NCBI GenBank assembly: GCA_963706445.1 | Contig: OY970160.1 | Location: forward strand, 512,001 to 576,000 | Direction: 5' to 3' | From: an uncultured Nitrososphaerales archaeon | GTDB lineage: Archaea > Thermoproteota > Nitrososphaeria > Nitrososphaerales > Gagatemarchaeaceae | DNA: 64,000 nucleotides | In this document: piece by piece, positions 1 through 64,000 of the stretch | How positions within the stretch are numbered: the first letter of the stretch is position 1 | Layout of the letters: every line of letters begins with the position of its first letter | Made by a program: the position numbers and the translations under genes | Notes under the pieces: generated by a model | What the model was told of the DNA's origin: nothing | Seen by the model: the letters and a program-made list of their open reading frames with translations, nothing else | The model's database searches: none

Positions 1-78
1 CGCGTCGCCCGTCGGAGACTTCAAAAGACTTTCGAGCCTTCCATACTTTGAAATACGCAACCCGGACGCGCGACAAGC

Positions 79-474
79 ATGGTCTCGCTAGCGAGGTCGA
101 TTCAGGGCGTAATACTCTTCTCAACAGTGCTTGGCGTCTTCTTCCTGTGGCAGGCCTATCCGCTGCTGCCGACAGACGTCTTCTACTTCATCGCGTTTGG
201 GTGGGTGCTCTTCCTCGTCGACAGTGTCCTCACTTTCGTCAAGCCTCGGGTATCGTACTACTTCGGGATGGCCCTTGGAGTCATCGCCCTGGGTGAAACG
301 CTCTCGCAGCCTGAGCACTACCAGCTCGTCGCAAACGGGAACGTCCCTGCGACCATCATCCTGGTCCTCGGCTCGACCGCGGAAGCGCTGCTAATCGTGC
401 TGGTCGCCATCTATATCATGGCGGAGAGGCGGAAGGACCCCTGGGCTTGGCCTGGTGCAAAGTCTCCAGCCTGA
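79..474 (+). CDS. Hypothetical membrane protein (about 4 TM helices)
   Basis: 131 aa ORF with four hydrophobic stretches. Confidence 0.6.
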   Translation: MVSLARSIQGVILFSTVLGVFFLWQAYPLLPTDVFYFIAFGWVLFLVDSVLTFVKPRVSYYFGMALGVIALGETLSQPEHYQLVANGNVPATIILVLGSTAEALLIVLVAIYIMAERRKDPWAWPGAKSPA

Positions 475-671
475 CAGCGGCCGTTGGTAGAGCTCTCAAG
501 GACTCAAGCTTCCCGTCGACCCGCACCAGATTGCTGAAGGCTACGGCAAGGAGGAACGTCGAAGGCTGGGAGCTGAACTATTTCCTTTCGGAGGCGCTCA
601 TGCGGACGAGATACGCCGACCTGAAGTCAGTGATCGACGACCTAGACGAGTGGCTAGAGGCTCAGGGCTAA
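447..671 (+). CDS. Small DUF2795-like protein
   Basis: LKDSSFPSTRTRLL...RYADLKSV resembles the DUF2795 pattern; start codon uncertain. Confidence 0.45.
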   Translation: MAWCKVSSLTAAVGRALKDSSFPSTRTRLLKATARRNVEGWELNYFLSEALMRTRYADLKSVIDDLDEWLEAQG

Positions 672-2989
672 AGGTAGCCCCAGCTCAGGAGCTTGTCGCT
701 GTCGTGGGTCCACCGCTGGCCGATGTCGTTCCGATAGAACATGTTGGGTATCATCACGTTCGTCACGTTCTGATACGCCTTCTCTATGGCATCTGCCATG
801 GTGGCCCCGGAGCCTGTGACGACTAGCGCGTAGCCAGAGTTCCCTGCAATGTGCCAGTCCCCCTCCTCAAGCTTGACCTCTCCTATGTGAATGCCGTCTA
901 GGCTCTGGCGCCTGAAAAGTATTGTCGCCCCCTCGGAGTATTTCTTGAACGCCTTCTCGTCCTCGAAGGGCCAGGGAGGTATGGCTACCACGACCCCTAT
1001 CTGGTAGCCCTTCTTCGTCTTGAGCTGGGTCTCGTTACCGCGGGCGATGTCGTTGAGAAATGGGCCCCATTCGCTCGTGATGCCCTCCATCTGGATACTT
1101 ATCGTAGGAAAACCGAAACGCGAGGTCCATTCAAGCGGCCATATGCCCTTGCTGTTGACTATGCAGTTGATATCGATGTATCCGACGTATTTGCTTGCGG
1201 CGAGCTTCTCCTTGGTCTTCAGCAAAGTCCTCTCAAACACCGGACTGTCCTTCGTGTAGTACATGCCTGTGTTACCACACCAGACCGGTTTTCCGTTTCG
1301 TCTAACATACATCACGTGGTTCTTCACAGTTGCACAATAGACCTTACCGTTGTAATCAACGACACTTGAATCTCTTCTATCCAACCACGAATTGAGTCTC
1401 TGCACTCGTTCGTGGACTTCATACTGCGTGTTGGAACCGTCTGCGAAATGGTCAACGATCCACAGCCTTCCCCTCCCCTTCCTCGCTTTTACTATCCCAA
1501 GTCGTCCTGCCTTCAAGAGGAGCTCTTGGATATCGTCCCCTAGGCGTCGGGATGATGTGTAGAATATCCGGAACCCCTTTCGCATCAAAGTAGCGTCACC
1601 CTTTGAGAACCAGTCCAAAAAAATCCGAACTTGCCTTGAAGACAGCCCCTTGACGAAATCTGGGACGTATTTCTGCGGTGCCTCCCCGAACCGCCTGAGG
1701 TAGGTGCAGAGTTGCTTGTCATAACAGTAGAAACCAGCTTCGTTCGTGGTGAACTTGAAAGGAAGGCTGTCTACGATGACTTGGATTTGCTTTCGAAGGG
1801 CAGGTTTGGTCTGCGATATCTTCACTTGGTAGTTCGGACCGTCTTGGGTTGCAGCCCCGTCAGAGAGCCAAACACCGAAGAAAGCAAGCCACCTGTCCAT
1901 GGGTACAGATATCTCACCAGATTCATGGAAGACCACTTGACGACCACTCACATGTCCAATCTGAACCGAAGGTAGAACAAAGGATACAACTTCATCCCCC
2001 GCCCAATTGCCGGTTCGCTTGACTACGCTCTGCGATTGAAGATCCTTTGCCTTGACGAACTCGAACTTGTTCCTGCGCTTCCGAGCATTCTGCTGCGTTT
2101 CTACGTACATGTTATGATCTAAGGTCACCATAAGGTCTATCGTGCGGTTGCGAATTGAAATCAGTTTATTGTGATGAGTGAATGCCACAAGGGCCTCAGG
2201 CTTCTGATATTCTATTCCGTGATTGTTCGGATTGAGGGTGCATATCTCATCTTGGTAGGTGACATCAGAGAACAATTTCCAGCCTGCCTTCGTCAGCACC
2301 TCTGTTTCATCGTCATAGCACCCCATTTCTCCGGTGCTTGGGCCTAGTTCATCGGGGAAGAGTCTCTTGTGCTCGAAGTTGACGCACACCGGCATCACGA
2401 AGTCCTTTCCGTTGAAGAAAGCCCCAACCGCAATCTCCACGCCGTCGGCGAACTTCTGCATCTGGAACTCTTTGATCTTCTTGGACCAGTTCGTCTTGTA
2501 GTGCTCCAGGACCTGCAGGATGTCCTTGCCGTCCGCCTCCTGACCGATGAAAAGGAGCTCCTTCTCGTTCTGGGCCTTTCCGCTCGGTTTGAGTACGTAC
2601 CTGTCGGGGTTCTTGGTCACAAATTCAATCGCTTCATCGAATGAAGTGAAGTTCCAGCTTGGAAGGATGTCGACACCAACCGAATTGAGCTCCGACTGCC
2701 CGAACTCCCTGTCAAGCTCGAGCTTGTCAGTGTATGGGCTCCCTCCAACCACGAACTTTCCTTCATTCCTGAGCTGGTCCGCCTTGGTCCCAAAGCCGAT
2801 GTCGTCGAAGATTATGATATCAGCCCAGTCCTTTAGCGAATCCCATTCCTCGACTTTCTCGAAGAAGCCGAGCCCGACGTCCTTCTCGCCCTGGCCGTGG
2901 CAGTACATCTTGACCTCCTGTCCTTCTTTCTTCAGCTGCCATGCCAAATCTGCAGAAAGACTTTCGTTGGTGACGAAAAGAAATTTCAT
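668..2989 (-). CDS. purD: Phosphoribosylamine-glycine ligase (archaeal PurD-like ATP-grasp) interrupted by an intein
   Basis: LELDREFG, YVLKPSG, FEHKRLF..GPSTGEMG, LEWTSRFGFP, YRNDIG motifs; about 423 aa after removing a 350 aa insert. Confidence 0.85.
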   Translation of the reverse strand: MKFLFVTNESLSADLAWQLKKEGQEVKMYCHGQGEKDVGLGFFEKVEEWDSLKDWADIIIFDDIGFGTKADQLRNEGKFVVGGSPYTDKLELDREFGQSELNSVGVDILPSWNFTSFDEAIEFVTKNPDRYVLKPSGKAQNEKELLFIGQEADGKDILQVLEHYKTNWSKKIKEFQMQKFADGVEIAVGAFFNGKDFVMPVCVNFEHKRLFPDELGPSTGEMGCYDDETEVLTKAGWKLFSDVTYQDEICTLNPNNHGIEYQKPEALVAFTHHNKLISIRNRTIDLMVTLDHNMYVETQQNARKRRNKFEFVKAKDLQSQSVVKRTGNWAGDEVVSFVLPSVQIGHVSGRQVVFHESGEISVPMDRWLAFFGVWLSDGAATQDGPNYQVKISQTKPALRKQIQVIVDSLPFKFTTNEAGFYCYDKQLCTYLRRFGEAPQKYVPDFVKGLSSRQVRIFLDWFSKGDATLMRKGFRIFYTSSRRLGDDIQELLLKAGRLGIVKARKGRGRLWIVDHFADGSNTQYEVHERVQRLNSWLDRRDSSVVDYNGKVYCATVKNHVMYVRRNGKPVWCGNTGMYYTKDSPVFERTLLKTKEKLAASKYVGYIDINCIVNSKGIWPLEWTSRFGFPTISIQMEGITSEWGPFLNDIARGNETQLKTKKGYQIGVVVAIPPWPFEDEKAFKKYSEGATILFRRQSLDGIHIGEVKLEEGDWHIAGNSGYALVVTGSGATMADAIEKAYQNVTNVMIPNMFYRNDIGQRWTHDSDKLLSWGYL
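1271..2320 (-). mobile_element. Intein with LAGLIDADG homing endonuclease in PurD (350 aa)
   Basis: Starts CYDDETEVLT, block B VTLDHNMYV, endonuclease blocks FFGVWLSDG and FLDWFSKGDA, ends VYCATVKNH...VWCGN followed by Thr; visibly more AT-rich than the exteins. Confidence 0.92.
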
Positions 2990-3073
2990 CCGTCATCAAT
3001 CAACGATTGTCCTCGTTAATATCTCTTGACGGAATTACATTTTCTGAAACTGTCTCGACATCTTCCTGGTCGA

Positions 3074-4450
3074 TCAGGTCCCGTGACTGACTATTGCAAA
3101 GTCGAGTGCCTCCCCGAACTTTTCCAAAGTTTTCTGGACATCAATCTCCGAATGGGAAAGGGAAAGGCAGTACCTGTTCTCTGGTTTGAGGTACACGCCC
3201 TCAGAAATCAACGCTAGGTCGATGAACCTCCTGAGCCTTAGGTCAGATTCTCTGACGTCGCGGTAGTTCCTGACTCTCCTTTCAGTCAGGTAGAAGTTGA
3301 ACATCGCCCCCTCTCCCGCCATATCGTGGCGCAGGCCCCTGCTCTTGAGCTCCTTGGAGATTCCACGCTTGAGGGTCTGTGTCCTGGAAAGGAGCACATC
3401 GAACCTTCTTGGCTTCATTATCTCCTCAACTGTGGCCTTCCCCGCCGCGACTGAGAGGGGGTTGCCGTTGAACGTCCCCGAATGAAAGACCCTCCGACCC
3501 TCAGCCTCCCTCGGGTCAAGCTGGGCCATGATTTCGGTGTCCCCCACTACCGCCCCGATGGGCAGACCTCCACCCATTATCTTCCCAAGGCATGCAAGGT
3601 CGGGGACAATCGAATAGTACTCCGAGGCTCCCCCCGGCCTTACCCTGAAGCCGGTCTTTACTTCGTCAAAAACCAGGGGGATCCGAAAGTCCTTTGTTAG
3701 CGTTCGAAGGTTTTTCATGAAGGAGCGGTCCCCCGCAATGACTCCCTCCTCGAATGGCTCCAGAATGACGCATGCCAGTTCCTTTGAACGGCCCGAGATC
3801 AGCCTCTCCGTCGACTCCCAGTCGTTGAACGGCAAGACGAGAGATTCCCCGAGCATCCCATGATCGACGTCGGCGCTGTCCCCTATCGGGACTGGAGAGG
3901 TCGCCTTCCCTGCCTTGACGACGGACGGGGTGTAGCTGAAAAGTAGTGTGTCGACAGCTCCATGATAGTGGCCTTCGAATTTCGCGACCATCCGTCGGCC
4001 GGTGAAAGCCTTGGCGAGCCTGACCGCGAGAAGGGTCGCCTCCAGGCCTGAATTGGTGAACCTGATAGCCCCTCCGGGGTGGTACATGTCTCGAATTGTC
4101 CTGCCAAACTCGATCTCGGCTCCCGTGGGAGTGCCGGTAACCGTTGTCCCCGTCGAGTCCAGGACTGCCTCGATGGCGGCCCTCACCACTCGAGAACCAT
4201 GCCCAAGGATCAGCGCACCGTAGCTCATCAGGTAGTCGATGTACTCGTTCTTGTCGACGTCCCAGATGTGCGAACCACTTGTGCGCTTCATGAAGACCGG
4301 ATAGGGGTCGAAGTACTTGATTCCTGCCATGACGCCCCCGGGGGTTACTCTTTCCGCAGTCCGGAACATCTTCGCCGAGGTCCGCGTCTTCGCCCTGAAC
4401 CGCTCGATGACGGTTTTTTCATCGATCTGGGACAATTGCGTGTCCTTCAC
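3074..4450 (-). CDS. hemL: Glutamate-1-semialdehyde 2,1-aminomutase-like class III aminotransferase
   Basis: WDVDKNEYIDY, FTNSGLEA, FEGHYHG, FDEVKTGFR, LGKIMGGGLPIGA, SGTFNGNP. Confidence 0.8.
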   Translation of the reverse strand: MKDTQLSQIDEKTVIERFRAKTRTSAKMFRTAERVTPGGVMAGIKYFDPYPVFMKRTSGSHIWDVDKNEYIDYLMSYGALILGHGSRVVRAAIEAVLDSTGTTVTGTPTGAEIEFGRTIRDMYHPGGAIRFTNSGLEATLLAVRLAKAFTGRRMVAKFEGHYHGAVDTLLFSYTPSVVKAGKATSPVPIGDSADVDHGMLGESLVLPFNDWESTERLISGRSKELACVILEPFEEGVIAGDRSFMKNLRTLTKDFRIPLVFDEVKTGFRVRPGGASEYYSIVPDLACLGKIMGGGLPIGAVVGDTEIMAQLDPREAEGRRVFHSGTFNGNPLSVAAGKATVEEIMKPRRFDVLLSRTQTLKRGISKELKSRGLRHDMAGEGAMFNFYLTERRVRNYRDVRESDLRLRRFIDLALISEGVYLKPENRYCLSLSHSEIDVQKTLEKFGEALDFAIVSHGT

Positions 4451-4572
4451 TAAGGTCGAGAACTTAAAGCGTCTTCGGAGTCGAATGCTTGACGGGCCAT
4501 CCCCGGGAGATGCGCGGACCCTCTCGCAAACAGCCCCCTCACTTATTAGGGAAGCTCAATAAAGCGGGCGTT

Positions 4573-5280
4573 GTGTCTGGAAAGCCTCCGATGCAGAGGA
4601 ACAAGGCTGCTGTCCGAGTGGCCGTTATCCTTGTCATCTTCATACTAATTGCCGCCGCCGGAATAGCCATCGGGTACGGTTTCGGCACGACCGTCCAGAT
4701 TTCAGCCCAGGGGACTACGGTGACCACGACAGCCTCGGGCTCGAACTCGTCCGCGCCCTATGTCCTGACCCTTGTGATATCAACCGGCAACTATTACAAC
4801 TCGACATTCGGGGACCAGCCTGCCTACTATGTGCTGGGTCCCAACGGTTTGCAGTCCTCGGCGCAGATCGTCATACCGGCCAACAGACAGATTGAGCTCG
4901 TAATCGTCAACTACGACGATGGCTTGGCCAATCTCACGAGCTCCCAGTTAGCGAACGTGGCGGGGACGGTCAACGACCAGATGACACTCGTAAACAACTC
5001 CCAGATCAATTCCACGATGGCTTCTTCAGGGATACAGCTGCGTGGAGGAGAGACCGTCGGGAGCCTGCCCGTCTCTGAGATCTCGCACACGTTTACAATC
5101 CCGTCTCTTGGCATAAACGTCCCAGTCGGGACCTCTTCGACTGAAGTGGTCTACTTCACAGTCAAGTCCTCAGGCACCTATGCCTGGTTCTGCATGACCG
5201 CTTGCGGGGGAGGGGCCACGGGGTTAGGCGGAGCCATGGCGACCCCCGGGTGGATGGCTGGCTCCCTCGTGGTCCTGTAG
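4573..5280 (+). CDS. Membrane-anchored cupredoxin (CoxII/CuA-like or sulfocyanin-like)
   Basis: N-terminal TM helix, Thr/Ser linker, HTFTIP...GTYAWFCMTAC...M...M...G C-terminus; start is GTG 4573 or ATG 4591. Confidence 0.7.
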   Translation: MSGKPPMQRNKAAVRVAVILVIFILIAAAGIAIGYGFGTTVQISAQGTTVTTTASGSNSSAPYVLTLVISTGNYYNSTFGDQPAYYVLGPNGLQSSAQIVIPANRQIELVIVNYDDGLANLTSSQLANVAGTVNDQMTLVNNSQINSTMASSGIQLRGGETVGSLPVSEISHTFTIPSLGINVPVGTSSTEVVYFTVKSSGTYAWFCMTACGGGATGLGGAMATPGWMAGSLVVL

Positions 5281-5387
5281 ACAAGAGAGTTCAGTCAGAT
5301 GAACTGGCAGGCGATACTGCTGGGGGCTATTCTCACTTTTGAGAACCGTACGAGGCACTTATATCTCGAATTCCGGGAGAAATTAGG

Positions 5388-6698
5388 GTGCCGAGTTTCC
5401 GCCAGGCCCTAACAGGTGGGGCAGTCATCACGATCCTTCTCCTGATGGTCGCGGCGCCGCCAGTGGCAGCTCAGGCCCAGCACGTCCAAGCAACCCCAGG
5501 GTACATCAACCTTGGAATGAGCACGTTCATCCTAGTGACCGCTCCGGCCGCGGGCTCCTACTCGGTCGTAGTTCAACAGCCCAACGGGACGGAATCAACC
5601 CTCAGCTTCAACCCCACGTCATCGGGACAGGTGCTGAACGCCACCTACGGGAACTTGACCGAGGGATTCAAAGCCCTGGTCGACCAGGCTGGAACTTACA
5701 ACGTCTTCCTTGAGCAGGGGAGCCAGGTAGTCTCCTCCACATCATTCTACGCGACCAACCAACTCCGGATATCAATCGAAGTGGTCATTGCCGGGACGTG
5801 CGACTACGTGTCGGGAGTGACGAGAGGGTCAAGGGAAATTTCTCACATCTTCATCGCCTATGCTTCGAATGACGCCCCGTGGAACAACACCGCGAAGGGC
5901 GCATCCGTTTACGGTCTCCTGCCCAGCGGCCAATGGACAGCCGCCACCTGGGACCCTTACTCCGTTGCGTGGCACATTGGGATTTATCCGAATTGGAACT
6001 ACACCTTCGTCGGGCCTTGGAACCCTGTCATCAACGCTAGCGACGCCGCCGGGAACACGGGGACCCTCAAGTACACTGGGAGCCCATTCACCATCAGCCC
6101 CGTCGAACTGGGCACTAGCATAACAGTTGTGAACGCAACCTCGGGTCTGGCGGTCACGAACCTCGTGAACGGTCAGACAGTTACGATCCAGGCCACCATC
6201 GCTTATCCGACCAATGTAGAGCCCGTCAGCGGTTTCGTTGCCCCTCTTAGTCCCACCCGTGGCGGTTCCGTTTCGACTCAGGTTGGGTGGGGTTACTACA
6301 ACACGACCTCGGGGACTTTCGGAGGGACAAAGCTGCCTGGTGCCCTACTCGGGACAGTCCCGATGGCATACTCGGGCAACAGCACCATCGGGGCATGGAC
6401 TGGGCAGTTCGTGTCGAGCTCTCTTCCCAAACTGCAGCCGGGATACGCCTACGAGGTAGTAGTCACGTCCAAGGACGGCGCGTCGCCCGCAAACACAGGG
6501 TTCGGGATGGAAATCCTCTCCCCCGCTTCCTCGACGGTGACCACAATCTCGACCACCGCCACACAAACTGCCACAACTACCGCCACACAAACGTCCACGC
6601 AGACGGTGCAAGCGATTCCTGATGCCGTCTATGCCGCCTTGGCAATTCTGCTGATAGTCGGCGTGCTCATAGGCTATATCGTCAGGGTTCCGAGGTAG
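5388..6698 (+). CDS. Secreted surface protein with Thr-rich linker and C-terminal TM anchor
   Basis: Signal peptide, beta-rich body, many N-x-S/T sequons, TTATQT repeats, C-terminal hydrophobic helix; TATA CTTATAT about 30 nt upstream. Confidence 0.75.
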   Translation: MPSFRQALTGGAVITILLLMVAAPPVAAQAQHVQATPGYINLGMSTFILVTAPAAGSYSVVVQQPNGTESTLSFNPTSSGQVLNATYGNLTEGFKALVDQAGTYNVFLEQGSQVVSSTSFYATNQLRISIEVVIAGTCDYVSGVTRGSREISHIFIAYASNDAPWNNTAKGASVYGLLPSGQWTAATWDPYSVAWHIGIYPNWNYTFVGPWNPVINASDAAGNTGTLKYTGSPFTISPVELGTSITVVNATSGLAVTNLVNGQTVTIQATIAYPTNVEPVSGFVAPLSPTRGGSVSTQVGWGYYNTTSGTFGGTKLPGALLGTVPMAYSGNSTIGAWTGQFVSSSLPKLQPGYAYEVVVTSKDGASPANTGFGMEILSPASSTVTTISTTATQTATTTATQTSTQTVQAIPDAVYAALAILLIVGVLIGYIVRVPR

Positions 6699-6702
6699 TC
6701 CG

Positions 6703-8496
6703 ATGAAGAGTGTCGGCATTGCCATAGCGGCCTCGCTCATCTTAGTTTTCCTCTTGCCGGCTGCGAACACCGCAGTCGCTGCGACCGCCCCTTCCATCAC
6801 CGTATTGCCTCCCAGGGCAGTAGTTGGCAGCAGCCTTTCGGTCAATGGACAAGGATATCCGCCCAACACTAATCTAACTCTGGAGTGGGGTACAACTGAC
6901 GCCAGCTGGATTGTAACCGGGAACCCTCCCAGGGTCACTGGAGTCAACGCGACGCCGATTGAGACCACACTCGGGCACGTAGAGACTGACTCTGCCGGCT
7001 CCTTCTCGTTTGATATGACCGTCCCCAGTGATTACCAAGGCCAACATGTCATCCAGGCTCTTTTTGCCAACGGTACCGTTGTCTCCGCAAGAGGCCTTTT
7101 CATTGTGGAACCGTCCTTCAGCATTTCGCCTTCTGGCGGGCCTGATGGCACTCCAATCACCGTAACCGCGACCGGACTGGGGTACGGGCTCTATGGGACG
7201 TACTTCTTCCTATACTGGGATAACGTCCAGGTCGGCTATTTCAGCGCCCTCACGTCACACGGGTCGACAAGTTTCACATTCTACGCATCAGGGACGCCCG
7301 GAACTCACTACATCGAAATCTATGAAGGGTACCCCGGACCGGGCTACCTGAACCCTTGGAATTCCGCGCCCGGCGTCAGCACGGGGTCTCTCTTCCCTCC
7401 ATACATACCATTCCATGCAGAGTTCAACATGACAGGTAGCCAGTCTTCGACATCAACGTCATTCACAATCCCTGCAGTGGTGGTCCTCGCAGCAGCTCTG
7501 ACTTCCATTGGGCTGTTCCTTTCCGTCGCCAAGACCGAACCCGAGAAACGAGGAAAGCTCGCGAGGATGTTGGCTGCCGTCGTGATCATCATCGCGATTG
7601 TCGCCGCAGGTGCGGGGGCATACCTGGCCCTCGCTCCCTCCTCCAATGGCGCCACGTCCGGTTTCACCCCTAAGGCCACGGTCGTCAGACCCGCAATTAC
7701 GGTGCCCCAGAGCACGGCGACGACGGGGCCAAGGATTTCAGTCTCCCCAGACATAGCCAGCGTCGGCCAGAATATTACCGTGAACGGCGCGGGCTTCGAA
7801 CCAGGTTCACAGGTTCCGCTTTCGTTTTCCGACAGGGTAGGGGACAACATTCTGGGCTTCAAGTTGGTCAACTCGCCCTTGAAGAATGTGACCGCTGGCT
7901 CCGACGGGACGTTCTCCTTCACCATGGATACACCTGTGACCCTCGGAGGCATTCACTACATCTCGGCAGCCAACATGACCCGGAATTCTAACGGGACACT
8001 TTTCGTCCAAAGGACCGCCACCATCAACGCCACTGAGGGCCCCGCTGGGACCACCGTCGCTGTCGTGCTGCAAGGCGTCGGATGGACCTTCAACACGAAC
8101 ATCGCGGCCCTCGACTACGACAACTCGTACATAGGCTACGGCTGCGGGTTCTTCAGCAACGGCAACGTGACCTTCGATCTTACTGTCACGGGGGCCCCTG
8201 GCATACACACCATAGACGTCTACCCTTCAGTGTGGTGGGGCCCATCCACGCAGACAAACCAGTTGTCGATCGAGTACCGATATGCGCTGCTCACCCCACA
8301 AGACCACCCTGAATTGATGCCATCATTCCACTTCACCTTCCTGATTACCGCCTCCGGCCAGCAGTCACAGTCGAGCGGAGCCATCATGCCTTCAGCCTCC
8401 TTCCTGGGTTTGATGGGCGTGACCGTGTGTGGCGTGTTCTTCCCATGCTTCCCCGCTCCAGTCGGTCCGACCCGCGGCGAGGCTCGGAAAAGATAA
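6703..8496 (+). CDS. Membrane/surface protein with internally duplicated Ig-like domains
   Basis: Signal peptide; two similar halves (V.G.G..P...AGS.G.FSF.M..P...G.H.I.A and PG.H.I..Y) separated by a TM hairpin; C-terminal TM. Confidence 0.7.
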   Translation: MKSVGIAIAASLILVFLLPAANTAVAATAPSITVLPPRAVVGSSLSVNGQGYPPNTNLTLEWGTTDASWIVTGNPPRVTGVNATPIETTLGHVETDSAGSFSFDMTVPSDYQGQHVIQALFANGTVVSARGLFIVEPSFSISPSGGPDGTPITVTATGLGYGLYGTYFFLYWDNVQVGYFSALTSHGSTSFTFYASGTPGTHYIEIYEGYPGPGYLNPWNSAPGVSTGSLFPPYIPFHAEFNMTGSQSSTSTSFTIPAVVVLAAALTSIGLFLSVAKTEPEKRGKLARMLAAVVIIIAIVAAGAGAYLALAPSSNGATSGFTPKATVVRPAITVPQSTATTGPRISVSPDIASVGQNITVNGAGFEPGSQVPLSFSDRVGDNILGFKLVNSPLKNVTAGSDGTFSFTMDTPVTLGGIHYISAANMTRNSNGTLFVQRTATINATEGPAGTTVAVVLQGVGWTFNTNIAALDYDNSYIGYGCGFFSNGNVTFDLTVTGAPGIHTIDVYPSVWWGPSTQTNQLSIEYRYALLTPQDHPELMPSFHFTFLITASGQQSQSSGAIMPSASFLGLMGVTVCGVFFPCFPAPVGPTRGEARKR

Positions 8497-9278
8497 TGCC
8501 CCCGAACCCGGATGACAAGCCCGAAGGGTCGGAGCACGGTCCCGCATCCAGCGCGGACGACGGAAAAACTGCTGCGAAGGACAGCGCCTCGCGCAGACGC
8601 TTCATGAAGCTCTCCTTGGCCGCAGGGTTGGTGCTAGCAATAGCAGGAGTCGCCTCCGTCGCCCAGTCGCTCTTCAGCCCGATTTCTCCAGAACCCGGTC
8701 CCCCTCCGCCAAGTACCGAGACCGTCACGTCGACGGTCACCGTGGGGGCGACAGGATCCGCTAGCACAACGAACACGTCAACCTCGTCGACTTCCACGGC
8801 CGCGTCTCCCTTCCCCCGGGTGAAGGTTGCCAACGCGAGTGACCTCGCAGGGGGCCAGACTGTCACCTTCAACTATCCGTTGGACAACACGCCGAACCTC
8901 GTGGCGAAGCTGGGGCAAAAGGCCGCGGGGGGCGTCGGCCCGGACGGTGACATCGTCGCCTTCAGCCAAGTGTGTCAGCACCTAGGTTGCATTTGGGGGT
9001 ACGTCCCCACCAGCGGCTCGCCGAAGTGCGACAGTAGTTACAAGGCGGCGAGTCCGGTCGGCTTCTGCTGCTGCCACGGGAGCGTCTACGACCTGACAGC
9101 CGCCGCCGCAGTCATCGATGGCCCTTCTCCGAGGCCACAACCGCAAGTAATCCTAGAGTATGACAGTTCGACCGGGGACATTTATGCGACGGGGATGGGT
9201 CCGCCCACCATATTCGGCCACAACACGGGGAGCGAAAATGTTCTGGACGACCTGCAGGGCGGCAACGTGGTAAGCTAG
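8496..9278 (+). CDS. Rieske [2Fe-2S] protein with Tat signal
   Basis: SRRRFMK twin-arginine motif plus TM; CQHLGC and CCCHGS boxes; GPSPRP; TAATG overlap with upstream stop. Confidence 0.92.
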   Translation: MPPNPDDKPEGSEHGPASSADDGKTAAKDSASRRRFMKLSLAAGLVLAIAGVASVAQSLFSPISPEPGPPPPSTETVTSTVTVGATGSASTTNTSTSSTSTAASPFPRVKVANASDLAGGQTVTFNYPLDNTPNLVAKLGQKAAGGVGPDGDIVAFSQVCQHLGCIWGYVPTSGSPKCDSSYKAASPVGFCCCHGSVYDLTAAAAVIDGPSPRPQPQVILEYDSSTGDIYATGMGPPTIFGHNTGSENVLDDLQGGNVVS

Positions 9279-9281
9279 AAG

Positions 9282-10844
9282 ATGTCCGACAACGCAGCTG
9301 AGGGCAACATGGATGAAGGAGAAACAAGGCATGATGGAAGCGGCTTCGTCGACAGGGTAATGGGGTGGTTCGACTCCAGGCTGGGGCTATCGCACCAGAT
9401 GCTGCGGCCCGCGCCCCAGTACTCCATCAACCCATTCTACTGGCTGGGGGCCCTCGCGACAGTTGCTTTCGTCATCCAGGGAGTCACAGGGGGGATAATG
9501 ATGCTGTACTATGTACCAAACCCGACCCAGGCCTATGCGACCACCCAGTATATCTTCCAAGTCGTGAGCTACGGCACATTCCTCGAAACTATCCACCTCT
9601 ACACTGCCTACGCCATGATTATGCTCGCGTTCATGCACCTGATGCGAGGCTACTTCGTTTCCGTCCACAAGAGGCCCCGGGAGCTGATGTGGGTCACGGG
9701 GATGGTGATGGGTTTCGTCACCCTGGGCTTCGGGTTCACCGGCTACCTCCTCCCATGGACCATCGTGTCGAAGTCTGCGACTGACGTGGGTATAGGAATG
9801 ATGGGCGCACTCCCTCAGCCGTTGGCGAACTGGCTGACCTTCTTGGTTGTGGGGTCGGGGAGCGACGCGGGAGAACTCCTCAGGTTCTACGACCTGCATG
9901 TCGTCGTACTCCCTGCGGTCCTTCTTGTGCTCTTGGTGGTGAAGATGTACATGCTCGAGGCCCATGGTGTCTCAGAACCGACCACGGGGATGGATTCGCT
10001 CCCGCCGAAAAAGAAGAAGCTCATCCCGATCTTCCCCGACGTTTCGTTCTACCTGGTGGAGCTTGCTGCCCTCTTCGGGTCGGCGGTAATCATCGTCTCT
10101 GTGATCTTCCCTCTCTCCCTCCCGCCTGAATATTCGGCATCTTTGGCGGGGCAGTACGTTGCTCAGCCCGACTGGTACTTCCTTTGGGTGTACCAGATCC
10201 TGAAGATTTCAGCGTTCGAAGAAGCGGGACTGGCAGTCGCCCTATCGGTCGTGACTCTCATCTTCATCGTACTGGTGCTCCTGCCATTCATTGACAGGGG
10301 GAAGATCAGGAACATCCGAGAAAGGATGGTGTACATGACCCTCGGCGCGATATTTGTGGCCGAGGTCGCGGTCCTTGCCGTTTGGGGATACCTGACCCCC
10401 GGGCAGGTAATACCTGATGAAACGGCTGTGCTTGTTCTTGGGGGGACCGCGCTCCTTGTCACCCTAGGGTCGGTCGTGGCCTACAAGGCGGTGTTCGGAG
10501 GGCTGAACGTATACTTGAAGGGCCGGGCGAAGAGCACGGCAACTGCCGCGGAGGCGCCGTCCCTGGTGGCGCCAAGAAAAGTATCATCGCGATCAGCGGC
10601 AGTCTGGACCTCAGTGCTCTTCGTCTGCTTCCTGGTTGCTGGTGCCTTCTTTATCGGACTTTCGGTAAACGGAGTGATTGCCCTAAGGCTTGGGGCCACT
10701 GGCGCCATCCAGTCTCTCGCTGTCTCGCTCGCGGGGTTATCGCTCATCGTCGTCGGCACTATGTTCTTTCTCTACAGGCTAGACCTGGGGACTGGCTCAA
10801 TAAAGAGAAGGATACGAGCCTTCGAGCTCGGGTGGCGGGAATGA
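9282..10844 (+). CDS. Cytochrome b of a Rieske/cytochrome b complex (b plus subunit IV fusion with extra C-terminal TMs)
   Basis: IHLYTAYAMIMLAFMHLMRG, FTGYLLPW, RFYDLH, QPDWYF (PEWY equivalent), LPFID. Confidence 0.92.
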   Translation: MSDNAAEGNMDEGETRHDGSGFVDRVMGWFDSRLGLSHQMLRPAPQYSINPFYWLGALATVAFVIQGVTGGIMMLYYVPNPTQAYATTQYIFQVVSYGTFLETIHLYTAYAMIMLAFMHLMRGYFVSVHKRPRELMWVTGMVMGFVTLGFGFTGYLLPWTIVSKSATDVGIGMMGALPQPLANWLTFLVVGSGSDAGELLRFYDLHVVVLPAVLLVLLVVKMYMLEAHGVSEPTTGMDSLPPKKKKLIPIFPDVSFYLVELAALFGSAVIIVSVIFPLSLPPEYSASLAGQYVAQPDWYFLWVYQILKISAFEEAGLAVALSVVTLIFIVLVLLPFIDRGKIRNIRERMVYMTLGAIFVAEVAVLAVWGYLTPGQVIPDETAVLVLGGTALLVTLGSVVAYKAVFGGLNVYLKGRAKSTATAAEAPSLVAPRKVSSRSAAVWTSVLFVCFLVAGAFFIGLSVNGVIALRLGATGAIQSLAVSLAGLSLIVVGTMFFLYRLDLGTGSIKRRIRAFELGWRE

Positions 10845-11152
10845 TCGCCGACCAGTCCGTCTCAGGCGAGAATAACGCAGTTACCGAAGGGATGGGCCTC
10901 AGGATAGCCGCTCTCTTGGTGATTGTCGCTGCCCTTTCTGTTTTCGTACTTTGGTCAGTGAACCCGGTGGGTTCAGGAAGTGAGGCGACCTACGCCCTGT
11001 ATCTGGCTGTGGACCTGGTCGCCGTGGCGATGATCTCCTACGTCCAGAGAGCGATTGCCCGCGGGGGACGAATGGCAAGGGTGCCCCTGGTGGCCGGGTG
11101 CATATTCATTGTCGTCCTCGTGGTCGCCGGTCTTTACCTCCAGAGCGCATAG
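10841..11152 (+). CDS. Small 3-TM membrane protein coupled to cytochrome b gene
   Basis: ATGA overlap with cytochrome b stop; three hydrophobic segments. Confidence 0.65.
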   Translation: MIADQSVSGENNAVTEGMGLRIAALLVIVAALSVFVLWSVNPVGSGSEATYALYLAVDLVAVAMISYVQRAIARGGRMARVPLVAGCIFIVVLVVAGLYLQSA

Positions 11153-11201
11153 CGAAACAAGTAGATTGCTAGCCGCTCGGACTGATTGAAGGAGCTTCTG
11201 A

Positions 11202-11723
11202 TCACTTTTCGGCCGTGTACCCACCTACGGCGCCGAAGATTCCGCCGGCGATTCCCAGGACCGCCGCCCCGAAGGGTCCAAAGAACGCGCCGATGACTAC
11301 GCCCAGGACGGTCCCCACTGCGAACTCTCTCATCTCTCTGCGGGCCCAGTTCTGGACAACGACGACCCCCGTAAGGGCGTAATTCGTCAGATAGAGCCCG
11401 ACGTATGTGGGGGTTATCGCGTTGATCACGATCAGGTCGAGGTACCAAAGATATCCTGTGAAAATGTTCCCTATTGTCAGCAGGATTAGCAGCCACCTCG
11501 GCAGGCCTGTTCTACCCAAATGAGTAATCTTGAGCCCTACGACTAGGATGAGCGGAAACCAAACGATCCCGAAGGCCCAATAGGGGACCCCCATCAGCGC
11601 GGAATAGACGGTGAACTTCACCGCGAACCAGTTTGTGGTGAACGCGTTCTCCTGCCAAGCATGGTAGAAGGCCTCGGCCACGCCGACCACCGAGAGCAGT
11701 ATGAAGGTGAGGGACGCCCTCAT
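11202..11723 (-). CDS. VKOR-like membrane protein lacking cysteines
   Basis: YSALMGVPYWAFG and GNIFTGYLWYLDLIVINAITPTY follow the VKOR pattern; no Cys in 173 aa. Confidence 0.55.
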   Translation of the reverse strand: MRASLTFILLSVVGVAEAFYHAWQENAFTTNWFAVKFTVYSALMGVPYWAFGIVWFPLILVVGLKITHLGRTGLPRWLLILLTIGNIFTGYLWYLDLIVINAITPTYVGLYLTNYALTGVVVVQNWARREMREFAVGTVLGVVIGAFFGPFGAAVLGIAGGIFGAVGGYTAEK

Positions 11724-11984
11724 GGCGCCTTCGAGGCGCCTACGGCTATTAAGGAACCCGGACGTTTGTCAATATTGAGAATCTGACGCCGCGCATTGCC
11801 ACCCGAAAGGAAGCCTTTCGTCCTTATCTGATGTTCTCAGTCTCGGCAAACGTCTTGGTCATTCATGAGACGGACGGTTCCTTGACATTCATCGGAGAGT
11901 GAAAGGACCTAGACAGGTTCCGGAAAGAAAGATTCTACAGCCTTAAATTTAGAGGTTCAAACTGAACCTCTCAGCTACCGCACA

Positions 11985-12425
11985 ATGAAGGTCGAGGCTA
12001 GTTCAACGATCCATCGTCCTGCCAGTGATGTCTGGAACCTGTTGGCAGACACCTCTACATGGCCCAAGTGGGCCCCCGTGTATCTAGAAATACGGCAGAC
12101 CTCCTCAGGGCCCATCGGTGTTGGCGCGACATTCCAATCAAAACACCCGAGCAACAGAATGCTGAACGAAAAGCTCGTAGATTACGACCGCAATCGGAAG
12201 TTCGCCTTCGAATTTACCTCTGGCCCCATTAGGGGTTCGAAGGAAACCTACACCATTGAAGAGACCACCGACGAAGGGAATGCTTCGACTAAACTAAGCC
12301 GAGAGTTCGACCTGAGGTTCGGTGGGATATTCAAATTGCTCGGACCGCTGCTTGTCGCCCCCGGTTTCAGAGAGGAAAAACGGGTCGAAGTTGATAACAT
12401 CAAGCGATTGTTGGAAACGACGTAA
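11985..12425 (+). CDS. SRPBCC/START-fold (polyketide cyclase-like) protein
   Basis: IHRPASDVWNLLAD...WPKW, GPIGVGATF, C-terminal helix NIKRLLE. Confidence 0.8.
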   Translation: MKVEASSTIHRPASDVWNLLADTSTWPKWAPVYLEIRQTSSGPIGVGATFQSKHPSNRMLNEKLVDYDRNRKFAFEFTSGPIRGSKETYTIEETTDEGNASTKLSREFDLRFGGIFKLLGPLLVAPGFREEKRVEVDNIKRLLETT

Positions 12426-12509
12426 TCAAGACCGCGTCATAACTCGCTGACTGCTCTCGAGTTATTTGTTTCGAGCCCGAATGTGGCAACTCCCTCCGAT
12501 TAGTCAATA

Positions 12510-12600
12510 CGGGCCCGGTGGGATTCGAACCCACGGTTTCTGAGCTCTCGCACTTCAGCTTCGGAGGCTGACGCCCTGATCCGTGCTGGGCTACGGGCCC
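12510..12600 (-). tRNA. tRNA-Arg(CCG) with 15-nt intron at position 45/46 (12538-12552)
   Basis: Acceptor GGGCCCG/CGGGCCC, anticodon arm TCAGC-CTCCGAA-GCTGA, T arm GTGGG-TTCGAAT-CCCAC; extra 15 nt forms a bulge-helix-bulge. Confidence 0.9.
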
Positions 12601-12678
12601 GAGCATCCCCAACAGGCCGGGGATAAGAAGCGTTGGCTCTGAGAGCTTTTATCGTGTCTCAGGGAGGACGGCGCACCT

Positions 12679-14574
12679 TTGAAGTTCAGGGAGTTCGAGG
12701 AAGAGGTTGAGGAGATAGTAGCGGAGTCCTGCCGCGCCTCGGGCTTCAAGGACGCCCTGGTCGAAGTCAGCGTCCCTCCAAACGACTCCTACGGTGACCT
12801 TGCAAGCGCGGTCCCGATCAGGCTAGCCCTGCAGTCAGGCAAGAAACCCGGGGACCTTGCAATCTCGCTCGCATCAAAAGCGTTGGAGCTTTCAAAGAAG
12901 TCGAAGTACGTGGGCCCGGTCAGCCCCCATCTTGGCGGGTACCTTAACTTCACGATCAACAGGGCTCGGTTCATCGAGGACAGCGTCAACGGGATAAAGT
13001 CGGGGGACCTCGGGGCAGAGCGCAAGAGGGGTGAGCGGATTGCAATCGAGCACACGAACGTCAACCCCAACAAGGCTCTCCACATCGGGCACGCGCGCAA
13101 CCTAGTCCTGGGGGACTCCCTCGTCCGAGTGATGCGCTACCTCGGGCACGATGTTCAGGCCCTGAACTACATCGACGACTCAGGCGCCCAGGTGGCCGAC
13201 ATCATCGTCGGCTTCAAGTTCCTCGGGTTGCAAGAAGAACCTCCGACTGGGGTGAAGTACGACGTCTACTGCGGGGACAGCGTCTACACGAAGGTCAACA
13301 GAGAATATGCGGCCAACCCCTCGCTTAAGGAGAAGCAGTCGTTCGTCCTGAAGGAAATAGAGAGCGGCTCCGGTGAGATAGCAGAGTACACCCGAAAGAT
13401 TGTCCGAAGGATCCTCGGAGCGCAGCTCTCGACCTGCTGGAGGCTTGGCGCTTCCTATGACCTGCTGAACTGGGAATCCCAGATAGTCCATTCGAAGATG
13501 TGGGAACGTCTCTTCGAGAGTCTCAAGAAGACTGGCTACGTCAAGTACCAGGACCAGGGAGAGAACAAGGGGTGCTGGGTCATCCCCGACCCCGAGACCG
13601 GCGAGGAGAAGGTCGTGGTAAGGTCAGACGGGACGACGGTCTACGTAGCGAAGGACATACCATATGCGGCCTGGAAAATAGGGCTAGTCGACGACCCATT
13701 TGGGTACGAAGTGTTCGCGAAGGACCAGCCCGGGAGGATATTGTACTCGACGAACCTGACAGGGAAGAAATCTGACCTCCGCTTCGGCGCGGCCCAGATG
13801 GCGGTCTCCGTCATAGACACCAGGCAGAGCTACTTACAGCGCATTGTTGCCAAGGTCCTCGACAATCTGCACGACGGATCGTCCAAGCGCTACCTGCACA
13901 GGAGCTACGAGGTAGTGTCTCTTTCCAAGAAGACAGCCTCGTCCATAGGCTTCGAGATAGAAGGGGAGTTCGCGCAGATGTCGGGGAGGAAAGGGCTGTA
14001 CATCAACGTAGACACCATGCTCGGGAAGCTGAAGGAGAAAGCCAAGGTGGAGACGAGGAAGCGGAACCTGTCCGAATCAGACGAATGGGTCGATACAGTC
14101 GCGGAAGCCGTGTCTGTGGCTGCCATGAGATACGAGCTCCTCAAGCAAGACCCGGAGAAGATGATCATCTTCGACATAGAGGAGGCCCTGCAGTTCCAGG
14201 GGGACACGGGGCCGTACCTGCTCTACACCTATGCGAGAGCGAAGCGGATTCTAGACAAGACGGATGGAAAGCCGTCGATAACCCTGGCCAGCGCTGCGAA
14301 GCTGACGACCCGACAAGAGATCCAGCTTGCGAAGAAGATGTCAATGCTTGACATGAGCGCGACCACCGCAGGAGAGTACCTTTCCCCCAAGGAGATAGCC
14401 AGGTTCGCCCACGAGCTGGCGGTCCTATTCAACGACTTCTACGAGAGAGTCCCCGTGAACAAGGAGGGAGACAAGGAGCTCCGGGACGCAAGGCTGGCCC
14501 TCGTCGAGGCAGCGAGCACGGTGCTGGCCGAGTCCATGCGGCTGATGGGAATCCTAGTCAAAGACCGGATTTGA
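12679..14574 (+). CDS. argS: Arginine--tRNA ligase
   Basis: EHTNVNPNKALHIGHARN, RSDGTTVY, MSGRKG, GDTGPYLLYTYAR, DALR-type C-terminus. Confidence 0.95.
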   Translation: MKFREFEEEVEEIVAESCRASGFKDALVEVSVPPNDSYGDLASAVPIRLALQSGKKPGDLAISLASKALELSKKSKYVGPVSPHLGGYLNFTINRARFIEDSVNGIKSGDLGAERKRGERIAIEHTNVNPNKALHIGHARNLVLGDSLVRVMRYLGHDVQALNYIDDSGAQVADIIVGFKFLGLQEEPPTGVKYDVYCGDSVYTKVNREYAANPSLKEKQSFVLKEIESGSGEIAEYTRKIVRRILGAQLSTCWRLGASYDLLNWESQIVHSKMWERLFESLKKTGYVKYQDQGENKGCWVIPDPETGEEKVVVRSDGTTVYVAKDIPYAAWKIGLVDDPFGYEVFAKDQPGRILYSTNLTGKKSDLRFGAAQMAVSVIDTRQSYLQRIVAKVLDNLHDGSSKRYLHRSYEVVSLSKKTASSIGFEIEGEFAQMSGRKGLYINVDTMLGKLKEKAKVETRKRNLSESDEWVDTVAEAVSVAAMRYELLKQDPEKMIIFDIEEALQFQGDTGPYLLYTYARAKRILDKTDGKPSITLASAAKLTTRQEIQLAKKMSMLDMSATTAGEYLSPKEIARFAHELAVLFNDFYERVPVNKEGDKELRDARLALVEAASTVLAESMRLMGILVKDRI

Positions 14575-15203
14575 GCCGCTCCTTCCGACTGGCCTCGTTT
14601 GACATGGATGGGACCGTCCTCGAGCACAACAGCAGCTGGGTTGCAATCCACAAGCACTTCGGGACCGAGCACAAGGGAGCGGCTTCTCTTAGGCTCTACA
14701 CCGAGGGCAAGATAGGCTACAGGGAGTTCATGCGGAGGGATATCTCGTCATGGCCGAAGGGGGTCACGAGAGACGAAATCGTCGAGATCCTGTCGAAGTA
14801 CAAGATAAGGAGCGAAGCGCCGGGAGTCTTTGAAGAGCTCCGGAGGCGGGGGATCAAGACCGCACTTGTTACCTCAGGCATCGATATCCTTGCAAAGGAG
14901 GTGGCCGAGGAGCTTGAAATCGACTACTGTCTGGCAAACGGGCTCAGGTTCGATAGGCGAGGGATCCTACTGCCCGCTGGAATAGGGAGGGTCGACCCGA
15001 CCCGTAAGGACGTCGCCTACAGGAAGCTGCTTTCAGGACTGGGTATCCCTCCAAAGAAGACCCTGGCAGTCGGGGACACCATCTATGACCTGGCCTTCCT
15101 GAAATCGGCAGGGCTCGGTTTCATGCTGGCCCACACGACCAGGGTAGACGACCCCGATATCATACACATCGAACGGCTAACGGATATCTTTGGTCATTTT
15201 TAG
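14571..15203 (+). CDS. HAD-family phosphatase (phosphoserine phosphatase-like)
   Basis: FDMDGT, VTSG, K, AVGDTIYDL motifs. Confidence 0.8.
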   Translation: MSRSFRLASFDMDGTVLEHNSSWVAIHKHFGTEHKGAASLRLYTEGKIGYREFMRRDISSWPKGVTRDEIVEILSKYKIRSEAPGVFEELRRRGIKTALVTSGIDILAKEVAEELEIDYCLANGLRFDRRGILLPAGIGRVDPTRKDVAYRKLLSGLGIPPKKTLAVGDTIYDLAFLKSAGLGFMLAHTTRVDDPDIIHIERLTDIFGHF

Positions 15204-15227
15204 GAGAGAACTTTTTATCCTGATAGG

Positions 15228-16388
15228 GTGAGGTTCGACCAGGTGTCCCAGATGGAGGACAATCTTCTGCTGATCCCGGGACCGACGAACCTCTCGCCTC
15301 GCGTAAGACAGGTCATGGCTGGGCCGCAACTCCCCCACGTCGGTTCGACCTTCTACGCCATGTTCAAGGAAACAGTCTCCCTGGCGAGGTACGTATTCAA
15401 GAACCAGAAGGGGGTCCAGTACGTCTACACAGGTTCTGGAACAATCGGGATGGAGTCCTCGGTGGTGAGCCTCGTTTCCCACGGGGACAGGACGCTGACA
15501 GTCAGCACCGGATACTTCGGCCACAGGATGTTGATGCTCAACCAGGTCCACGGGGCCCAGGCCGACCATCTTGAGATGACCGACGGGAGGGCCTGTGACC
15601 CTGACACTCTGAGGAAGGGGCTGCGGAATGCGAAGTACACAGCCGTCTTCATCACCCACGTCGACACGTCGAGCTCTGTCATCAACCCGGTCGACGAGTT
15701 GGTGGAGGAATGCAACAAGGCAGGCGTCCTATCCGTCGTGGATTCAGTCTGCGCCATCGGCGGGGTCCCGCTCGACTTTGACCGCCTTGGAGCCGACATC
15801 GTGTTTACCGCATCCCAAAAGGCGCTCGCGGGCGCCCCAGGGGCGGTGCTCTTGGCGGTCTCCCAGAGGGCCATCGAGCACATGGAGAAGCGGAAGGCTC
15901 AGATCGAATCGTACTACATGAACCTCCTGAAGTGGAAGCCAATCATGGACGACCCGAGGATGTACCTTGCCACCCCGGCGACTCAAGTCCTCCTCGCTCT
16001 GAGGGAAGCGATGCTCGAGCTCAAGGAAGAAGGGCTGGAGAACAGGTGGGCGCGACACACCAGACTCGGAGAGCTCACGAGGAGCATGGTTGAGAGGTGG
16101 GGCCAGAAGTTCGTGGCCGAGGAGGGGCATCGAGCCAACACAGTCACTTCGTTCTGGGTCGACAAGCAGAACGCGGGTGAAATTCAGGGGACGCTGGAGA
16201 AGGAGCACGGGATAATGATAGCCCGAGGGATCTATGACGACAGGGACAGGATGCTGAGGATCGGCCACTTCGGGATCCTTCCAGTTGACACACTCCACTC
16301 GGCCCTGGAAAAGATGGGCGGAGTCATGAAAGAACTCGGAGCAGTTCCAGGTGACGTGAAAGTGGCTCGACCCGCGAAGAAGAGATAG
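15228..16388 (+). CDS. Class V aminotransferase (serine-pyruvate/alanine-glyoxylate type)
   Basis: LIPGPT, GSGTIGME, VDSVC, ASQKAL, RIGHFG. Confidence 0.88.
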   Translation: MRFDQVSQMEDNLLLIPGPTNLSPRVRQVMAGPQLPHVGSTFYAMFKETVSLARYVFKNQKGVQYVYTGSGTIGMESSVVSLVSHGDRTLTVSTGYFGHRMLMLNQVHGAQADHLEMTDGRACDPDTLRKGLRNAKYTAVFITHVDTSSSVINPVDELVEECNKAGVLSVVDSVCAIGGVPLDFDRLGADIVFTASQKALAGAPGAVLLAVSQRAIEHMEKRKAQIESYYMNLLKWKPIMDDPRMYLATPATQVLLALREAMLELKEEGLENRWARHTRLGELTRSMVERWGQKFVAEEGHRANTVTSFWVDKQNAGEIQGTLEKEHGIMIARGIYDDRDRMLRIGHFGILPVDTLHSALEKMGGVMKELGAVPGDVKVARPAKKR

Positions 16389-16425
16389 AACGCTTTTATC
16401 GGAAGCAAAACGGCAGAAATTTCGC

Positions 16426-16498
16426 AGCCCGGTCGTCTAGTGGTCAAGGATGGGGGCCTCTGGAGCCTTCGACCTAGGTTCGAATCCTAGCCGGGCTA
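16426..16498 (+). tRNA. tRNA-Gln(CTG)
   Basis: AGCCCGG/CCGGGCT acceptor, anticodon loop CTCTGGA, T arm CTAGG-TTCGAAT-CCTAG. Confidence 0.93.
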
Positions 16499-16558
16499 TC
16501 TCTGAATGATTCTCAGGACGGGCTCCGTTGGCCAGAAGAGTCCAACCCAAGCGATGGT

Positions 16559-16984
16559 CTACTTGGCTCGCCCGCTCTTGCTGCTCAGATTTACGGCGAC
16601 AGCTCCGCGGATAAGGCGCTTCAGCGCTGCTTCGTCGATCTTGTCACCTTGATGTATGTCGATGAAGCGCCTCGTGTTGCTATCAAGGCCGCCATTGAAC
16701 AGTCTGGAGGGGTCCTTCAAGGAAGCGCCCTTGAAGAATGTCAACCTCACCGAATTCTTGAGAATGTCGACAACGCAGATGAGTCCGGAGTGGGAGTACA
16801 CGGGCGTCCCCTCGGGTTTTGAAGGCTTTTTCCACTTCAACTCTTCCACGATTTCAGGGTCTGCCAGTCTGATGAGCCCCTGCACTTTCTTGTAGGTGCT
16901 TCCGCGCCAGCCGCCCGTCTCCTTGATCATATCGGCGATCAACTTAGAAACGGGTTGCTCGGGTTCTGAGCCTGGGCTGGTCAT
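16559..16984 (-). CDS. DUF1801 (YdhG-like) domain protein
   Basis: GGWRG...ADPEIVEELKW..GTPVY...LTFFKGASLKDP.RLFN. Confidence 0.8.
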   Translation of the reverse strand: MTSPGSEPEQPVSKLIADMIKETGGWRGSTYKKVQGLIRLADPEIVEELKWKKPSKPEGTPVYSHSGLICVVDILKNSVRLTFFKGASLKDPSRLFNGGLDSNTRRFIDIHQGDKIDEAALKRLIRGAVAVNLSSKSGRAK

Positions 16985-17074
16985 TGACTTGAAGCAGGAC
17001 TCTTCCGTATTTATCTCGTTCTTGATTGAGAGGTCACAACCCGGCCCAGATTCTAACAAGGAGGTAGGCTAGGC

Positions 17075-18259
17075 TTGAATCGGAAGGGGGTCTGCTACGA
17101 TGTTGGACGGGTATTGAACGGAGGCAACTGGCGCCCCAAGTTCGACCCGAAGCAAGTCCAACGTGAACTGGGAATCATAAAGGACGACTTGCACTGCAAC
17201 GCTGTAAGGATTCAGGGGCTGGACATAGACCGTCTCGTGACCGCGAGCGAGGCAGCCCTGTCGAAGGGGCTGGAGGTCTGGCTCTCCCCAGAGATGTGGG
17301 ACAGGAGCCAGGAAGAGACCCTCGATTACATTGAGAAGGTGGCCGAGAGAGCCGAGGACCTGCGTCAAAGATGGCCGGGGAAGCTGGTCTTTTCCGTCGG
17401 GTCAGAGCTTACGCTATTCTCTCAGGGGATGGTCGAGGGCGACAGCGTCTTCGACAGGATGGGCCGGCCCTCCTTCTGGGGCGACATCAAGGCAGGAAAG
17501 CAGAACGGCCCACTCAATGCCTTCCTTGCACGACTGAATGAAGTTACGAGGAAAGCATTCCGTGGACCCCTCACCTATTTCTCCCTCCCAATCGAAACAG
17601 TTGATTGGAAACCATTCGATTTCTTCGGAGTCGATCAATACAGGGACGCACGGATCAAAGATGCCTATTACCAGATGTTGGCCAAGTACAGCTCCTACGG
17701 CAAGCCTGTTGTCATAGGAGAATTCGGGTGCTGCACGTTCAAGGGTGCCGATCTTCTTGGCGGGAACGGCTTCATGGTTGCCTTCGGGATGATGGAAGGA
17801 TTACTCGGGCCTAACCCGAAGATCCCCAAGATGTTCATGGACATGGCGCGGGTCCCGCCTCGGAGCGACGGGCACTACATCAGGGACGAAGGGCTCCAAG
17901 CGCGAGAACTCGTAGACCAACTGGGAGTCCTCGACAAAGCTGGTGTTGAGGGCGCCTTCGTGTTCAACTTCATCACTCCCAACTCCCCGCACCGCGCAGA
18001 CCCCATGTTCGACTCGGACATGGCTAGCTTCAGCGTGGTGAAGAGCTATGCCGAGACAGATACGGCCAGCGAGTTCATGCGACAGATGGTCCTCCAGGCG
18101 AAGGAGATGCTGGGGGTCGACCTTGATCCCAACGTCGTGAGCCGCTTTTCGGGCCCGTTAGATGAGCATGGGACGACATATCCCGATATGCCTTGGGAGC
18201 CGAAGGAGTCGTTCAAGGCAGTCGCGGAATACTACGCCAGAGGAGATTCAACGACTTAG
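17075..18259 (+). CDS. TIM-barrel glycoside-hydrolase-like protein
   Basis: KGVCYDVG, DLHCNAVRI, VGSEL (acid/base-like) and PVVIGEFG (nucleophile-like) motifs of clan GH-A. Confidence 0.6.
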   Translation: MNRKGVCYDVGRVLNGGNWRPKFDPKQVQRELGIIKDDLHCNAVRIQGLDIDRLVTASEAALSKGLEVWLSPEMWDRSQEETLDYIEKVAERAEDLRQRWPGKLVFSVGSELTLFSQGMVEGDSVFDRMGRPSFWGDIKAGKQNGPLNAFLARLNEVTRKAFRGPLTYFSLPIETVDWKPFDFFGVDQYRDARIKDAYYQMLAKYSSYGKPVVIGEFGCCTFKGADLLGGNGFMVAFGMMEGLLGPNPKIPKMFMDMARVPPRSDGHYIRDEGLQARELVDQLGVLDKAGVEGAFVFNFITPNSPHRADPMFDSDMASFSVVKSYAETDTASEFMRQMVLQAKEMLGVDLDPNVVSRFSGPLDEHGTTYPDMPWEPKESFKAVAEYYARGDSTT

Positions 18260-18282
18260 GGGAAGGGTTCAAATAGTTCCGT

Positions 18283-18298
18283 TATCGGTATTCCGATA
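18283..18298. promoter_or_regulatory. Palindromic operator TATCGG-N4-CCGATA upstream of PadR gene
   Basis: Perfect 6-bp inverted repeat between a TATA-like TTCAAATA (18268) and the PadR coding region. Confidence 0.45.
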
Positions 18299-18299
18299 T

Positions 18300-18752
18300 C
18301 TGGTCAGTGAGAGGAAAACGTTCAACTTCGATTGGGCAAAGAAGACTCACAAGGGATTGAGGCGTTGGGTCATGTACATCGTCCGGGACTCTCCGAAAAC
18401 TGGTGCCGAAATAATGAGCGTGATGGAGGCAAACGTCCAAGGGTGGTGGAGGCCCTCTCCTGGGTCGATCTACCCTATGCTGCAGAAGATGAAGGACGAA
18501 GGCGTGCTTTCGGAAACAAACAAGAAGTACAGACTTACCGAGAAAGGGAGGGAGGAGGTCGACCATCCGTTTCCTTGGCTTGGTGGGGGCCCGCAAGCCC
18601 CGCGGTCCGTGGAAGGGGTCCTACAGGAGCTGTCGAGTTACGTATCCTACTTAGAGGACATTGCTGAATCGGATCAGAGTAAGTTAGACGACAGCGTCGG
18701 ACAAATAAAGGAGCTTGGAAATAGGCTGGCCAAGCTGGGTGGATCAACTTGA
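18300..18752 (+). CDS. PadR-family transcriptional regulator
   Basis: PKTGAEIM...WRPSPGSIYPML...YRLTEKG; start uncertain (CTG 18300, TTG 18357 or ATG 18372). Confidence 0.85.
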   Translation: MVSERKTFNFDWAKKTHKGLRRWVMYIVRDSPKTGAEIMSVMEANVQGWWRPSPGSIYPMLQKMKDEGVLSETNKKYRLTEKGREEVDHPFPWLGGGPQAPRSVEGVLQELSSYVSYLEDIAESDQSKLDDSVGQIKELGNRLAKLGGST

Positions 18753-19753
18753 GCAATCAGGCTATTGTGAAGGTCGAGGGCCTGACGAAGGTCTTCGGGC
18801 AACTCAAGGCAGTCGACGGAGTATCATTCGAAGTCGAGGAGGGGGAGATCTTCGGGTTCCTTGGGCCGAACGGCGCAGGGAAAACTACGACCATCAACAT
18901 GCTGACGACGCTTCTCACAGCTTCCGGGGGGCATGCTGAGATCGACGGCCTCGATATCCGCAAACATCCCACAGAAGTCAGGAGAGTCGTGGGCGTGGTG
19001 CCCCAGGAGTACACCGCCGACGAGGACCTCACCGGACTGCAGAACATAGTCCTGTGCGCAGACCTCTACGGCATTCCTCGGAGCAACTCTAAGCCGCACG
19101 CCATGGAGCTGTTGAAGCTGGTGGAACTGCAGGACGCCGCCAACAGGAAAGTCAGCACATACTCCGGCGGGATGAGGAGGAGGTTGGAGCTCGCATGCGG
19201 ACTCATCAACTACCCGAAGCTCCTGTTCCTCGACGAACCGACCCTCGGTCTTGACGTCCAGACCAGGACCGCAGTTTGGAACTACATCCGCATGCTCAAG
19301 GTAGAGTACAAGATGACGCTGTTCCTCACCACACACTATCTTGAAGAGGCTGATTCTCTCTGCGACCGCATAGCGATCATAGACCACGGCCACATCGTGA
19401 AGATCGGGACCCCGAACGAGCTGAAGGCTGCCGTTGGAGGGGATGTCATAGTGGTCGGAGTAACGGAATCTGGGCCTGACATCTCTGCCGACATCGCAAA
19501 GATCCCCCTAGTGAGGGAAGTGAAGAAAAGCGACCACGAGTACAGGATAAAATCCGAGGTCGGGGAGGAGTCCTCCATTCAGATAATCGACCTCGTGAGG
19601 TCCAAAGGCCTCCACGTGACTAAGATCTCTCTGACCAAACCGACCCTCGACGAGGCGTACCTCGAATTCACAGGGCGCAGCCTGAGGGAGGAGGAGACCA
19701 ACAAGATGGACATGTTCAAGCAGCGCGTGACGATGATGAGGGCACGTAGGTGA
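18749..19753 (+). CDS. ABC exporter ATP-binding subunit (DrrA-like)
   Basis: GPNGAGKT, YSGGM, LFLDEPT, TTHYLEEA. Confidence 0.93.
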   Translation: MSNQAIVKVEGLTKVFGQLKAVDGVSFEVEEGEIFGFLGPNGAGKTTTINMLTTLLTASGGHAEIDGLDIRKHPTEVRRVVGVVPQEYTADEDLTGLQNIVLCADLYGIPRSNSKPHAMELLKLVELQDAANRKVSTYSGGMRRRLELACGLINYPKLLFLDEPTLGLDVQTRTAVWNYIRMLKVEYKMTLFLTTHYLEEADSLCDRIAIIDHGHIVKIGTPNELKAAVGGDVIVVGVTESGPDISADIAKIPLVREVKKSDHEYRIKSEVGEESSIQIIDLVRSKGLHVTKISLTKPTLDEAYLEFTGRSLREEETNKMDMFKQRVTMMRARR

Positions 19754-19763
19754 GGGGCTGGAA

Positions 19764-20717
19764 TTGACAGAAGAAGTATCAAGGTCTACGGTCACGGCTC
19801 AGCAGCAGGCAATCGAGGAGCAGAAGGAGAGGGAGGAGGAGCGCGCCTTCAGGGCCGCCCCTACGCTCAACAAGAGCCCCTGGCACGGACTGTGGGCCCT
19901 TACTAACAGAGACCTGGTCAAATGGTACAAGAACCCAATTCAGCTAATCATCTCCCTTGTTCAGCCAATCGTATGGCTAGGGCTCTTCGGGAAGGCCTTC
20001 AACATCACGGGCCTGATTTCGGGGCAGGTGACCGCCGCTCAGCTGAGCGTCATAGATCTCGGCACCTTCGGCACGACCAGCTACTTTTCTTACCTTGCCG
20101 CTGGGATGCTGGCGTTCATCATACTTTTCACCGCCGCCTTCGCTGGCATGTCGGTCGTATGGGACAAGAGGTTCGGCTTCATGAACAAGGCGCTGAGTAC
20201 GCCGGTGGGCCGCGGTTCCATCGTCGTTGGAAAAATAGTCCAGAGCACCATCCGCTCGCTGATACAGGCTTCAATCGTGCTGGTGATTGCGGTTGTGTTA
20301 GGCATGGATATCACCAACTTCAGCCTCCTAAGCATCGGGGGCTCATTCGTCATCCTATTCCTCATGTCTTTCGGCCTTTCGTCTCTCTTCGTCATGCTTG
20401 CTCTCAGGTCGAGTGACTGGCAGACGCAGATGGCGATAATCAACCTGCTCAACCTACCTCTCCTATTTGCGAGTAATGCGATGCTCCCCGTAAAGATAAT
20501 GCCCGGCTGGCTACAGTCCGTCATTCATTACAACCCTGTCAGCTACGCCGTGGACGGAGTCAGACAGATGCTCCTCGGTGCTGGTTCAGCGGCTTCGTCG
20601 GCAGCGGGCTACACCACCCTTGCGCCACTCTGGGTCGACTTCGGCGTGCTAGCTGCGTTCGCGGTTCTACTTTCTGTCCTCGGGATAATCCTGTCTTGGA
20701 GACTTCTGACGAAGTAG
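19764..20717 (+). CDS. ABC-2 type permease (DrrB-like)
   Basis: About 6 TM, LVQP, MPGWLQ...NPVSYAVDGVR. Confidence 0.9.
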   Translation: MTEEVSRSTVTAQQQAIEEQKEREEERAFRAAPTLNKSPWHGLWALTNRDLVKWYKNPIQLIISLVQPIVWLGLFGKAFNITGLISGQVTAAQLSVIDLGTFGTTSYFSYLAAGMLAFIILFTAAFAGMSVVWDKRFGFMNKALSTPVGRGSIVVGKIVQSTIRSLIQASIVLVIAVVLGMDITNFSLLSIGGSFVILFLMSFGLSSLFVMLALRSSDWQTQMAIINLLNLPLLFASNAMLPVKIMPGWLQSVIHYNPVSYAVDGVRQMLLGAGSAASSAAGYTTLAPLWVDFGVLAAFAVLLSVLGIILSWRLLTK

Positions 20718-20730
20718 AAATGCCACGCGG

Positions 20731-21480
20731 CTAGACGAATATTATCTTCTTCAGCTTCTCTGCCATCGCAAGCGGGCTTGAGTTCTGCCAGACGTTTCGC
20801 CCCACCGCAAGCCCTGTGGCGCCGGCTTGGATTACCCCCTTCACTTGCGCGAGGAAGTCGTCGTCCGTGGGAGCCTTCGGTCCTCCGCTCATGAATACCC
20901 TTACCCCTGCAGCTGCCTTGACGGCCCAGGAGAAGCTTTCAGGGTCTCCGGTGTACTTGATTTTCACGGCGTCCGCCCCCAACTCAAGCCCTGTCCTGGC
21001 GGCATAGGAGACGATCTCCTTCGACGTGTCGTTCTGGACGGCCGCGCCTCTCGGGTAGATCCATGCGATGGCCGGAATTCCTCTCTTATGCGCCTGCTCC
21101 TGGATGGCCCCGAACTCTTTGAACATCTTGTCCTCGAATCCACTGCCGAGGTAGATGGTATACCCTACCCCTTTGGCACCGAGTGCAACCGCCTGCTCGA
21201 CGCTGCAAACCTGCCTCGAGATCGGCTCCCCCTTTGGTAGGCTTGTCTTGCCGTTGAGCTTCACGATCAGGGGCACCTTACCGTCGTAGAACCTCTCCGC
21301 GACCCCCTTCTGGAAAACGACCCCGTTGAACCCCCCCTTGGCGGCGGTTTCCATAATCATGGCCGGGTCTACGTTCTTTTCGTTGAAATCGGCCGAAGGA
21401 CCGTGCTCCAGCCCCTGGTCGTAGGCGAGGAGCATGCTCCTCCCGTTCTTCAAGAAGGGGGCCATGCGGTCCTGCTTCAT
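20731..21480 (-). CDS. Class I (DhnA-type) fructose-bisphosphate aldolase
   Basis: LAYDQGLEHGP, IVKLNG, WIYPRG, ELGADAVKIKY, SGG, GLAVGRNVWQ. Confidence 0.9.
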   Translation of the reverse strand: MKQDRMAPFLKNGRSMLLAYDQGLEHGPSADFNEKNVDPAMIMETAAKGGFNGVVFQKGVAERFYDGKVPLIVKLNGKTSLPKGEPISRQVCSVEQAVALGAKGVGYTIYLGSGFEDKMFKEFGAIQEQAHKRGIPAIAWIYPRGAAVQNDTSKEIVSYAARTGLELGADAVKIKYTGDPESFSWAVKAAAGVRVFMSGGPKAPTDDDFLAQVKGVIQAGATGLAVGRNVWQNSSPLAMAEKLKKIIFV

Positions 21481-21587
21481 GGCCCGAACCTTCCCCCACG
21501 GTATTTAACAGGTTTGTCCGGATTCTCCGTCTCAATGAACGGGCGTTCCATATGTCTAAAAAAGAGGCCGCCAAGGACTGAATTGAA

Positions 21588-22478
21588 GTGAAGCTTGACG
21601 AGTTCCTTAGGCTGAACGCCCCCGAGGAGCTTGCCGCCCTCACCCTCGCTATCGCGAAGTCCAGCATGACAGTCTGGGACAACATACCCTTCAAGTCCGG
21701 GCTCCTTTCGGAGAAGAATCCCTCGGGAGAGATTCAGAAGGCGATCGACGTGTTCTCCAACGACGAGTTCGTTGAAGCCCTGACTTCGACCGGCATGGCG
21801 GCCGAAGTTGCTTCGGAGGAGATGGACGAAGCAACCCCCGGGAAGGGAGAGGTCAGCGTCGCCATGGACCCCCTGGATGGGAGCTCCAACGTGGAGACCA
21901 ATAACCCTCTAGGGAGCATCTTCGGCTTCTACTCGAAGAAGTTGCCCACCTCCGGGAGGAACCTCTTGGGATCTCTCTACGTCACCTACGGGAACATGGT
22001 CACCCTGACGTTCTCCTTCGGTAAGGGAGTACACAGGTTCGTGGCGGTCAGAGAAGGCTCGAGCATGGGCTTCGAGCTCCTCAGTGTGAACCTCAGGCTC
22101 CCTGAGAAGCCCGAGGTCTACGGATTCGGCGGCGCAAGGACGGACTGGGTCCCCAAGGTGAGGGAGTTCGTGGACTCGCTGGAAGAAAGAGGGATGAGGA
22201 TTAGATACTGCGGGACCTTCGTCGGGGACTACAACCAAGTCCTCACGAGGGGAGGGATCTTTGCCTATCCGCAGCTGGTCAAGAAACCCAAAGGGAAGCT
22301 GAGGATTCTATACGAAACCGCCCCCATGGCCTTCTTGAACGAGCAGGCGGGCGGATACGGGACAGACGGAAGGGGGAACCTCCTCGATCTGGAACCAAAG
22401 GATTTGGCTGAGACCTCCCCGGCGTACATAGGGAGCTCTTCCATCGTCCACGAGCTCGAGGACCGACTGTCCAGCTAG
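21588..22478 (+). CDS. fbp: Class I fructose-1,6-bisphosphatase
   Basis: NPSGE.QKAID, SEE, DPLDGSSN, RYCG, GGIFAYP, KLRILYE. Confidence 0.9.
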   Translation: MKLDEFLRLNAPEELAALTLAIAKSSMTVWDNIPFKSGLLSEKNPSGEIQKAIDVFSNDEFVEALTSTGMAAEVASEEMDEATPGKGEVSVAMDPLDGSSNVETNNPLGSIFGFYSKKLPTSGRNLLGSLYVTYGNMVTLTFSFGKGVHRFVAVREGSSMGFELLSVNLRLPEKPEVYGFGGARTDWVPKVREFVDSLEERGMRIRYCGTFVGDYNQVLTRGGIFAYPQLVKKPKGKLRILYETAPMAFLNEQAGGYGTDGRGNLLDLEPKDLAETSPAYIGSSSIVHELEDRLSS

Positions 22479-22577
22479 GGCAAGGTTCAGCAAGCGGGCC
22501 TTTTTTCGCTTCTAGAAAACAGGAGGATGAGCGCCTTCGTTCCTTTCCGAGGGCGCCCCTGACTTGCGTGATGGTGT

Positions 22578-23840
22578 CTATGGGAATGTTCCGAGTGTCT
22601 TGACCGCGTCGGCGACCCTGCCCACCGCGACTATCATGGCCGCAGTTCTCATGTCGGTTCCGTGCTTGAGGCTGGCCTCGTGCACGTCCTTGAAGGCACC
22701 TGTGATCTTCTTGTGCAGCATGTCGTTGACTTCGGTCTCGGTCCACTGAATCCTTTCGAGGTTCTGGACCCACTCCAGGTAGCTCACTATCACGCCGCCT
22801 GAGTTGGCCAGGATGTCTGGGATTACGAAGACCTTGTTCTTGAAGAGGATCTTGTCCGCTTCGGGCGTTGTCGGCCCGTTGGCGCATTCGGTGATGATTT
22901 TCGCCTTGATTCCTCTCGCGATGTCTGGTAGGATTGTGTTCTCGAGTGCTGCTGGGCTGAGTATGTCGACGTCCATCTGGAGGAGTTCCTTGTCGGAGAT
23001 CGGCTGGCTTCCTGGGTAGCCGACGACCGAACCGGTCTTCTCCTTGAAGGCGATGAGCTTGTCAGCGTCGATGGGCGTCTTGCTCATTATCGCGCCCTTC
23101 GAGTCACTGGCTGCCATCATCTTGGCGCCATAGGTCTGGAGAATCTGCGCGTAGAAGGAGCCGGCGTTCCCGTACCCTTCCACTGCGAACGTGGCCTTCT
23201 TGAGGTCGACGTTGTTCGCCTTGGCAGCCTCCACAGTGCAGAACACTGCGCCCCTTCCTGTGGCCTTGTCTCTACCGAGAGAGCCGCCGAGGGATATGGG
23301 CTTCCCAGTGATAACACCAGGCGAGATGACTCCCGTCAGGGTGTTGTAGGTGTCCATGATCCAGGCCATGGTCTGGCCGTTGGTGTACACATCAGGCGCA
23401 GGTATGTCCTTGTAGGGTCCAATGATGGGCGTAATGGCCGCCGCATAGCGGCGAGTCATGCGCTCATTCTCGCCCATTGACATGTGCTTCGGGTCGCATA
23501 TGATGCCCCCCTTGGCACCGCCGTAGGGTATGTTGGCGACGCTAGTCTTCCAGGTCATCCAGGCTGATAGCGCTTTGACTTCGTCCAGCGTCACGCCGGG
23601 GTGATACCTGATCCCTCCCTTGAAAGGACCTCTGGCGTCGTTGTATTGCACTCTGTAGCCGGTGAAGACCTTGATCTCTCCGTTGTCCATCTTCACTGGG
23701 AGAGAGGCTGTGAGCTGTCTCTTTGGGTGTGCAAGAATTTGATGAATGCCTTCGTCTAGTTTCAGATACCCGGCAGCTATCCTCAGCTGCTCGGTTGCGT
23801 TCTCGAATGGGTTAGGTTTTGGTTGATCCATTTGTTTCAC
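22578..23840 (-). CDS. gdhA: Glutamate dehydrogenase
   Basis: GPFKGGIRYHP, PYGGAKGG, DIPAPDV, ITGKP, GYGNAG, PDILANSGGV. Confidence 0.95.
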   Translation of the reverse strand: MKQMDQPKPNPFENATEQLRIAAGYLKLDEGIHQILAHPKRQLTASLPVKMDNGEIKVFTGYRVQYNDARGPFKGGIRYHPGVTLDEVKALSAWMTWKTSVANIPYGGAKGGIICDPKHMSMGENERMTRRYAAAITPIIGPYKDIPAPDVYTNGQTMAWIMDTYNTLTGVISPGVITGKPISLGGSLGRDKATGRGAVFCTVEAAKANNVDLKKATFAVEGYGNAGSFYAQILQTYGAKMMAASDSKGAIMSKTPIDADKLIAFKEKTGSVVGYPGSQPISDKELLQMDVDILSPAALENTILPDIARGIKAKIITECANGPTTPEADKILFKNKVFVIPDILANSGGVIVSYLEWVQNLERIQWTETEVNDMLHKKITGAFKDVHEASLKHGTDMRTAAMIVAVGRVADAVKTLGTFP

Positions 23841-23903
23841 TTCGTATTTCTGAGCCGTGATATTCGCCCTAATAATATTGTATTTAATGAGCGGACTTGT
23901 TTC

Positions 23904-24569
23904 TCATTTCAGAGAACGAGCTAGCTCCCTGACCTTGGACTCCCAGTCCTGCGCTTTCACGACGCTGCTGGCCACAAGGACCCCCTCGGCCCCGAGTTCG
24001 ACTGCCCTTGAAACGTCCTCACCGGAGACGATTCCAGCCCCGCAGAGGACCTTCCCCCCGAATCCCGCCTTCCTAACCGCCGAAACGGTCCTCTGGATGA
24101 GCTCCGGCTTCGCCTTCGAGACTGCCACTCCCGTTCCTATTAGCTCCGGAGGCTCGATTGCCAGGTACCTCGGCCCCAGCGAAGAGAGTTCCACGGCCTC
24201 CATGGTCGTTTCGGCGCAAAGGCAGACCCCCATCCCCATGCCTAGGAGCCTAGGGACCAGTTTTCGGAGCTCGGCATGGGTCCTCTTGGACTCGCTGTGG
24301 TTCAGTATGGTCCCCGAGGCCCCAGCCGCCCTCACCGCTTCTGGCAGGATCGCGCCCGTAGTCATGTCTCCTGTCTTGCTCCCCAAGGTCTGGCTGTAGA
24401 CGATCGCCTTGGCCTTGGATGCCACAAGGGCGATCATGGGGGTCGGAGGGGCGACTATCGCCTCGACGTCAACGGTGTCGGCTACCCTCTTTACCGCAAG
24501 GGCGAGACGGACGGAGCCGTCGCCAAGGACTTCCGGGTAATTTTTGAAATTGACTATGATCGTTCTCAA
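23904..24569 (-). CDS. tpiA: Triosephosphate isomerase (archaeal type)
   Basis: VNFKNY, LNHSE, IEPPELIGTG, CGAGI, GVLVAS. Confidence 0.93.
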   Translation of the reverse strand: MRTIIVNFKNYPEVLGDGSVRLALAVKRVADTVDVEAIVAPPTPMIALVASKAKAIVYSQTLGSKTGDMTTGAILPEAVRAAGASGTILNHSESKRTHAELRKLVPRLLGMGMGVCLCAETTMEAVELSSLGPRYLAIEPPELIGTGVAVSKAKPELIQRTVSAVRKAGFGGKVLCGAGIVSGEDVSRAVELGAEGVLVASSVVKAQDWESKVRELARSLK

Positions 24570-24646
24570 ATGGCATGTGCACTGAGTCGGAACTCTATCT
24601 TAAAGGATGGCGTGGACGCTTGTCGCTCGCCTTGAGGATAGGTTAC

Positions 24647-24739
24647 CTAGGATCCGTCTTCGTCCGAGTCCTCTTCCCATCCGTCTTCGTCTAGGTCTTC
24701 ATCCAAGTCCTCGTCGAGCTCTTGGTCCTCTTCAGACAT
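24647..24739 (-). CDS. 30-aa hyperacidic peptide MSEEDQELDEDLDEDLDEDGWEEDSDEDGS
   Basis: ATG to TAG ORF below the ORF-track cutoff; TTTAATAG TATA box about 26-33 nt upstream. Confidence 0.5.
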   Translation of the reverse strand: MSEEDQELDEDLDEDLDEDGWEEDSDEDGS

Positions 24740-24821
24740 TCGGCCCCCGCGGATTTTGATTGCACTATTAAATGTCACGGTAAAAGGATTCTGTTAAGTT
24801 TGTTGCACGGTAAGGAAACTG

Positions 24822-24959
24822 TCAAGTCTTGAGCCTCTTCTTGATTTCCTGTTCCCATTCTTCTTGGGTGATGACCCCCTTCTTTTCGAGTAAGTCCACC
24901 AAAGCAGTGAGCATGGTGTCCAGAATGTCAACCTCTTCGTTCTTACTTCTTTTTGGCGT
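24822..24959 (-). CDS. Small passenger protein (TALVDLLEKKGVITQEEWEQ), canonical start missing or internal
   Basis: Open frame after the RHH gene; ACG at 24959 follows SD-like GGGGGAG; an internal ATG exists. Confidence 0.4.
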   Translation of the reverse strand, partial: TPKRSKNEEVDILDTMLTALVDLLEKKGVITQEEWEQEIKKRLKT

Positions 24960-25116
24960 TCTTGACTCCCCCTTTTGCTAAGTAGCCTTTCTCCGACAGC
25001 CACGCCGTCACTATGGTTCTTATCGTGTCCGAGTATCCGCGCCCCATTGTGTCTCCAAGGTCGTGGTCGATAATGTCCCAGATTTCGTCGGGTAATGCAA
25101 CCAAGGCCTTCCTCAT
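24943..25116 (-). CDS. CopG/ribbon-helix-helix protein (57 aa)
   Basis: MRKALVALPDEIWDIID...GRGYSDTIRTIV; ATGA overlap with transposase stop. Confidence 0.6.
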   Translation of the reverse strand: MRKALVALPDEIWDIIDHDLGDTMGRGYSDTIRTIVTAWLSEKGYLAKGGVKNAKKK

Positions 25117-26008
25117 TGTCGCACCACCTGCAAAGGCGCGACTGCTGTTCTCTCTCGCGGTTGTGTCTCCAAGGCTTCCGTCTGTATCGCGTTCTCGATA
25201 AGACTCTTCCAGCCCTTGACTTCTATCCCCGCTTTCTGTGCGGGAGTCTTCCCCTTCAAGGTCATGTGAGGCCTCGCAAAGTTGTAATTCACGACATATC
25301 CGTTCAGGATTGCTCTTGCCGAGTCCTGGTTCTTGAACCCGCGCATCGGGCGAGTCCTTTCCTTGACCGTCTCGTGAAGTCTCTCGACTATGTTATTTGT
25401 CTCACGGACACGGATTCCCACCCTCTTGACCAGCTCGACCTGTGCGACCCTGTAATGCGAAAAGAAGACCTTCCTGAAAGCCCTGTCATACTGCATCGAT
25501 CCGTCCACAAAAAGGGCTTGGGGTCGCTTGTTGGCTGTGTCGATTGCCTGTCGGAATACCGCTACCGTGTCTTTCAGGCTTCGGCTTTCGGAAAGGTGAG
25601 AAGCGACTAGGAACCTCGTGTCTTCGTCAATCATCTCCCAGAACCATTGGTCTTGACCCTCGCATCTAATGACTGTCTCGTCGTGGTGCCACTTCCCGCC
25701 TATTTGCGGGGAAAGCGTCTTGACATACTCGCTGACCATGCCGAATACTTCCTCACCCACTTCCAGACCGTGACTTGGCTCACCTTCTCGCCGTAGATGC
25801 TCTCTAGTTGGCGCGAGACCTTCCTTACTGAGAGACCTTCAAAATACATGGACATGGCTGTGACGATGGCGGTCTTGTTGACTCTCATGTTTGGAAGGTT
25901 GCCGTTGTCGAAGAACCGCTTTCCGCATGAGATGCACTTGACTAACTGCTTGCCCCTCATAGAACCCGCTGGCTTGACCGTTTCCGAGAGGCAGTATTTG
26001 CAAGGCAT
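25113..26008 (-). pseudogene. IS6-family DDE transposase, frameshifted near 25743
   Basis: Zn-ribbon plus HTH in 25700-26008; WHHDET, FVDGS, NNIVERL, YNFARPH in 25113-25760; one base missing at TAT TC^GGC ATG. Confidence 0.85.
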
Positions 26009-26077
26009 ATCCTAGGGATCCCATGGACCAGCCACTACTTAAGCCTATATCCATACGGATATCCCAAAGTAACACGC

Positions 26078-26745
26078 CTACTCAGAACCCCCAGAACGAT
26101 TCCATTCCGAAATGAAGAGACGTGAACTGTAAGGAATGACAGACAGAGGCGCATCTTCCATCGACACACCTATCGTGACATCTGAAAAACTAGCTGGAAT
26201 GCTGAAACCATTGGCAATGTCTATCGGAAGCCTTGCGAATTTTCCACCCTCGACGGCGAACGCTAATACAACGTGCCCCACTATTGTTGGATCGAAAGTC
26301 CCTTGCCTTTCAGTGAAATACTTCCGTCGTAGCCATTCTGAGAGTTCGTCTGGGTCGGCATTGACTTCTTCATCAGTCCTTAGGCGTATGGGTTCGTCGT
26401 GTTTCACCGTTCCAAGCCAACAGAGTGGTGCTCCGTCAAATTCTCCCTTATAGTGGATATGGGGGGTCGCTGACTTCGCTGTCGTCAGCCCTTCGTTTGA
26501 GAGCCGAGCAACAACCGCACCTACCTTCTTGTTGACCACTCTGAATGATGGGGTGGTTATCTCGAAGTTAATTAGCAGATTATAGGTCTTGACTATTTCG
26601 AAATGCGGTAAAGCCTTCTGTCTCTCCGCCCGTTCAATAAAAAACGCCTTCGTTCTCCATAGGCGACGACCGCTTCCAGCGAAAAGATTCCGACTAGCGT
26701 GATGGCGGAAATCAGGCCTATCCACTCGTCGGTAGTCAAATCCAA
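26078..26745 (-). CDS. Membrane-anchored passenger protein split at a T TTT TTA heptamer
   Basis: TTG 26745 opens a 50-aa ORF with a TM helix; the -1 frame at 26644-26638 continues to 26078. Confidence 0.5.
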
Positions 26746-26852
26746 GCGGCTGTCGGCAGATGAGACAGAAGCAGACTAATATCCTTTGGGATATCCATGA
26801 GACGAGCCGTGCAACAAGGTTAACAGTATCCGGTAAAAGTGCTCGCGCAGAA

Positions 26853-27449
26853 ATGCCGTCGAGGATTGTAGCCATCGGTCCCGGGTCCATAGCCAACGCA
26901 GCCGGGCTCGTACGCAAGGGCGGCCTGGTCGTCTACCCGACGGACACGGTCTACGGCCTCGGGTGCGACCCTTTCAACGAAGCGGCCGTCAGGAGGCTCT
27001 TCGAGGCGAAGGGGAGAGAATCGAAAGCAGTGTCTGTCTTGTGCGCGTCTCTGGCTAAAGCAGCTGAGCTTGCGGAACTGAGCCCAAGGGCCATGGAGCT
27101 GGCGCGGGCGCACTGGCCCGGGGCACTCACCATGGTGTGCCCGGCGAAGAGGGAGTTCCCAGGGCTGATTACTCAGGGCAGCCCCGACGTGGGGGTGAGG
27201 GTCCCCTCCCACCAGGACTGCATCGAGCTCCTTACCGCCTGCGGGGGGTGGCTGACAGGGACCAGCGCCAACAGGTCGGGGAGGCCCTCCGCCAGAGACG
27301 CCCAGGAAGCCATGAGGCGGATAGGTGAGTCGGTGGACCTGATACTCGACGGCGGCCATCTGACCGGAGCCGAGTCAACCGTCGTCCGGGTGTCGGGAAA
27401 CGAAGTCGTACTCTTAAGAACCGGTCCAGTCGGGGTCGGACAACAGTGA
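26853..27449 (+). CDS. sua5: Threonylcarbamoyl-AMP synthase (Sua5/YrdC)
   Basis: VYPTDTVYGLGC, AKGR, WPGALT, VGVRVP, TSANRSG, ESTVV. Confidence 0.92.
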   Translation: MPSRIVAIGPGSIANAAGLVRKGGLVVYPTDTVYGLGCDPFNEAAVRRLFEAKGRESKAVSVLCASLAKAAELAELSPRAMELARAHWPGALTMVCPAKREFPGLITQGSPDVGVRVPSHQDCIELLTACGGWLTGTSANRSGRPSARDAQEAMRRIGESVDLILDGGHLTGAESTVVRVSGNEVVLLRTGPVGVGQQ

Positions 27450-27969
27450 CGGGCAGACGAACCTCATAGTCACCTCAGCAAAGGGCCTGGAGGCGAGGGC
27501 CTCGGCCGAGTTCAAAGAGATAGCGCTTCAGGCAGGCATCCGGAAGCTCACCATCGACAGGTCGGCCTACGACGGCATCATCGAGGTAGGGGTGGAGGAC
27601 CCGAAGGCTCTCCTCTCTTTCATCACGGAGTTCGTCCGTTCTGAGCCGTTCAAGGTTCGGTTCATCCTGAGGATAATCCCCGTCGACCGCGTAGTCGACA
27701 CAAAGAAGCAGGACATTGTGAAGGCAGTCAAGGAGCTCTCGGAGGCCATCGGGCCAGGCGAGACCTTCAGGATTACGATCGAGGCAAGGGACTCGCCCTA
27801 TTCCGACAAGGACCTGATCGACGCACTCGCCGACGCCGTGGACAGGAAGGTCAGCCTGGACTCGCCCGACAAGGTGGTCCTGCTGGAGATATTCGGGGAA
27901 TACGCTGGGGTCTCAGTGATCTCCCCCCACGACATAGTGAGCATCCAGAAGTTGAAGCGGGCCACCTAG
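27446..27969 (+). CDS. THUMP-domain RNA-binding protein
   Basis: NLIVTS...RIIPVD...TFRITIE.R...VSLDSPDK; 5' part lacks an in-frame canonical start. Confidence 0.8.
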
Positions 27970-28400
27970 CCCCTGAAGGCGCTTAGGAGCGCCGCCTTCT
28001 CGACATTTCCAAGCTCTTCCTCCGACAGTTCATTTTTTGGAATCTCCTGGAGTCCTGGGGCCGCCTTCACCCTGCGCGGACCTGCGACGACGACGATGAA
28101 CGGTTCTCCTGCCTTCGCTCCCTTCTCCCTTATGGCCCGGGCAATCTGGGTCGTCCCGGCTGCTCTGAGCAACAGGTCGATCTCCGGCTTCTTTGCCAGG
28201 AGGCTTTCAGTCGACTGAGCATGAAAAGACTGGGCGGCCAGGAGCCGCAGGTATGCCGGGTTCCCATCCGTGTTCGACCTCAATGACTGAACCAAGTAGC
28301 CCGGGTTGAGCTCGGCTAGGCGCGACTTCGCCTCTTCCGGCTTGTCTCCGAGGCCGAACAGGAAGGCCCTGACGAATATCCTCAGCCAATCACCCGCCAT
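27966..28400 (-). CDS. cgi121: KEOPS complex subunit Cgi121-like
   Basis: LLAKKPEIDLLLRAAGTTQIARAI..G motif. Confidence 0.7.
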   Translation of the reverse strand: MAGDWLRIFVRAFLFGLGDKPEEAKSRLAELNPGYLVQSLRSNTDGNPAYLRLLAAQSFHAQSTESLLAKKPEIDLLLRAAGTTQIARAIREKGAKAGEPFIVVVAGPRRVKAAPGLQEIPKNELSEEELGNVEKAALLSAFRG

Positions 28401-28647
28401 GGGAGAACGGTATCAGGGCGACCCGCTGTCCCTCCTTCAACTCCCGGCTCGAGCCCGCCGCGACGAAGGCCTCCCCATCCTCCACCATCACAATCGTGTT
28501 GTATCTGTTGAATCCGGGCAAAGGTTCTCTAGACATGCCCCTCACCCTGTCGACCAGCTCGGCGGCGCCAATGTGCGAAGTATCGACAGTAACTTCCTTG
28601 GAGCCTACGCTTGTACCTATATGGCCGAAACAGAGGACCACAATCAA
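28390..28647 (-). CDS. MoaD/ThiS/SAMP ubiquitin-like protein
   Basis: 85 aa, ends LIPFSHGG. Confidence 0.8.
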   Translation of the reverse strand: MIVVLCFGHIGTSVGSKEVTVDTSHIGAAELVDRVRGMSREPLPGFNRYNTIVMVEDGEAFVAAGSSRELKEGQRVALIPFSHGG

Positions 28648-29465
28648 TCCTGATTCAGAAGAAGTAGCCTTTCCTTATACCTTCTTCCCTCGTATTCGGC
28701 ACCCGGAGGCAGGAGCCTCTCCGTCCTTCCTTCGAGCCTCTTCCGAAGCGTTGCGCCCGTCGCTTCGTTGAGCTCTTTCACCGGAAAGTTCACCGCGACC
28801 GGTCGGGGGTCGATGACGTGCATGGATGTCTTGCAGGGGAACAGCTTCCCCGATCTCGCTGCGTTCACGACGTCCTCCTTTCTTAACTTCCGAAGCAGTG
28901 CGACGAAGTTCCTCTCCGTCTGCAACGGCACGTCTATGTCATCCTCGGGGACGAACCGTCTCTTCCAGCCTCTTTCCTCCGACATACGGTCGAGTGCAAG
29001 GACCATGTCTGTCGCCTGACCCATATCCAACGGAGTTTCGGGAAGATAAGCGGCGTTCTCCGTCAGCACAGCCAACCCCGACTGCCGGTCGTCGAGGGCC
29101 TCGAAGGCCTGAGCCAGGGTCACCCTGCGTCTCAGATCGGCCACTTCCAGGGCCTCCGAGAGGGCGTCTCCGCCTGACAGTGTGTAGATCCTGGCCCATC
29201 TTCCAAGGCTAACCGTCGAAGAGCTGTACTCCACCGAGCAGCAGACTGCGTTTTCACATCCAAGGGACTGGAAGGCGGCGAGCCTGTGCATCCCGTCCAG
29301 GACAGTCAGGGTGTCGTGGTCGATAATGATGGGGTCCTTCTGCACGCCTTCGCGCATGATGTCCGCCTTGAGCCCTTCGACGTGCGAATGGATTATTTCC
29401 TCATGGGGGCGAAGTGCCGCGACTGGCTTGACGGCAAGGATAAACCCCGCCTTCGCCAGGGCCAA
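28644..29465 (-). CDS. ParB/Srx-fold protein, SerK-like (free serine kinase family)
   Basis: LRPHEE, PIIID, VLDGMHR, SGKLFPCKTSMH. Confidence 0.6.
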   Translation of the reverse strand: MALAKAGFILAVKPVAALRPHEEIIHSHVEGLKADIMREGVQKDPIIIDHDTLTVLDGMHRLAAFQSLGCENAVCCSVEYSSSTVSLGRWARIYTLSGGDALSEALEVADLRRRVTLAQAFEALDDRQSGLAVLTENAAYLPETPLDMGQATDMVLALDRMSEERGWKRRFVPEDDIDVPLQTERNFVALLRKLRKEDVVNAARSGKLFPCKTSMHVIDPRPVAVNFPVKELNEATGATLRKRLEGRTERLLPPGAEYEGRRYKERLLLLNQD

Positions 29466-29469
29466 AGGC

Positions 29470-29688
29470 CTACGCCTTCTGTTCTTCAGCGGATTCAGGC
29501 GCTTCTTCGGCGAGGTCCCGCTTGAGCGACTTCGCGAGGTACCCAGCTATTCTGTTTCTCAGCATCTTGGACGGAATCAACGCAATGTCCTCAAGCGCTT
29601 TCTTGTTCTTCTCAAAGTCTATTCCGAAGGCTTCAGGGTGCCGCTGCAGGAGTTCCTCTGATAGCCTCCGAGTTCTGTCCAACTTCAT
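29470..29688 (-). CDS. rps17e: 30S ribosomal protein S17e
   Basis: F..DFEKNKK...SKMLRNRIAGY. Confidence 0.92.
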   Translation of the reverse strand: MKLDRTRRLSEELLQRHPEAFGIDFEKNKKALEDIALIPSKMLRNRIAGYLAKSLKRDLAEEAPESAEEQKA

Positions 29689-29711
29689 TCAAGCCCGATT
29701 GGGTGCCATGA

Positions 29712-30449
29712 TTAACCTTTCTCGCTTGAACCCAGGAATCTCGCCGCATTATGCACAGTCCGCTCCCTCGCCTCGTCAAACGTGACCTTCCAGACCTCAG
29801 CGAGCTTGAACACCACCGACGGGATCAGCGACGGCCCGTGGCCACCCCCTAGGGGCTTGTATCGGATGGGCGAGTCGGACTCCGTGAGGACCTGGGCTGG
29901 ATCCAGACGCCGGGCCATTCTCTGCAGCTTTTTGGAATACAATACCGCCGGTCCGAAGGAGACGTAGTAGCCGCGTGCTACCACCTCTGAGAGGAGGCTT
30001 TCGCCCTCAAACCAGTGCATCAGCACCCCATTCAGCTTGAAGCTCCCCAGGACGTCCAAAGTCGCCCTCTCAGCGTCCCTGGCGTGGACCTGGACGGGCT
30101 TTTGGTGCCTCTGAGCCGCCTCCAGTTGGGCCAGCAGTACCTCCATCTGTTTCCCCCTCAGGCCCGTCGAGGAGTATTTCGGGTCAAGCCCGATTTCCCC
30201 GATCCCTGCCGCTCTGGCGAGCGACTGTCCAAGCCATTGCAGCCCCTCGGTCTTTGCCGATTCTGAGGGGTGGATTCCTATGAATGCTCGGACCGTCTCA
30301 GGGTGCGTTTTAGCAAGTGCAGTGACCCTAAGGGATGTGCTTTCATCGATTCCGCAAGCCAAGAGCGTGGTTTGATTCGCCTGGGCAAGAGACAGCTCGG
30401 CTGGGACGTCGGTTCCGTCCAAGTGAAGGTGCGAATCGACAAAACGCAC
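29712..30449 (-). CDS. tatD: TatD-family hydrolase
   Basis: DSHLH, GIHP, IGEIGLD, VHAR, HWF, TESDSP. Confidence 0.9.
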   Translation of the reverse strand: MRFVDSHLHLDGTDVPAELSLAQANQTTLLACGIDESTSLRVTALAKTHPETVRAFIGIHPSESAKTEGLQWLGQSLARAAGIGEIGLDPKYSSTGLRGKQMEVLLAQLEAAQRHQKPVQVHARDAERATLDVLGSFKLNGVLMHWFEGESLLSEVVARGYYVSFGPAVLYSKKLQRMARRLDPAQVLTESDSPIRYKPLGGGHGPSLIPSVVFKLAEVWKVTFDEARERTVHNAARFLGSSEKG

Positions 30450-30650
30450 GCTTGCGCATGGCGAGGGTGGTATTTCAGCCCACGCTATGGCCTACCGACG
30501 CAAAGCGGAACGTAGGAACGAAGGTGTGCGGTTTTTCCACCTATTTTCGGAATAGGGGTGAAGTTGAGTTCTTTGGGGCCGAAAAAGGTCAGGGAAGCGG
30601 GCCAAAACGGCCAAAGGTTTTTAAATATACCGCGTGGATTGCAAAGGCGA

Positions 30651-30878
30651 ATGTCCAGTTCTGAGTTCGGCCTTGCGGCTGTCTACAGGGTGATAAAGAA
30701 GGCCGGCGCAGAAAGGGTTGGAGACGACGCAGCCATCGAGCTGAGGACGGAGCTCGAGTCCGTCGGGATGCAGATCTCGAAGGCGGCTGTCGAGCTGGCG
30801 GCCCACGCCGGAAGGAAGACGGTTAAGCCCTCAGACATCAAACTGGCTGCAAAGTCTGTCCTCAAGCAGAACCAGTAG
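30651..30878 (+). CDS. Archaeal histone (HMf family)
   Basis: [15 protein letters not shown]...[14 protein letters not shown]; TTTTAAATA TATA about 30 nt upstream. Confidence 0.93.
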
Positions 30879-30970
30879 AGCCTTCTAGCCTGCGATATCT
30901 GATAACACCCCGTTTACACCCAATTTTCCCGGCACAACCACTATATTGACTACGTTTCGAGGCTGGCCGA

Positions 30971-31045
30971 GCCCCGGTGGTGTAGCCCGGTCAAGCATGT
31001 TACCCTCTCGAGGTAGCGACGCGAGTTCAAATCTCGCCCGGGGCA
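30971..31045 (+). tRNA. tRNA-Glu(CTC), provirus integration target
   Basis: GCCCCGG/CCGGGGC acceptor, anticodon loop CTCTCGA, T arm GCGAG-TTCAAAT-CTCGC. Confidence 0.93.
31035..31045 (+). repeat. attL core CGCCCGGGGCA
   Basis: Last 11 nt of tRNA-Glu, repeated exactly at 63779-63789. Confidence 0.8.
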
Positions 31046-31098
31046 CTGTACCTGCGGGTTATATTCTCCTCCGCGGGTACACTGCTGGGTGGAGTGAG

Positions 31099-32245
31099 TT
31101 GACCGCGAAGTCCCTGCTGGCGCTGCTGCCAGACCACGACAGGGCCACCGTCGAGGAGTTCGTCGTCTCCATCTCGCCCATGAGCGAGGTCAGGCTGCAG
31201 AAGTACCGCGCCTACCTCGGCAGGATGGCCACCTGGATCGGTAAGCCCCTGGAGGAGACGACCCGCAAGGACCTGGTCCGCGTCTGGCACGAGATCGACT
31301 CCATGGACGCTGAGCTCTGGACCAAGCGCGACTACGGCATGATGATCAAGCGCTTCTTCAGGTGGTTCAGGAACGAGGAGTTCGTCAAGGGGTTCAAGGT
31401 CCAGAGCGGCAGGGAGACGGTGGGGCCCGAGGACATCCTCACTGACGAGGAGCTGTTCAGAGTGTACCAGGCGTGCTACTCCCTCAGGGACAAGGCCCTC
31501 TCCTGCACGGCCTACGAGGCTGCCCTGAGGCCCCATGAGCTCATCAGGCTCAGGAAGACCGACGTCGCCCTGGACGACTACGGGGCCGTGGTCTACGTCC
31601 GGCCGGCCGCGACGGACTCGAACGCCAAGACGGGCGCCAGGAGGGTCAGGGTCGTGAACGCGGCTCCGCTGCTGGCCAACTGGATCGAGAACCACCCGCT
31701 CAAGGACAGGGACGCGCCCCTCTGGGTCGACATGAGCTCTAATACGACCTTCGAGCAGCTGAAGTGGACGGGGTACAGGAGGATAGTGCAGCGCTGGGCG
31801 CGGACCGCGAAGATAGAGAAGAAGTTCACGGCCTACCTGTTCAGGCACACGAGGCTGACGCACCTCGCCAAGTTCATGACCGAGGCCCAGCTCTGCATTT
31901 TCGCCGGGTGGAGCATCGGGTCGAAGATGCCCAGGATGTACGTCCACCTCTCGGGGAAGGACGTCGACGACTCTCTGCTGAAGGCCTACGGGCTGAAGAA
32001 GGAAGAGGAGCTCGAGGCCGAAGGTCCCGAGGAAGTGCGTCAGGTGCGGGGCGATGGCCAACGCGGAGGCCGAGACCTGCTCCAAGTGCGGCATGGCCAT
32101 GAGCCTGACGGCCGCCATGAAGAAAGATGAGGAGTTCGAAGAGATGCAGCGGAAGATGTCTGTCGTCCTGGACTGGATCAAGGGGCAGAAGGGCGGGGAG
32201 AAGGTCCTGCACCTGAAGCCCGGTGACATCCAGCCGAGTGCATGA
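31099..32245 (+). CDS. Tyrosine integrase; C-terminal Zn ribbon out of frame (+1 shift near 32015)
   Basis: ALRPHE, AKTG, YLFRH, GW, MYVHL catalytic motifs; CVRCG...CSKCG continues in the 32054-32245 frame; main frame stops at 32130. Confidence 0.88.
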
Positions 32246-32284
32246 CATTAACCTTAAGTGTGTTGGACGCATCGAACTCGAAGC

Positions 32285-32887
32285 ATGCCGGGCGAGCATC
32301 TGCAGGAGACCACCGTAGAAGACCTCAGGCACTCGAAGAAGGTCGCCGGTGAGCTCAACCCGGTGGTCATCGACAAAAGGACGGGCAAGGTCGTCTCCGG
32401 GGAGCACCGCCTGGAGGCCGGCTGGAAGAAGATCGTCTACATAGAGACCAAGGACGACGCCGAGTTCCACAGGCTCAGGATGCACTACAACCTGCAGCGC
32501 AGGCTGGCGCCTGACGAATGGTCGAATGAGTTCATCGAGTATGCCGAGGCGCTCATCAAGACAGGGCTCCCATATCCGGAGGTCCTGAAGGAGCTCCTCG
32601 AAAACGCCCCGTTCAAGGACAAGAAGTACGCCTACGAGTTCATCCCGGACTACCTGAAGAGCAACGAAGGGAGGCCTCGCCAGTTTCAGGAATCTGAAAC
32701 TCAGGCTCCGGAGCCTTTCACCCACGGAGGCTTCACCTTCGGGCCGAAGGACGAGGCCCCTGCCGCCAAGATAGGCGGCCTCGACTCCCACGAGTTCTGT
32801 CCCGAGTGCGGGCGCAAGGTAGAAGTCACGTGCAAGGGCTGTGGGACGCCGCTCAGGTCAACGAACAGCGGCTACGTCAAAGCATGA
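32285..32887 (+). CDS. ParB/Srx-like protein with C-terminal Zn ribbon
   Basis: GELNPVVID...VVSGEHRLEA; CPECG..CKGCG; CTTAAG TATA-like box upstream. Confidence 0.65.
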   Translation: MPGEHLQETTVEDLRHSKKVAGELNPVVIDKRTGKVVSGEHRLEAGWKKIVYIETKDDAEFHRLRMHYNLQRRLAPDEWSNEFIEYAEALIKTGLPYPEVLKELLENAPFKDKKYAYEFIPDYLKSNEGRPRQFQESETQAPEPFTHGGFTFGPKDEAPAAKIGGLDSHEFCPECGRKVEVTCKGCGTPLRSTNSGYVKA

Positions 32888-33210
32888 GCAAGTACTCGAC
32901 GCACCGGTACTGCGGGAGCTGCTACGGCTGGCACAGGATAGACGGGAGGCCCTGCGAGGCGTGCTGGGGGGATGTCGTCTGCGCGAGGTGCGGCACGCAT
33001 GGACCCGTCCCCGACGGCAAGAACATCGTCTGCCAGAAGTGCGGCCAGACCGACACGCTCCCCTGGCGGCTCTATCGGCGGTTCATACATCCACGAGACT
33101 TGAAGAAATGTCCGAGATGTGGGAGGCTCCTCAGGATGTCCCAGAGGGACGACCGCAGGGCGAACGGCCTGAAGCGCGCCGCGCCGAAGCTCGTCATCCA
33201 GAGTTCTTGA
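32884..33210 (+). CDS. Cys-rich protein with five CxxC motifs
   Basis: CGSC, CEAC, CARC, CQKC, CPRC; ATGA overlap. Confidence 0.6.
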   Translation: MSKYSTHRYCGSCYGWHRIDGRPCEACWGDVVCARCGTHGPVPDGKNIVCQKCGQTDTLPWRLYRRFIHPRDLKKCPRCGRLLRMSQRDDRRANGLKRAAPKLVIQSS

Positions 33211-33508
33211 TTCCCAGGTGCTCCATCATCCTCGCCTGCTGTTGCTCGATTTTGCCGAGCCTCTCTTCGAGGCGTCTGACCGCGTTCGCTTCGAGCGACC
33301 TTATCCGGTCGTCGAGCCTATTGTAGTCGTTCCTTCCCTGCCTTTCGAGGATGGCGTAGCCTCCGATGATCATGGAGGCGAGCAGGAGGTCGCTGGCCGT
33401 GAACAGGGTGTCCGAGGGGCTGGATAGAGGGATTTGGAGCCACGTCATGCCGTTGACGACTGCCCAGATGACTGTCAGAGCCTTCAGGACCAGAGGGAGG
33501 GCGGTCAT
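33194..33508 (-). CDS. Small 2-TM plus coiled-coil protein (holin-like)
   Basis: Two hydrophobic helices and a charged coiled C-terminus at the end of the late operon. Confidence 0.45.
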   Translation of the reverse strand: MTALPLVLKALTVIWAVVNGMTWLQIPLSSPSDTLFTASDLLLASMIIGGYAILERQGRNDYNRLDDRIRSLEANAVRRLEERLGKIEQQQARMMEHLGIKNSG

Positions 33509-34143
33509 GGGACGCTCTCGACTTCGATGAACGAGCCCGCTTTTACCTTGTCCGTGGTCACGCCATCGACCACGTCAATCTGGAGCGTCGTGGCGGTGCT
33601 CCCCACCGTGACCAGCCCTACGATCTCCAGCCAGGCCTGGTTAGACCCGTTGGCGGGGTTGGTCCCGATGTTCGTGGTGACGGCCGTCACTACCTCGCTG
33701 AACCATGCCGCGCCTGAAGCGGTCTGGTAGTGCTGGCCCACCCAGACGAGGCTCGCTCCAGCTGCGAGGGCGTGGATTTGGAAGAATATCTGGCCGGTGT
33801 TCGGGGAGACGTAGAGGAGGGCCCTGAAGCGGTAGGTCAGGCTCGGACCGAGCGGGATGGCCACCCCAGAACTCTTCGACCCGATGCTGGTCGAGACGTC
33901 CGACGTGCTCCTGAAGGTCTGGGGTATGTTCAGCGGGACCCAGGCCGTGTTCCCGACGTTCCTCTGGTAGAGGACTCCTGCCGTGAACCCTCCGGTACTG
34001 TCTGTGCTTAACGCCAGCTGACCCGGATACGCCGTGGCTGCTGCAATGTGCGTGCCCGTGTCGACGAGCAGGACCTTCTGGTTCCACCTCGCAGCGGCGA
34101 CCGGGCTCTCGCCGTCGACGAAGACTCCGCCTCCGCTTGTCAA
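33505..34143 (-). CDS. Putative tail fibre/receptor-binding protein
   Basis: Gly/Thr-rich beta protein ending VKAGSFIEV; TTGA overlap. Confidence 0.5.
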   Translation of the reverse strand: MTSGGGVFVDGESPVAAARWNQKVLLVDTGTHIAAATAYPGQLALSTDSTGGFTAGVLYQRNVGNTAWVPLNIPQTFRSTSDVSTSIGSKSSGVAIPLGPSLTYRFRALLYVSPNTGQIFFQIHALAAGASLVWVGQHYQTASGAAWFSEVVTAVTTNIGTNPANGSNQAWLEIVGLVTVGSTATTLQIDVVDGVTTDKVKAGSFIEVESVP

Positions 34144-34394
34144 AGCCCAATCACCATGAATCCTATCGTCATGGCGCACTTCCCGCCTGCAGCTGCGCCG
34201 ATGCAGAAGCCCGTGCACCCGACGTCGCCGTGGCCGGTGGCGTCCGTGTATCCCGAGCCTTCGCCTGCCGGGGTGGTCGCTATGTAGTTCACCATCGTCG
34301 AAATCGTGATGCCCAGGGAGTCGAGCCTCTTGATTTCGGCGTCCATCTTGGCCAGGACGTCGGCTGCGTCCGTCTCCCTGTTGACGGAGCTCAT
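34140..34394 (-). CDS. Small virion-associated protein
   Basis: ATGA overlap; N-terminal helix similar to that of the upstream gene. Confidence 0.45.
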   Translation of the reverse strand: MSSVNRETDAADVLAKMDAEIKRLDSLGITISTMVNYIATTPAGEGSGYTDATGHGDVGCTGFCIGAAAGGKCAMTIGFMVIGL

Positions 34395-35689
34395 GCCAGG
34401 GGCACCGGGGCCGTGAAGGCCGTTATCGGCTGGCTCGTGACCCCGTAGATTCCCGACTGCTGAATCTTCCTCATGCCTGCCTGGAGCCCGGGGCATTTGA
34501 GCGCGATTACGGTTATGTTAGTCGACTCGATTGGGTCTCCTCCCTGCTGGCTCGTGTCGGTGTAGGGCGTCCCGTAGCCGTCCGGGAGCGAACCGTCTCC
34601 GCTCTGGGCCTGCAGGAGGACCAGCGAGTTGATGACCTGTGCCAGCGTGACCCCTCTCGAGTTAGTAGGGCTGAGGTTCAGGAGGGTCGCCAGCTGAGTG
34701 TAGGCCGCCAGGCTCCTCGTTGTGTAAGGCGGGCTTCCGGCTCCTGTCGTCAGGTTGGCAGCCGTGCCGAACTGGACGCAGCCGTCGCTTCCCATGTAGG
34801 CGAGCTTCCCCATGTTCGTCAGGGTCTGCGTGGCCAGCGAGACCTGGTTCCGCAGGAACAAGTTCATCCCCTGATAACCGCCGTCCGGGATCGCGCTCGT
34901 GCTGACGTTGATCGCCCCGTTGGCGAGGGTCTGGTTGCAGGTCGGGAGCCAGAAGTAGCCAGGCCACGGGACGCCTGCGTCGGCTCCTCCAGGGGTCCAG
35001 AGAGTCGTCCGGTCTGCGTGGGTGACGGGGCTCGCCCCGAAGATGCTGAAGACGTGGCCCAGGGGAGCCGTCGCCCAGCCGATGGCCGTGGTGCCGTCCA
35101 TGCCGATGTTCGTGTTCTTCTTCGAGTAGGGGATTATCCTGCCCGTGAACGAGTCGTCGTTCCAGGTGTCGTGATATGGGATTCCGTCCCTGGTCGGAGG
35201 CATGAAGGCCGCGCTGTTCAGAGAGGCGACTGCGCTGAAGACCCTGCCAGAGATGTCTCCGTAGGTAGTCCCTGCGTAGTTCTCCCTGATGCCGTAGGCG
35301 ATCTTCAGGTTCTCGTTGGGCTCATAGGTGTAGAACTTCGGAGTCCCGACCGACGGGTGGGCCGAGTCTTTGTAGTAGCATCCGGTCGACAACGGGGTAG
35401 ACCCTGTCTTGGTCGTGCCCTGTCCGATGAGGTTGACCGTGGGGTTCCATCCGGCCGTCAGGAAGTTGATGGCTGCCTTGGCGTCGAACGAGTTCGACGG
35501 GGAGCCGACGGTCGCTGTGGCGACGTCTGTGAACCCTGCCCCTTCGCCAAGGAGCTGGGCGAGGTAGTTGCCTCCTCCTCCGCCGCCGAAGGACCCCGTG
35601 AGCTGGGTCTTGGCGCTTATCCTCTTGAGCGATGCATTGTAGGCCGCTATCAGGTCGGCGACGTTCTGGGGCCTGTTCGTGCTCGTCAC
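34391..35689 (-). CDS. Minor tail protein, possible enzymatic alpha-helical domain
   Basis: GTGA overlap; poly-Gly linker; C-terminal LLQAQSGDGSLP motif. Confidence 0.5.
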   Translation of the reverse strand: MTSTNRPQNVADLIAAYNASLKRISAKTQLTGSFGGGGGGNYLAQLLGEGAGFTDVATATVGSPSNSFDAKAAINFLTAGWNPTVNLIGQGTTKTGSTPLSTGCYYKDSAHPSVGTPKFYTYEPNENLKIAYGIRENYAGTTYGDISGRVFSAVASLNSAAFMPPTRDGIPYHDTWNDDSFTGRIIPYSKKNTNIGMDGTTAIGWATAPLGHVFSIFGASPVTHADRTTLWTPGGADAGVPWPGYFWLPTCNQTLANGAINVSTSAIPDGGYQGMNLFLRNQVSLATQTLTNMGKLAYMGSDGCVQFGTAANLTTGAGSPPYTTRSLAAYTQLATLLNLSPTNSRGVTLAQVINSLVLLQAQSGDGSLPDGYGTPYTDTSQQGGDPIESTNITVIALKCPGLQAGMRKIQQSGIYGVTSQPITAFTAPVPLA

Positions 35690-36285
35690 GTGGACGATGC
35701 ACCCGTCCACTGAAGGGTGGTCGTCAGGGTCGAGTTCGCCGGGTAGGTGATCGTCGGCGAGTAGAGCGCGCGTTGGAGCATGGACCCGCCCGTGATGAGG
35801 TTGAAGATCCCCTCCTCGGCGATGGTGTTGCCGCAGGCTGGCGAGGTGTTCGGGAAGAAGGCGTCTATCTCCATGCCTTTCCCGGACGAAATCGTAAAGA
35901 TGTTCGAGGCGTTGACCCTGTCCTTCTCTGTCTGTAGGGCCGAGTCTCCGGCTGCCGGCGCGGTCGAGCCCGTGCCTATGGCCTGATACTTCGGGAGGCT
36001 GCTCGACGTCCCGATGAGGATGCTGACGACCAGGACCAGGCCGTCGTCGACCGTCTTGTTGTGTGGGGCCCAGAGTCGCCTCGGCAGGGTCCGCCCGAGG
36101 ATCTTTCTCGGCGTGCAGAGCCTTCCCCAGCTGGCGAGGACCCTGTCCTTCTCGAGCTCGTGCATCAGGCCGACAGAGAGGTCCTTCTTGCCGAACAGGC
36201 TCCGGTAGTGGTCATAGCTCGGGACCGTGTCCGGGTTCCAAGCCATGCCCCAGCCAGTCCCTTTGAACAGAACACCCTCTTTCAT
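35686..36285 (-). CDS. Tail/baseplate structural protein (fibre-attachment-like)
   Basis: AIGTGSTAP..GD.AL.TE and IAEEGIF...GSML.R motifs seen in phage fibre N-terminal domains. Confidence 0.55.
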   Translation of the reverse strand: MKEGVLFKGTGWGMAWNPDTVPSYDHYRSLFGKKDLSVGLMHELEKDRVLASWGRLCTPRKILGRTLPRRLWAPHNKTVDDGLVLVVSILIGTSSSLPKYQAIGTGSTAPAAGDSALQTEKDRVNASNIFTISSGKGMEIDAFFPNTSPACGNTIAEEGIFNLITGGSMLQRALYSPTITYPANSTLTTTLQWTGASST

Positions 36286-36316
36286 ACCCGCGATTTCTCC
36301 GGACGGCTCTTTAACA

Positions 36317-39300
36317 TCAAATCAATTCGACGGCCTGGATGTGGAACACCGTCGGGCCCCTCGCCTGCTTCTGGGTCTCGAAGACGAAATCCATCCCCAT
36401 CACTTGGAAGTATTCGTTCAGCCCGGTCTGGACGGTGATGACAGTGACCAGCTGGCCGAGCTTCGGGAGCCTCTCCGGGATGTAGCAGTAGCAATCCAGG
36501 ACCCGCTTGCCGCTGCCCGAGAGGCTGACCTGGGCCACGACCAGGTTCACCATCGTCTGCCTGTCTCTGACGTTCTGGTCCGTGACGACGTCCTCCGAGA
36601 GCAGGTATTGGCTCTGGCTGACGGCGTTGTCCGCCTCCGTGACGATGAGCGGGGCCGAGTAGGTCCTGAAGGCGTAAGTGATTGTCGACGCCGTAGGAGT
36701 CCATGCCTGTCCCGTCGGTCGACGTGGCCTTCCTTCCCGAGGTGCCCGAGTCGTGGTACCAGCCATAGGTGTTGCCGGAGTCTCCTATCATGGCCAGGGC
36801 TATCCAATACTTCTGACCGACGAGCACGGTCTGGCTCCCGATGTCTGCCTGGACCCAACCGCCCCCCGAGAGGACGGTCGACACCGGGACCGTGAACTGC
36901 TTGACCAGAGCCCCAGGGACGCCTCCGACGTCGACGAAGACGTAGCCCTGCAGGTCTCCGGTCGGCGTCCCGGTCTTGTTGACGTAGATTCCGATGTATT
37001 GAAGCGTCTCCTGGGTCGGCGCGAACTGGAAGGCAATCCAATTGGCGTTGATCTTGTCGGCTCCTCCCACGACCGACGTCGAACTCTGGTCGATGACGGT
37101 GCTGTCCGTGCCTCCCAGCCCGTAGAGGCGGTTGACCAGGTCGGCGGAGGTGTCCTCGAACGAGAAGACCGCATCGTCGACGGCGTAGAGGACCCTGCTC
37201 TGGTCGTTCCAGGCCGCTCCCGTGGCCGGGTCGTCTGTGATGAGCGCCAACGAGTCCACAATCTCCGGGAAGGCGAAGTGGAGAATCTTCTCCTCGTCGA
37301 CCCACCAAACGCAGCCGGCCTGGGCTGCCAGGTCGTTCAGGATGTCGCTGATGCGCTTGTAGGGCGCGACGTAGCTGGGGATCGATATACCCGTGCTCGC
37401 TATGGTCGAGTTGTAGCCAGTGCCTGCGTAGAGCTGGGCCACCTCTCCGAGCGCCTGCTGGCCGACGGCCACGTCTCCGTCAGACATGGCCCGGTTGATG
37501 ACCTTCACGTCGTCGATGGTCGCGTTGAGCTTGCCCGCTCCGCTCCCCTCTGCCCCTATCCCCAGGGCCGTGTTGTTAGCGACTGGGACGTCAGAGTAAC
37601 TCCCCTGGGCCACCAGAATCCCGTCGACGTAGAGGCTCAGGTTCACCATATCGTAGACCCCGACGACGTGGTGCCAGGCTCCGGTCGAATAGCCCGTGGT
37701 CGCGTCGACGTATCTGAAGGCTGACCCTGTCCCGAACGAGACCCGGAAGGCTCCGGCGTTGGTGACCTGCAGGGCGTAGTTCCGGTTGTTATCTGCCAGC
37801 CCTTTGATGACGATGCTCGTGACCGAGCCCGGGGTGGCGATGACATAGACCCAGGCGGCTATCGTGAACGGCCCGGGGATGTCCAGGGTCGCCGCGTCCT
37901 GGACGGTCAGGTAGTTCGTCGACCCGTCGAAGGTCAGGGCGTGGCCGAAGAGCGAGTTCTGGCCGGAGGCCCAGGTCGGGGAGCCCGTGGCCGTGGCGTT
38001 GTTCCCGTTCCCGCTGACGTCTCCCGGGGTGGTCCCGGAACCTTCGTCGAGCGGCAGGTAGAGCACGAGGTTCGCGCGTCCGGGCCCTACCGTGTGGTAT
38101 TCGATTCCCTCATACTGGAAGACGGTCTGCTGCTGGGTCGGGTAGGCAGACTTGTCCGTGAGCACGAGCTTGACCAGGTTGCCCAGCTCGGTCGTCTGGT
38201 CCGTGCTGTCCACCGTGACGCCGTCCGACTGCTTCTTCTGGAACCTCGAGAAGTTGCCGATGCGCCTGGTGAGCCTCTGGGTCCAGTCGAAGCCGGCCAC
38301 CTCGTAGACCAGCCTCCCCAGGGCTGGCACCGTCGTCTTGTTTCCTGTGACCCGGCCGCTGAAGAACTTCACATACTCGCCTGACCTGCCCGCCCAGATG
38401 TCGACAGGGGTGTCGAGCAGGATCTTCCCCAACAAGACCTGGCCGGAGTCCTCTATCTCCAAGTTGAACGTCGACGCCACTCCTTCGGCTCCTCCGTTCG
38501 TGGTGATGCTCAGGAGGTTGAAGTCTGTCCTCGGGGCGACCGTGATGGGCGGGCTCGTGGCCAGCGTGAGGACCTCCTGGGCGGTGAGGACCCGGTCGTA
38601 GGCTCTGGGGTCGTCCACGGTCGAGTTCTGGGCGTGGTTCACCCCGTCGCCGAAGATGACCTTGTAGCCGGCCGAGACTCTGACGGTGACGGCGAGGGCG
38701 TGCTGGTCGAGCTGGACCCCGTCCAGGTAGAGCGTGATGGTCGCGCCATCGTAGGTCATGGCGAGGTGGTGCCAGCCGTTCAGGGGGGCCGTGTTCGAGC
38801 CGGGGCTGTAAGTGTGCTGGGAGTTGCCCGAATCGCAGAGCCCGTACTGGATTGCAAGGTTGCCGAGGACCTGGATCCACCAGTCGTAGTTCGCGGAGTT
38901 GCTCGTGCCTCCCGTGGCCTTTCTGACGATTACCTCGAGCAGCTGGGACGGAGCCTGCGCGAGGTAGGCCCAGGCGCAGATGCTGAACCCGCCGGTGAAC
39001 TGCAGGGCCGCGTTGTCGGCGACCTCGACCCAGTTGGCTGTGCCGAACTGGAGGGCGTCGCCGAACTTTCCAGGGACCCATGCCGGGGAGCTGATGAGGC
39101 TGCCCGTGTTCCCGTTGCCGCTCTTGTCTGTGGCCGTCGACCCGGTCCCGTCGTCCAGGGGCCAGTAGCCGACCAGGCCCAGGGGGACCGTCGGAGCCGC
39201 CGAGCCGTAGGGGTCTGCGACGTAGGTGAACCCCGGGGTCTTCAGCTGGACCTTCGCCAGCATGGGGCCCGTCTTGAACGGCCCAGTAGGCGGAGGCGGA

Positions 39301-39926
39301 GGCGCAGCTTGGGACGTCCTGAGCTCTATGGCAGCTGCTACCCAGCCAGCGGTGCCCGAGCCTGTCTCCCCAAGGGTCAGGGCCGCCGGCGTGGCGTTGG
39401 TGATGTCCTCGAGGCAGCTCGAGACAACTATCCCATAGATGTCCTGCCGGTTCAGGGTCACCCCTGCCCCGTAGGCTGCCATCGTGACGTTCAGGTGGAC
39501 GACCCAGCCGCCGACCACCCAGTTGTTGTTGTCCTGGGTCGTGACAGCCAGGGTCCCGGGGTCGGCCGATGCGCTCGAGGAGCTGTTCACGTTCCCGATT
39601 GCCGTGACGCTGGTGTAGGACACCGTCTCGGCCGTGAACTTCCCCGACCCGCTGTTGGTGACCGTGATGACGTTGGAGGCTGCCCCGGCGGTGGCGATGC
39701 AAGTCCAGATTTCGACAGAGACGCCTGCCGACCCGCCTGCGATCCCGGTCGCCTTAGAATAGCTGTTCCCTGCCGTGTCCGTGATTGTGGAGACCGACCT
39801 GGCGGAGCCTACTGCGAGGCCGACCAGGACGACTACACAGTCTCCGATGGCAGTCGCGACGGCAGGGAGCGCCCCGGAGATGGCGTTGAACGAGCCGCCC
39901 GTGATGTTCTTCCTGACGCTGGCCAA
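36317..39926 (-). CDS. Large tail tip/hub protein with two LamG/ConA-like domains; +1 frameshift near 36707
   Basis: Two LV.Y.PLD.G.G...D.SGNGN...W..G..G.AL.F...WHH...YD...LY.DG domains; hub-like WWVDEEKILHF; natural C-terminus is in the 36317-36766 frame. Confidence 0.8.
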
Positions 39927-39927
39927 T

Positions 39928-41379
39928 CTACACCCGCCGTTGGACCTGGGTCTTGAGGGTCTTCAGCATCCAGTCGGTGAGCTCCTGCTTGCTCCCGATG
40001 TAATTCGGGAAGTTGATCTGGTAGACCGTGGCCCCGCCGTTCATGTTCGGGACGTTGGGGGCGCCTGTCAGAGGGACGACCGCCTCGGGGCCGCTTTCGC
40101 CGATGAGCGCGTAGGTCGGCTGGGTGACTATCCCCCCTTCGGCCAGCCCGAGCGCCGAAAGGCCTCCGCTGATGTCTCCTCCTATGGACCCGATGACCCC
40201 GGTGACGTCCTTCACCCCGCCGACCACCAGGTTGATTGCGTCGATGATTGGCTGGATTGCCGTCATTATCGCGCTGAAGATCCCCTGCAGGACTCCCCAG
40301 ACTGTCTGGACGACGGTCTGAATCCCATTCCAAAGGTCGCCCCATGCGGTCTCGAACGCCCCGATTATCGTCTGGATGATTGCCCAGTTGGTCGAGAAGT
40401 AGCCGGAGATGACGTCCCAGACGACCTTCGCCACGGCCTGGATTCCGTCCCAGATGACACCCCAGGCCTTTGCGAAGTCGGCGACGGCTGCCTGGATGAG
40501 CTCGATTATCGGCTTGATGTAGGGGTAGAGGAAGTCGACCACGGCCTGGAACTTCTCCCTGATGCCTCCCCAGTCGTTGGTCCAGGCTTCGTAGAGCACG
40601 GCCATGATTGCGATTATGGCCACGGCTATCAGGATGAGCGGATTCGCGTCCATCACGGCGTTGAACACTCCCTGGGCCGCTGTCATCGCGCCCTGTCCTG
40701 CAGTCACAATCGCCGCCATGGCCGAGTGGGCCGCTCCTGCCAGGGTAGATGCGATGCCCATGCCTGCGAGCCCTCCGGCCAGGTTGGCCACGCTGAAAAT
40801 TAGGTTCGGGATCTTCAGGGCGATGCCGACCAGAGCCTCGTCGTATTTCTGCTGGGCGCTGTTGACGTTGTCGGTCGCCTTCTTCTGGGCGTCCAGGGCG
40901 GTCGTGAGCTTGGTCTGCGCCGCGAGGGCCGCTGCGCTGTTCGGACCTCCTGCGGCCACGGCGTCGTTGTAAGCCTGCTGGTCCGCTGTCACGGCCTGGT
41001 TGGCGCTGTCGAGGGCCAGGTTAGCCGTGTTCAGGTTGTTCTGGGCCGACGTCATCGTGTTGACGATGCTCGTGACCTGGCTCCCTACCGAGGCGAGGCC
41101 CTGGAACGCCTTCTGGCTCTCCATCAGGGTCGTGTTGCCCTGTTTCCAGTTGTTCCAGCTGAGGTTCACCTCCGTGTTGGAGTCCCGCATCGCGGTCCTC
41201 TGCTGGGAGATTGCTTCGTGCAGATAGTTCGCGGCGTCGGTGGCGTCCTGGTCGGCCTGGGCCATCGACTCCGTCGACGTGCTGGCGTCGGCTGCGGAAC
41301 TGGCGATGTCCTCGAACCCGGCGGCGGCGTCTGTCAGGCCGTCGGCCGTGACCTGGTAATCGATGGGGATGTCGACCAA
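39928..41379 (-). CDS. Tape measure protein (483 aa)
   Basis: Ala-rich coiled coil, ANPLIL, periodic W..I repeats, LAEGGIV...IGESGPEAVVPL. Confidence 0.88.
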   Translation of the reverse strand: MVDIPIDYQVTADGLTDAAAGFEDIASSAADASTSTESMAQADQDATDAANYLHEAISQQRTAMRDSNTEVNLSWNNWKQGNTTLMESQKAFQGLASVGSQVTSIVNTMTSAQNNLNTANLALDSANQAVTADQQAYNDAVAAGGPNSAAALAAQTKLTTALDAQKKATDNVNSAQQKYDEALVGIALKIPNLIFSVANLAGGLAGMGIASTLAGAAHSAMAAIVTAGQGAMTAAQGVFNAVMDANPLILIAVAIIAIMAVLYEAWTNDWGGIREKFQAVVDFLYPYIKPIIELIQAAVADFAKAWGVIWDGIQAVAKVVWDVISGYFSTNWAIIQTIIGAFETAWGDLWNGIQTVVQTVWGVLQGIFSAIMTAIQPIIDAINLVVGGVKDVTGVIGSIGGDISGGLSALGLAEGGIVTQPTYALIGESGPEAVVPLTGAPNVPNMNGGATVYQINFPNYIGSKQELTDWMLKTLKTQVQRRV

Positions 41380-41733
41380 CTACGCCGACCCCACGAAGTC
41401 GTTGAACGCGTCCTCCAGCCTGCCGTCCATCTCCGCCAGGATGGCCAGGACCGCCGGCGCCAGATAGGGCTGGGCTGCCTGCCTCGAGGTCCCGAACTCG
41501 ACATAGCTGGCGTAGGGCGCCGAAGCTCCCAGAGACCAGCCCCAGGCTGTGGCCGAGACTTCGATGCTGTCTCTCAGCCTCCCGGTCCGGACGGGCACAA
41601 TCTCGCGGGCGTAGGTGGCCATGTCCTCCAGGGAGCCGAGGATGACTTCGACGTCGACCTTCTCCAGGCTCTTGGCTATGGCCCGGGTCTTCCTGATGGC
41701 GTCCTCCAGCCCTGAGACGCTGAAATCACTCAC
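41380..41733 (-). CDS. HK97 gp10-like tail completion protein
   Basis: PVRTGRLRDSI, YASYVEFGTS, AQPYLAPA. Confidence 0.85.
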   Translation of the reverse strand: MSDFSVSGLEDAIRKTRAIAKSLEKVDVEVILGSLEDMATYAREIVPVRTGRLRDSIEVSATAWGWSLGASAPYASYVEFGTSRQAAQPYLAPAVLAILAEMDGRLEDAFNDFVGSA

Positions 41734-42273
41734 GGTAGAACTCCTCCGTGTTCGTGTCCATCTTCCGCTTCGCCTCCTGCAGGGATTCGACCAGGAGCCA
41801 GGACTGGATGAGTTTGGAATCTGCCGTCTCCGCCTCCTCTATCGAAAGGTGGTAATCGAGGACCAGGTGCCGGAGCCTCATGCTCCGCCGGAGCCAGGGC
41901 GTCAGGGTGCGCTGGTCGCCGAAGAAGACGAAGCGGCGGAGGCCGCGAGCTTCGTCCTTTCCGATAAAAAAAGGCCGTTGTATTTCTGGACAAGCTGGTC
42001 GACGATGGAACGCCTCCCGAGCTCCAGGTCCTCGGGGGTGACGCCTGCAGGCTCGACGATGGCCAGGGCGATTGCTCTGTAGGTGAGCGCCATCTTCTGC
42101 TCCGGGGTCTCCGCCTTCGCGTTGCCGATCTCGTCGTAGGCCTTGGCGTGGCTCTTGTCTTCGAAGACGAAGTGAAACTTCTCCCCGCTGACCGGGTCGA
42201 CCACGTCGAAGGGGTAGGTCCTCGGCGTGAGGAACGACTGCATCTTCTGGAGCTCTGTGGGCTCTGTCTCCAT
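41726..42273 (-). CDS. Tail assembly chaperone gpG (42273-41902) and -1 frameshift product gpGT (to 41726)
   Basis: CTT TTT TTA slippery site 41971-41965; -1 frame open for about 80 codons; lies between tail tube and tape measure genes. Confidence 0.8.
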
Positions 42274-42275
42274 GT

Positions 42276-43169
42276 CTAAGTTATCGCCGCCGACTGGGCC
42301 TGAAAGCCCCATTTCTCCGGGAGCGGTTCTTTGCTGTCCGCGTCGTAGGTTCTGTCCGTAAGGTCTGTCAGGTTGACGACGCTCAGGGTGAGGGTCGAGG
42401 TGGACGAGAGCAGGACCCAGGCGAGGGTCCTGGCCGTGCCAGCCTTCGCGTCTGTCTCGAGCGTGACCGCCGTGTATTCGTTGGTCAGGTCTCCCTTGAC
42501 GGTCCTGGCCAGGGACGGCTCCATGAACGAAGCCTTCTGGGAACCGAGAATCCACTTGGCGCCTACCTCTCTGGTGAACGTCACAGAAATCTGCTCGACC
42601 GGGATGGCCCCAGCGTTCCATGTCACCGGGTTGGCCCCTCCGCTTGCCATGCCCCAGAGGGCGGTCGCGTCGGCCGTCGCGTGGCTCCCGGCGCCGATGT
42701 AGTCCGAGGCGCTGGGCGTGTTGATCTGGTCGTGGGCCATGGTGACTTGGACCATTATCGTTGGCTTGCTGACGTCGCCGGTTATCTTCAGGGTCTTGAC
42801 CCTGGACCTCGTGCAGGTGACGAAGTTGGTCGTCCCGTTGAGCTTGAACGAGAATCCGATGCTGAGCGACTTGTCCGTGGTCCCTGAGCCTCCGCCGACG
42901 GCGCTGATGCCGTACTTCAGGAAGGTGGAGTTCGTGATGCCGAACTCGAAGGTCGACTCGAAGACCTGCCTGCCGAAGACCATCTTATAGAAGTCTTCTC
43001 CGCCGTGCCTCCGGTAGGCGTCGTTCTCGAGTGTAATCTTGGGCGTCCACTTGGCCACGTTGGCCAGGAACACCATCGCCGGGTTTGTCGGGATGGTTCC
43101 TTCCGTCGACTCCTCCACATACTCGAGCTGGTTGACGATCTTGCTCGCATGGGTCAGGGTCGCTGCCAT
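42276..43169 (-). CDS. Major tail tube protein
   Basis: 297 aa, LEYVEESTEGTIP N-terminus typical of siphovirus tube proteins; gene position. Confidence 0.75.
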   Translation of the reverse strand: MAATLTHASKIVNQLEYVEESTEGTIPTNPAMVFLANVAKWTPKITLENDAYRRHGGEDFYKMVFGRQVFESTFEFGITNSTFLKYGISAVGGGSGTTDKSLSIGFSFKLNGTTNFVTCTRSRVKTLKITGDVSKPTIMVQVTMAHDQINTPSASDYIGAGSHATADATALWGMASGGANPVTWNAGAIPVEQISVTFTREVGAKWILGSQKASFMEPSLARTVKGDLTNEYTAVTLETDAKAGTARTLAWVLLSSTSTLTLSVVNLTDLTDRTYDADSKEPLPEKWGFQAQSAAIT

Positions 43170-43420
43170 CAGGCGTTAACCTCCGCGACTGTCGTGAAGA
43201 TGACCTCTCTGTTCCAGGTCCCGCAGGCGGGACAATGCCAGTTTTTGACGACGCCTCCGTTGTCCGTGGGCTCGGTAAATTCTACGACTGGGGTGCCTGC
43301 ACAGGAATCGCTCAGATGCTCGAAAGTGAACTTGCCGCCCTCCTCAGGCTGTTTCTTACCCGTGGTCTCCTCGACCTGGAGGAGCTGTCGGGCTGGCCGG
43401 CTTATTAGCCTACGATTCAA
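43169..43420 (-). CDS. Small Zn-binding protein
   Basis: H..SC and CPACG motifs. Confidence 0.4.
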   Translation of the reverse strand: MNRRLISRPARQLLQVEETTGKKQPEEGGKFTFEHLSDSCAGTPVVEFTEPTDNGGVVKNWHCPACGTWNREVIFTTVAEVNA

Positions 43421-43455
43421 AAACGGGGCGCGGCCTACTCCTCTGGGGTAGGTCG
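43418..43455 (-). terminator. Hairpin plus T-tract between head and tail modules
   Basis: CGACCTACCCC-AGA-GGAGTAGGCCG stem followed shortly by TTTTT on the minus strand. Confidence 0.35.
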
Positions 43456-43463
43456 CCGGGTGC

Positions 43464-43676
43464 TCAATACCACCAGGGCTTCGACGTCGAGAACCACCAG
43501 GTGACTGCGCCCGAGGGCGTGTTCACGGTGGCGTTCCCGGTCTTGTCCCAGGTGACTTCGGAGTTGTTCACGGCCCTGTAGGTGGCTTTCTGTGCCTCCC
43601 TCTCCTCTGAGGTGGCGAACTGGAAAAGGTTGTCGGCTCCCGTGTCGTTGTTTCTGACGTAGAGCGGGAAGGTCAA
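43464..43676 (-). CDS. Small hypothetical protein
   Basis: 70 aa, TTGA overlap, virus-like codon usage. Confidence 0.5.
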   Translation of the reverse strand: MTFPLYVRNNDTGADNLFQFATSEEREAQKATYRAVNNSEVTWDKTGNATVNTPSGAVTWWFSTSKPWWY

Positions 43677-44056
43677 GATGCTGGGGCTCCTGCTGCAAAC
43701 TTGGCGTCGAGGGCTGCTACGAGGGCGTTGGCGATGGCCTGGTCAGATGCCGGGAGCTTTGCGATCTCTGTCTGGGCGATTGCCTTTGCGTCCGTCCAGG
43801 TCTTGGCGATTCCGGCGGTGGTGGTGGTCGACCCGACCGGGACGGTCCCGGTGTCGACGAAGGCGATGAGGTCAGAGACCACGTCGCCTCCCAGGACTCC
43901 GACTCCTGTGGCGACGGCGGTGACGAGGGCCTGGTGTGCAGGCGAGAAGGCGCTTGCGATTGCTGGGACGTTCCCGGCCACGAAGCCGAGCACGCCTCCG
44001 AGAGACCAGAGGATGCGGTCGAGGATGTTCTTCTGCTTTAGCGACAGTGATACCAT
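43673..44056 (-). CDS. 2-TM membrane protein (holin-like)
   Basis: Two hydrophobic helices; own late-promoter motif at 44081-44091. Confidence 0.5.
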   Translation of the reverse strand: MVSLSLKQKNILDRILWSLGGVLGFVAGNVPAIASAFSPAHQALVTAVATGVGVLGGDVVSDLIAFVDTGTVPVGSTTTTAGIAKTWTDAKAIAQTEIAKLPASDQAIANALVAALDAKFAAGAPAS

Positions 44057-44096
44057 TTGCGAGTTCTCAAGTCGCAGGCACCGTCTTTAACGGGAC

Positions 44097-44390
44097 TCAG
44101 GCCTTGACCTTCTCGTAGTAGGCCGTCACGGTGCCTACCGAGTGGACCCACTCCGGCTTGTAGTCGGCCGCTTCGCCTGGAGGCTCCGGGGCTTCCCTGA
44201 ACCCGCTGAAGTCCCACCAGCTGATGCCCGCCGCCGGGTTCGCCTTGAGCAGGAGGACCTGCTGGGCCACTTCGAGCTCCATCTTCCATTTCTTGTCCTT
44301 GTTGGCGTTCCCCTTCGCCCAGACGTGGACGGAATGGTTGTCCAGGTATTCCCACCTGGCCGCCCCCATGCTCGTAGGCCTGAGGACGGG
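44097..44390 (-). pseudogene. 3' remnant of a tail-terminator-like gene
   Basis: Coherent frame WEYLDNHSVHVWAKG...HSVGTVTAYYEK that begins abruptly where the capsid sequence degenerates. Confidence 0.45.
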
Positions 44391-45225
44391 TGAGGTCGGG
44401 GTCGAAGATGGTCTTGACTTGTGGGTATCCGATGGCTCCGAGGTCCGCCGTCCCTGCGTCGAGGGCAGCGGCCGGGTTGTGGTATCTGACGAAGGTGTTG
44501 CTGCGGAAGTTCTTCCAGACGGTGGGGTGCATGGCGACCGTGTCGACCTGGAACCCAGACTGCGCGATGGCGTCATACTGGGCGTCGATGTCGGTCAGCG
44601 GGTTGTAGAGGCTGAAGTCGTTGTTCGAGTTCATGGTGGCGTAGCTGCCGACGCCTGCTCCTGCGCCTGCGTCCGACTCTGCGATCGTGGCCAGCTGGCT
44701 GTTCTCCAGCTTGACGAGGGCCATGGCGGCGTTGCTGACGTGGAGGGCGAAGACGTCGTGGACTGCCTGCTTCTCGGACTCGTCCGAGAGCAGTATGTGG
44801 GCGACGTTCTTGCCGATGGCTGCCAGGTCGAAGGTCGTCCTGGCGTAGGTCTGCTTGACGACCTGGGCCTCCTCCAGCGGGAGGATGCGGCCGGTCGCCG
44901 AGAACTTGGTGCCGAGGTCCACACTGAGGACCAGCTGCGGCGAGTTGATGATCTGGAAGCACTCCCTCAGGCGGTATTGTCTGAAGGTCAGACCGAGGAC
45001 CTGGTCGAGCACGACTATCGCCTTGATGGTCGAGCTGTCCGGGGTGTCGAAAATGCCTGCGCGGAGCTCCTGTTCTGCGGCTCTCAGGAACCTGGGCTCT
45101 ACTTCGGTGGGCCTGCCTTTCGCTCCGAACTTGGCGACGTATTCGCTGGTCTCGGGGTGGCCGACCGCTCCTCTGTAGAAGACCTGGTCGTCAGGGTTGA
45201 ACCAGGCGAGGTGTGTTCCGTCCAT
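44390..45225 (-). CDS. Major capsid protein (HK97 fold), C-terminally truncated; ORF runs on out of context to 44038
   Basis: E-loop-like ILPLEEA, KNVAHILLSDE, VDTVAMHPTVW; follows protease and cement genes. Confidence 0.75.
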
Positions 45226-45228
45226 GTC

Positions 45229-45669
45229 CTATGCACTTATCCCCGCTCGGTAGCCGAGCAGAATCCTTCCGGTGCCGTTCTTCGTGATGGCTTCGTAGGC
45301 CATGCCCACGATGAGCCTGAGCTCCTTGGTCTGTGACTGGACGTAGTTGCTGCTGAAGTCGGTCGCCTCCGCCAGCTGGACCTTTGTCTTGGCCGTGGTG
45401 CCGGGCTTCACGAAGTTCCCGAGCGGGACGGCTGCGACGTTGTCCTCTGCAACCTCGACGATGCCTTCGAGGAGGCACCTGCCGGTCCCTGCTTTGGTGA
45501 TGGCTTCGACCGCGACCACATAGGGGCCTGCGTCTGTAGTGTTCTGGGCGTCGTGGACCTTCCCTGCGCGTAGGACGCACAGGTCGCCTTTGACGATGGC
45601 CGATGTGTTGTCCTCGGTGAGCTGGATGAACCGCGCTCCAATCTCACTGTCTACGTCTCCTACCGCCAT
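45229..45669 (-). CDS. Capsid cement/decoration protein
   Basis: 146 aa, IVKGDL, VAVEAI, EGIVEV, VGMAYEA; between scaffold and MCP. Confidence 0.6.
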   Translation of the reverse strand: MAVGDVDSEIGARFIQLTEDNTSAIVKGDLCVLRAGKVHDAQNTTDAGPYVVAVEAITKAGTGRCLLEGIVEVAEDNVAAVPLGNFVKPGTTAKTKVQLAEATDFSSNYVQSQTKELRLIVGMAYEAITKNGTGRILLGYRAGISA

Positions 45670-47054
45670 TAGGCGCCGCCTCCTCTGTTTGCTCCAAACA
45701 AGCTCGAGTACAGTTCGTCGACGATGCTGTCAGGCGCCATGCTGTCTGCGGCGGCCGCCTGGAAAGTGACCGTGGATGCTCCCCTCGTCTTGAGGGTCCC
45801 TGCGAGTATCTTCTGATAGGTCTCGCCGATGACGTTGAGCGCATCCGCGCTGAGCGTCTTGATGGCTTCGACCTCTTTGGCGAAGTCTGCCTGCCTGGCC
45901 AGACCCGCCTGAACCTTGAGCTCTACCACCCTGTTGATGACCTTGTCGTGCTCTGCGGCGATCCTCTGGGCCTTCTCCATCTCAAGGACGTCGAGCTTGG
46001 TCTTCAAGCCTTCGATGGTGGCATTGAACGCAGCACACTTGGCGTCCATGTCTGCCTTCATGTCCGCGATCTTCTTCTCCGCTTCTGCGGGCTCCATTCG
46101 AGGTTGGTTCGCCGTCGGAGGCTCTTTAACGTGGTCCGCTTCCGAGAATTTCGACCAGGCGTAGGCGTAGAGCTTGTCGCTCTGGATCTTGTCTCCGATG
46201 AGCTGGGCGGCTTCTCCGACCGTCTTGGCCAGGCCTGCCTGGATGGCAGCCCCGACGCTCCTGTTCTTGATGGCCGCGCAGACCTTCTGGGCCGTGTCCT
46301 TGTCGCCGTACTTGTCCATCATCTTGGACAGGCACTGCTCCCAGGGGAACGAGCCAGGGCCTGACGCGGGCGCGGCGTAGTAGTCCTTGAGCAGCTCGTC
46401 CATCGACGCGACGAAGTCCAACGTCTGGGGCTTCTGCTCTCGTGCTTCTTTAACGGCCAGCTCGAGGGCGGCCGAGAAGTTGCAGGTCCTGACGTCGGGG
46501 CTGACGCAGGTCCCCTTGACCCGGGCCTGGCTTCCGAAGGCCGGCCTGGCGACGAAGGCGAGGTGCCTGCCGAGGAACGACTTGACCAGCTCCAGCCCTC
46601 CGCTCTGAGTGACGTTGTTCGTGTCTACCCGGATCTGGGGGCTGACCCACATCCATGCGCCGCTCTTGATCCCCTCCCAGGCTGCGTCGTCTGTTATCTC
46701 CACGATGCCGAAGGCGTCCTGGGCCTGGCCGACCTCGATTATCGTCCCGACCTTGTGGCTCTGCTCGTAGGCTGCGAGCTCTGCCGGGCTGAAGCTCTGA
46801 AGATCTCCTGCAGCGTCCTTGTAGGTCCCGTGCTCGTTGGGATCTCCGGGTGGACCGAGGACAGGCCTGCCGATGAACGACCTGAGCCCGTCCATGATGG
46901 CGTCCGTCGTCACGCCCCACTTGTTGAGGCTCATGCTGTCGTCGATGAGGAAGACCTTGACGTAGTGCTTGCCAGACTTCTCGTAGGGCTCGAAGCTACG
47001 GCTGAGATAGTTCAGAACCTGAGGCGTCTGGACTTGGGTAAGAGATTGTGACAC
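45669..47054 (-). CDS. Prohead protease-scaffold fusion
   Basis: GRPVL...H, WVSP, HLAFVARPAFG protease motifs; C-terminal coiled coil. Confidence 0.8.
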   Translation of the reverse strand: MSQSLTQVQTPQVLNYLSRSFEPYEKSGKHYVKVFLIDDSMSLNKWGVTTDAIMDGLRSFIGRPVLGPPGDPNEHGTYKDAAGDLQSFSPAELAAYEQSHKVGTIIEVGQAQDAFGIVEITDDAAWEGIKSGAWMWVSPQIRVDTNNVTQSGGLELVKSFLGRHLAFVARPAFGSQARVKGTCVSPDVRTCNFSAALELAVKEAREQKPQTLDFVASMDELLKDYYAAPASGPGSFPWEQCLSKMMDKYGDKDTAQKVCAAIKNRSVGAAIQAGLAKTVGEAAQLIGDKIQSDKLYAYAWSKFSEADHVKEPPTANQPRMEPAEAEKKIADMKADMDAKCAAFNATIEGLKTKLDVLEMEKAQRIAAEHDKVINRVVELKVQAGLARQADFAKEVEAIKTLSADALNVIGETYQKILAGTLKTRGASTVTFQAAAADSMAPDSIVDELYSSLFGANRGGGA

Positions 47055-47616
47055 GGCTGGCGTCTTCCTGGGCCACCACCGCTTTTAACGCGGCTTCCTT
47101 GACCACAGGCAAGCCGGCCGCCACCTCCTCGGCGAGCTCCTCGAGGAGCGGCTCCATCTCAGAGAGGTTGTCCCCCAGGTGCAGGCCGGGGCAGACCTGC
47201 TGGGCGTCTTCCAGGTAGCCCACGTTGCCGTCGGCGTCATAGTGGAACGGGTAAAGCCTGCAGGGGTGCGGCCTGGCTCCGTACACCGCGCACCTCTGGT
47301 CGTCCTTGAGGAACGGGCAAGCCTCGAAGGGCTTGACGTTGAGCTGGCTCAGGCCGAAGTCTCCCTCATGGGTGCAGTCCTTCACAAAGTCGAGGTTCGC
47401 CGGGGCCCTGGCGGCCAGGGCTTTGACGTCTCGAGGCAGGAGCGACAGGGCCCTGGGGTGGCAGCACTTCCCGCAGTCTGGCAGGCACTCGAACAGGATG
47501 AGCTTGCCTTCCTGGGTAACCGGGACCTGGACCTTGACGCCGTTCTTGGCCTGATACTGGGCGAAGGCGACGATGCGGGCGTTGGCCACCTTCGGGTCCA
47601 CGGCTGGGGGAGTCAT
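46996..47616 (-). CDS. YkgJ-family CxxCxxCC Fe/Zn-chelating protein
   Basis: CLPDCGKCC, CPFL, CAVYGARPHPCRLYPF, CPG. Confidence 0.8.
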   Translation of the reverse strand: MTPPAVDPKVANARIVAFAQYQAKNGVKVQVPVTQEGKLILFECLPDCGKCCHPRALSLLPRDVKALAARAPANLDFVKDCTHEGDFGLSQLNVKPFEACPFLKDDQRCAVYGARPHPCRLYPFHYDADGNVGYLEDAQQVCPGLHLGDNLSEMEPLLEELAEEVAAGLPVVKEAALKAVVAQEDASRVTISYPSPDASGSELSQP

Positions 47617-49385
47617 TCTTCCGTCGCATCCAGGGTCTTGTCGGTCAGCTTAAGGCCAATCGTCTTGACGCTGAGCGAGGCCGTCAGGGTCTTCGCGCTG
47701 AGCCTCACCGTGTGGTCCTTCTTGCTCAACATGACAGTCAGGGTCTTCGTGATGAGCCGGAGCGCTATGGCCAGGACCATCCTGGAGATGGCCGATGCGG
47801 CGAACCCTACCGCGAAGCTCGCAGACGCCGCCTGGCTGAACGCGAACCCGGGACTCATGGACAGGCCGAAGGACGCCTGGACCGACTGGCTGAGCAGCTC
47901 CGTCGCCGTGAACCCTACGCCGAAGCTCGCAAGCACGCCCTGGCTGACCACGAACGAGGCGCTGAACCCTATCCCGAAGGTTCCGGGCGCAGTCGCGCTC
48001 TGGACCCCGCCTGCGGCGACTGCGACGGCCGACATCCCGAGAGCGAACTCTGCAGCAACGGCCTGGCTCATCGTCTGGGCTGCCGAGAACTGGACGCCGA
48101 AGGTCCCGGAGACGAGGATGACGTTGACCTCGGCCGCAGCGAACCCTACCCCGAATGACGCTCCGACAGCCATCGTGTTCTTCTCAGCGGCGGACATGGC
48201 CAGCCCGAACGATGCGGCGACGGACTGGCTGAGAGACTCCGACGCTGAGAGCTGGATGCCGAAGGACGCTCCTATAGACACGACATTGATCTCCGAGGCC
48301 GTCAAGGCCACTCCGAACGAAGCAGCCGCCTTCTGTGTGAGCATCTGCTCAGCTGCAGACATCGCCACGCCGAACGACCCCGCTACGCCCTGGCTGAGAA
48401 GCTCGGCCGCTGTGAACCCGGCCCCGAACGATGCGCCTATGGCGACCGTGTTCTTCTCGGCTGCTGCCAAACCGACCCCGAAAGTCCCTGCGACCAGGAC
48501 GGCGTTCGCCTCGACCGCAGACATGGCTACCCCGAAAGACGCCCCGGTCGACATGATGTTCTTCTCTGCGGCGGACATCTGGACCCCGAAGACGCCAGCC
48601 GATGCCTGTTGCGGGAACGCCTCGGAGGCTGCCATCGCCACCCCGAAGGCCCCCGACGTCGCCTGACTCGCCATCTTCTCTGCAGCAACGAAGGCCGCTC
48701 CGAACGAGGCAGAGACCGCTTGGCTCATCTTCTGGGTAGCCGAGAGCCCGACGCCGAAAGAGGCCGCCACCGGGGCGGGGGATATGAGCTCGAGGATTAC
48801 CGCCTGCCATTGGGTCGACCCCGACCCCGTCTCGCCGACCGTGACGGAGCCGCCCGACGCGCTCTGAAGGTCGAGCAGGGACTCCGTGATGACGGTCCCG
48901 ACTACCTCGGTGTCCCTCTGGGTGACGCCCGCCCCCGATGCCGAGGTGGTGACGTTGAGGTTGACGACCCATCCGGCCACGGCCCAACTCTGCGCCCCGA
49001 CCGTCAGCGAAATCGTGCCGGGGTCTGACGTCCCTGCGGCCGAGGAGTTTACCCCTTCGGCGAGGACGCTCGAATAGGAGGCTGTCGACGCCCCGAACTT
49101 TCCGTTGGCCGAATTGGTTATGGCGATGACGTTAGAAGCGTTCGCGTGGGTCGCGCCCTTGCAAGTCCAGATTTCGACGTCCCTTGAGGCCGTGGCCCTG
49201 CCGACCCTCTTGGCGTAGGTGTTCCCTCCGGTGTCTGTGATGGTCGAGACGACGGTCGCCGCAAGTGCAGTAGCGACGACTACGACGATCCAGTCCCCGA
49301 GCGCGGTGTTGATGGCGGGAAGGTTGACGGTGTTGGTCGCGCTTGAGCCCTGAACCGCTCCCGTAATGTTGAAGGGGTTGGCCAT
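47613..49385 (-). CDS. Repeat-rich fibre protein (about 18 repeats of 18-19 aa)
   Basis: ASFGVG.SA.E repeats; N-terminal 200 aa paralogous to the tail-tip protein N-terminus; 9-aa L..K repeats at the C-terminus. Confidence 0.7.
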   Translation of the reverse strand: MANPFNITGAVQGSSATNTVNLPAINTALGDWIVVVVATALAATVVSTITDTGGNTYAKRVGRATASRDVEIWTCKGATHANASNVIAITNSANGKFGASTASYSSVLAEGVNSSAAGTSDPGTISLTVGAQSWAVAGWVVNLNVTTSASGAGVTQRDTEVVGTVITESLLDLQSASGGSVTVGETGSGSTQWQAVILELISPAPVAASFGVGLSATQKMSQAVSASFGAAFVAAEKMASQATSGAFGVAMAASEAFPQQASAGVFGVQMSAAEKNIMSTGASFGVAMSAVEANAVLVAGTFGVGLAAAEKNTVAIGASFGAGFTAAELLSQGVAGSFGVAMSAAEQMLTQKAAASFGVALTASEINVVSIGASFGIQLSASESLSQSVAASFGLAMSAAEKNTMAVGASFGVGFAAAEVNVILVSGTFGVQFSAAQTMSQAVAAEFALGMSAVAVAAGGVQSATAPGTFGIGFSASFVVSQGVLASFGVGFTATELLSQSVQASFGLSMSPGFAFSQAASASFAVGFAASAISRMVLAIALRLITKTLTVMLSKKDHTVRLSAKTLTASLSVKTIGLKLTDKTLDATEE

Positions 49386-49412
49386 CGCGGGGTCGTTTCG
49401 TCTGGTCCGGCT

Positions 49413-50153
49413 CTATAACTTGCCGACCGTCTCGCGCCTGACCCTGCCGTCCCACATCCTGAGGTGGACGCACTTGACGCGGGTGTCGACCCAGACGCCG
49501 TGGCCGGCCTTCTGGGCGATGAAGCAGAAGATGTGGTCCTCTGAGAAGACTATCTCTCCTCCTTCGACGTCGACGACGCGGGTGAGGTCGAACCTGACCC
49601 TGGGGTCGTCCAAGACCTTCCTGGAGATGAACATGCAGGCCGTGTTGACGGCGCCGACCTTCGCGAGATCTTCCTCGGGCATCTCCTTTGCGAACTGGAA
49701 GAACGGGCGGAAGTATCCGAACCCCGGCCTGAAGCGGCCGTCCTGGTCGGGGATGTTCACGAGGCCCCCGACGATGTCCTTGCCGTCTGCTATGAACCTC
49801 CTGATGGCGTCTCTCGGCGGCTGGACGTCCGAGTCGACGAACCAGCCGTAGTCGCTCCCCTTCGCCCGGGACAGGAGCAGGTTCCTGATGGCGCCGAGCT
49901 CCGTCATCCTATTGTGGTGGAAGTCCTCGTCGGCCCTCTGGGTTACTTCGTAGCGCATCACCTGGTGGTCGAGCCTGAAGTTCTCTTCCACGAAACGGGC
50001 CTGATCGTCTCCCTCCGCCGGGACCGCGAAGACGAACTTCAGCCTGTCCTTGGGCCAGTCAAGACGATACCACGAAGACCAGACCGGGAGCAGGTTCTCG
50101 TTGTGCTGAGGCTGCCCGCTCAGGGGAGTGAGGACGACGACGGAAGGGCGCAT
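49413..50153 (-). CDS. GT-A fold (GT2-like) glycosyltransferase
   Basis: RN.LL, WFVDSDV (DxD), KDIVGG, SEDHIFC, VWVDTRVKCVH. Confidence 0.8.
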   Translation of the reverse strand: MRPSVVVLTPLSGQPQHNENLLPVWSSWYRLDWPKDRLKFVFAVPAEGDDQARFVEENFRLDHQVMRYEVTQRADEDFHHNRMTELGAIRNLLLSRAKGSDYGWFVDSDVQPPRDAIRRFIADGKDIVGGLVNIPDQDGRFRPGFGYFRPFFQFAKEMPEEDLAKVGAVNTACMFISRKVLDDPRVRFDLTRVVDVEGGEIVFSEDHIFCFIAQKAGHGVWVDTRVKCVHLRMWDGRVRRETVGKL

Positions 50154-50163
50154 GGCGCCGGGC

Positions 50164-50850
50164 TTACGTCAGGGCGCCTGTGTAGGTGACGGTCAGGGTC
50201 CCTGTCGCGGAGACCGGGAATCCCGCCCCTGCGTTGACCGTGTCGTGGCAGATGAGGAACTGGAAGGTCGCCGACGTCATCACGAGGCCGACCTCCTTGT
50301 AGGTGATTGTCGCTCCTGAGCTGTTCGTGATGGTCGCCGTGATCGAGAGGTTGTTGTTGGCGCTGATCGCACCGACGAGGGCTTGGGCCGAGTAGTTCGT
50401 GGCGACGTTGTAGTTCGAGGTCGCTCCGCCTCCGAAGGTCTGGAGGTTGTAATCGTTGAAGTTCGGTCCTGTCGCGCCTGTCCCGGCCACGATGTAGGGC
50501 GGGATCGCGCCTCCGCTGTTCCCTGCTGAGACCGAGCGGTTGGTGTTGTTCACATCGAGGATGTTGACGGCCGCTCCGGCGATGCCTCCGAGGATCGCCT
50601 GGGCCATCCACTTGCCGAACTGGAGCGTCGAAAGGTCTGACCAGCACTCGCCGACTATGCCTCCCTGGCAGTCTGCGAACTTGTCCAGGAGGACCGTCCC
50701 GTCTGACTGGGCCTTGCCTGCCGGGAAGTGGGCGTAGCCGTGCTCCGGGCACGGGTCCCTGGCGACGATGTGGGTCGACATCTTTGGACCGAAACCGCCC
50801 ATGGTTGCTGGAGGAGTTGTCTCGCGTGGAATCGGTAGCGATGCCGACAT
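50164..50850 (-). CDS. Structural protein (fibre-attachment-like), similar in type to 35686-36285
   Basis: IVAGTGATGP...DYNL and ITYKEVGL motifs. Confidence 0.55.
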   Translation of the reverse strand: MSASLPIPRETTPPATMGGFGPKMSTHIVARDPCPEHGYAHFPAGKAQSDGTVLLDKFADCQGGIVGECWSDLSTLQFGKWMAQAILGGIAGAAVNILDVNNTNRSVSAGNSGGAIPPYIVAGTGATGPNFNDYNLQTFGGGATSNYNVATNYSAQALVGAISANNNLSITATITNSSGATITYKEVGLVMTSATFQFLICHDTVNAGAGFPVSATGTLTVTYTGALT

Positions 50851-50878
50851 CAGACTCAGACGAACGTCGGTCGGCTCT

Positions 50879-51232
50879 TTAACCTGCGCTCGGAACGACT
50901 GCGACGATGAAGGTGTCGATGTTGTTCTCGACGTAGCTGGCCTTCGTGAGCTCTACTTCGCCGTTGAAGTTCGTGACCTGGGTCGGGATGGCTGCTGCCT
51001 TCAGGGCTGCCGCATCCGCCGGCGTCGGGGTCCAGCAGGCGACCCCGTTAGCCAGGGGTGCGACCCCGGGGATGACCACCGACAGGGCCAGGACCGCAGG
51101 GTCGTCCAGCCAGACCTTCAGCGTAATCGTGAACCCTGTCAGGTCGACCACCGTCTTGCCGTCGTTCTGTGTGACCGTGATGTTCACCGGGAAGCCGTAG
51201 TTCCCGGCCTTGATCTGCAGGGTCTGGGTCAA
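50879..51232 (-). CDS. BppU-like adaptor/structural protein
   Basis: IKAGN...DG..VVDLTG.T...NG.....P...D....F.GEVELT. Confidence 0.5.
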   Translation of the reverse strand: MTQTLQIKAGNYGFPVNITVTQNDGKTVVDLTGFTITLKVWLDDPAVLALSVVIPGVAPLANGVACWTPTPADAAALKAAAIPTQVTNFNGEVELTKASYVENNIDTFIVAVVPSAG

Positions 51233-52770
51233 CTCGGCGCCACCGACTCCGCCCCTTCACCTGGGGCCTCGGACGGCGCAGTCACCTGCTCGAGCGTGAT
51301 GCCTCCGGGCGGCTGCGGTCCGGTCGGGTTCGGGCCGATGACGCTCTCCAGGGCGATGGGCCTCCAGACGTGGGCGATGTAGACCTCGGGCTCGTAGTCG
51401 TCCTCTGCAACCTCCGTGCCATCTTTGGCCTTGTTCAGGCCTGCGTCCATGCACCACTTCTTGACGAGCGGGGCATACCACCTCGCCTCGAGCTGACCGC
51501 CATACTGGGTCTGGTCGTCGGCCACAACCCCGTTGATGAACATGAGCGCCTGGATCTCCGCTGTGGCCCTGTTGACGTTGTGCTCCCTGTTCAGCAGGAA
51601 CCTCGGGACCTGGAAGTTGCCTATGAGCTCGTTGTCCAGGTTCTCCTTGGCCGTGATGAGCTTGTCGAGGTCCGGCGAGATGTCGAGCTTCTGGAACGTG
51701 ACCTTCTGGTTGACGCCGATGAACTTGCCGGGCGCAAGGTTGGCGTTATCCAGGACGCTGTTGATTATGGACGCGGCGGCCGCGGGGCTCTGCCTCTCGG
51801 TGTCAATCTGCAGCAGCCCTGCCGGCGCCCAGAGGCTCTTAGCGACTTCCTGGATGGCCTCCTGGAGCAGGAACCTGCGAGCCTGCAGCGGCCAGCTGAT
51901 GGGCTCTATCTCGGACAGGCCGACGTGCTCGCCAAGTATCTCGTTGTTGGTGAAGTGCAGGACGTCCTCCGGTGGCAGGATGTTCGTGTCTGCTCCGACG
52001 CTGATGTCCGCCCTGATGCCGTAGTAGAGCCAGTGGTCTATCTCTCCCGATGCCCTGTCGATGCGCGGCCACATGGCCCAGGGCTCGAGCTCGATGAGCT
52101 TGGTCGGCTCTCCCTTGGCGTCCCTGAAGATGAAGAACGCCGCCAAGCCGCAGACCTTCCCGAACGTGATGGCCTCGCGCATGATGGCGTCGATGTTGAA
52201 CTTCCTGTTCATGCCGTCGATGTAGTCTTTCAAGCCTCCGTAGACCTTCATCGGGTCCTCGTAGACGTCCGTCGTGGCGGTGGTCTTGATAGGCGGAGCC
52301 GGAGGCTGTCCTTTGGCTACTGGGACGGGCGTGGTCGTGACCGTAGTCTTGGTGCCGCGCTTGTGGGCGCTGGGGTTGACCCACTTGACGACGGTGTCCG
52401 CGCCTTCCTTCGTGACCCACTGGGCCCGGATCTGGACCGACTGCCTGACGATGCTGTCCCGCTTGAACTCCCTGAACCACTTGTCCATGGCGTCGTAGGC
52501 GATGGACCTGGCGAAGGTGACGTCCCCGCCGCCATACTGCAGCCTGAACTGCCAGCCGACGCCCCTGCCTGTGGTGCTCCCTGGGGTCCTGGCTCTCCTG
52601 AACTGGCCGTCCGCGACCGGCTTAAGGCCAGCCTCTTTCCTGAGCTCGTTGAAGCTCCTGGCCACGGCGTCGTCGTGCAACTTCTCGTCGGCGACCTGAA
52701 GCTCGAAGTCCGTGTCCGGCCCCTTCTTGGTGCTCGCTACCGCCTCGACAGGCTCCCTTGGCTTGGCCAA
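51229..52770 (-). CDS. Portal protein
   Basis: 513 aa after TerL; GLAAF, PEDVLHF, GLSEIEP, FQVPRFLL, NRATAE. Confidence 0.85.
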   Translation of the reverse strand: MAKPREPVEAVASTKKGPDTDFELQVADEKLHDDAVARSFNELRKEAGLKPVADGQFRRARTPGSTTGRGVGWQFRLQYGGGDVTFARSIAYDAMDKWFREFKRDSIVRQSVQIRAQWVTKEGADTVVKWVNPSAHKRGTKTTVTTTPVPVAKGQPPAPPIKTTATTDVYEDPMKVYGGLKDYIDGMNRKFNIDAIMREAITFGKVCGLAAFFIFRDAKGEPTKLIELEPWAMWPRIDRASGEIDHWLYYGIRADISVGADTNILPPEDVLHFTNNEILGEHVGLSEIEPISWPLQARRFLLQEAIQEVAKSLWAPAGLLQIDTERQSPAAAASIINSVLDNANLAPGKFIGVNQKVTFQKLDISPDLDKLITAKENLDNELIGNFQVPRFLLNREHNVNRATAEIQALMFINGVVADDQTQYGGQLEARWYAPLVKKWCMDAGLNKAKDGTEVAEDDYEPEVYIAHVWRPIALESVIGPNPTGPQPPGGITLEQVTAPSEAPGEGAESVAPS

Positions 52771-52771
52771 C

Positions 52772-52948
52772 TTACTCGGACCTGTCGCTGGCCTCCGATA
52801 TTATCGTGACACCTGGCCTGTCCAGGCCTTCGTCGGACCACCGCTTCCTGGTCTTGGTCTTCCTGGAGACCGCTACTGCAGTAGGCTCGGTCGGCTTCTC
52901 CTTCAGCGGCTCGCCGAGCTTCAGAGCGTGAGGCTCTTCGTCGCTCAT
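52772..52948 (-). CDS. Small hypothetical protein
   Basis: ATGA overlap with upstream gene; 58 aa. Confidence 0.35.
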   Translation of the reverse strand: MSDEEPHALKLGEPLKEKPTEPTAVAVSRKTKTRKRWSDEGLDRPGVTIISEASDRSE

Positions 52949-53187
52949 TTGACTGTCCCTCCTTCGAGGCGGTGGTGCAGACGGGACCGTGTGACCTTGT
53001 TCTGGACTGTCCCGACTTTCAGTCCCAGTAAGGATGAGATCTTCAGCAGAGGGACGCCGCCCTCGAAGAGCCGCTTGAGCACGGACACCTCCTTTTCGGT
53101 CCAATGATGATAATTGACTTGGTTTTCAGCGATCATTTTGTCGAGTTCCTTCTCGAGGTCCTTGCCGGACAGTTCGAGGAGCTTCAT
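52945..53187 (-). CDS. Small HTH protein
   Basis: WTEKEV..LKRLF..G.....IS..LG....TVQNK. Confidence 0.55.
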   Translation of the reverse strand: MKLLELSGKDLEKELDKMIAENQVNYHHWTEKEVSVLKRLFEGGVPLLKISSLLGLKVGTVQNKVTRSRLHHRLEGGTVK

Positions 53188-53972
53188 GCTTTCACTCTTG
53201 GAGGCTTTGCCTCTCGTAGGTTGTATAGCTTCGAGTCCCAGTCGTAGGCGTTTCCATCGACTGCGAACCTGACCGAGCCGATGTCAGGGATGGAGCCGGC
53301 AGATGTCTTGCGCTGCACGAACCAGGTCTGGAGCTGCCAGCATGGAGTGAGCAAAGCAAGCTTGGAGGACGAGCCGACGTACCAGTAGTAGTGGTTGTGG
53401 GACCTGACCAAGACGTCGAAGGGCCATTTGTGGCTCTGGTTCAGCTGTGCGAGCATCATCTCCTTGGCCGGAGGCGTCGAGCGATACATCCAGCCTGAGA
53501 CGGAGCCCGAGATATGGTGGGCGAAGCTGAACGTGACCCCTTCGACGTCCAAGAACAGCTCGTTGGAGACGAACCTACCGTCGACCTTTTCGGCGCCTAT
53601 GCGCTGACCGAATATCTCCTCGATGGAGACGCCGCCTTGCTCGACGTGATAGTTACTGCCCCTGGTGACGTAGGTCTTCTTGGCACCGAACATCTTAACC
53701 AGGCCCACCGAGGCGTCTATCTGGTCGAGGTAGTTGGTGGTCCATGCTTCCACGCCCTTATCCTTTGGCTGCTGGCCGTCGATGGGCTCGCCATTGATGA
53801 CAAGTATGTCGGGGTTCTTCCAGGCTTTGACGGTCTCGATCCATGCTCTGTGCAATGCACGCTGGACCTTGTTGGCAGTGTAGGTGGCGTCGTTCGAGTC
53901 GGTGAAGACAAGTGGACAGACGGCGAGCCTGTGGCCGACGTGGATGTCGCTCAGCACCAAGACGGTCTTCAT
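53184..53972 (-). CDS. Calcineurin-like metallophosphoesterase
   Basis: SDIHVG, INGEPIDG, GSNYH, AHH, SHNH. Confidence 0.8.
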   Translation of the reverse strand: MKTVLVLSDIHVGHRLAVCPLVFTDSNDATYTANKVQRALHRAWIETVKAWKNPDILVINGEPIDGQQPKDKGVEAWTTNYLDQIDASVGLVKMFGAKKTYVTRGSNYHVEQGGVSIEEIFGQRIGAEKVDGRFVSNELFLDVEGVTFSFAHHISGSVSGWMYRSTPPAKEMMLAQLNQSHKWPFDVLVRSHNHYYWYVGSSSKLALLTPCWQLQTWFVQRKTSAGSIPDIGSVRFAVDGNAYDWDSKLYNLREAKPPRVKA

Positions 53973-54166
53973 AGCCTGGCTCCGCACTCGCACTCATGGG
54001 TCTTGTGCGGGTTGTTCATGACGACCGGGGGCATCGAACGGACGGCGACGCTGAACCTCGGGACCTTGCAGGCGTGCCTGGAGCGGGCCTTCCCGTCGGC
54101 TCCTCTGTGGTAGCTCCTCCAGGTGACGCCACAGGCGGGGACCTGGACCTGGACCTTGCTCATCAT
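53969..54166 (-). CDS. Small Cys/His-rich protein
   Basis: CG...HAC...HECECG; overlapped start/stop. Confidence 0.4.
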   Translation of the reverse strand: MMSKVQVQVPACGVTWRSYHRGADGKARSRHACKVPRFSVAVRSMPPVVMNNPHKTHECECGARL

Positions 54167-55533
54167 GGCTCCCGCGTCCATCTCCTCAGGGCCACCATGA
54201 AAGCGTCCAACGAATCCATGCTGCTCTTCCCCGACTTGTCGACCTTGCGGCCGCCTTTGGCCCACCGTGCGTTCTTCAGCTGCCAGAGCAGGGTCTTGAA
54301 CCTGGGGCTTATCCGCACCCTGCGCTTCTCGAGCATCAGCTGGGTCGACGTTATCATGGACGGCAGCTCGGAGCCGAAGCTGACGGGCTTGCAGTAGACG
54401 CCCAGCTGGTCGAGCTCCTGGATGAACGGCATGTTGCTGGCGTCACAGGCCGCCCCGGTGTATCCGTCCTGGACGTAGAGGTTGGTGATGGCCACGCTCA
54501 TGTCATGGAAGTTGGGCCTCTCGTACTCCTCGGCAGCGATCACATAGAGCGCGTCGCCTCTGTCTTCGATGCCGCAGACGGCGAACATGGAGCTGCCGAA
54601 CCCGGTGTCAACCCCGATCTCCTTCTCGAACTCAGCCCTGGGCGCCAGGTCGTAAGGCTCCACGCAGGCGTCGACGTCATCGGGCCTGAAGACGTCACCA
54701 GTGCCTGCCTGGGGCTGCCCGAGCCAGAAGACTTTGTAGTTGCTCGACGGGTTGGCCATGGCCCTGCGTGCCTCGTCGATCTGCACCGCCAGCGGCTGGA
54801 TCCAGGGCCTGCGGTCCACTTCGTGGATGAAAGGAGGCTCGGTCTCAGCCCATGGGTGCTTCATCCAGGGGCCATAGCGGTTGTAGCCCCACTCGTCGGC
54901 GTTCTTCCACGTCTCCATGAAGATTGGGTCCTGGTAATAGGGCGCCGATGCGAGGATTCGAACCCCTCCGGTGGTGACGGACGCAAGCGCCCCGGACAGG
55001 ACTTCGCCGCCCTGGGTCTTCGACGCGAGGACCGCCTCGTCAGCCATGACGATATGAGGGTGCCAGCCGTGGGCGCTGTAGTAGCTGCTGGCGTAGACGC
55101 GGATCTCAGCACCGCCTTTGAGCTTGGCTGTCACAGCGAGTGGTTCTTCGTCCAGGAAGGCCCAGGTGTGTTTGCCGGTTCTGAGGAGGTGTTTGACATG
55201 GCCGTAGGTGATCTTGGCCTGGTCCTCCGAGCCAGCTATGACTCCGACGTTCTTGAACGGCGAGTACAGCATCAGCTCGATGGCGAGTATGCTCAGGGTG
55301 AGGCTCTTGGCGGTCTCCTTGGCGCCCATGATTATTGAGTCGTGGGGATTATTCCAGAACTCGGTCAGGAATGCGCCTCTGTCTTCCTTTTCACTGAGCC
55401 AATCGAGTCCTTCCCATTCTTGCTTGGCGAAGGCTATCGGGTCAACGAAGTCAGGCAGAGCCACCTCGGTCACGTCCTGGCTGAGCTTCCTGTGTTCGAG
55501 GCCTGGGAACTGCGCCTGCCGAGGCAGTTTCAC
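54163..55533 (-). CDS. Terminase large subunit
   Basis: Walker A-like GAKETAKS, Walker B IVMADEA, LASAP, nuclease IGVDTG and DSLDA. Confidence 0.88.
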   Translation of the reverse strand: MKLPRQAQFPGLEHRKLSQDVTEVALPDFVDPIAFAKQEWEGLDWLSEKEDRGAFLTEFWNNPHDSIIMGAKETAKSLTLSILAIELMLYSPFKNVGVIAGSEDQAKITYGHVKHLLRTGKHTWAFLDEEPLAVTAKLKGGAEIRVYASSYYSAHGWHPHIVMADEAVLASKTQGGEVLSGALASVTTGGVRILASAPYYQDPIFMETWKNADEWGYNRYGPWMKHPWAETEPPFIHEVDRRPWIQPLAVQIDEARRAMANPSSNYKVFWLGQPQAGTGDVFRPDDVDACVEPYDLAPRAEFEKEIGVDTGFGSSMFAVCGIEDRGDALYVIAAEEYERPNFHDMSVAITNLYVQDGYTGAACDASNMPFIQELDQLGVYCKPVSFGSELPSMITSTQLMLEKRRVRISPRFKTLLWQLKNARWAKGGRKVDKSGKSSMDSLDAFMVALRRWTREP

Positions 55534-55535
55534 GT

Positions 55536-55946
55536 TCAGACGCCTTCTGTCTCTGGGTTCACTCTGGGCTTAGCATGGGCTACGTCGGCTGTGTAGCCGA
55601 GGAGGTTGATCCGCGTGACTTCCCCTTCGATCATCGCCCTGTTGGCCTCGATCTTGTCTCTGGGGGTCGCTTTCTCGTCCTGCATTATGGCGGCGAGGTT
55701 CGCCTGTGCGGCTTCGATGGTCTCGACAGAAAGCCTGAACTGGTCGGCCATGCCTTCGTAGGCCGTCTCTCTTGCCCATTTGCCTGCGCTCCGGCTGATC
55801 ACCCTGATGTCGCGGTACAGGGTGCGCTCGCTGTATTCACCGTACTTCTCCGCGACCTTGGAGACGATGGTCTCTACGCTGAAACGGTTGGCTCTAAGCC
55901 GCCTCACGAGGTTCCTGCGGTTGACCAGCGTTTGGGCGTCTGTCAA
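55536..55946 (-). CDS. Terminase small subunit (putative)
   Basis: N-terminal HTH (SERTLYRDI) plus helical body immediately upstream of TerL. Confidence 0.6.
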   Translation of the reverse strand: MTDAQTLVNRRNLVRRLRANRFSVETIVSKVAEKYGEYSERTLYRDIRVISRSAGKWARETAYEGMADQFRLSVETIEAAQANLAAIMQDEKATPRDKIEANRAMIEGEVTRINLLGYTADVAHAKPRVNPETEGV

Positions 55947-55955
55947 CTTATGACC

Positions 55956-58101
55956 TTATTTCACCGCTGGTCCGGGTGTCTCTTCAACGTACAGGATGCC
56001 TCCGGGCAGGCCCGTCTCGCCCCCTTTGACGTGGACGTGCGGCTCGCACTTGGACGGGTTCTGCTGGGCCCTGATGCCCCACATCAGCCTGTAGCAGCCG
56101 GTGCAGCGGACGTCTTTGGGGTCCATGGGCTCGGTCTGAGGATGATGATCGTAGCAGGTCTTGGGTCCGCTCACGCCCCTGGTAGGGCCCTGCGGGTTAA
56201 TTGCCTTTGCGTGGGAGTGCGTGCGAGTGTCGCTCAAACCCCGCTCCTGACCTTCATGTCCTGGACCTGCTGGCAGTCCTCGCACCACTTCCAGTCTGCC
56301 TGCCAGGTCTTGACGTCGACCGGCTTCGTTATCCTGACGCCGCAGAGGGCGAGCCAGAAGGGCCTTCCCAGCTCCGAGAAGGTCACCCTGGGGTCATCCC
56401 TGTAGAGATGGACGAACTTCATGGCCCGGCCTCCGAGGGGGCTGGTGCTGGGGGTTGTGCTGAAATCCTGAATCGTTCTTCTCTGGGACAATGGATGCAC
56501 TTGAAGGATATTGAACCGTCGCCCCAGTCTTCTTTTTCATATTGGTGCCTGTGTGCCCTCATACTGACTCCACCATCAGCTCTCTTTGCCCCATCGGAAG
56601 CTTCACGCAGTCTGCGCAAGTGTAGATTTCCAAGAAGCCATTTTGATTGCCTATCCTGATTCTGAGGCGTTCACTTACGACCCAGCCGGACGAATGTTCA
56701 GTTCCGCACTCGCGGCAGCCTTTGGAATCGACATGGATGGACGCCTTCCCTCGATTGAACCTCACTTCGCGTCCTCTTCCTTGCCTGTGGACGAGGAGAG
56801 CCTGTCGATTCGAGCAAGAACCCATTCATAGGCATCTAATGCGATTCGCGCCTTCTGATAGTCTAAGTCGTCCCTCAATGCTTGCCTGAACTGCTTACCG
56901 ACTATCTCCTTTGCGTTCAACTCGAACCCATGCATGATGGTCTGCTCTCCACTCATCTGTTTCTCGACCTGCATCCTCAGTTCCTTCAGTCGGCTGTCCT
57001 TCTCAGCGTCGAGGGCCTTGAGGTCGCGCATGACGCCTTCGAGCGTGGTGATGTCTTGTGCGGGTAGCATCCATCTGGTAATCGTGTTCAGTCGTTCAGC
57101 CAGTCCCTTCGCTGTCGCTTTGGCCTGAGCTGTCATGGGAACATTTCCTCATGGGGGCACAACTTACTTTGAACCATCCCCATATAGTCTCTCGTTGTTC
57201 TATACTTCTTCCAGCACCGCTTGCATTGTTTGAACTTTGGTCGGTTCGGCCAATCTCCTTTGCGCGTCCTCGCCTTCCCCTCTGTTTCAGTCATGGCTTG
57301 CTCCTATCATGGAGGGGTCGCTCAAGGGAGTCTTGGTCTCTTCGCCCGCGAGCCTGATGAGCAGTTGGTTGTAGGCCGTGGGGTTGAGTTCGCGGCGGAT
57401 TTTGCGGGCGACCTCGAAGATGTTGGTCTCCCATCTGGCGAAGAGGTTGAGGGCGTTCAGTTCCTTGTGCGCCCACCATTCACAGTCCTGCTCGGGGACG
57501 AACTTGTCGGGGCTGAGAGTGGGGAATATGGGAAATGGATTAGGCAGGTCTGAAGAGGAACGAATGATGTTGAGAAAGACCTGAGTCCATTCGTTGTTGC
57601 ACTTCTGGCAGAGGTTCATGGTGACCTCACCCTGTAGAGCCTCTCGCGCCCCTTTAGCATGGGCCTGCTTTCGAGGACGTCTATGCCGAGGAGGTCGCTG
57701 ATGGGGGTCTGTACTGCCAGCTGGGTCCAATAGGTGCTCTTGCCAGCATGGTGAGCGATCGTCTGACCGTTGACGACTCTGTTGTTGAGGGCCATCTGGA
57801 TTCCTTTGACTGTCTGCCAGCCACCCATCAAGGCTAACTGCATCTTGACAGTATCGTGATTTTGGCCGGGCTTCCAGTCGACGTCGTGCTTCCTGCCTCC
57901 GCCCAGCTGGCGCTTGTCGCATTCGATGTAGGCGCCGCACTGCTGACAGGTGTGGCCACTCATGGCGCCTCGGCCTCCCTCTGTATCCTGTTCTGGAAGT
58001 GGTTGACCGCGTCCCAGCAGTCCTGGCATCCCCGCTCGTAGTCCAGGCCGTGCTGGGGGCAGGACTCCGACTTCTCGGTCAGTGCTTCCGCCTCCTCTCA
58101 T
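55956..58101 (-). other. Array of short, overlapping minus-strand early/middle ORFs, many with CxxC motifs
   Basis: For example 56234-56421, 56762-57136, 57133-57294, 57287-57619, 57616-57963, chained by start/stop overlaps. Confidence 0.55.
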
Positions 58102-58489
58102 ATCGGCCGTCCCTGTCGACCCACCAGCCCCGCCGTTTCGCCTCTGCGATGACTTCTTGGTACCTGGCCTTGGCTGCCTTCAGCAGGACTTCGAAATCGT
58201 CGTCCGACATCTCGGACATTTCATCAGACCTCAGGGGCTCTCCGATGGTGGGCAGGGCGACCATGCCAGGGTGCTCCGCGAACTTGGTGAGGGGGACGAC
58301 GGCGTTCCCGTTCTCGTGGGCCTGGACGTAGCTTCTTGCGAGCTCTACCATCAGGGGGCTGAAATCAGTGCCGTCGCGCCTGGCGATCCTTTCCATCCTC
58401 TCGGCGAGAGGAACGTCGGGACCAGTGAAGGCGACACCCTTGAGGACCCGGACCTTAGCCAAGTCGAGGCCTCGTTTCTCTTTTCTCAT
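58079..58489 (-). CDS. RHH-like DNA-binding protein
   Basis: GVAF...LAERMERIARRDG..FS.LMVELARSYV. Confidence 0.45.
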   Translation of the reverse strand: MRKEKRGLDLAKVRVLKGVAFTGPDVPLAERMERIARRDGTDFSPLMVELARSYVQAHENGNAVVPLTKFAEHPGMVALPTIGEPLRSDEMSEMSDDDFEVLLKAAKARYQEVIAEAKRRGWWVDRDGRYERRRKH

Positions 58490-58898
58490 GGCGCTTAATC
58501 CAGTTACAGTTCGCACAGAGAATCTGAAGGTCCTTTTGCGCTTCTTCAGGATGCTTCAGATAGTAGGCGACCATGACACCTCCAGAACCCTTGAACTTCT
58601 CTTTGATCTGCTTCTGTCCTCCTCCATTGATATGATCAAATTGGAGGGCGCGGCCATCGGTGTACGGAAGAATATGCTGACCAAATGGATTGGTGCAACA
58701 GCCGCCGAGGAGAGTTAGAAGATTCTGCCGATTTCTCTCGAAGTGCCTGCGGGTGACGCTGCGTCTTGTGGACCTACCCTTCGGGGTAGCCAGCCACTTC
58801 TCGTATCTTTCCTTTGTTGTTTGTTGTTTTGTTTGTTTGTTTAACAGAGTAGGTAGGTAGGTAGGTAGGGTAGGTGGACCGGAAACACTGGGGATCAT
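58455..58898 (-). CDS. HNH-like endonuclease with low-complexity N-terminus
   Basis: LGGCC, LQFDHINGGG, LQILCANCNWIK. Confidence 0.7.
   Translation of the reverse strand: MIPSVSGPPTLPTYLPTLLNKQTKQQTTKERYEKWLATPKGRSTRRSVTRRHFERNRQNLLTLLGGCCTNPFGQHILPYTDGRALQFDHINGGGQKQIKEKFKGSGGVMVAYYLKHPEEAQKDLQILCANCNWIKRHEKRETRPRLG
58813..58876 (+). repeat. Adjacent (TTGT)n and (TAGG)n microsatellites
   Basis: TTTGTTGTTTGTTGTTTTGTTTGTTTGTTT then TAGGTAGGTAGGTAGGTAGGGTAGGT. Confidence 0.85.
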
Positions 58899-59043
58899 AG
58901 GGGCCGCCAGACCTTCTCCATTCGGCCATGACACAGCTTGGTCTCTCCGCGCACCAAGCCCCGCTTCTCCAGCTCCAGCATCATGTCCAGCCGTTCGTTC
59001 TGGGACCGAGGCCAGCGACTTTCGATTTCGGTCACGCAGATGT

Positions 59044-60432
59044 TCATGCCGCCACGACCTCCTCGACCTTGACCTCTGTCGGGAGCCGGTACATCCCGTT
59101 CTCTTCCTTGACCATCAGGCCTTCCCTGATGTAGGGGGCGACGTTGCTGGCGAAGTTCTTGGCGCTGAAGGGCCAGCCCTGCTCGACGAAGGACGCCCCG
59201 ATGTCCTTGGGGTAGACGGCGCGGTTGAGCCTGTTGAGGACGTAGACGACCTTGCCGATGAATGAGTCCGACTCCAGTTTGGTGACTTGGAGGGTGAAGG
59301 CGGCGAGGGTCGTGGTGGCGGTCTGGGGTGGGGCGGGGGGTGATTTTGCAACCCGATTAGGCCGATCCGCGGAGTTCGGCGTTTGTTCTCCCTCCATCAA
59401 CGATGCATCGTGCGGGGGTCTCGCCCCATCCATCTCGTCCTCGACCTTGTCGTGGATTTTCTGGAACTCGGAGCCGAGGCCTTGGTCTTTGTGCCTGGCG
59501 TGCTCGTCCAGGAGCTGTTGCAGCTCCGGTTTCTTCTCGCGTGGTTTGCGTCCTTCGAAGACATCCCTGAACCTCGCGATGAACTCACCGACGTCCATCG
59601 GGTGGATTTTGCTGGCGTCGAAGCGCTTGAGGTTCTCCCTGGTGGCATGGAAGGTCTCGCGCACCCTAAACTTCGTGCGCACCCCAGGGACGTTCATGTC
59701 GGGGCCCCAGACGTAAGCCTCTCCGTCCTTCAGGTTGCTCAGGGAGTCGAGCCACTTGTCGAGGGTCTTCTTGTCGGACATCCTGTTGACAGCCCACGCT
59801 GCCACCGCAGCCTTGTCCTGGGGGGCGTTGGTCCTCAGCACCACCAGGAAGTCGGACTGCGTGAGGACGTTCTTGTTGATGACCGCGCTCCTCTGGGAGA
59901 TGAGGGAGCAGCCGAGGTTCCTGTTGCCGCCCCTCCTGACGAAGTTGTCCACGGCCCCCAGGCAGACGGTCTCGTTCTTCATCGGGTGCTGCGGGGCGAT
60001 GACGTCCGCCTCCTCCAGGAAGATGTGCCTGTCGTTGGTGTTGGTCCTGCGGAGCTCGTCCAGGAACAGGGGAATGAACTTCTGCACGGCCGCGTGGCTG
60101 AGCTCGGAGATGTCGACGACCGCCGAGACGTTGCTCTGGATCAGGGCGTCGGCCAGCTTCTCTGCCTTCTCCGGCTCCAAGGGGAGATCCCCATGCTCGC
60201 CCCCGAAGACCACCACGGGCAGGCCCTTGCCCTTGCCGTCGAACCCCACGCGCAGGCCCCACCAAACGCCCATCGGGTCCAAGACTATGATCGGGATGCC
60301 GGCCTTGACCATCTCCTCCGCGAGGACGGCCGCGGCCCAGGTCTTGCCCGCCCCCCTGATGGCCAGGAACGAAAATACACGCCTTGCAGCGTCGAGAGAG
60401 AGCTCGAGCTCCGGGGAGATCCTGAGGTTCAA
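59044..60432 (-). CDS. HerA/FtsK-superfamily ATPase (DUF87-like) with C-terminal wHTH-like tail
   Basis: AIRGAGKT, LDPMG, IFLEEAD, RRGGNR, ISQRSA. Confidence 0.8.
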   Translation of the reverse strand: MNLRISPELELSLDAARRVFSFLAIRGAGKTWAAAVLAEEMVKAGIPIIVLDPMGVWWGLRVGFDGKGKGLPVVVFGGEHGDLPLEPEKAEKLADALIQSNVSAVVDISELSHAAVQKFIPLFLDELRRTNTNDRHIFLEEADVIAPQHPMKNETVCLGAVDNFVRRGGNRNLGCSLISQRSAVINKNVLTQSDFLVVLRTNAPQDKAAVAAWAVNRMSDKKTLDKWLDSLSNLKDGEAYVWGPDMNVPGVRTKFRVRETFHATRENLKRFDASKIHPMDVGEFIARFRDVFEGRKPREKKPELQQLLDEHARHKDQGLGSEFQKIHDKVEDEMDGARPPHDASLMEGEQTPNSADRPNRVAKSPPAPPQTATTTLAAFTLQVTKLESDSFIGKVVYVLNRLNRAVYPKDIGASFVEQGWPFSAKNFASNVAPYIREGLMVKEENGMYRLPTEVKVEEVVAA

Positions 60433-60433
60433 G

Positions 60434-60952
60434 CTATGCGCCCTCCTTCTTGTTGAGGGCCGTGACGAAGCGATGGTTCGGGTGGTCCCTGTCGTGGGTC
60501 GCTATCGCGTCCGACGGGTCCTTCCCAGATACCTCGTGCCTGACCTCCGTCGGGCCTACCTTGCAGACGAAGACGTAGTGCTTGTCTGTTGTCGAAATGT
60601 CTGGGATGTTGGAGGAGGGCCCCGCCGCTGAAGAAATCTCGCGGCGGGTTCCATGCGTCACAGTTTGGTGGTGCTTCATCCCTTGTGTCGTGCTGAAGGT
60701 CTTGCCGCAGTCTGGGCAGCTGGTAGGGCCCTTTGCGGTCCTGCCTCCGTGCTGCTTCCTGACGTGGTGGTTCAGGCTGTCCTTGGTCTTGAAGTCCTTG
60801 CCACACTGGTCGCAGGCCATCCGGGTGCCGTTCCTGGAGGGCTTCGCTACTGAAACTGCCCCCCCCGTTTGTTTTGCGAGGTAGCTGCGCAGCAGGGTCC
60901 CGATCTCCTCCGGGGTCCCTTCGACCTCTATCCCTGAGATGTTGGTTCTCAA
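60434..60952 (-). CDS. Tandem C2H2 zinc-finger protein
   Basis: CDQCGKDFKTKDSLNHHVRKQH and CPDCGKTFSTTQGMKHHQTVTH. Confidence 0.8.
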   Translation of the reverse strand: MRTNISGIEVEGTPEEIGTLLRSYLAKQTGGAVSVAKPSRNGTRMACDQCGKDFKTKDSLNHHVRKQHGGRTAKGPTSCPDCGKTFSTTQGMKHHQTVTHGTRREISSAAGPSSNIPDISTTDKHYVFVCKVGPTEVRHEVSGKDPSDAIATHDRDHPNHRFVTALNKKEGA

Positions 60953-60955
60953 GTG

Positions 60956-61237
60956 TTACGTCCCATGCTCCCAGCGATGTTTCCTGAGCTCGGTCTCTGA
61001 ATGAAGCAGCCGTCCGCATGAGTTGATTGGACAGATGAAGATCGGCTGTCCTTCCTGGTGCTGGATGCAGCTTCCTCTTAGGTAGCCCTTGCCTCCAAAA
61101 TACAGGTCGAGCCTGCAGCCACAGGGTTGGGGGATTTCCACCTTGATCCCCATCCGCTTCTTCCCTGGGTGCTCTAATGTCGGCCGAGTCATTAATCCAG
61201 GGACGAATCCCTTGCGGCGCGACTCCAACACATCCAT
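60956..61237 (-). CDS. C2H2 zinc-finger protein
   Basis: CPINSCGRLLHSETELRKHRWEH. Confidence 0.6.
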   Translation of the reverse strand: MDVLESRRKGFVPGLMTRPTLEHPGKKRMGIKVEIPQPCGCRLDLYFGGKGYLRGSCIQHQEGQPIFICPINSCGRLLHSETELRKHRWEHGT

Positions 61238-62635
61238 CAGCGAGAGGCCTCCAGGACGACGTGACCAGGTCTGATGCCTACTTCCGGGGCCCTGGGGGAG
61301 GGGGTTTCGCCCTTTTTCGGGCGTCCCAGGGGCTTGTACCCCCGGAGGGTATTGAACGAGGGGTTGTGGAGGACCCCCTGCTTCCCCAGAATGACCGCCA
61401 CTTCATCGCGGTTCACTCTGATGCCGAATATCTCAGGCTCGGCGTCCTGCTCATCCAGGCTGGCGAGCAGCCATCGGATGCTCTTCGCATGAGAGAGGAG
61501 GGCTTTCTGCTTCACGATGGCCCTCTGGGTCTCGGGCTTCGTCTACGTCCCCCCTGTAGGCGTCATGCGTAGAGCCTCTTCGTCTGCTCGGCAGAAGCGA
61601 TGAAGGCCTTGGTCTCCTTCTGGACGTAGGGCCAGAAGGCCTTGTCGGTCAGCAGGGGGGCGTCGACGAGGAGCAGCCTCAGGCCGGCCTTGACGCCGAC
61701 CTGGGCCATGCACTCGTCGAAGGCGACCTCGGGCGCAGTGTCGGTCAGCTTCACGTTGTCGAAGTGCCTGATCATCGAATCGGTCTTGCCCATCGCCATC
61801 AGTCCCTGTGCGTCGTCCCGTCCAGGTTCAGCGGGGCCTGTCCCTTGCGGAGCACTATGGTCTGGCCGCAGTTGTCGCAGGGCTTCTGGAACCCCGACGG
61901 GGTCGAAGTTGCTGACTTGGGCGGCGCCGCTGCAGGCGTGGCTGCCGAGGCCTTGAACCGGCCCATGACGTAGATGATCCTGGTGGCCGTCTGGAGCTGC
62001 AGGGTCCCTTCGAGCACCGCCGAGTTGACCATCTCGGAGACCTTGATCAACTCCCATCCCTTCGCGAGGTACTCGTTGGTGGTGCGCTCGTCGTGGACTT
62101 CGTTGATCTCTGCCAGGCCGGACCAGTAGCGGTCGGAGCTCATGCCGGGTCCCCCGCCTCGCAGACGATGCGCGGCCCCTCGACCCTATGCGTGTGGCCG
62201 AAGGGTGAGTTGGGGCACGACACGACCTCGATACGCTCGGGGAGGCTCATGCTTCCGCCGTCAGCTCCGAGATGGCCGCTTTCTTCCAGTCGTGGGTGCT
62301 GGTCCCCGTGCCGTTGAAGTGGAAGTGGTTCGGGTCGCCAGGCCTTGCCTCGCAGGCCTTGCCGCAGACCCATAGGCCGAAGCGCTCGGGGCACTTCTCC
62401 CTGCACTTGGAGATCATCTGGCCGGGTCCCTCTTGGCGCTGATCCTACTCTCGAGGTCCTTGGCTATCCGACTGACGATCTCGTCCGCGCACTCGTCGCA
62501 CGCGAACCTGGTCACGCCCTCGATGGTCGTGGAATAGCCGTCCTCGGCAAGGGTGACACCGTTGCGCTTCCTGCAGGCCTTCGTCAGCTCGAAGTCGCAG
62601 TGTTCGGCTTTGGTCTCGAGGACGGTGGTGGTCAT
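61237..62635 (-). other. Array of small early ORFs (61237-61515, 61563-61800, 61799-62143, 62247-62417, 62414-62635)
   Basis: Chained overlapping ORFs, several with CxxC motifs. Confidence 0.5.
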
Positions 62636-62805
62636 CTTGCCGGCGCCGCCTGCAGCTTCTCGTACTTGTAGGCCAGGCCCAACGCGAAGTGGATCGCGTC
62701 GGTGCTCGTCTTGATGCGGTTTCTCTCCTTGAAGGCGAGGAACTCCTCAGCCTCTTTGTCCTCAAGGTCGATCCTGATGTGGATCGGCTCAGTCTTTTGT
62801 CCCAA
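62632..62805 (-). CDS. 57-aa RHH-like regulator (Cro-like position)
   Basis: MGQKTEPIHIRIDLEDKEAEEFLAFKERNRIKTSTDAIHFAL; below ORF-track cutoff; first gene of the leftward operon. Confidence 0.6.
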   Translation of the reverse strand: MGQKTEPIHIRIDLEDKEAEEFLAFKERNRIKTSTDAIHFALGLAYKYEKLQAAPAR

Positions 62806-62940
62806 AATCACTCACGCGCACTCTGAAGCAATAGTGAATATAAGTGTTTGCTAATCACTACCAATGCACGGGATATGCTATACCAAAAGTGTAGTGAGTC
62901 CAAATCACTTATAATCACCTCTGTTCCTGTAGGATGACCG
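62806..62940. promoter_or_regulatory. Divergent promoter region with two AGTG-N9-CACT operators
   Basis: Operators at 62843-62859 and 62893-62909 abut TATA boxes TTATAT (minus, 62843-62838) and TTATAA (plus, 62909-62914). Confidence 0.6.
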
Positions 62941-63351
62941 ATGCCGAAGAAAGCGGAAGGCAGATACAACGTCCGGGTGAACTTCGAAGGTGACGAACTG
63001 GGCAGATTGAGAGAAGTCATGGACCACTATGGCATGACGGTGGGGACTGAGCTGATCCTGATGCTCCTGAAGCGCGAATACGACCAGCTGCACAACACGA
63101 AGCCCCGCTTCGAGCACGTCAACCCCAAGGAGGGCTATCCCACCGACCACGTCTCCATCCTGGATAGAGAACTTGGGAATGGGGGACGGATCGTGAGCGT
63201 GTACTTCAAGCGCGACAGGGCCCCCTTCTGCGACTACGACCAGGGGAGCGAGTGCGTCCACGTCGACTACGCCTGGCAAATCCCCACGGTCGCCGAGCGC
63301 CTTCGCAAGGAAGGGTTCAAGAGTCCAGGCGAGAAGCAACAGAGGAGGTGA
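62941..63351 (+). CDS. Repressor-like RHH protein with C-terminal SWIM-like Cys/His motif
   Basis: YNVRVNF...LREVMDHYG....ELILMLL; FCDYD...CVHV. Confidence 0.6.
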   Translation: MPKKAEGRYNVRVNFEGDELGRLREVMDHYGMTVGTELILMLLKREYDQLHNTKPRFEHVNPKEGYPTDHVSILDRELGNGGRIVSVYFKRDRAPFCDYDQGSECVHVDYAWQIPTVAERLRKEGFKSPGEKQQRR

Positions 63352-63358
63352 ATAGAGA

Positions 63359-63751
63359 ATGGGAAAATACCTATGTCCTAACACGAATTGCAAGGACCTC
63401 GGCAGGTACGAAGAGGGTCAGGCCTGCCCTACCTGCGCACAGACCATCAGGAAGCTCGGGATCACGGAGACGTTCAGCGTCAGCAAGGCCAAGAGGCAGA
63501 GTGCGGGAGACGAGGCCGCGCTCCTGGTGACCGCCGACATGAGCGACGAAGAGATCAGGGAGCTGGCCGAGCAAGACATGGCCAACCTGGCCAAGCACGA
63601 GGCTGGGACCAAGTGGATGAGGGTCGGCACGCTGCTGTCGGGCAGCTCTACTGACCAGATGCTCGGAGCAGGGTTCAAGGCCATCATCGACCAGAACAAG
63701 ATCCTCATCCGGCAGAACGAGCTCATCCTGAGGGCGCTGAAGAAGGAGTAG
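63359..63751 (+). CDS. Lysogeny-module protein with N-terminal Zn ribbon
   Basis: CPNTNC...CPTC; C-terminal KAIIDQNKILIRQ helix. Confidence 0.55.
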   Translation: MGKYLCPNTNCKDLGRYEEGQACPTCAQTIRKLGITETFSVSKAKRQSAGDEAALLVTADMSDEEIRELAEQDMANLAKHEAGTKWMRVGTLLSGSSTDQMLGAGFKAIIDQNKILIRQNELILRALKKE

Positions 63752-63778
63752 GGGAACTTGACCCGCAGGTCCCATGCC

Positions 63779-63789
63779 CGCCCGGGGCA
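63779..63789 (+). repeat. attR core CGCCCGGGGCA
   Basis: Exact repeat of the tRNA-Glu 3' end; flanked by an arm inverted relative to the attL-side arm. Confidence 0.8.
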
Positions 63790-64000
63790 GGACTTCCACA
63801 TCAAAGAGTCTTGATTTTCGATTGCCGATGGGGCTTCAGGCCTAGGGCCATGAGGAAATACGCCGCAGAACCGCGCTCGGCAATCAGGGAGGACGAGGAG
63901 TAAGGTTCAGATTCCGCCCGTCAGCGCCATGTAAAGGCCCGAAGCAAGGAAGAAAGTCCCGAAGGTCAGAAGCACACTCCCGGCAAGAAGGTCCAGCCCC

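Follow-up and report, generated by a model that had tools for sequence, protein, structure and literature searches.

A provirus of about 32.7 kb (positions 31046-63789 of the window, i.e. of the whole analysed stretch of 64,000 nucleotides) is located directly 3' of a tRNA-Glu(CTC) gene and carries the genes of a tailed virus of the Caudoviricetes type. Most probably, a temperate, siphovirus-like archaeal virus (class Caudoviricetes) integrated its genome into tRNA-Glu(CTC), and the resulting element was later disabled by a deletion of about 2.8 kb affecting the capsid gene. The element stems from a member of the Caudoviricetes and is no longer a complete one: its ends are exact and its content is incomplete. 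The first-pass annotation had described an end-to-end provirus; owing to the deletion, which truncates the capsid protein, this wording holds for the borders only. The features are compiled in Table 1.

Table 1. Features of the provirus and of its integration site (window positions)
Feature	Position	Strand	Evidence
tRNA-Glu(CTC), integration target	30971..31046	+	ARAGORN; same tRNA in same neighbourhood in same-genus genomes; last 11 nt = attL core
attL core CGCCCGGGGCA	31035..31045	+	exact 11-nt direct repeat
Tyrosine integrase	31048..32130	+	PF00589 E 8e-12; XerA-like
209-aa zinc-ribbon protein	32258..32887	+	weak DZR match; co-directional with integrase
Distal tail/fibre genes, 237, 439, 199 aa	33505..36285	-	199-aa: phrog_5417/4176 and Nvie-Pro1 tail fibre
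1214-aa baseplate/receptor-binding protein, two Laminin_G_3 domains	36282..39926	-	PF13385 E 5e-46; Nvie-Pro1 'baseplate protein'
Tape measure (TMP), 483 aa	39928..41379	-	>20 PHROG TMP families, best E 4e-19; Nvie-Pro1 TMP
117-aa and 51-aa genes between tube and TMP	41380..41881	-	candidate tail-assembly chaperones, by position; 117-aa resembles Nvie-Pro1 gp20
Tail tube (major tail), 297 aa	42276..43169	-	weak PF18906; Nvie-Pro1 major tail protein E 1e-13
Three small genes, 83, 70, 127 aa	43169..44056	-	candidate head-tail connectors, by position
Remnant of 170-aa gene, residues 70-169	44103..44402	-	60% identical to relative's 170-aa protein; other frame than capsid ORF
Major capsid gene, HK97 fold, truncated (residues 1-279)	44389..45225	-	then out of frame to stop at 44038
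146-aa and 461-aa head-assembly genes	45229..47054	-	79% and 51% identical to relative
CxxCxxCC-domain protein	46996..47616	-	PF03692 E 2e-11; next to portal gene in relative
Cassette unique to this copy, between portal and CxxCxxCC genes	47613..50850	-	three genes
Portal, 513 aa	51229..52770	-	PF04860 E 1.3e-12, above curated cut-off; phrog_12
Terminase large subunit (TerL), 456 aa	54163..55533	-	phrog_9 E 2.6e-13; homologous to Nvie-Pro1 TerL (35% identity)
HerA/FtsK-like P-loop ATPase, 462 aa	59044..60432	-	PF01935; sub-threshold NCBIfam HerA; 59% identical to relative
C2H2 zinc-finger protein, 172 aa	60434..60952	-	PF00096 E 4e-10
Divergent 'switch' region	62414..63751	both	73-aa and 59-aa genes (-) facing 136-aa and 130-aa genes (+)
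attP inverted repeat, left arm ACCCGCAGGT	63761..63770	+	partner ACCTGCGGGT at 31050-31059
attR core CGCCCGGGGCA	63779..63789	+	second copy of 11-nt repeat; attB-form contig; G061 flank

Borders and integration

The ends of the element are exact, because an 11-nt direct repeat, an inverted repeat seen only at the joined junction, synteny with same-genus genomes, a contig of the attB form, and the adjacency of the end genes in a free relative all bear on them. The window contains exactly two copies of the core CGCCCGGGGCA, where 0.09 copies are expected by chance; two copies were reached in 1 of 100 shuffles. On joining both ends, ACCCGCAGGT and ACCTGCGGGT form a perfect 10-nt inverted repeat (reached by 6 of 5000 shuffles). 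Provirus-free genomes of the same genus possess the order TatD, small gene, tRNA-Glu, followed by the genes of the right flank, and in genome G061 the tRNA is followed by sequence similar to the window from 63790 onward. In the free relative, an uncultivated virus of about 33.8 kb, one integrase module is all that separates the homologues of the 136-aa and the 209-aa end gene. In agreement with the first-pass annotation, which had placed a tailed provirus with both att cores in tRNA-Glu, the tRNA was also predicted by ARAGORN; likewise, viral genes stop at 63789 as it had proposed: no viral gene was found beyond this position, and the genes that follow are host genes, syntenic in same-genus genomes.

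The empty site is represented by a soil-metagenome contig (run X1), which leads from the T-arm of the tRNA (AGTTCAAATCT) via the core into the right flank, with the break exactly at 63779. The attB form is thus documented by a single contig of low depth, in which 11 letters are distinguishing; this is compatible with excision or with a coexisting strain that had never become a lysogen, and cannot separate the two. Note that the runs containing the sequence originate from one study, possibly include the source sample, and are not independent of the assembly. Among the contig loose ends listed, there was no attP junction. The matches in run X3 were 25-34-nt fragments of other organisms only, and no RNA run is on record as containing the stretch.

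Insertion at the 3' end of tRNA-Glu(CTC) would have been catalyzed by the tyrosine recombinase that the virus encodes, an enzyme of the XerA/phage-integrase type, with a crossover inside the 11-bp core. Because the virus carries the same core, the tRNA would have been kept whole. The element is probably still excisable, or some cells are simply without it. The PF00589 score of the integrase is 45.6 bits (cut-off 27.1 bits), and its R, K, H-x-x-R, H/W, and Y catalytic positions all align to XerA of P. abyssi (4a8e). A minus-strand ORF at 31027-32229, which is longer than the integrase ORF, was rejected, since its GC profile marks it as a shadow of the integrase gene on the plus strand. In the free relative, a 197-aa protein adjoining the integrase is 44% identical to the neighboring 209-aa protein of the element, and the 136-, 59-, and 73-aa switch genes are conserved as well; the 136-aa protein may be RHH-like, a lead taken from the Atlas.

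Gene content and the capsid deletion

The integrase, packaging, and non-contractile tail modules listed by the first-pass annotation were recovered by HMM matches (PF00589, phrog_9, PF04860, PHROG TMP families, and a weak PF18906 match). Its further statement that sheath, polymerase, primase, and MCM genes are missing agrees with our scans: apart from the tube gene, the interval from the capsid gene to the tape measure contains small ORFs only, none of the scanned proteins matched a sheath family, and HMM scans of the element's proteins recognised no polymerase, primase, or MCM. The HerA/FtsK-like ATPase is the sole other NTPase recognised besides the terminase; replication would presumably be carried out by host enzymes. 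A tube and a tape measure in the absence of a sheath gene support, as judged from the genes, a putative siphovirus-like virus with a long non-contractile tail. Tail length scales with 0.15 nm per tape-measure residue; for 483 residues, a short tail of about 70 nm is a reasonable prediction.

Homologues of the 237-aa and 199-aa distal tail proteins are found in the tail module of the relative, and two of the three small genes (83, 70, 127 aa) have homologues there just upstream of the tube gene. The cassette unique to this copy encodes a glycosyltransferase-like protein of 246 aa and two further proteins of 228 and 590 aa, the latter containing about 18 tandem repeats of 18 residues; homologues of these two further proteins belong to the tail-fibre module in the relative. 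The 146-aa and 461-aa genes are candidates for scaffold and protease-scaffold, a lead from Atlas neighbors including Mu-like_Pro and DUF2213 clusters. Pfam, NCBIfam, and PHROGs gave no match for the 439-, 237-, 228-, 161-, and 145-aa proteins and for the 130-aa end gene. A 'late promoter' motif occurs in four copies at up to one mismatch, not in seven.

The head module annotated in the first pass exists, with a capsid gene that breaks off after residue 279. The capsid ORF of the element comprises 395 aa, the intact homologue of the relative 339 aa. The protein resembles its relatives only as far as FDPDLT, and the match to the capsid-family profile ends at position 266 of 320. Past the break, the DNA corresponds to residues 70-169 of another gene, read in a frame other than that of the capsid; a contig of a second run (X2) covers 44256-44455, including this junction. 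The missing C-terminus is encoded nowhere in the window or in the host genome, both of which were searched. All full-length family members retain this part, and its conserved strands are kept by 145 family clusters. A structure model of the intact homologue (pLDDT 85.7) adopts the HK97 fold, and the missing part corresponds to three long core strands; the window copy, which lacks the C-terminal strands after residue 279, is not a complete HK97-fold capsid protein. In structure, the capsid-family model comes closest to the capsid protein of HFTV1 (E 9.5e-15, TM-score 0.60-0.70).

In comparison with its relatives, the element misses about 2.8 kb. A later internal deletion of this size took away the last 55-60 capsid residues together with four genes lying downstream and the beginning of one more, while the integrase, terminase, portal, and tail genes have stayed intact and a regulatory region is still present; the four genes, read in the relative, had no matches in Pfam, NCBIfam, or PHROGs. 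The element would have lost its infectivity and, judging from the modeled fold, would be unable to build capsids on its own; its packaging by a helper virus is conceivable in principle. The provirus appears to have been caught just after it was disabled. As this example indicates, a provirus with both att sites and all modules need not be complete.

Host and relatives

The host genome is closed (1.82 Mb, about 57% GC), and its sequence occurs in soil runs. Its ArgRS is 73-83% identical to proteins of MAGs titled Nitrososphaerales, Nitrososphaerota, or Thaumarchaeota archaeon; because of these record titles, the host is assigned to the order Nitrososphaerales, which bears out the Nitrososphaerota-like host suggested by the first-pass annotation. 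No AmoA match was found in the host genome; the control genomes contained no ammonia oxidiser. For the Gagatemarchaeaceae (Group I.1c), a GC range of 54-62% has been published (PMC10640624). GC content, genome size, soil origin, and the AmoA result are consistent with this family, to which the host possibly belongs, and do not prove it. We regard the acquisition of the provirus as recent, because its GC content is about 63% compared with about 57% in the host, TerL is absent from the 36 same-genus genomes, and the capsid family is absent from the 96 other genomes of the host family (1 of 97, the one being this genome). The capsid family was found in 14 of 400 other Nitrososphaerales genomes; a scan of the contigs of other genomes with the TerL alignment gave no relative.

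The closest relatives are metagenomic: TerL is 79-81% identical, and contigs of about 33.8 kb occur in more than 20 assemblies (examples are JAFMOA010004009.1, ERZ27249969 k141_570437, and IMGVR_UViG_3300038415_000044). This uncultivated virus has the same gene order and about 20 genes in common with the element, with identities of 79% (TerL), 68% (portal), 66% (N-terminal part of the MCP), 73% (tube), and 59% (ATPase). Its contigs begin at different points of one map; the genome would thus be circular, as deduced from start points and sizes of the contigs and not from terminal overlap. In contrast to the element, no contig has flanks of host DNA, the full 339-aa capsid gene is followed by five genes (237, 306, 133, 49, 170 aa) before the connectors, the fibre/glycosyltransferase cassette beside the portal gene is missing, and a 1090-aa tail protein is present. 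The integrase position is occupied by a 357-aa gene that is unrelated to the integrase of the element and whose product had no match in Pfam, NCBIfam, or PHROGs.

The classic tailed proviruses Nvie-Pro1, NCAV2-Pro1, and CalSub-Pro reportedly have no definable borders, the choice between virus and domesticated element having been left open. Nvie-Pro1 (FR725450) was the only one of 50,697 phage records to match; its TerL and tail tube are 27-35% identical to those of the element, and for portal and capsid there was no match in this set. The host of Nvie-Pro1 belongs to the same order, both elements have a siphovirus-like layout without recognisable replication genes, and six homologues (TerL, tube, chaperone-like gene, TMP, baseplate, fibre; 24-35% identity) are collinear. 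However, these are only 6 of about 45 genes, similarity of capsid and portal is undetectable by BLAST, and Nvie-Pro1 has a protease-MCP fusion and neither integrase nor defined att sites, whereas the element possesses both and a separate capsid gene. The record of Nvie-Pro1 (Krupovic et al. 2011; discussed in PMC6563490) is classified to class level only, with no formal family. With HFTV1 and other HK97-fold tailed viruses, the element has the TerL-portal-MCP-tail logic in common, but the capsid sequence identity to HFTV1 is about 16%, and there is no tie at the sequence level to haloarchaeal virus families. It resembles tRNA-targeting integrated elements of Thaumarchaeota in the tRNA 3'-end target, the short att site, and the adjacent tyrosine recombinase (PMC6563490); the head-tail proviruses of that 2019 survey have undefined borders, whereas those of the present one are exact.

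The first-pass annotation had counted few described tailed viruses for TACK archaea compared with halophiles and methanogens, a view that is outdated, as recent surveys list hundreds of proviruses from Thermoproteota and Nitrososphaeria (PMC13573593, PMC11849493). Its suggestion of a likely new virus group is upheld insofar as the element clusters with no classified virus of the 50,697 records, but the lineage is well sampled in metagenomes and has distant kin in Nvie-Pro1. The element is a further member of an already known type of archaeal virus, and its lineage is not isolated.

Alternative readings and implications

The element might be an intact, inducible temperate virus, the 395-aa capsid gene being a functional, lineage-specific variant. 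All other large genes (TerL, portal, TMP, tube, and integrase) are indeed full length relative to the relatives, the attB form is present in the metagenome, and the composition is still distinct from that of the host. Yet the C-terminal tail of the capsid protein arises from reading another gene's remnant out of frame, the strands conserved in the 145 clusters are missing, and four genes of the free relative are gone, which makes this reading improbable.

To a domesticated head-tail element resembling a gene transfer agent we assign a very low probability. Such domestication was proposed for thaumarchaeal head-tail loci without att sites and replication genes (PMC6563490), Nvie-Pro1 has been discussed in these terms, and recognisable replication genes are missing here, too. 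Against it stand the integrase and the exact att sites, the free, genome-sized contigs of near relatives, and the broken capsid gene; moreover, the element is not a vertically conserved locus, and its patchy occurrence (capsid: 1 of 97 host-family genomes; TerL: 0 of 36 same-genus genomes) largely refutes the idea. Even less credit is due to the assumption that the 11-nt repeat is coincidental and that the true borders lie elsewhere or the element arrived by another route: eleven bases are few, and one shuffle in a hundred also gave two copies, but chance would have to account as well for the inverted repeat across the junction, the contig break exactly at 63779, the similarity of the G061 flank from 63790, and host synteny on both sides; besides, att sites of Thaumarchaeota are typically short (from 8 bp, median 17 bp; PMC6563490).

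For the disabled temperate provirus, base-exact att sites, intact integrase, attB sequence, and free genome-sized relatives argue that its lineage behaves as an ordinary temperate virus. The provirus links an abundant, uncultivated virus lineage of soil and peat to putatively non-ammonia-oxidising Nitrososphaerales, for which no described virus was found in the literature. We tentatively propose, while considering it somewhat doubtful, that it is the first host anchor of a widespread unclassified archaeal siphovirus lineage (circular genomes of about 33.8 kb, more than 20 soil/peat-type assemblies), which would have non-ammonia-oxidising Nitrososphaerales, probably of Group I.1c, as hosts and merit a new family. 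As part of the same tentative proposal, only excision to the attP form would supply the integrase with an in-frame ATG further upstream and with read-through coming from the regulator operon; if true, integrase expression would be coupled to the integration state. Possible starts of the integrase are a TTG at 31099, behind a TATA-like TTATAT at 31059, or, in the excised form, an ATG at 63774, which is in frame with the integrase across the joined junction. Integrases of the SSV type carry attP within their ORF, which integration splits; in the element, the core would occupy no more than codons 2-6 of the possible ORF from ATG 63774, the catalytic domain is wholly on one side of the core, and the internal TTG start is also present.

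Provirus ends and site of integration

The 11-mer CGCCCGGGGCA, which forms the 3' end of tRNA-Glu, is present in exactly two copies within the 64-kb window (attL and attR in the table), against 0.09 copies expected by chance. Between the two copies, GC content rises from ~57% outside to ~63%, and the minus strand carries nearly all genes. The left flank, consisting of TatD, a 106-aa gene and the tRNA, is kept in ten same-genus genomes; in six of these, the right-flank genes follow 2-8 kb on without intervening provirus genes. In the same-genus genome G061, the bases directly after the tRNA, GGACTTTCAAAT, are similar to the window from 63790 onward, GGACTTCCACAT. When 63789 is joined to 31046, the two ends together form a perfect 10-nt inverted repeat, which was matched in only 6 of 5000 shuffles; its arms flank the core and are putative core-binding sites of the integrase. 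One right-flank contig from the public soil-metagenome run X1 has, immediately ahead of 63779, the loose letters AGTTCAAATCT, which are identical to tRNA bases 31024-31034; the order tRNA, core, right flank therefore signals an empty attB site. Finally, in an uncultivated virus of ~33.8 kb known from metagenome contigs (the free relative), homologues of the outermost provirus genes (136 aa and 209 aa) surround a single integrase module, which is the arrangement predicted by circularisation of the provirus. Thus, five independent lines agree (synteny, flank sequence, attP structure, empty site, free relative), and at the level of sequence the provirus ends are exact. Both att cores of the first-pass annotation are thereby confirmed, and the genes next to 63789 are syntenic host genes, not a continuation of the virus. 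The 11-bp core is in keeping with thaumarchaeal att sites, whose minimum length is 8 bp and whose median is 17 bp (PMC6563490). Insertion was site-specific, with an 11-bp crossover at the tRNA 3' end, and the attB form exists in the soil metagenome, as represented by the one X1 contig.

Four same-genus genomes (L033, L034, L035, L042) have a conserved host gene (~577 aa) in the interval from tRNA-Glu to the 221-aa right-flank gene. No homologue of it was found anywhere in the provirus-bearing genome, where attR is only 118 nt from the flank gene. G061 has a further 5.9 kb of DNA at the same tRNA-Glu.

Genes were called by third-position GC, which identified a 400-aa minus-strand ORF beside the tRNA as a shadow frame and the plus-strand integrase as the real gene. 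The integrase, whose R, K, H-R, W and Y positions align to P. abyssi XerA (4a8e), is catalytically complete. After excision, ATG 63774 reads in frame with it; the likeliest start in the integrated form is a candidate TTG at 31099, preceded by a TTATAT box. The small divergent genes between 62.4 and 63.8 kb may constitute a lysogeny switch; RHH-like Atlas neighbours of the 136-aa protein are a lead only. Outside the window, an integrase paralogue (G000:C1:1522300-1523414 on the host contig, 47% identity) directly follows another, intron-containing tRNA, and its tRNA-to-gene junction resembles that of the provirus (TACCT..TTATAT). This paralogue probably marks a second integrated element with the same integrase type.

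Gene content and truncation of the capsid gene

HMM matches for integrase, TerL, portal, tape measure and tube agree with the integrase, packaging and non-contractile tail modules annotated earlier. As likewise stated there, no sheath, polymerase, primase or MCM was found by HMM searches of the provirus, which presumably replicates with host enzymes. A tape measure of 483 residues at 0.15 nm each would give a tail of ~70 nm.

Features of the provirus and its surroundings
Feature	Position	Strand	Basis or remark
tRNA-Arg(CCG)	12509-12601	-	93 nt
tRNA-Glu(CTC)	30971-31046	+	ARAGORN
attL core	31035-31045
Tyrosine integrase	31048-32130	+	PF00589, 45.6 bits; XerA-like in NCBIfam
Inverted-repeat arm ACCTGCGGGT	31050		formed on end-joining
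209-aa gene	32258-32887		outermost
439-aa tail-module protein	34391-35710	-
GTTA(A/T)AGAGCC	36305, 46120, 49409, 50873	-
Tape measure	39931-41379		HMM
Tail tube	42279-43169		weak Pfam match; homology to Nvie-Pro1 major tail protein
Capsid ORF	44038-45225		395 aa
590-aa repeat protein	47616-49385	-
Portal	51232-52770		PF04860
TerL	54166-55533		phrog_9
136-aa gene	62941-63351		outermost
Inverted-repeat arm ACCCGCAGGT	63761		formed on end-joining
attR core	63779-63789
1214-aa protein			HMM; two Laminin_G_3 domains
Fibre-like 199-aa protein			HMM
CxxCxxCC protein			HMM
Glycosyltransferase-like protein			HMM
HerA/FtsK-like ATPase			HMM
C2H2 zinc-finger protein			HMM
439-aa homologues	G000:C1:842044-843039; 848768-849682		host chromosome

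The family match of the capsid ORF is confined to residues 1-279 and stops at FDPDLT (window 44389); relatives of the capsid have 335-339 aa, with a C-terminus conserved among them. DNA 44402-44103 codes in another frame for residues 70-169 of a 170-aa protein of the free relative (60% identity); consequently, the tail of the capsid ORF is a read-through out of frame. Relative to that virus, ~2.8 kb is absent, comprising the capsid C-terminus, genes of 237, 306, 133 and 49 aa, and codons 1-69 of the 170-aa gene. The capsid C-terminus and the 306-, 133- and 49-aa genes were not found elsewhere in the host genome, where the 237-aa protein is matched only distantly (28% identity). An exhaustive profile search gave 145 capsid-family clusters, and nearly all full-length members align to the end; when 401 Nitrososphaerales genomes were searched with a profile, the window capsid covered positions 10-266 of 320, as against ~12-318 in intact copies. 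The AlphaFold model of an intact homologue (pLDDT 85.7, pTM 0.80) matches HK97-fold capsids, best that of Haloferax tailed virus 1 (E 9.5e-15), and in this model the missing part is predicted to form three long, confident strands. A contig from a second soil-metagenome run, X2, spans the deletion junction (44256-44455) with no differences; hence the deletion is not peculiar to one assembly. It is probably recent, as all other large provirus genes are full length. Judged by its sequence, the capsid gene is truncated and the provirus incomplete, and virions would no longer be formed without a helper. Of the end-to-end provirus with head module proposed originally, the ends hold but the content does not: this is a clear example of a provirus that is complete in appearance, yet broken.

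The motif GTTA(A/T)AGAGCC has four copies (0.84 expected), only inside the provirus and on the coding strand; three precede gene starts by ~20-35 nt, and the fourth is within the 461-aa gene. It looks like a candidate viral promoter element. The two host-chromosome homologues of the 439-aa protein are distant (~25% identity).

Host and distribution

The host genome is a single contig of 1.82 Mb with an archaeal SSU rRNA, and its ArgRS is 73-83% identical to that of MAGs titled Nitrososphaerales, Nitrososphaerota or Thaumarchaeota archaeon, in support of the Nitrososphaerota-like host suggested initially. AmoA had no match in the host genome, the control genomes being without an ammonia oxidiser, and the public runs holding the sequence are only soil metagenomes, all of one study. 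GC content, genome size, soil habitat and lack of amoA are consistent with Group I.1c / Gagatemarchaeaceae, for which a GC range of 54-62% is given (PMC10640624). ARAGORN reported only 23 tRNAs in the whole host genome, and probably missed many intron-bearing ones; tRNA-Arg(CCG) probably contains an intron.

A search of 36 same-genus genomes gave no TerL match. Of the 400 other genomes searched from the order, 14, distributed over five families, carry the capsid family; none of the 96 from the host's own family does. Domestication as a GTA-like element has been considered for thaumarchaeal head-tail loci without borders (PMC6563490); the patchy distribution of TerL and the capsid family, as well as the presence of integrase and att sites, argue against such a reading of this provirus.

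Related viruses

The earlier statement that few tailed viruses are described for TACK archaea is outdated: descriptions of Nitrososphaeria tailed proviruses go back to 2011, and catalogues now list hundreds (PMC6563490, PMC11849493, PMC13573593). The present one is of interest for its exact borders and because it links a soil virus lineage, widespread but uncultivated, to a host. TerL of the metagenomic relatives is 79-81% identical to that of the window, and one such relative recurs across more than 20 assemblies, as contigs of 28.9-34.6 kb (never >50 kb) that are never host-flanked and have different start points on the same gene map. Three of them, of 33,973, 33,987 and 33,876 nt, equal 33,846 plus 127, 141 and 30, which are surpluses that would be expected if the contigs were circular and each of three assemblers left a k-mer overlap of its own length. 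These contig sizes suggest that the relative is a circular genome, near-identical across many samples.

The relative and the provirus have ~20 genes in common, with order kept. The gene at the integrase position of the relative encodes a 357-aa protein unrelated to the window integrase, indicating that the integration module was swapped between the two viruses; this protein resembles the host-genome locus G000:C1:1617898-1618740. Only the provirus has a 3.2-kb cassette between the portal and CxxCxxCC genes, which encodes a 228-aa protein, the glycosyltransferase-like protein and the 590-aa protein. The latter contains ~18 tandem copies of an 18-residue repeat with the pattern ASFGVxxSAxE, visible as a 54-nt periodicity in the DNA. 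The tail-fibre module of the relative holds homologues of the 228-aa and 590-aa proteins, the second being shorter; the cassette was either moved or else separately acquired.

Among 50,697 deposited phage/virus records, the sole match was the Nitrososphaera provirus Nvie-Pro1 (FR725450.1), with 35% identity for TerL and 27% for the tail tube; portal and capsid had no match in this set. Local comparison revealed six collinear homologues in Nvie-Pro1 (TerL, tube, chaperone-like gene, TMP, baseplate, fibre). A homologue of the 136-aa end gene (31% identity over 71 aa, E 4e-6) lies at 875-1063 on the minus strand of FR725450.1, within a stretch left of Nvie-Pro1 annotated as 'archaeal host sequence'. 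Since viruses of this lineage conserve the 136-aa gene, Nvie-Pro1 may extend further to the left than its annotation shows.

Follow-up and report, generated by a model that had tools for sequence, protein, structure and literature searches.

A TATA-like word ahead of particle-gene starts is probably a promoter element shared by a small group of archaeal tailed viruses

The window analysed here, 64,000 nt of the genome of an uncultured Nitrososphaerales archaeon, contains a provirus with a tRNA-Glu gene and an integrase at its left end. It represents a tailed virus, now defective, that is integrated in the genome of an archaeon from soil or peat, and it has lost ~2.8 kb, including the end of the capsid gene. 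Because it is defective, its own promoters may no longer matter to it. In the early region Pfam recognised a C2H2 zinc-finger protein, a HerA-like ATPase and nothing more, and most products of the genes headed by the motif described below matched neither Pfam nor PHROGs. No TBP or TFB is encoded by the provirus; the five TFB and two TBP genes of the genome all lie outside it. The particle module is headed, at the portal gene, by an ordinary-looking promoter with the TATA-like box GATAATATCGG (Table 1).

Table 1. Positions in the window of the putative promoter words and of the genes around them. The first base of each minus-strand word is its higher coordinate.
Feature	Position	Strand	Context
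Putative promoter word 1, GTTAAAGAGCC	50873..50883	-	33 nt upstream of ATG 50850 (228-aa gene)
Putative promoter word 2, GTTATAGAGCC	49409..49419	-	34 nt upstream of ATG 49385 (590-aa gene)
Putative promoter word 3, GTTAAAAGCGG	47079..47089	-	Weakest copy; 35 nt upstream of GTG 47054 (start of the protease-scaffold gene)
Putative internal promoter word 4, GTTAAAGAAGC	46444..46454	-	33 nt upstream of in-frame TTG 46421
Putative internal promoter word 5, GTTAAAGAGCC	46120..46130	-	33 nt upstream of in-frame ATG 46097
Putative promoter word 6, GTTAAAGACGG	44081..44091	-	35 nt upstream of ATG 44056 (127-aa gene)
Putative promoter word 7, GTTAAAGAGCC	36305..36315	-	30 nt upstream of ATG 36285 (199-aa gene)
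Likely eighth promoter, variant GCTAATAAGCC	43399..43409	-	Precedes small Zn-ribbon gene
TATA-like box GATAATATCGG	52795..52805	-	35 nt upstream of TTG 52770 (portal gene)
Protease-scaffold gene	45669..47054	-	461 aa; contains words 4 and 5
Provirus	30971..63790		Right end provisional; particle genes on - strand
Portal	51229-52770	-	
Truncated capsid gene	from 45225	-	
Tube-like gene	42276-43169	-	

An earlier note had described seven minus-strand copies of GTTAWAGAGCC in the structural region, each at a nearly fixed distance from a start codon. All seven words are present, the start codons exist, and the spacings are those listed in Table 1. The 11-mer is exact at four of the sites (words 1, 2, 5 and 7), and the remaining three (words 3, 4 and 6) retain the core only, which is GTTAAAGA at two of them and GTTAAA at one. 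Four exact copies compare with 0.03 expected in the window, a count reached in none of 100 shuffles, and no further exact copy exists anywhere in the 1.82-Mb genome (1,817,757 bp). When two mismatches were permitted, 20 matches were found against 17 expected; this count is uninformative, so the signal consists of the 8-nt core and its position. The core GTTAWAGA occurs 28 times in the genome, and six of these copies fall in these 15 kb, all on a single strand, with no copy on the opposite strand of the provirus. Seven of the eight GTTAWA words on the provirus coding strand have, 30-35 nt downstream, the start codon of an ORF with high GC3 and a length of 100 aa or more, a criterion that ~4% of random positions satisfy (binomial P ~1e-9). 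The word is confined to the particle-gene module, as had been claimed.

GC3 frame plots and homology correct the gene boundaries, placing true gene junctions at words 1, 2, 6 and 7. At all four the upstream stop lies within the word or 1-5 nt before it: the TAA of a 117-aa gene falls within word 1, word 2 contains the TAG of a glycosyltransferase-like gene, the true upstream TGA (44097) is 5 nt ahead of word 6, and the coding frame upstream of word 7 probably has its real end at TGA 36317-36319, 1 nt ahead of the word. Words 4 and 5 lie in frame within the 461-aa ORF, and word 3 lies in the last codons of the gene upstream. Since several copies overlap or abut upstream stops, the word could instead mark gene ends or act at the RNA level, in termination, processing or re-initiation, or its in-frame copies could be conserved for the Val-Lys-Glu peptide that they encode, for instance as a site cut by the gp21-like protease. 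We regard this as highly improbable, because the downstream start is fixed at 30-35 nt while the upstream stop varies from within the word to 1 nt before, 5 nt before or ~90 nt after it, and the in-frame copies have no stop. Evidence on the peptide is given with the protease-scaffold gene below.

The geometry of the sites is that of host TATA boxes. Host genes carry their own cTTAWAW boxes, peaking 28-36 nt upstream of start codons (first T at -28 to -36, mode -29 to -31; AT-rich peak at -34 to -26), and host TTG starts show the same enrichment at TATA distance as ATG starts. The viral box spans about 8 bp and is of a TTAAAG or TTATAG type that resembles the host TTAWAW, except that word 3 shares GTTAAA only, which bears out the description of the core as TATA-like. 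Its first T lies at -29 to -34, the box-to-start distance of host leaderless genes, so the viral word sits at the TATA position of a leaderless mRNA and the leaders would be roughly 0-5 nt long, in agreement with the proposal of near-leaderless mRNAs. GeneMarkS-2 assigned all 11 of 11 Thaumarchaeota to its leaderless group (PMC6028130). No BRE-like purine tract was found upstream of the word, where 16 aligned sites have no conserved base beyond the G at -1; the host BRE is also weak, with A at -4 in 46% of boxes.

Such likeness to host boxes raises the question of whether these are simply ordinary host-type TATA boxes of no special class, made uniform by shared ancestry and by the few AT-rich words that fit G+C-rich, dense coding DNA. 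This would agree with the equal distance of host boxes from their starts, with the lack of TBP and TFB in the provirus, with the TAA that supplies a stop codon and the stop found within the word at three junctions, and with the reading of GTT AAA GAx as Val-Lys-Glu. GTTAWAG also stands at promoter distance from the starts of some host ORFs. The viral word, however, is more narrowly defined than the host boxes, with G at -1 in 7/7 sites against 20% of host boxes and G at +5 in 6/7 against 14%, and a related virus of 46% G+C, with no lack of AT-rich words, nevertheless has the identical core and, four times, one unvarying 11-mer of its own. We therefore consider ordinary boxes an unlikely explanation. 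As had been claimed, the motif is virus-specific when taken as the 11-mer or by its strict G at -1 and +5, but not as the bare core: GTTAWAG stands at promoter distance before ~11 unrelated host ORFs. These ORFs show no common function, and some of the hits probably fall at internal positions. The core is thus presumably usable by the host machinery and, by itself, is not private to the virus.

Conservation in related viruses adds to the case for a promoter class, since the word occurs at matching places in two of them. Both are uncultured, one of 62% G+C (L016, portal 68% identical to that of the provirus) and one of 46% G+C (L039/L017, protease-scaffold protein 36% identical). The cross-virus comparison rests on these two independent relatives, because contigs L015/16/30/33/35/38/64/65 represent one virus (99.97-99.99% identity) and L017/31/36/39/66 the other. 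In L016, GTTAAAGA occurs four times (0.1 expected), always on the coding strand and 32-34 nt upstream of a start. In L039/L017, where 0.64 would be expected, GTTAAAGAAAA is present in four exact copies and two with one mismatch, every one of them on the coding strand. Two sites in L039 lie 39 and 49 nt upstream of their starts, so not every unit is leaderless. The positions of GTTAAAGA kept in both relatives are upstream of the protease-scaffold gene, within that gene ahead of conserved in-frame starts, after the portal block and ahead of the tail block.

Individual counterparts can be assigned to most of the words. Word 1 corresponds to GTTAAAGAAAA in L039, after the portal gene and a small ORF, and word 3 to GTTAAAGACGC at 9366 in L016, 32 nt upstream of a TTG, and to GTTAAAGAAAA at 6198 in L017. 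The counterpart of word 4 is GTTAAAGAGCC at 9968 in L016, 33 nt upstream of the aligned in-frame TTG. For word 5 the counterparts are GCTAATAAGAG in L016, exactly 33 nt upstream of the aligned ATG, and GTTAAAGAAAA in L017, 39 nt upstream of its ATG, and word 6 is matched by GTTAAAGAGCG at 15361 in L016, 34 nt upstream of the orthologous ATG. A variant ahead of the small Zn-ribbon gene, which itself precedes the tail-tube gene, has counterparts at the same place (GCTAATAAGAGCG in L016, GTTAAAGAAAA in L017) and is likely an eighth promoter, whose mRNA would carry a leader of ~46 nt to a conserved ACG position. At the head of the module, the L016 portal gene has the one-mismatch variant GCTAAAGACCG of the portal box 32 nt upstream of its start.

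In three provirus-L016 pairs the 8-nt core is identical at 22/24 positions (92%) and the flanks at 36/108 (33%), so with flanks this diverged and the core still retained, descent alone does not explain the uniformity. The aligned 3' flank reads A(G/C)(C/G)(C/G) or AAAA, and the three bases after the core are virus-specific, being GCC or GCG in the provirus and L016 and AAA in L039. By eye, a weak second element could be seen after the word, CCGACG-like in the provirus and GCTTCGG-like in L016. The fixation of positions 9-11 in each virus resembles co-evolution with a factor, and the word might mainly be the binding site of a viral or host regulator, such as an activator or a repressor that keeps particle genes silent in the lysogen, and need not itself be a TATA box. 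Regulator sites are known to adjoin core promoters of archaeal viruses, as with Sta1 on SIRV1 (PMC1635249) and an early-gene consensus (PMC11065993). The word is nonetheless non-palindromic, just 8-11 nt long and exactly at the host TATA position, those starts have no alternative AT-rich box, and no candidate regulator was found, which makes a regulator site distinctly improbable.

Scans of genome_contigs with the portal and alignment A1 gave no further relatives, and IMG/VR scans with the portal, protease-scaffold, tube, capsid, terminase and 146-aa proteins gave the same two viruses only. Two proteins from Logan assemblies (P0002 and P0003, 52-54% identical) would represent two further relatives. 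Whole-genome searches, which covered 400 genomes from the class and 400 from the order, yielded distant proviruses only, all of them in other families and none in the host's own (0 of 96); the order tally includes one unpublished genome, G365, on which our claims do not rest. Start-linked GTTAWAG was absent from eight of these distant loci, in proviruses of the same order. Conversely, the motif TARTTCTCTTT of the Nitrososphaera viennensis provirus does not occur in the provirus studied here.

The two internal words lie in a gene whose product appears to combine a protease with a scaffold. In the predicted model, whose pLDDT is only 50, the N-terminal domain folds like the T4 gp21 prohead protease (5jbl_A, Z 9.0, rmsd 3.5 over 129 residues), the only structural match with Z of at least 8. 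Pfam and PDB sequence searches gave no match, and one homologue matched phrog_976, head maturation protease (E 0.0018). The model thus suggests an N-terminal capsid maturation protease domain, and it places residues 322-399 in one long helix. An in-frame internal start is kept in relatives ahead of this helical scaffold domain; the scaffold-start Met occupies a matching column in P0001-P0004 and lies nearby in P0005. Words 4 and 5 would then add two shorter products, in frame and 3'-co-terminal: one of 250 aa and another of 142 aa, which is the coiled-coil scaffold part. With its two internal words, the gene is predicted to yield three products.

Both internal words read Val-Lys-Glu in frame. 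Proteases like T4 gp21 prefer cleavage sites of the I/L/V-x-Glu type, and a VKE at domain borders of a protein with a gp21-fold N-terminal domain would suit a conserved cleavage peptide. Against the peptide as the reason for conservation, both words use the rare codons GTT (7% of Val) and AAA (15% of Lys), and the L016 scaffold start keeps not VKE but an AT-rich box, GCT AAT AAG, held at exactly 33 nt and encoding a different peptide. The in-frame copies may have a dual role as cleavage site and promoter.

The word lies about 33 bases before particle-gene starts and is kept in two relatives, so it very probably defines a group-specific promoter class. Our favoured reading, which we hold to be probable, is that GTTAAAGA forms the TATA-box core in a class of promoters common to a small group of tailed viruses of soil and peat Nitrososphaerota-like archaea, made up of the provirus and its two uncultured relatives, and that it drives particle genes as near-leaderless mRNAs. 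Judged from location, the class probably serves late genes. Where transcription starts, when, and with which factor we infer as follows. The word would be bound by host TBP, TFB and RNA polymerase, and would head each transcription unit of the particle module downstream of the portal. RNA synthesis would begin ~29-31 nt downstream of the first T, which is 0-5 nt ahead of the start codon, giving leaderless or nearly leaderless mRNAs like many of the host. The strict G flanking TTAAA, together with the three virus-fixed bases, suggests one extra specificity determinant, which could be a specific host TBP/TFB paralogue pair or a regulator; the host paralogues (two TBP, five TFB) offer a route to selectivity other than the viral activator, such as a Zn-finger protein, that the earlier note had conjectured. 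Such a determinant would make the class separately timed, or 'late', which is the least certain step.

An element of this kind is already known. SIRV1 and SIRV2 (Rudiviridae) have a virus-specific GTC directly after the TATA box of most promoters (Kessler et al. 2004, J Bacteriol 186:7745, as summarised in PMC5569661 and PMC1635249). Both cases involve a virus without its own polymerase that fuses conserved bases, absent from host promoters, to a host-type TATA box, and the element recurs at many viral genes and in relatives; here too the extra bases are absent from host promoters and shared by promoters of related viruses. The cases differ in that the element here is G-TTAAAG-A plus three virus-specific bases rather than TATA plus GTC, belongs to a tailed HK97-type virus of another host phylum known from sequence alone, and is restricted to the particle module and also embedded in coding sequence. 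No GTC follows the TATA box at these sites, and the resemblance is one of principle only. Early genes of rudiviruses, fuselloviruses and others have a strong BRE/TATA core set in conserved regulatory sequences (PMC11065993), which likewise are repeated, virus-specific and motif-searchable and mark one temporal or functional gene class. Those cassettes span 30-100 bp, have a strong BRE and serve early or anti-defence genes, whereas the word here is 8-11 nt, lacks a BRE and precedes structural genes. Phage T4 late promoters (TATAAATA) are read by gp55/gp33 and the sliding clamp (PMC2988020) and also mark all late units with one short AT-rich word lacking the usual upstream element. T4 has its own sigma-like factor, whereas the provirus, which depends on an archaeal transcription system, has no TBP/TFB homologue and no virus-coded initiation factor.

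A protease-scaffold fusion ORF with a conserved in-frame internal start for the scaffold alone is shared with herpesviruses, phage lambda and HFTV1. In lambda C/Nu3 the internal start is translational. HSV-1 UL26/UL26.5 and other herpesviruses express the scaffold from its own internal promoter (PMC11565193), the same arrangement that we propose for words 4 and 5 from their 33-nt spacing to the internal starts; a promoter word would lie inside the ORF in both, with the difference that two internal words and three products are predicted here. HFTV1, the one archaeal tailed virus studied experimentally, is reported to have an internal translation start in gp17/gp17.5 by a mechanism not known, with an RNA level that is not higher but lower across the 3' portion of that gene (bioRxiv 10.64898/2026.09.13.751334). 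We found no evident TATA-like box ~30 nt before the internal start region of HFTV1 gp17, and with the lower RNA this means that HFTV1 lends no outside support to internal promoters. A dedicated late circuit run by one host TBP/TFB pair or a viral factor, with internal copies setting the protease:scaffold ratio through separate leaderless transcripts in the manner of UL26/UL26.5, is a possibility we put forward tentatively, with some doubt. If true, it would supply one way in which an archaeal tailed virus can express a nested scaffold, a point on which the HFTV1 study gave no answer.

To our knowledge, hardly any work has addressed transcription in tailed viruses of archaea other than the haloarchaea. 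A positioned word shared across viruses is a ready transcription-unit map for an uncultured virus group, and gives a simple way of calling where genes truly start, also when the start is a TTG or belongs to a nested product. It further provides a defined template on which to test for selection of promoter classes by archaeal TBP/TFB paralogues or by viral factors, and the copies within the gene offer a testable, herpesvirus-like account of how more scaffold than protease could be made from one reading frame.

The host genome is a single archaeal contig of 1.82 Mb and 58% G+C. The first 30 kb of the window are taken up by archaeal housekeeping genes, and a tailed-virus provirus runs from a tRNA-Glu (30971) and a tyrosine integrase to a right end taken as ~63.8 kb, with its genes transcribed from the minus strand. 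The seven words and paired start codons that the earlier note listed for this provirus were all found where it had placed them (table). It had read all seven as GTTAWAGAGCC. Exact copies occur at four sites (0.03 expected in the window) and are the only ones genome-wide, on one strand and within 14.6 kb, whereas the other three have the core only, with sites 46454 and 44091 matching GTTAAAGA only and site 47089 GTTAAA only. Of the 28 genomic copies of the shorter GTTAWAGA, 6 fall in the particle-gene region of the provirus. On the provirus coding strand, seven of eight GTTAWA copies are followed, 30-35 nt downstream, by the start codon of a long high-GC3 ORF, a placement available at only ~4% of positions (P ~1e-9).

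Positions of words, related copies and genes (words and provirus genes in window coordinates)
Feature	Position	Strand	Remark
Word 1	50883	-	start 50850
Word 2	49419	-	start 49385
Word 3	47089	-	start 47054
Word 4	46454	-	start 46421
Word 5	46130	-	start 46097
Word 6	44091	-	start 44056
Word 7	36315	-	start 36285
L016 GTTAAAGA	9366	coding	32 nt before TTG of protease-scaffold gene; matches site 3
L016 GTTAAAGA	9968	coding	33 nt before in-frame TTG; matches site 4
L016 GTTAAAGA	14015	coding	32 nt before 133-aa gene; region deleted from window
L016 GTTAAAGA	15361	coding	34 nt before ATG of 127-aa gene homologue; matches site 6
L017/L039 copy		coding	past portal and small ORF, 34 nt before ATG; position of site 1
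L017/L039 copy	L017 6198	coding	before protease region, 33 nt before GTG
L017/L039 copy		coding	within the gene, read as His-Val-Lys-Glu; internal ATG 39 nt downstream; matches site 5
L017/L039 copy		coding	gene junction, TAA stop inside word, 34 nt before ATG
L017/L039 copy		coding	before small gene upstream of tube gene, 49 nt before ATG, with GAGGAG box
Tyrosine integrase	30946-32130	+	
Portal gene	51229-52770	-	
Capsid protein gene	start 45225	-	
Region at start of small Zn-ribbon gene	43354-43420	-	before tail-tube gene; L016 15882-15930, L017 13872-13925
Tube-like protein gene	42276-43169	-	
HerA-like ATPase		-	provirus gene
C2H2 zinc-finger protein		-	provirus gene
1214-aa lectin-domain protein		-	provirus gene
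TFB genes	near 887, 991, 1309, 1573, 1715 kb		host contig (G000:C1)
TBP genes	near 1038, 1580 kb		host contig (G000:C1)

Host promoters provided the reference for this geometry. Across our own gene calls for the genome (~1,586 long high-GC3 ORFs), an AT-rich peak lies at -34 to -26 before candidate starts, TTAAAT, TAAATA, TTATAT, CTTAAA and similar hexamers are enriched upstream, and the first T of TTAWAW falls at -28 to -36 (mode -29 to -31). Judged from sequence, this peak and box distance are the signature of leaderless mRNAs, the same signature that GeneMarkS-2 gave for all 11 Thaumarchaeota analysed (PMC6028130). With the first T of the viral word at -29 to -34, transcription would start 0-5 nt before the start codon, consistent with the proposed TATA-like core and near-leaderless geometry. 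Genome-wide, boxes 28-36 nt upstream are enriched 4.7-fold for TTG, 4.3-fold for ATG and 1.4-fold for GTG starts; because TTG behaves like ATG, a TTG start is credible at site 4 and TTG-initiated leaderless mRNAs seem common in the host archaeon. The host box has the consensus cTTAWAW and a weak A at -4. A G at -1 is present in 20% of host boxes versus 7/7 viral sites, and a G at +5 in 14% versus 6/7.

GC3 frame plots and homology place four sites at real gene junctions and two in frame inside a 461-aa protease-scaffold ORF. The stop of the upstream gene (TAA, TAG) lies inside words 1 and 2, and site 47089 is within the last codons of an upstream CxxCxxCC-domain gene. In the 395-aa 'capsid' ORF the coding frame switches near 44400 to end at its true stop, TGA 44097, 5 nt before site 6; the frame of the 1214-aa ORF switches near 36720 and ends at TGA 36317-36319, 1 nt before site 7. 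Within 36282-36766 (minus) the high-GC3 frame is a 149-aa ORF (36317-36766), and the change near 36720 may mark a frameshift, the junction left by a deletion or an overlapping gene.

Comparison with the two independent uncultured relatives that the searches yielded indicated which parts of the word are kept. L016 (IMGVR_UViG_3300038415_000044, the same virus as Ga0187870_1000751) has 62% G+C, with portal and terminase 68% and 79% identical to the provirus. It carries four GTTAAAGA, all on the coding strand, versus 0.1 expected, as well as a one-mismatch form, GCTAAAGACCG, at 32 nt from the portal. L017/L039 (IMGVR_UViG_3300032020_000600) has 46% G+C and a protease-scaffold protein 36% identical; it carries four exact and two one-mismatch copies of GTTAAAGAAAA, all on the coding strand, versus 0.64 expected. 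Its word 49 nt from an ATG with a GAGGAG box indicates that this unit has a leader. From its word at 6198 to the annotated protease-scaffold ATG (L017 6198-6520), the gene's frame is open without a canonical start and encodes a second copy of an FDDCV...AKKICGAL-type motif; the GTG that follows the word at 33 nt belongs to a different frame, and the stretch could owe its form to a frameshift in the assembly or to an unusual start.

Across 16 aligned sites from the window and its relatives, conservation is limited to GTTAAAGA; positions 9-11 do not vary within a virus and differ between viruses, and no BRE was found upstream of the word. In three orthologous window-L016 pairs, the core is identical at 22/24 positions and the flanks at 36/108. 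More distant proviruses in other families of the order had nothing comparable.

L016 also bears on the state of the provirus, which is, on sequence comparison, defective. Where window 44103-45300 (minus strand) is set against L016 11143-15110, 113 nt in the window correspond to 2,887 nt in L016, indicating loss of the capsid end and neighbouring genes. The deletion took the last ~56 capsid residues, three complete genes and also the beginning of a 170-aa gene, and the pieces left behind meet in different reading frames near 44355-44467. In the window, 228-aa, glycosyltransferase-like and 590-aa genes (47613-50850, minus) separate the portal block from the CxxCxxCC gene. These lack a counterpart in L016, whose CxxCxxCC homologue comes straight after the portal. 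Of these inserted genes, two of three carry their own exact 11-mer, resembling phage 'morons', which bring their own promoter.

GTT makes up 7% of provirus Val codons and AAA 15% of Lys codons, and the only Val-Lys pairs written GTT AAA are those at sites 4 and 5; the two in-frame copies of L016 are likewise its only such pairs. At the place of site 5, the aligned internal ATG of L016 is preceded at exactly 33 nt by GCT AAT AAG AG, so that the AT-rich box is kept at the scaffold start and the peptide is not. What is conserved there, as the alignment reads, is the DNA and not the protein.

The 461-aa product has five homologues, one with a weak match to a PHROG of head maturation proteases. In a low-confidence model (pLDDT 50), residues 19-170 match T4 prohead protease gp21 (5jbl_A; Z 9.0, rmsd 3.5, 129 residues), the only structural match with Z of at least 8, and residues 322-399 form one long helix. 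Given this gp21-like N-terminal domain and helix, words 3, 4 and 5 would yield, respectively, the complete protein, a 250-aa form and a coiled-coil scaffold of 142 aa. The in-frame words (46444-46452 and 46120-46128, minus) encode Val-Lys-Glu at two domain borders. T4-gp21-type proteases prefer to cleave at I/L/V-x-Glu; since Val-Lys-Glu fits, the same nine bases may be both promoter and cleavage site.

Nested protease/scaffold genes occur in phage lambda and herpesviruses, the herpesvirus scaffold having its own internal promoter (PMC11565193). One was also reported in haloarchaeal HFTV1, where RNA levels did not explain it and the mechanism was left open (bioRxiv 10.64898/2026.09.13.751334). 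In HFTV1 no box is evident at the appropriate spacing from the internal start, so it neither supports nor contradicts internal promoters in the provirus.

The earlier note had called the class late, a term that reflects only location, as the sites lie in the particle-gene module. The early region uses other boxes, such as ATTATAAG at 62915, and the window portal has GATAATATCGG at 35 nt. A variant, GCTAATAAG, is kept ahead of the small gene that precedes the tube gene (window 43409, L016 15882). That Zn-ribbon gene starts with ATG in the low-G+C relative and has ACG at the aligned position in both G+C-rich viruses, in which no other in-frame start was found downstream of the promoter-like box; translation there would begin at a non-canonical codon or, on a longer transcript, at a TTG further upstream.

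No TBP or TFB gene was found in the provirus; the host's two TBP and five TFB genes all lie elsewhere, a large basal-factor set for a 1.8-Mb genome. The proposed virus specificity holds for the 11-mer, confined to the provirus, and for the strict G at -1 and at +5, but not for GTTAWAG, which stands at promoter distance before ~11 host ORFs of unrelated function; the core is therefore probably usable by the host basal machinery. Among published systems the closest is the GTC element that follows the TATA box in SIRV1/2 promoters (Kessler 2004, as relayed in PMC5569661 and PMC1635249), and the conserved early-gene cassettes of crenarchaeal viruses (PMC11065993) offer a second precedent. Overall, the word is likely to serve as the TATA box for a class of promoters peculiar to this virus group. 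Its additional fixed bases suggest that selectivity involves another step, which would act via a TBP/TFB paralogue pair or a regulator.
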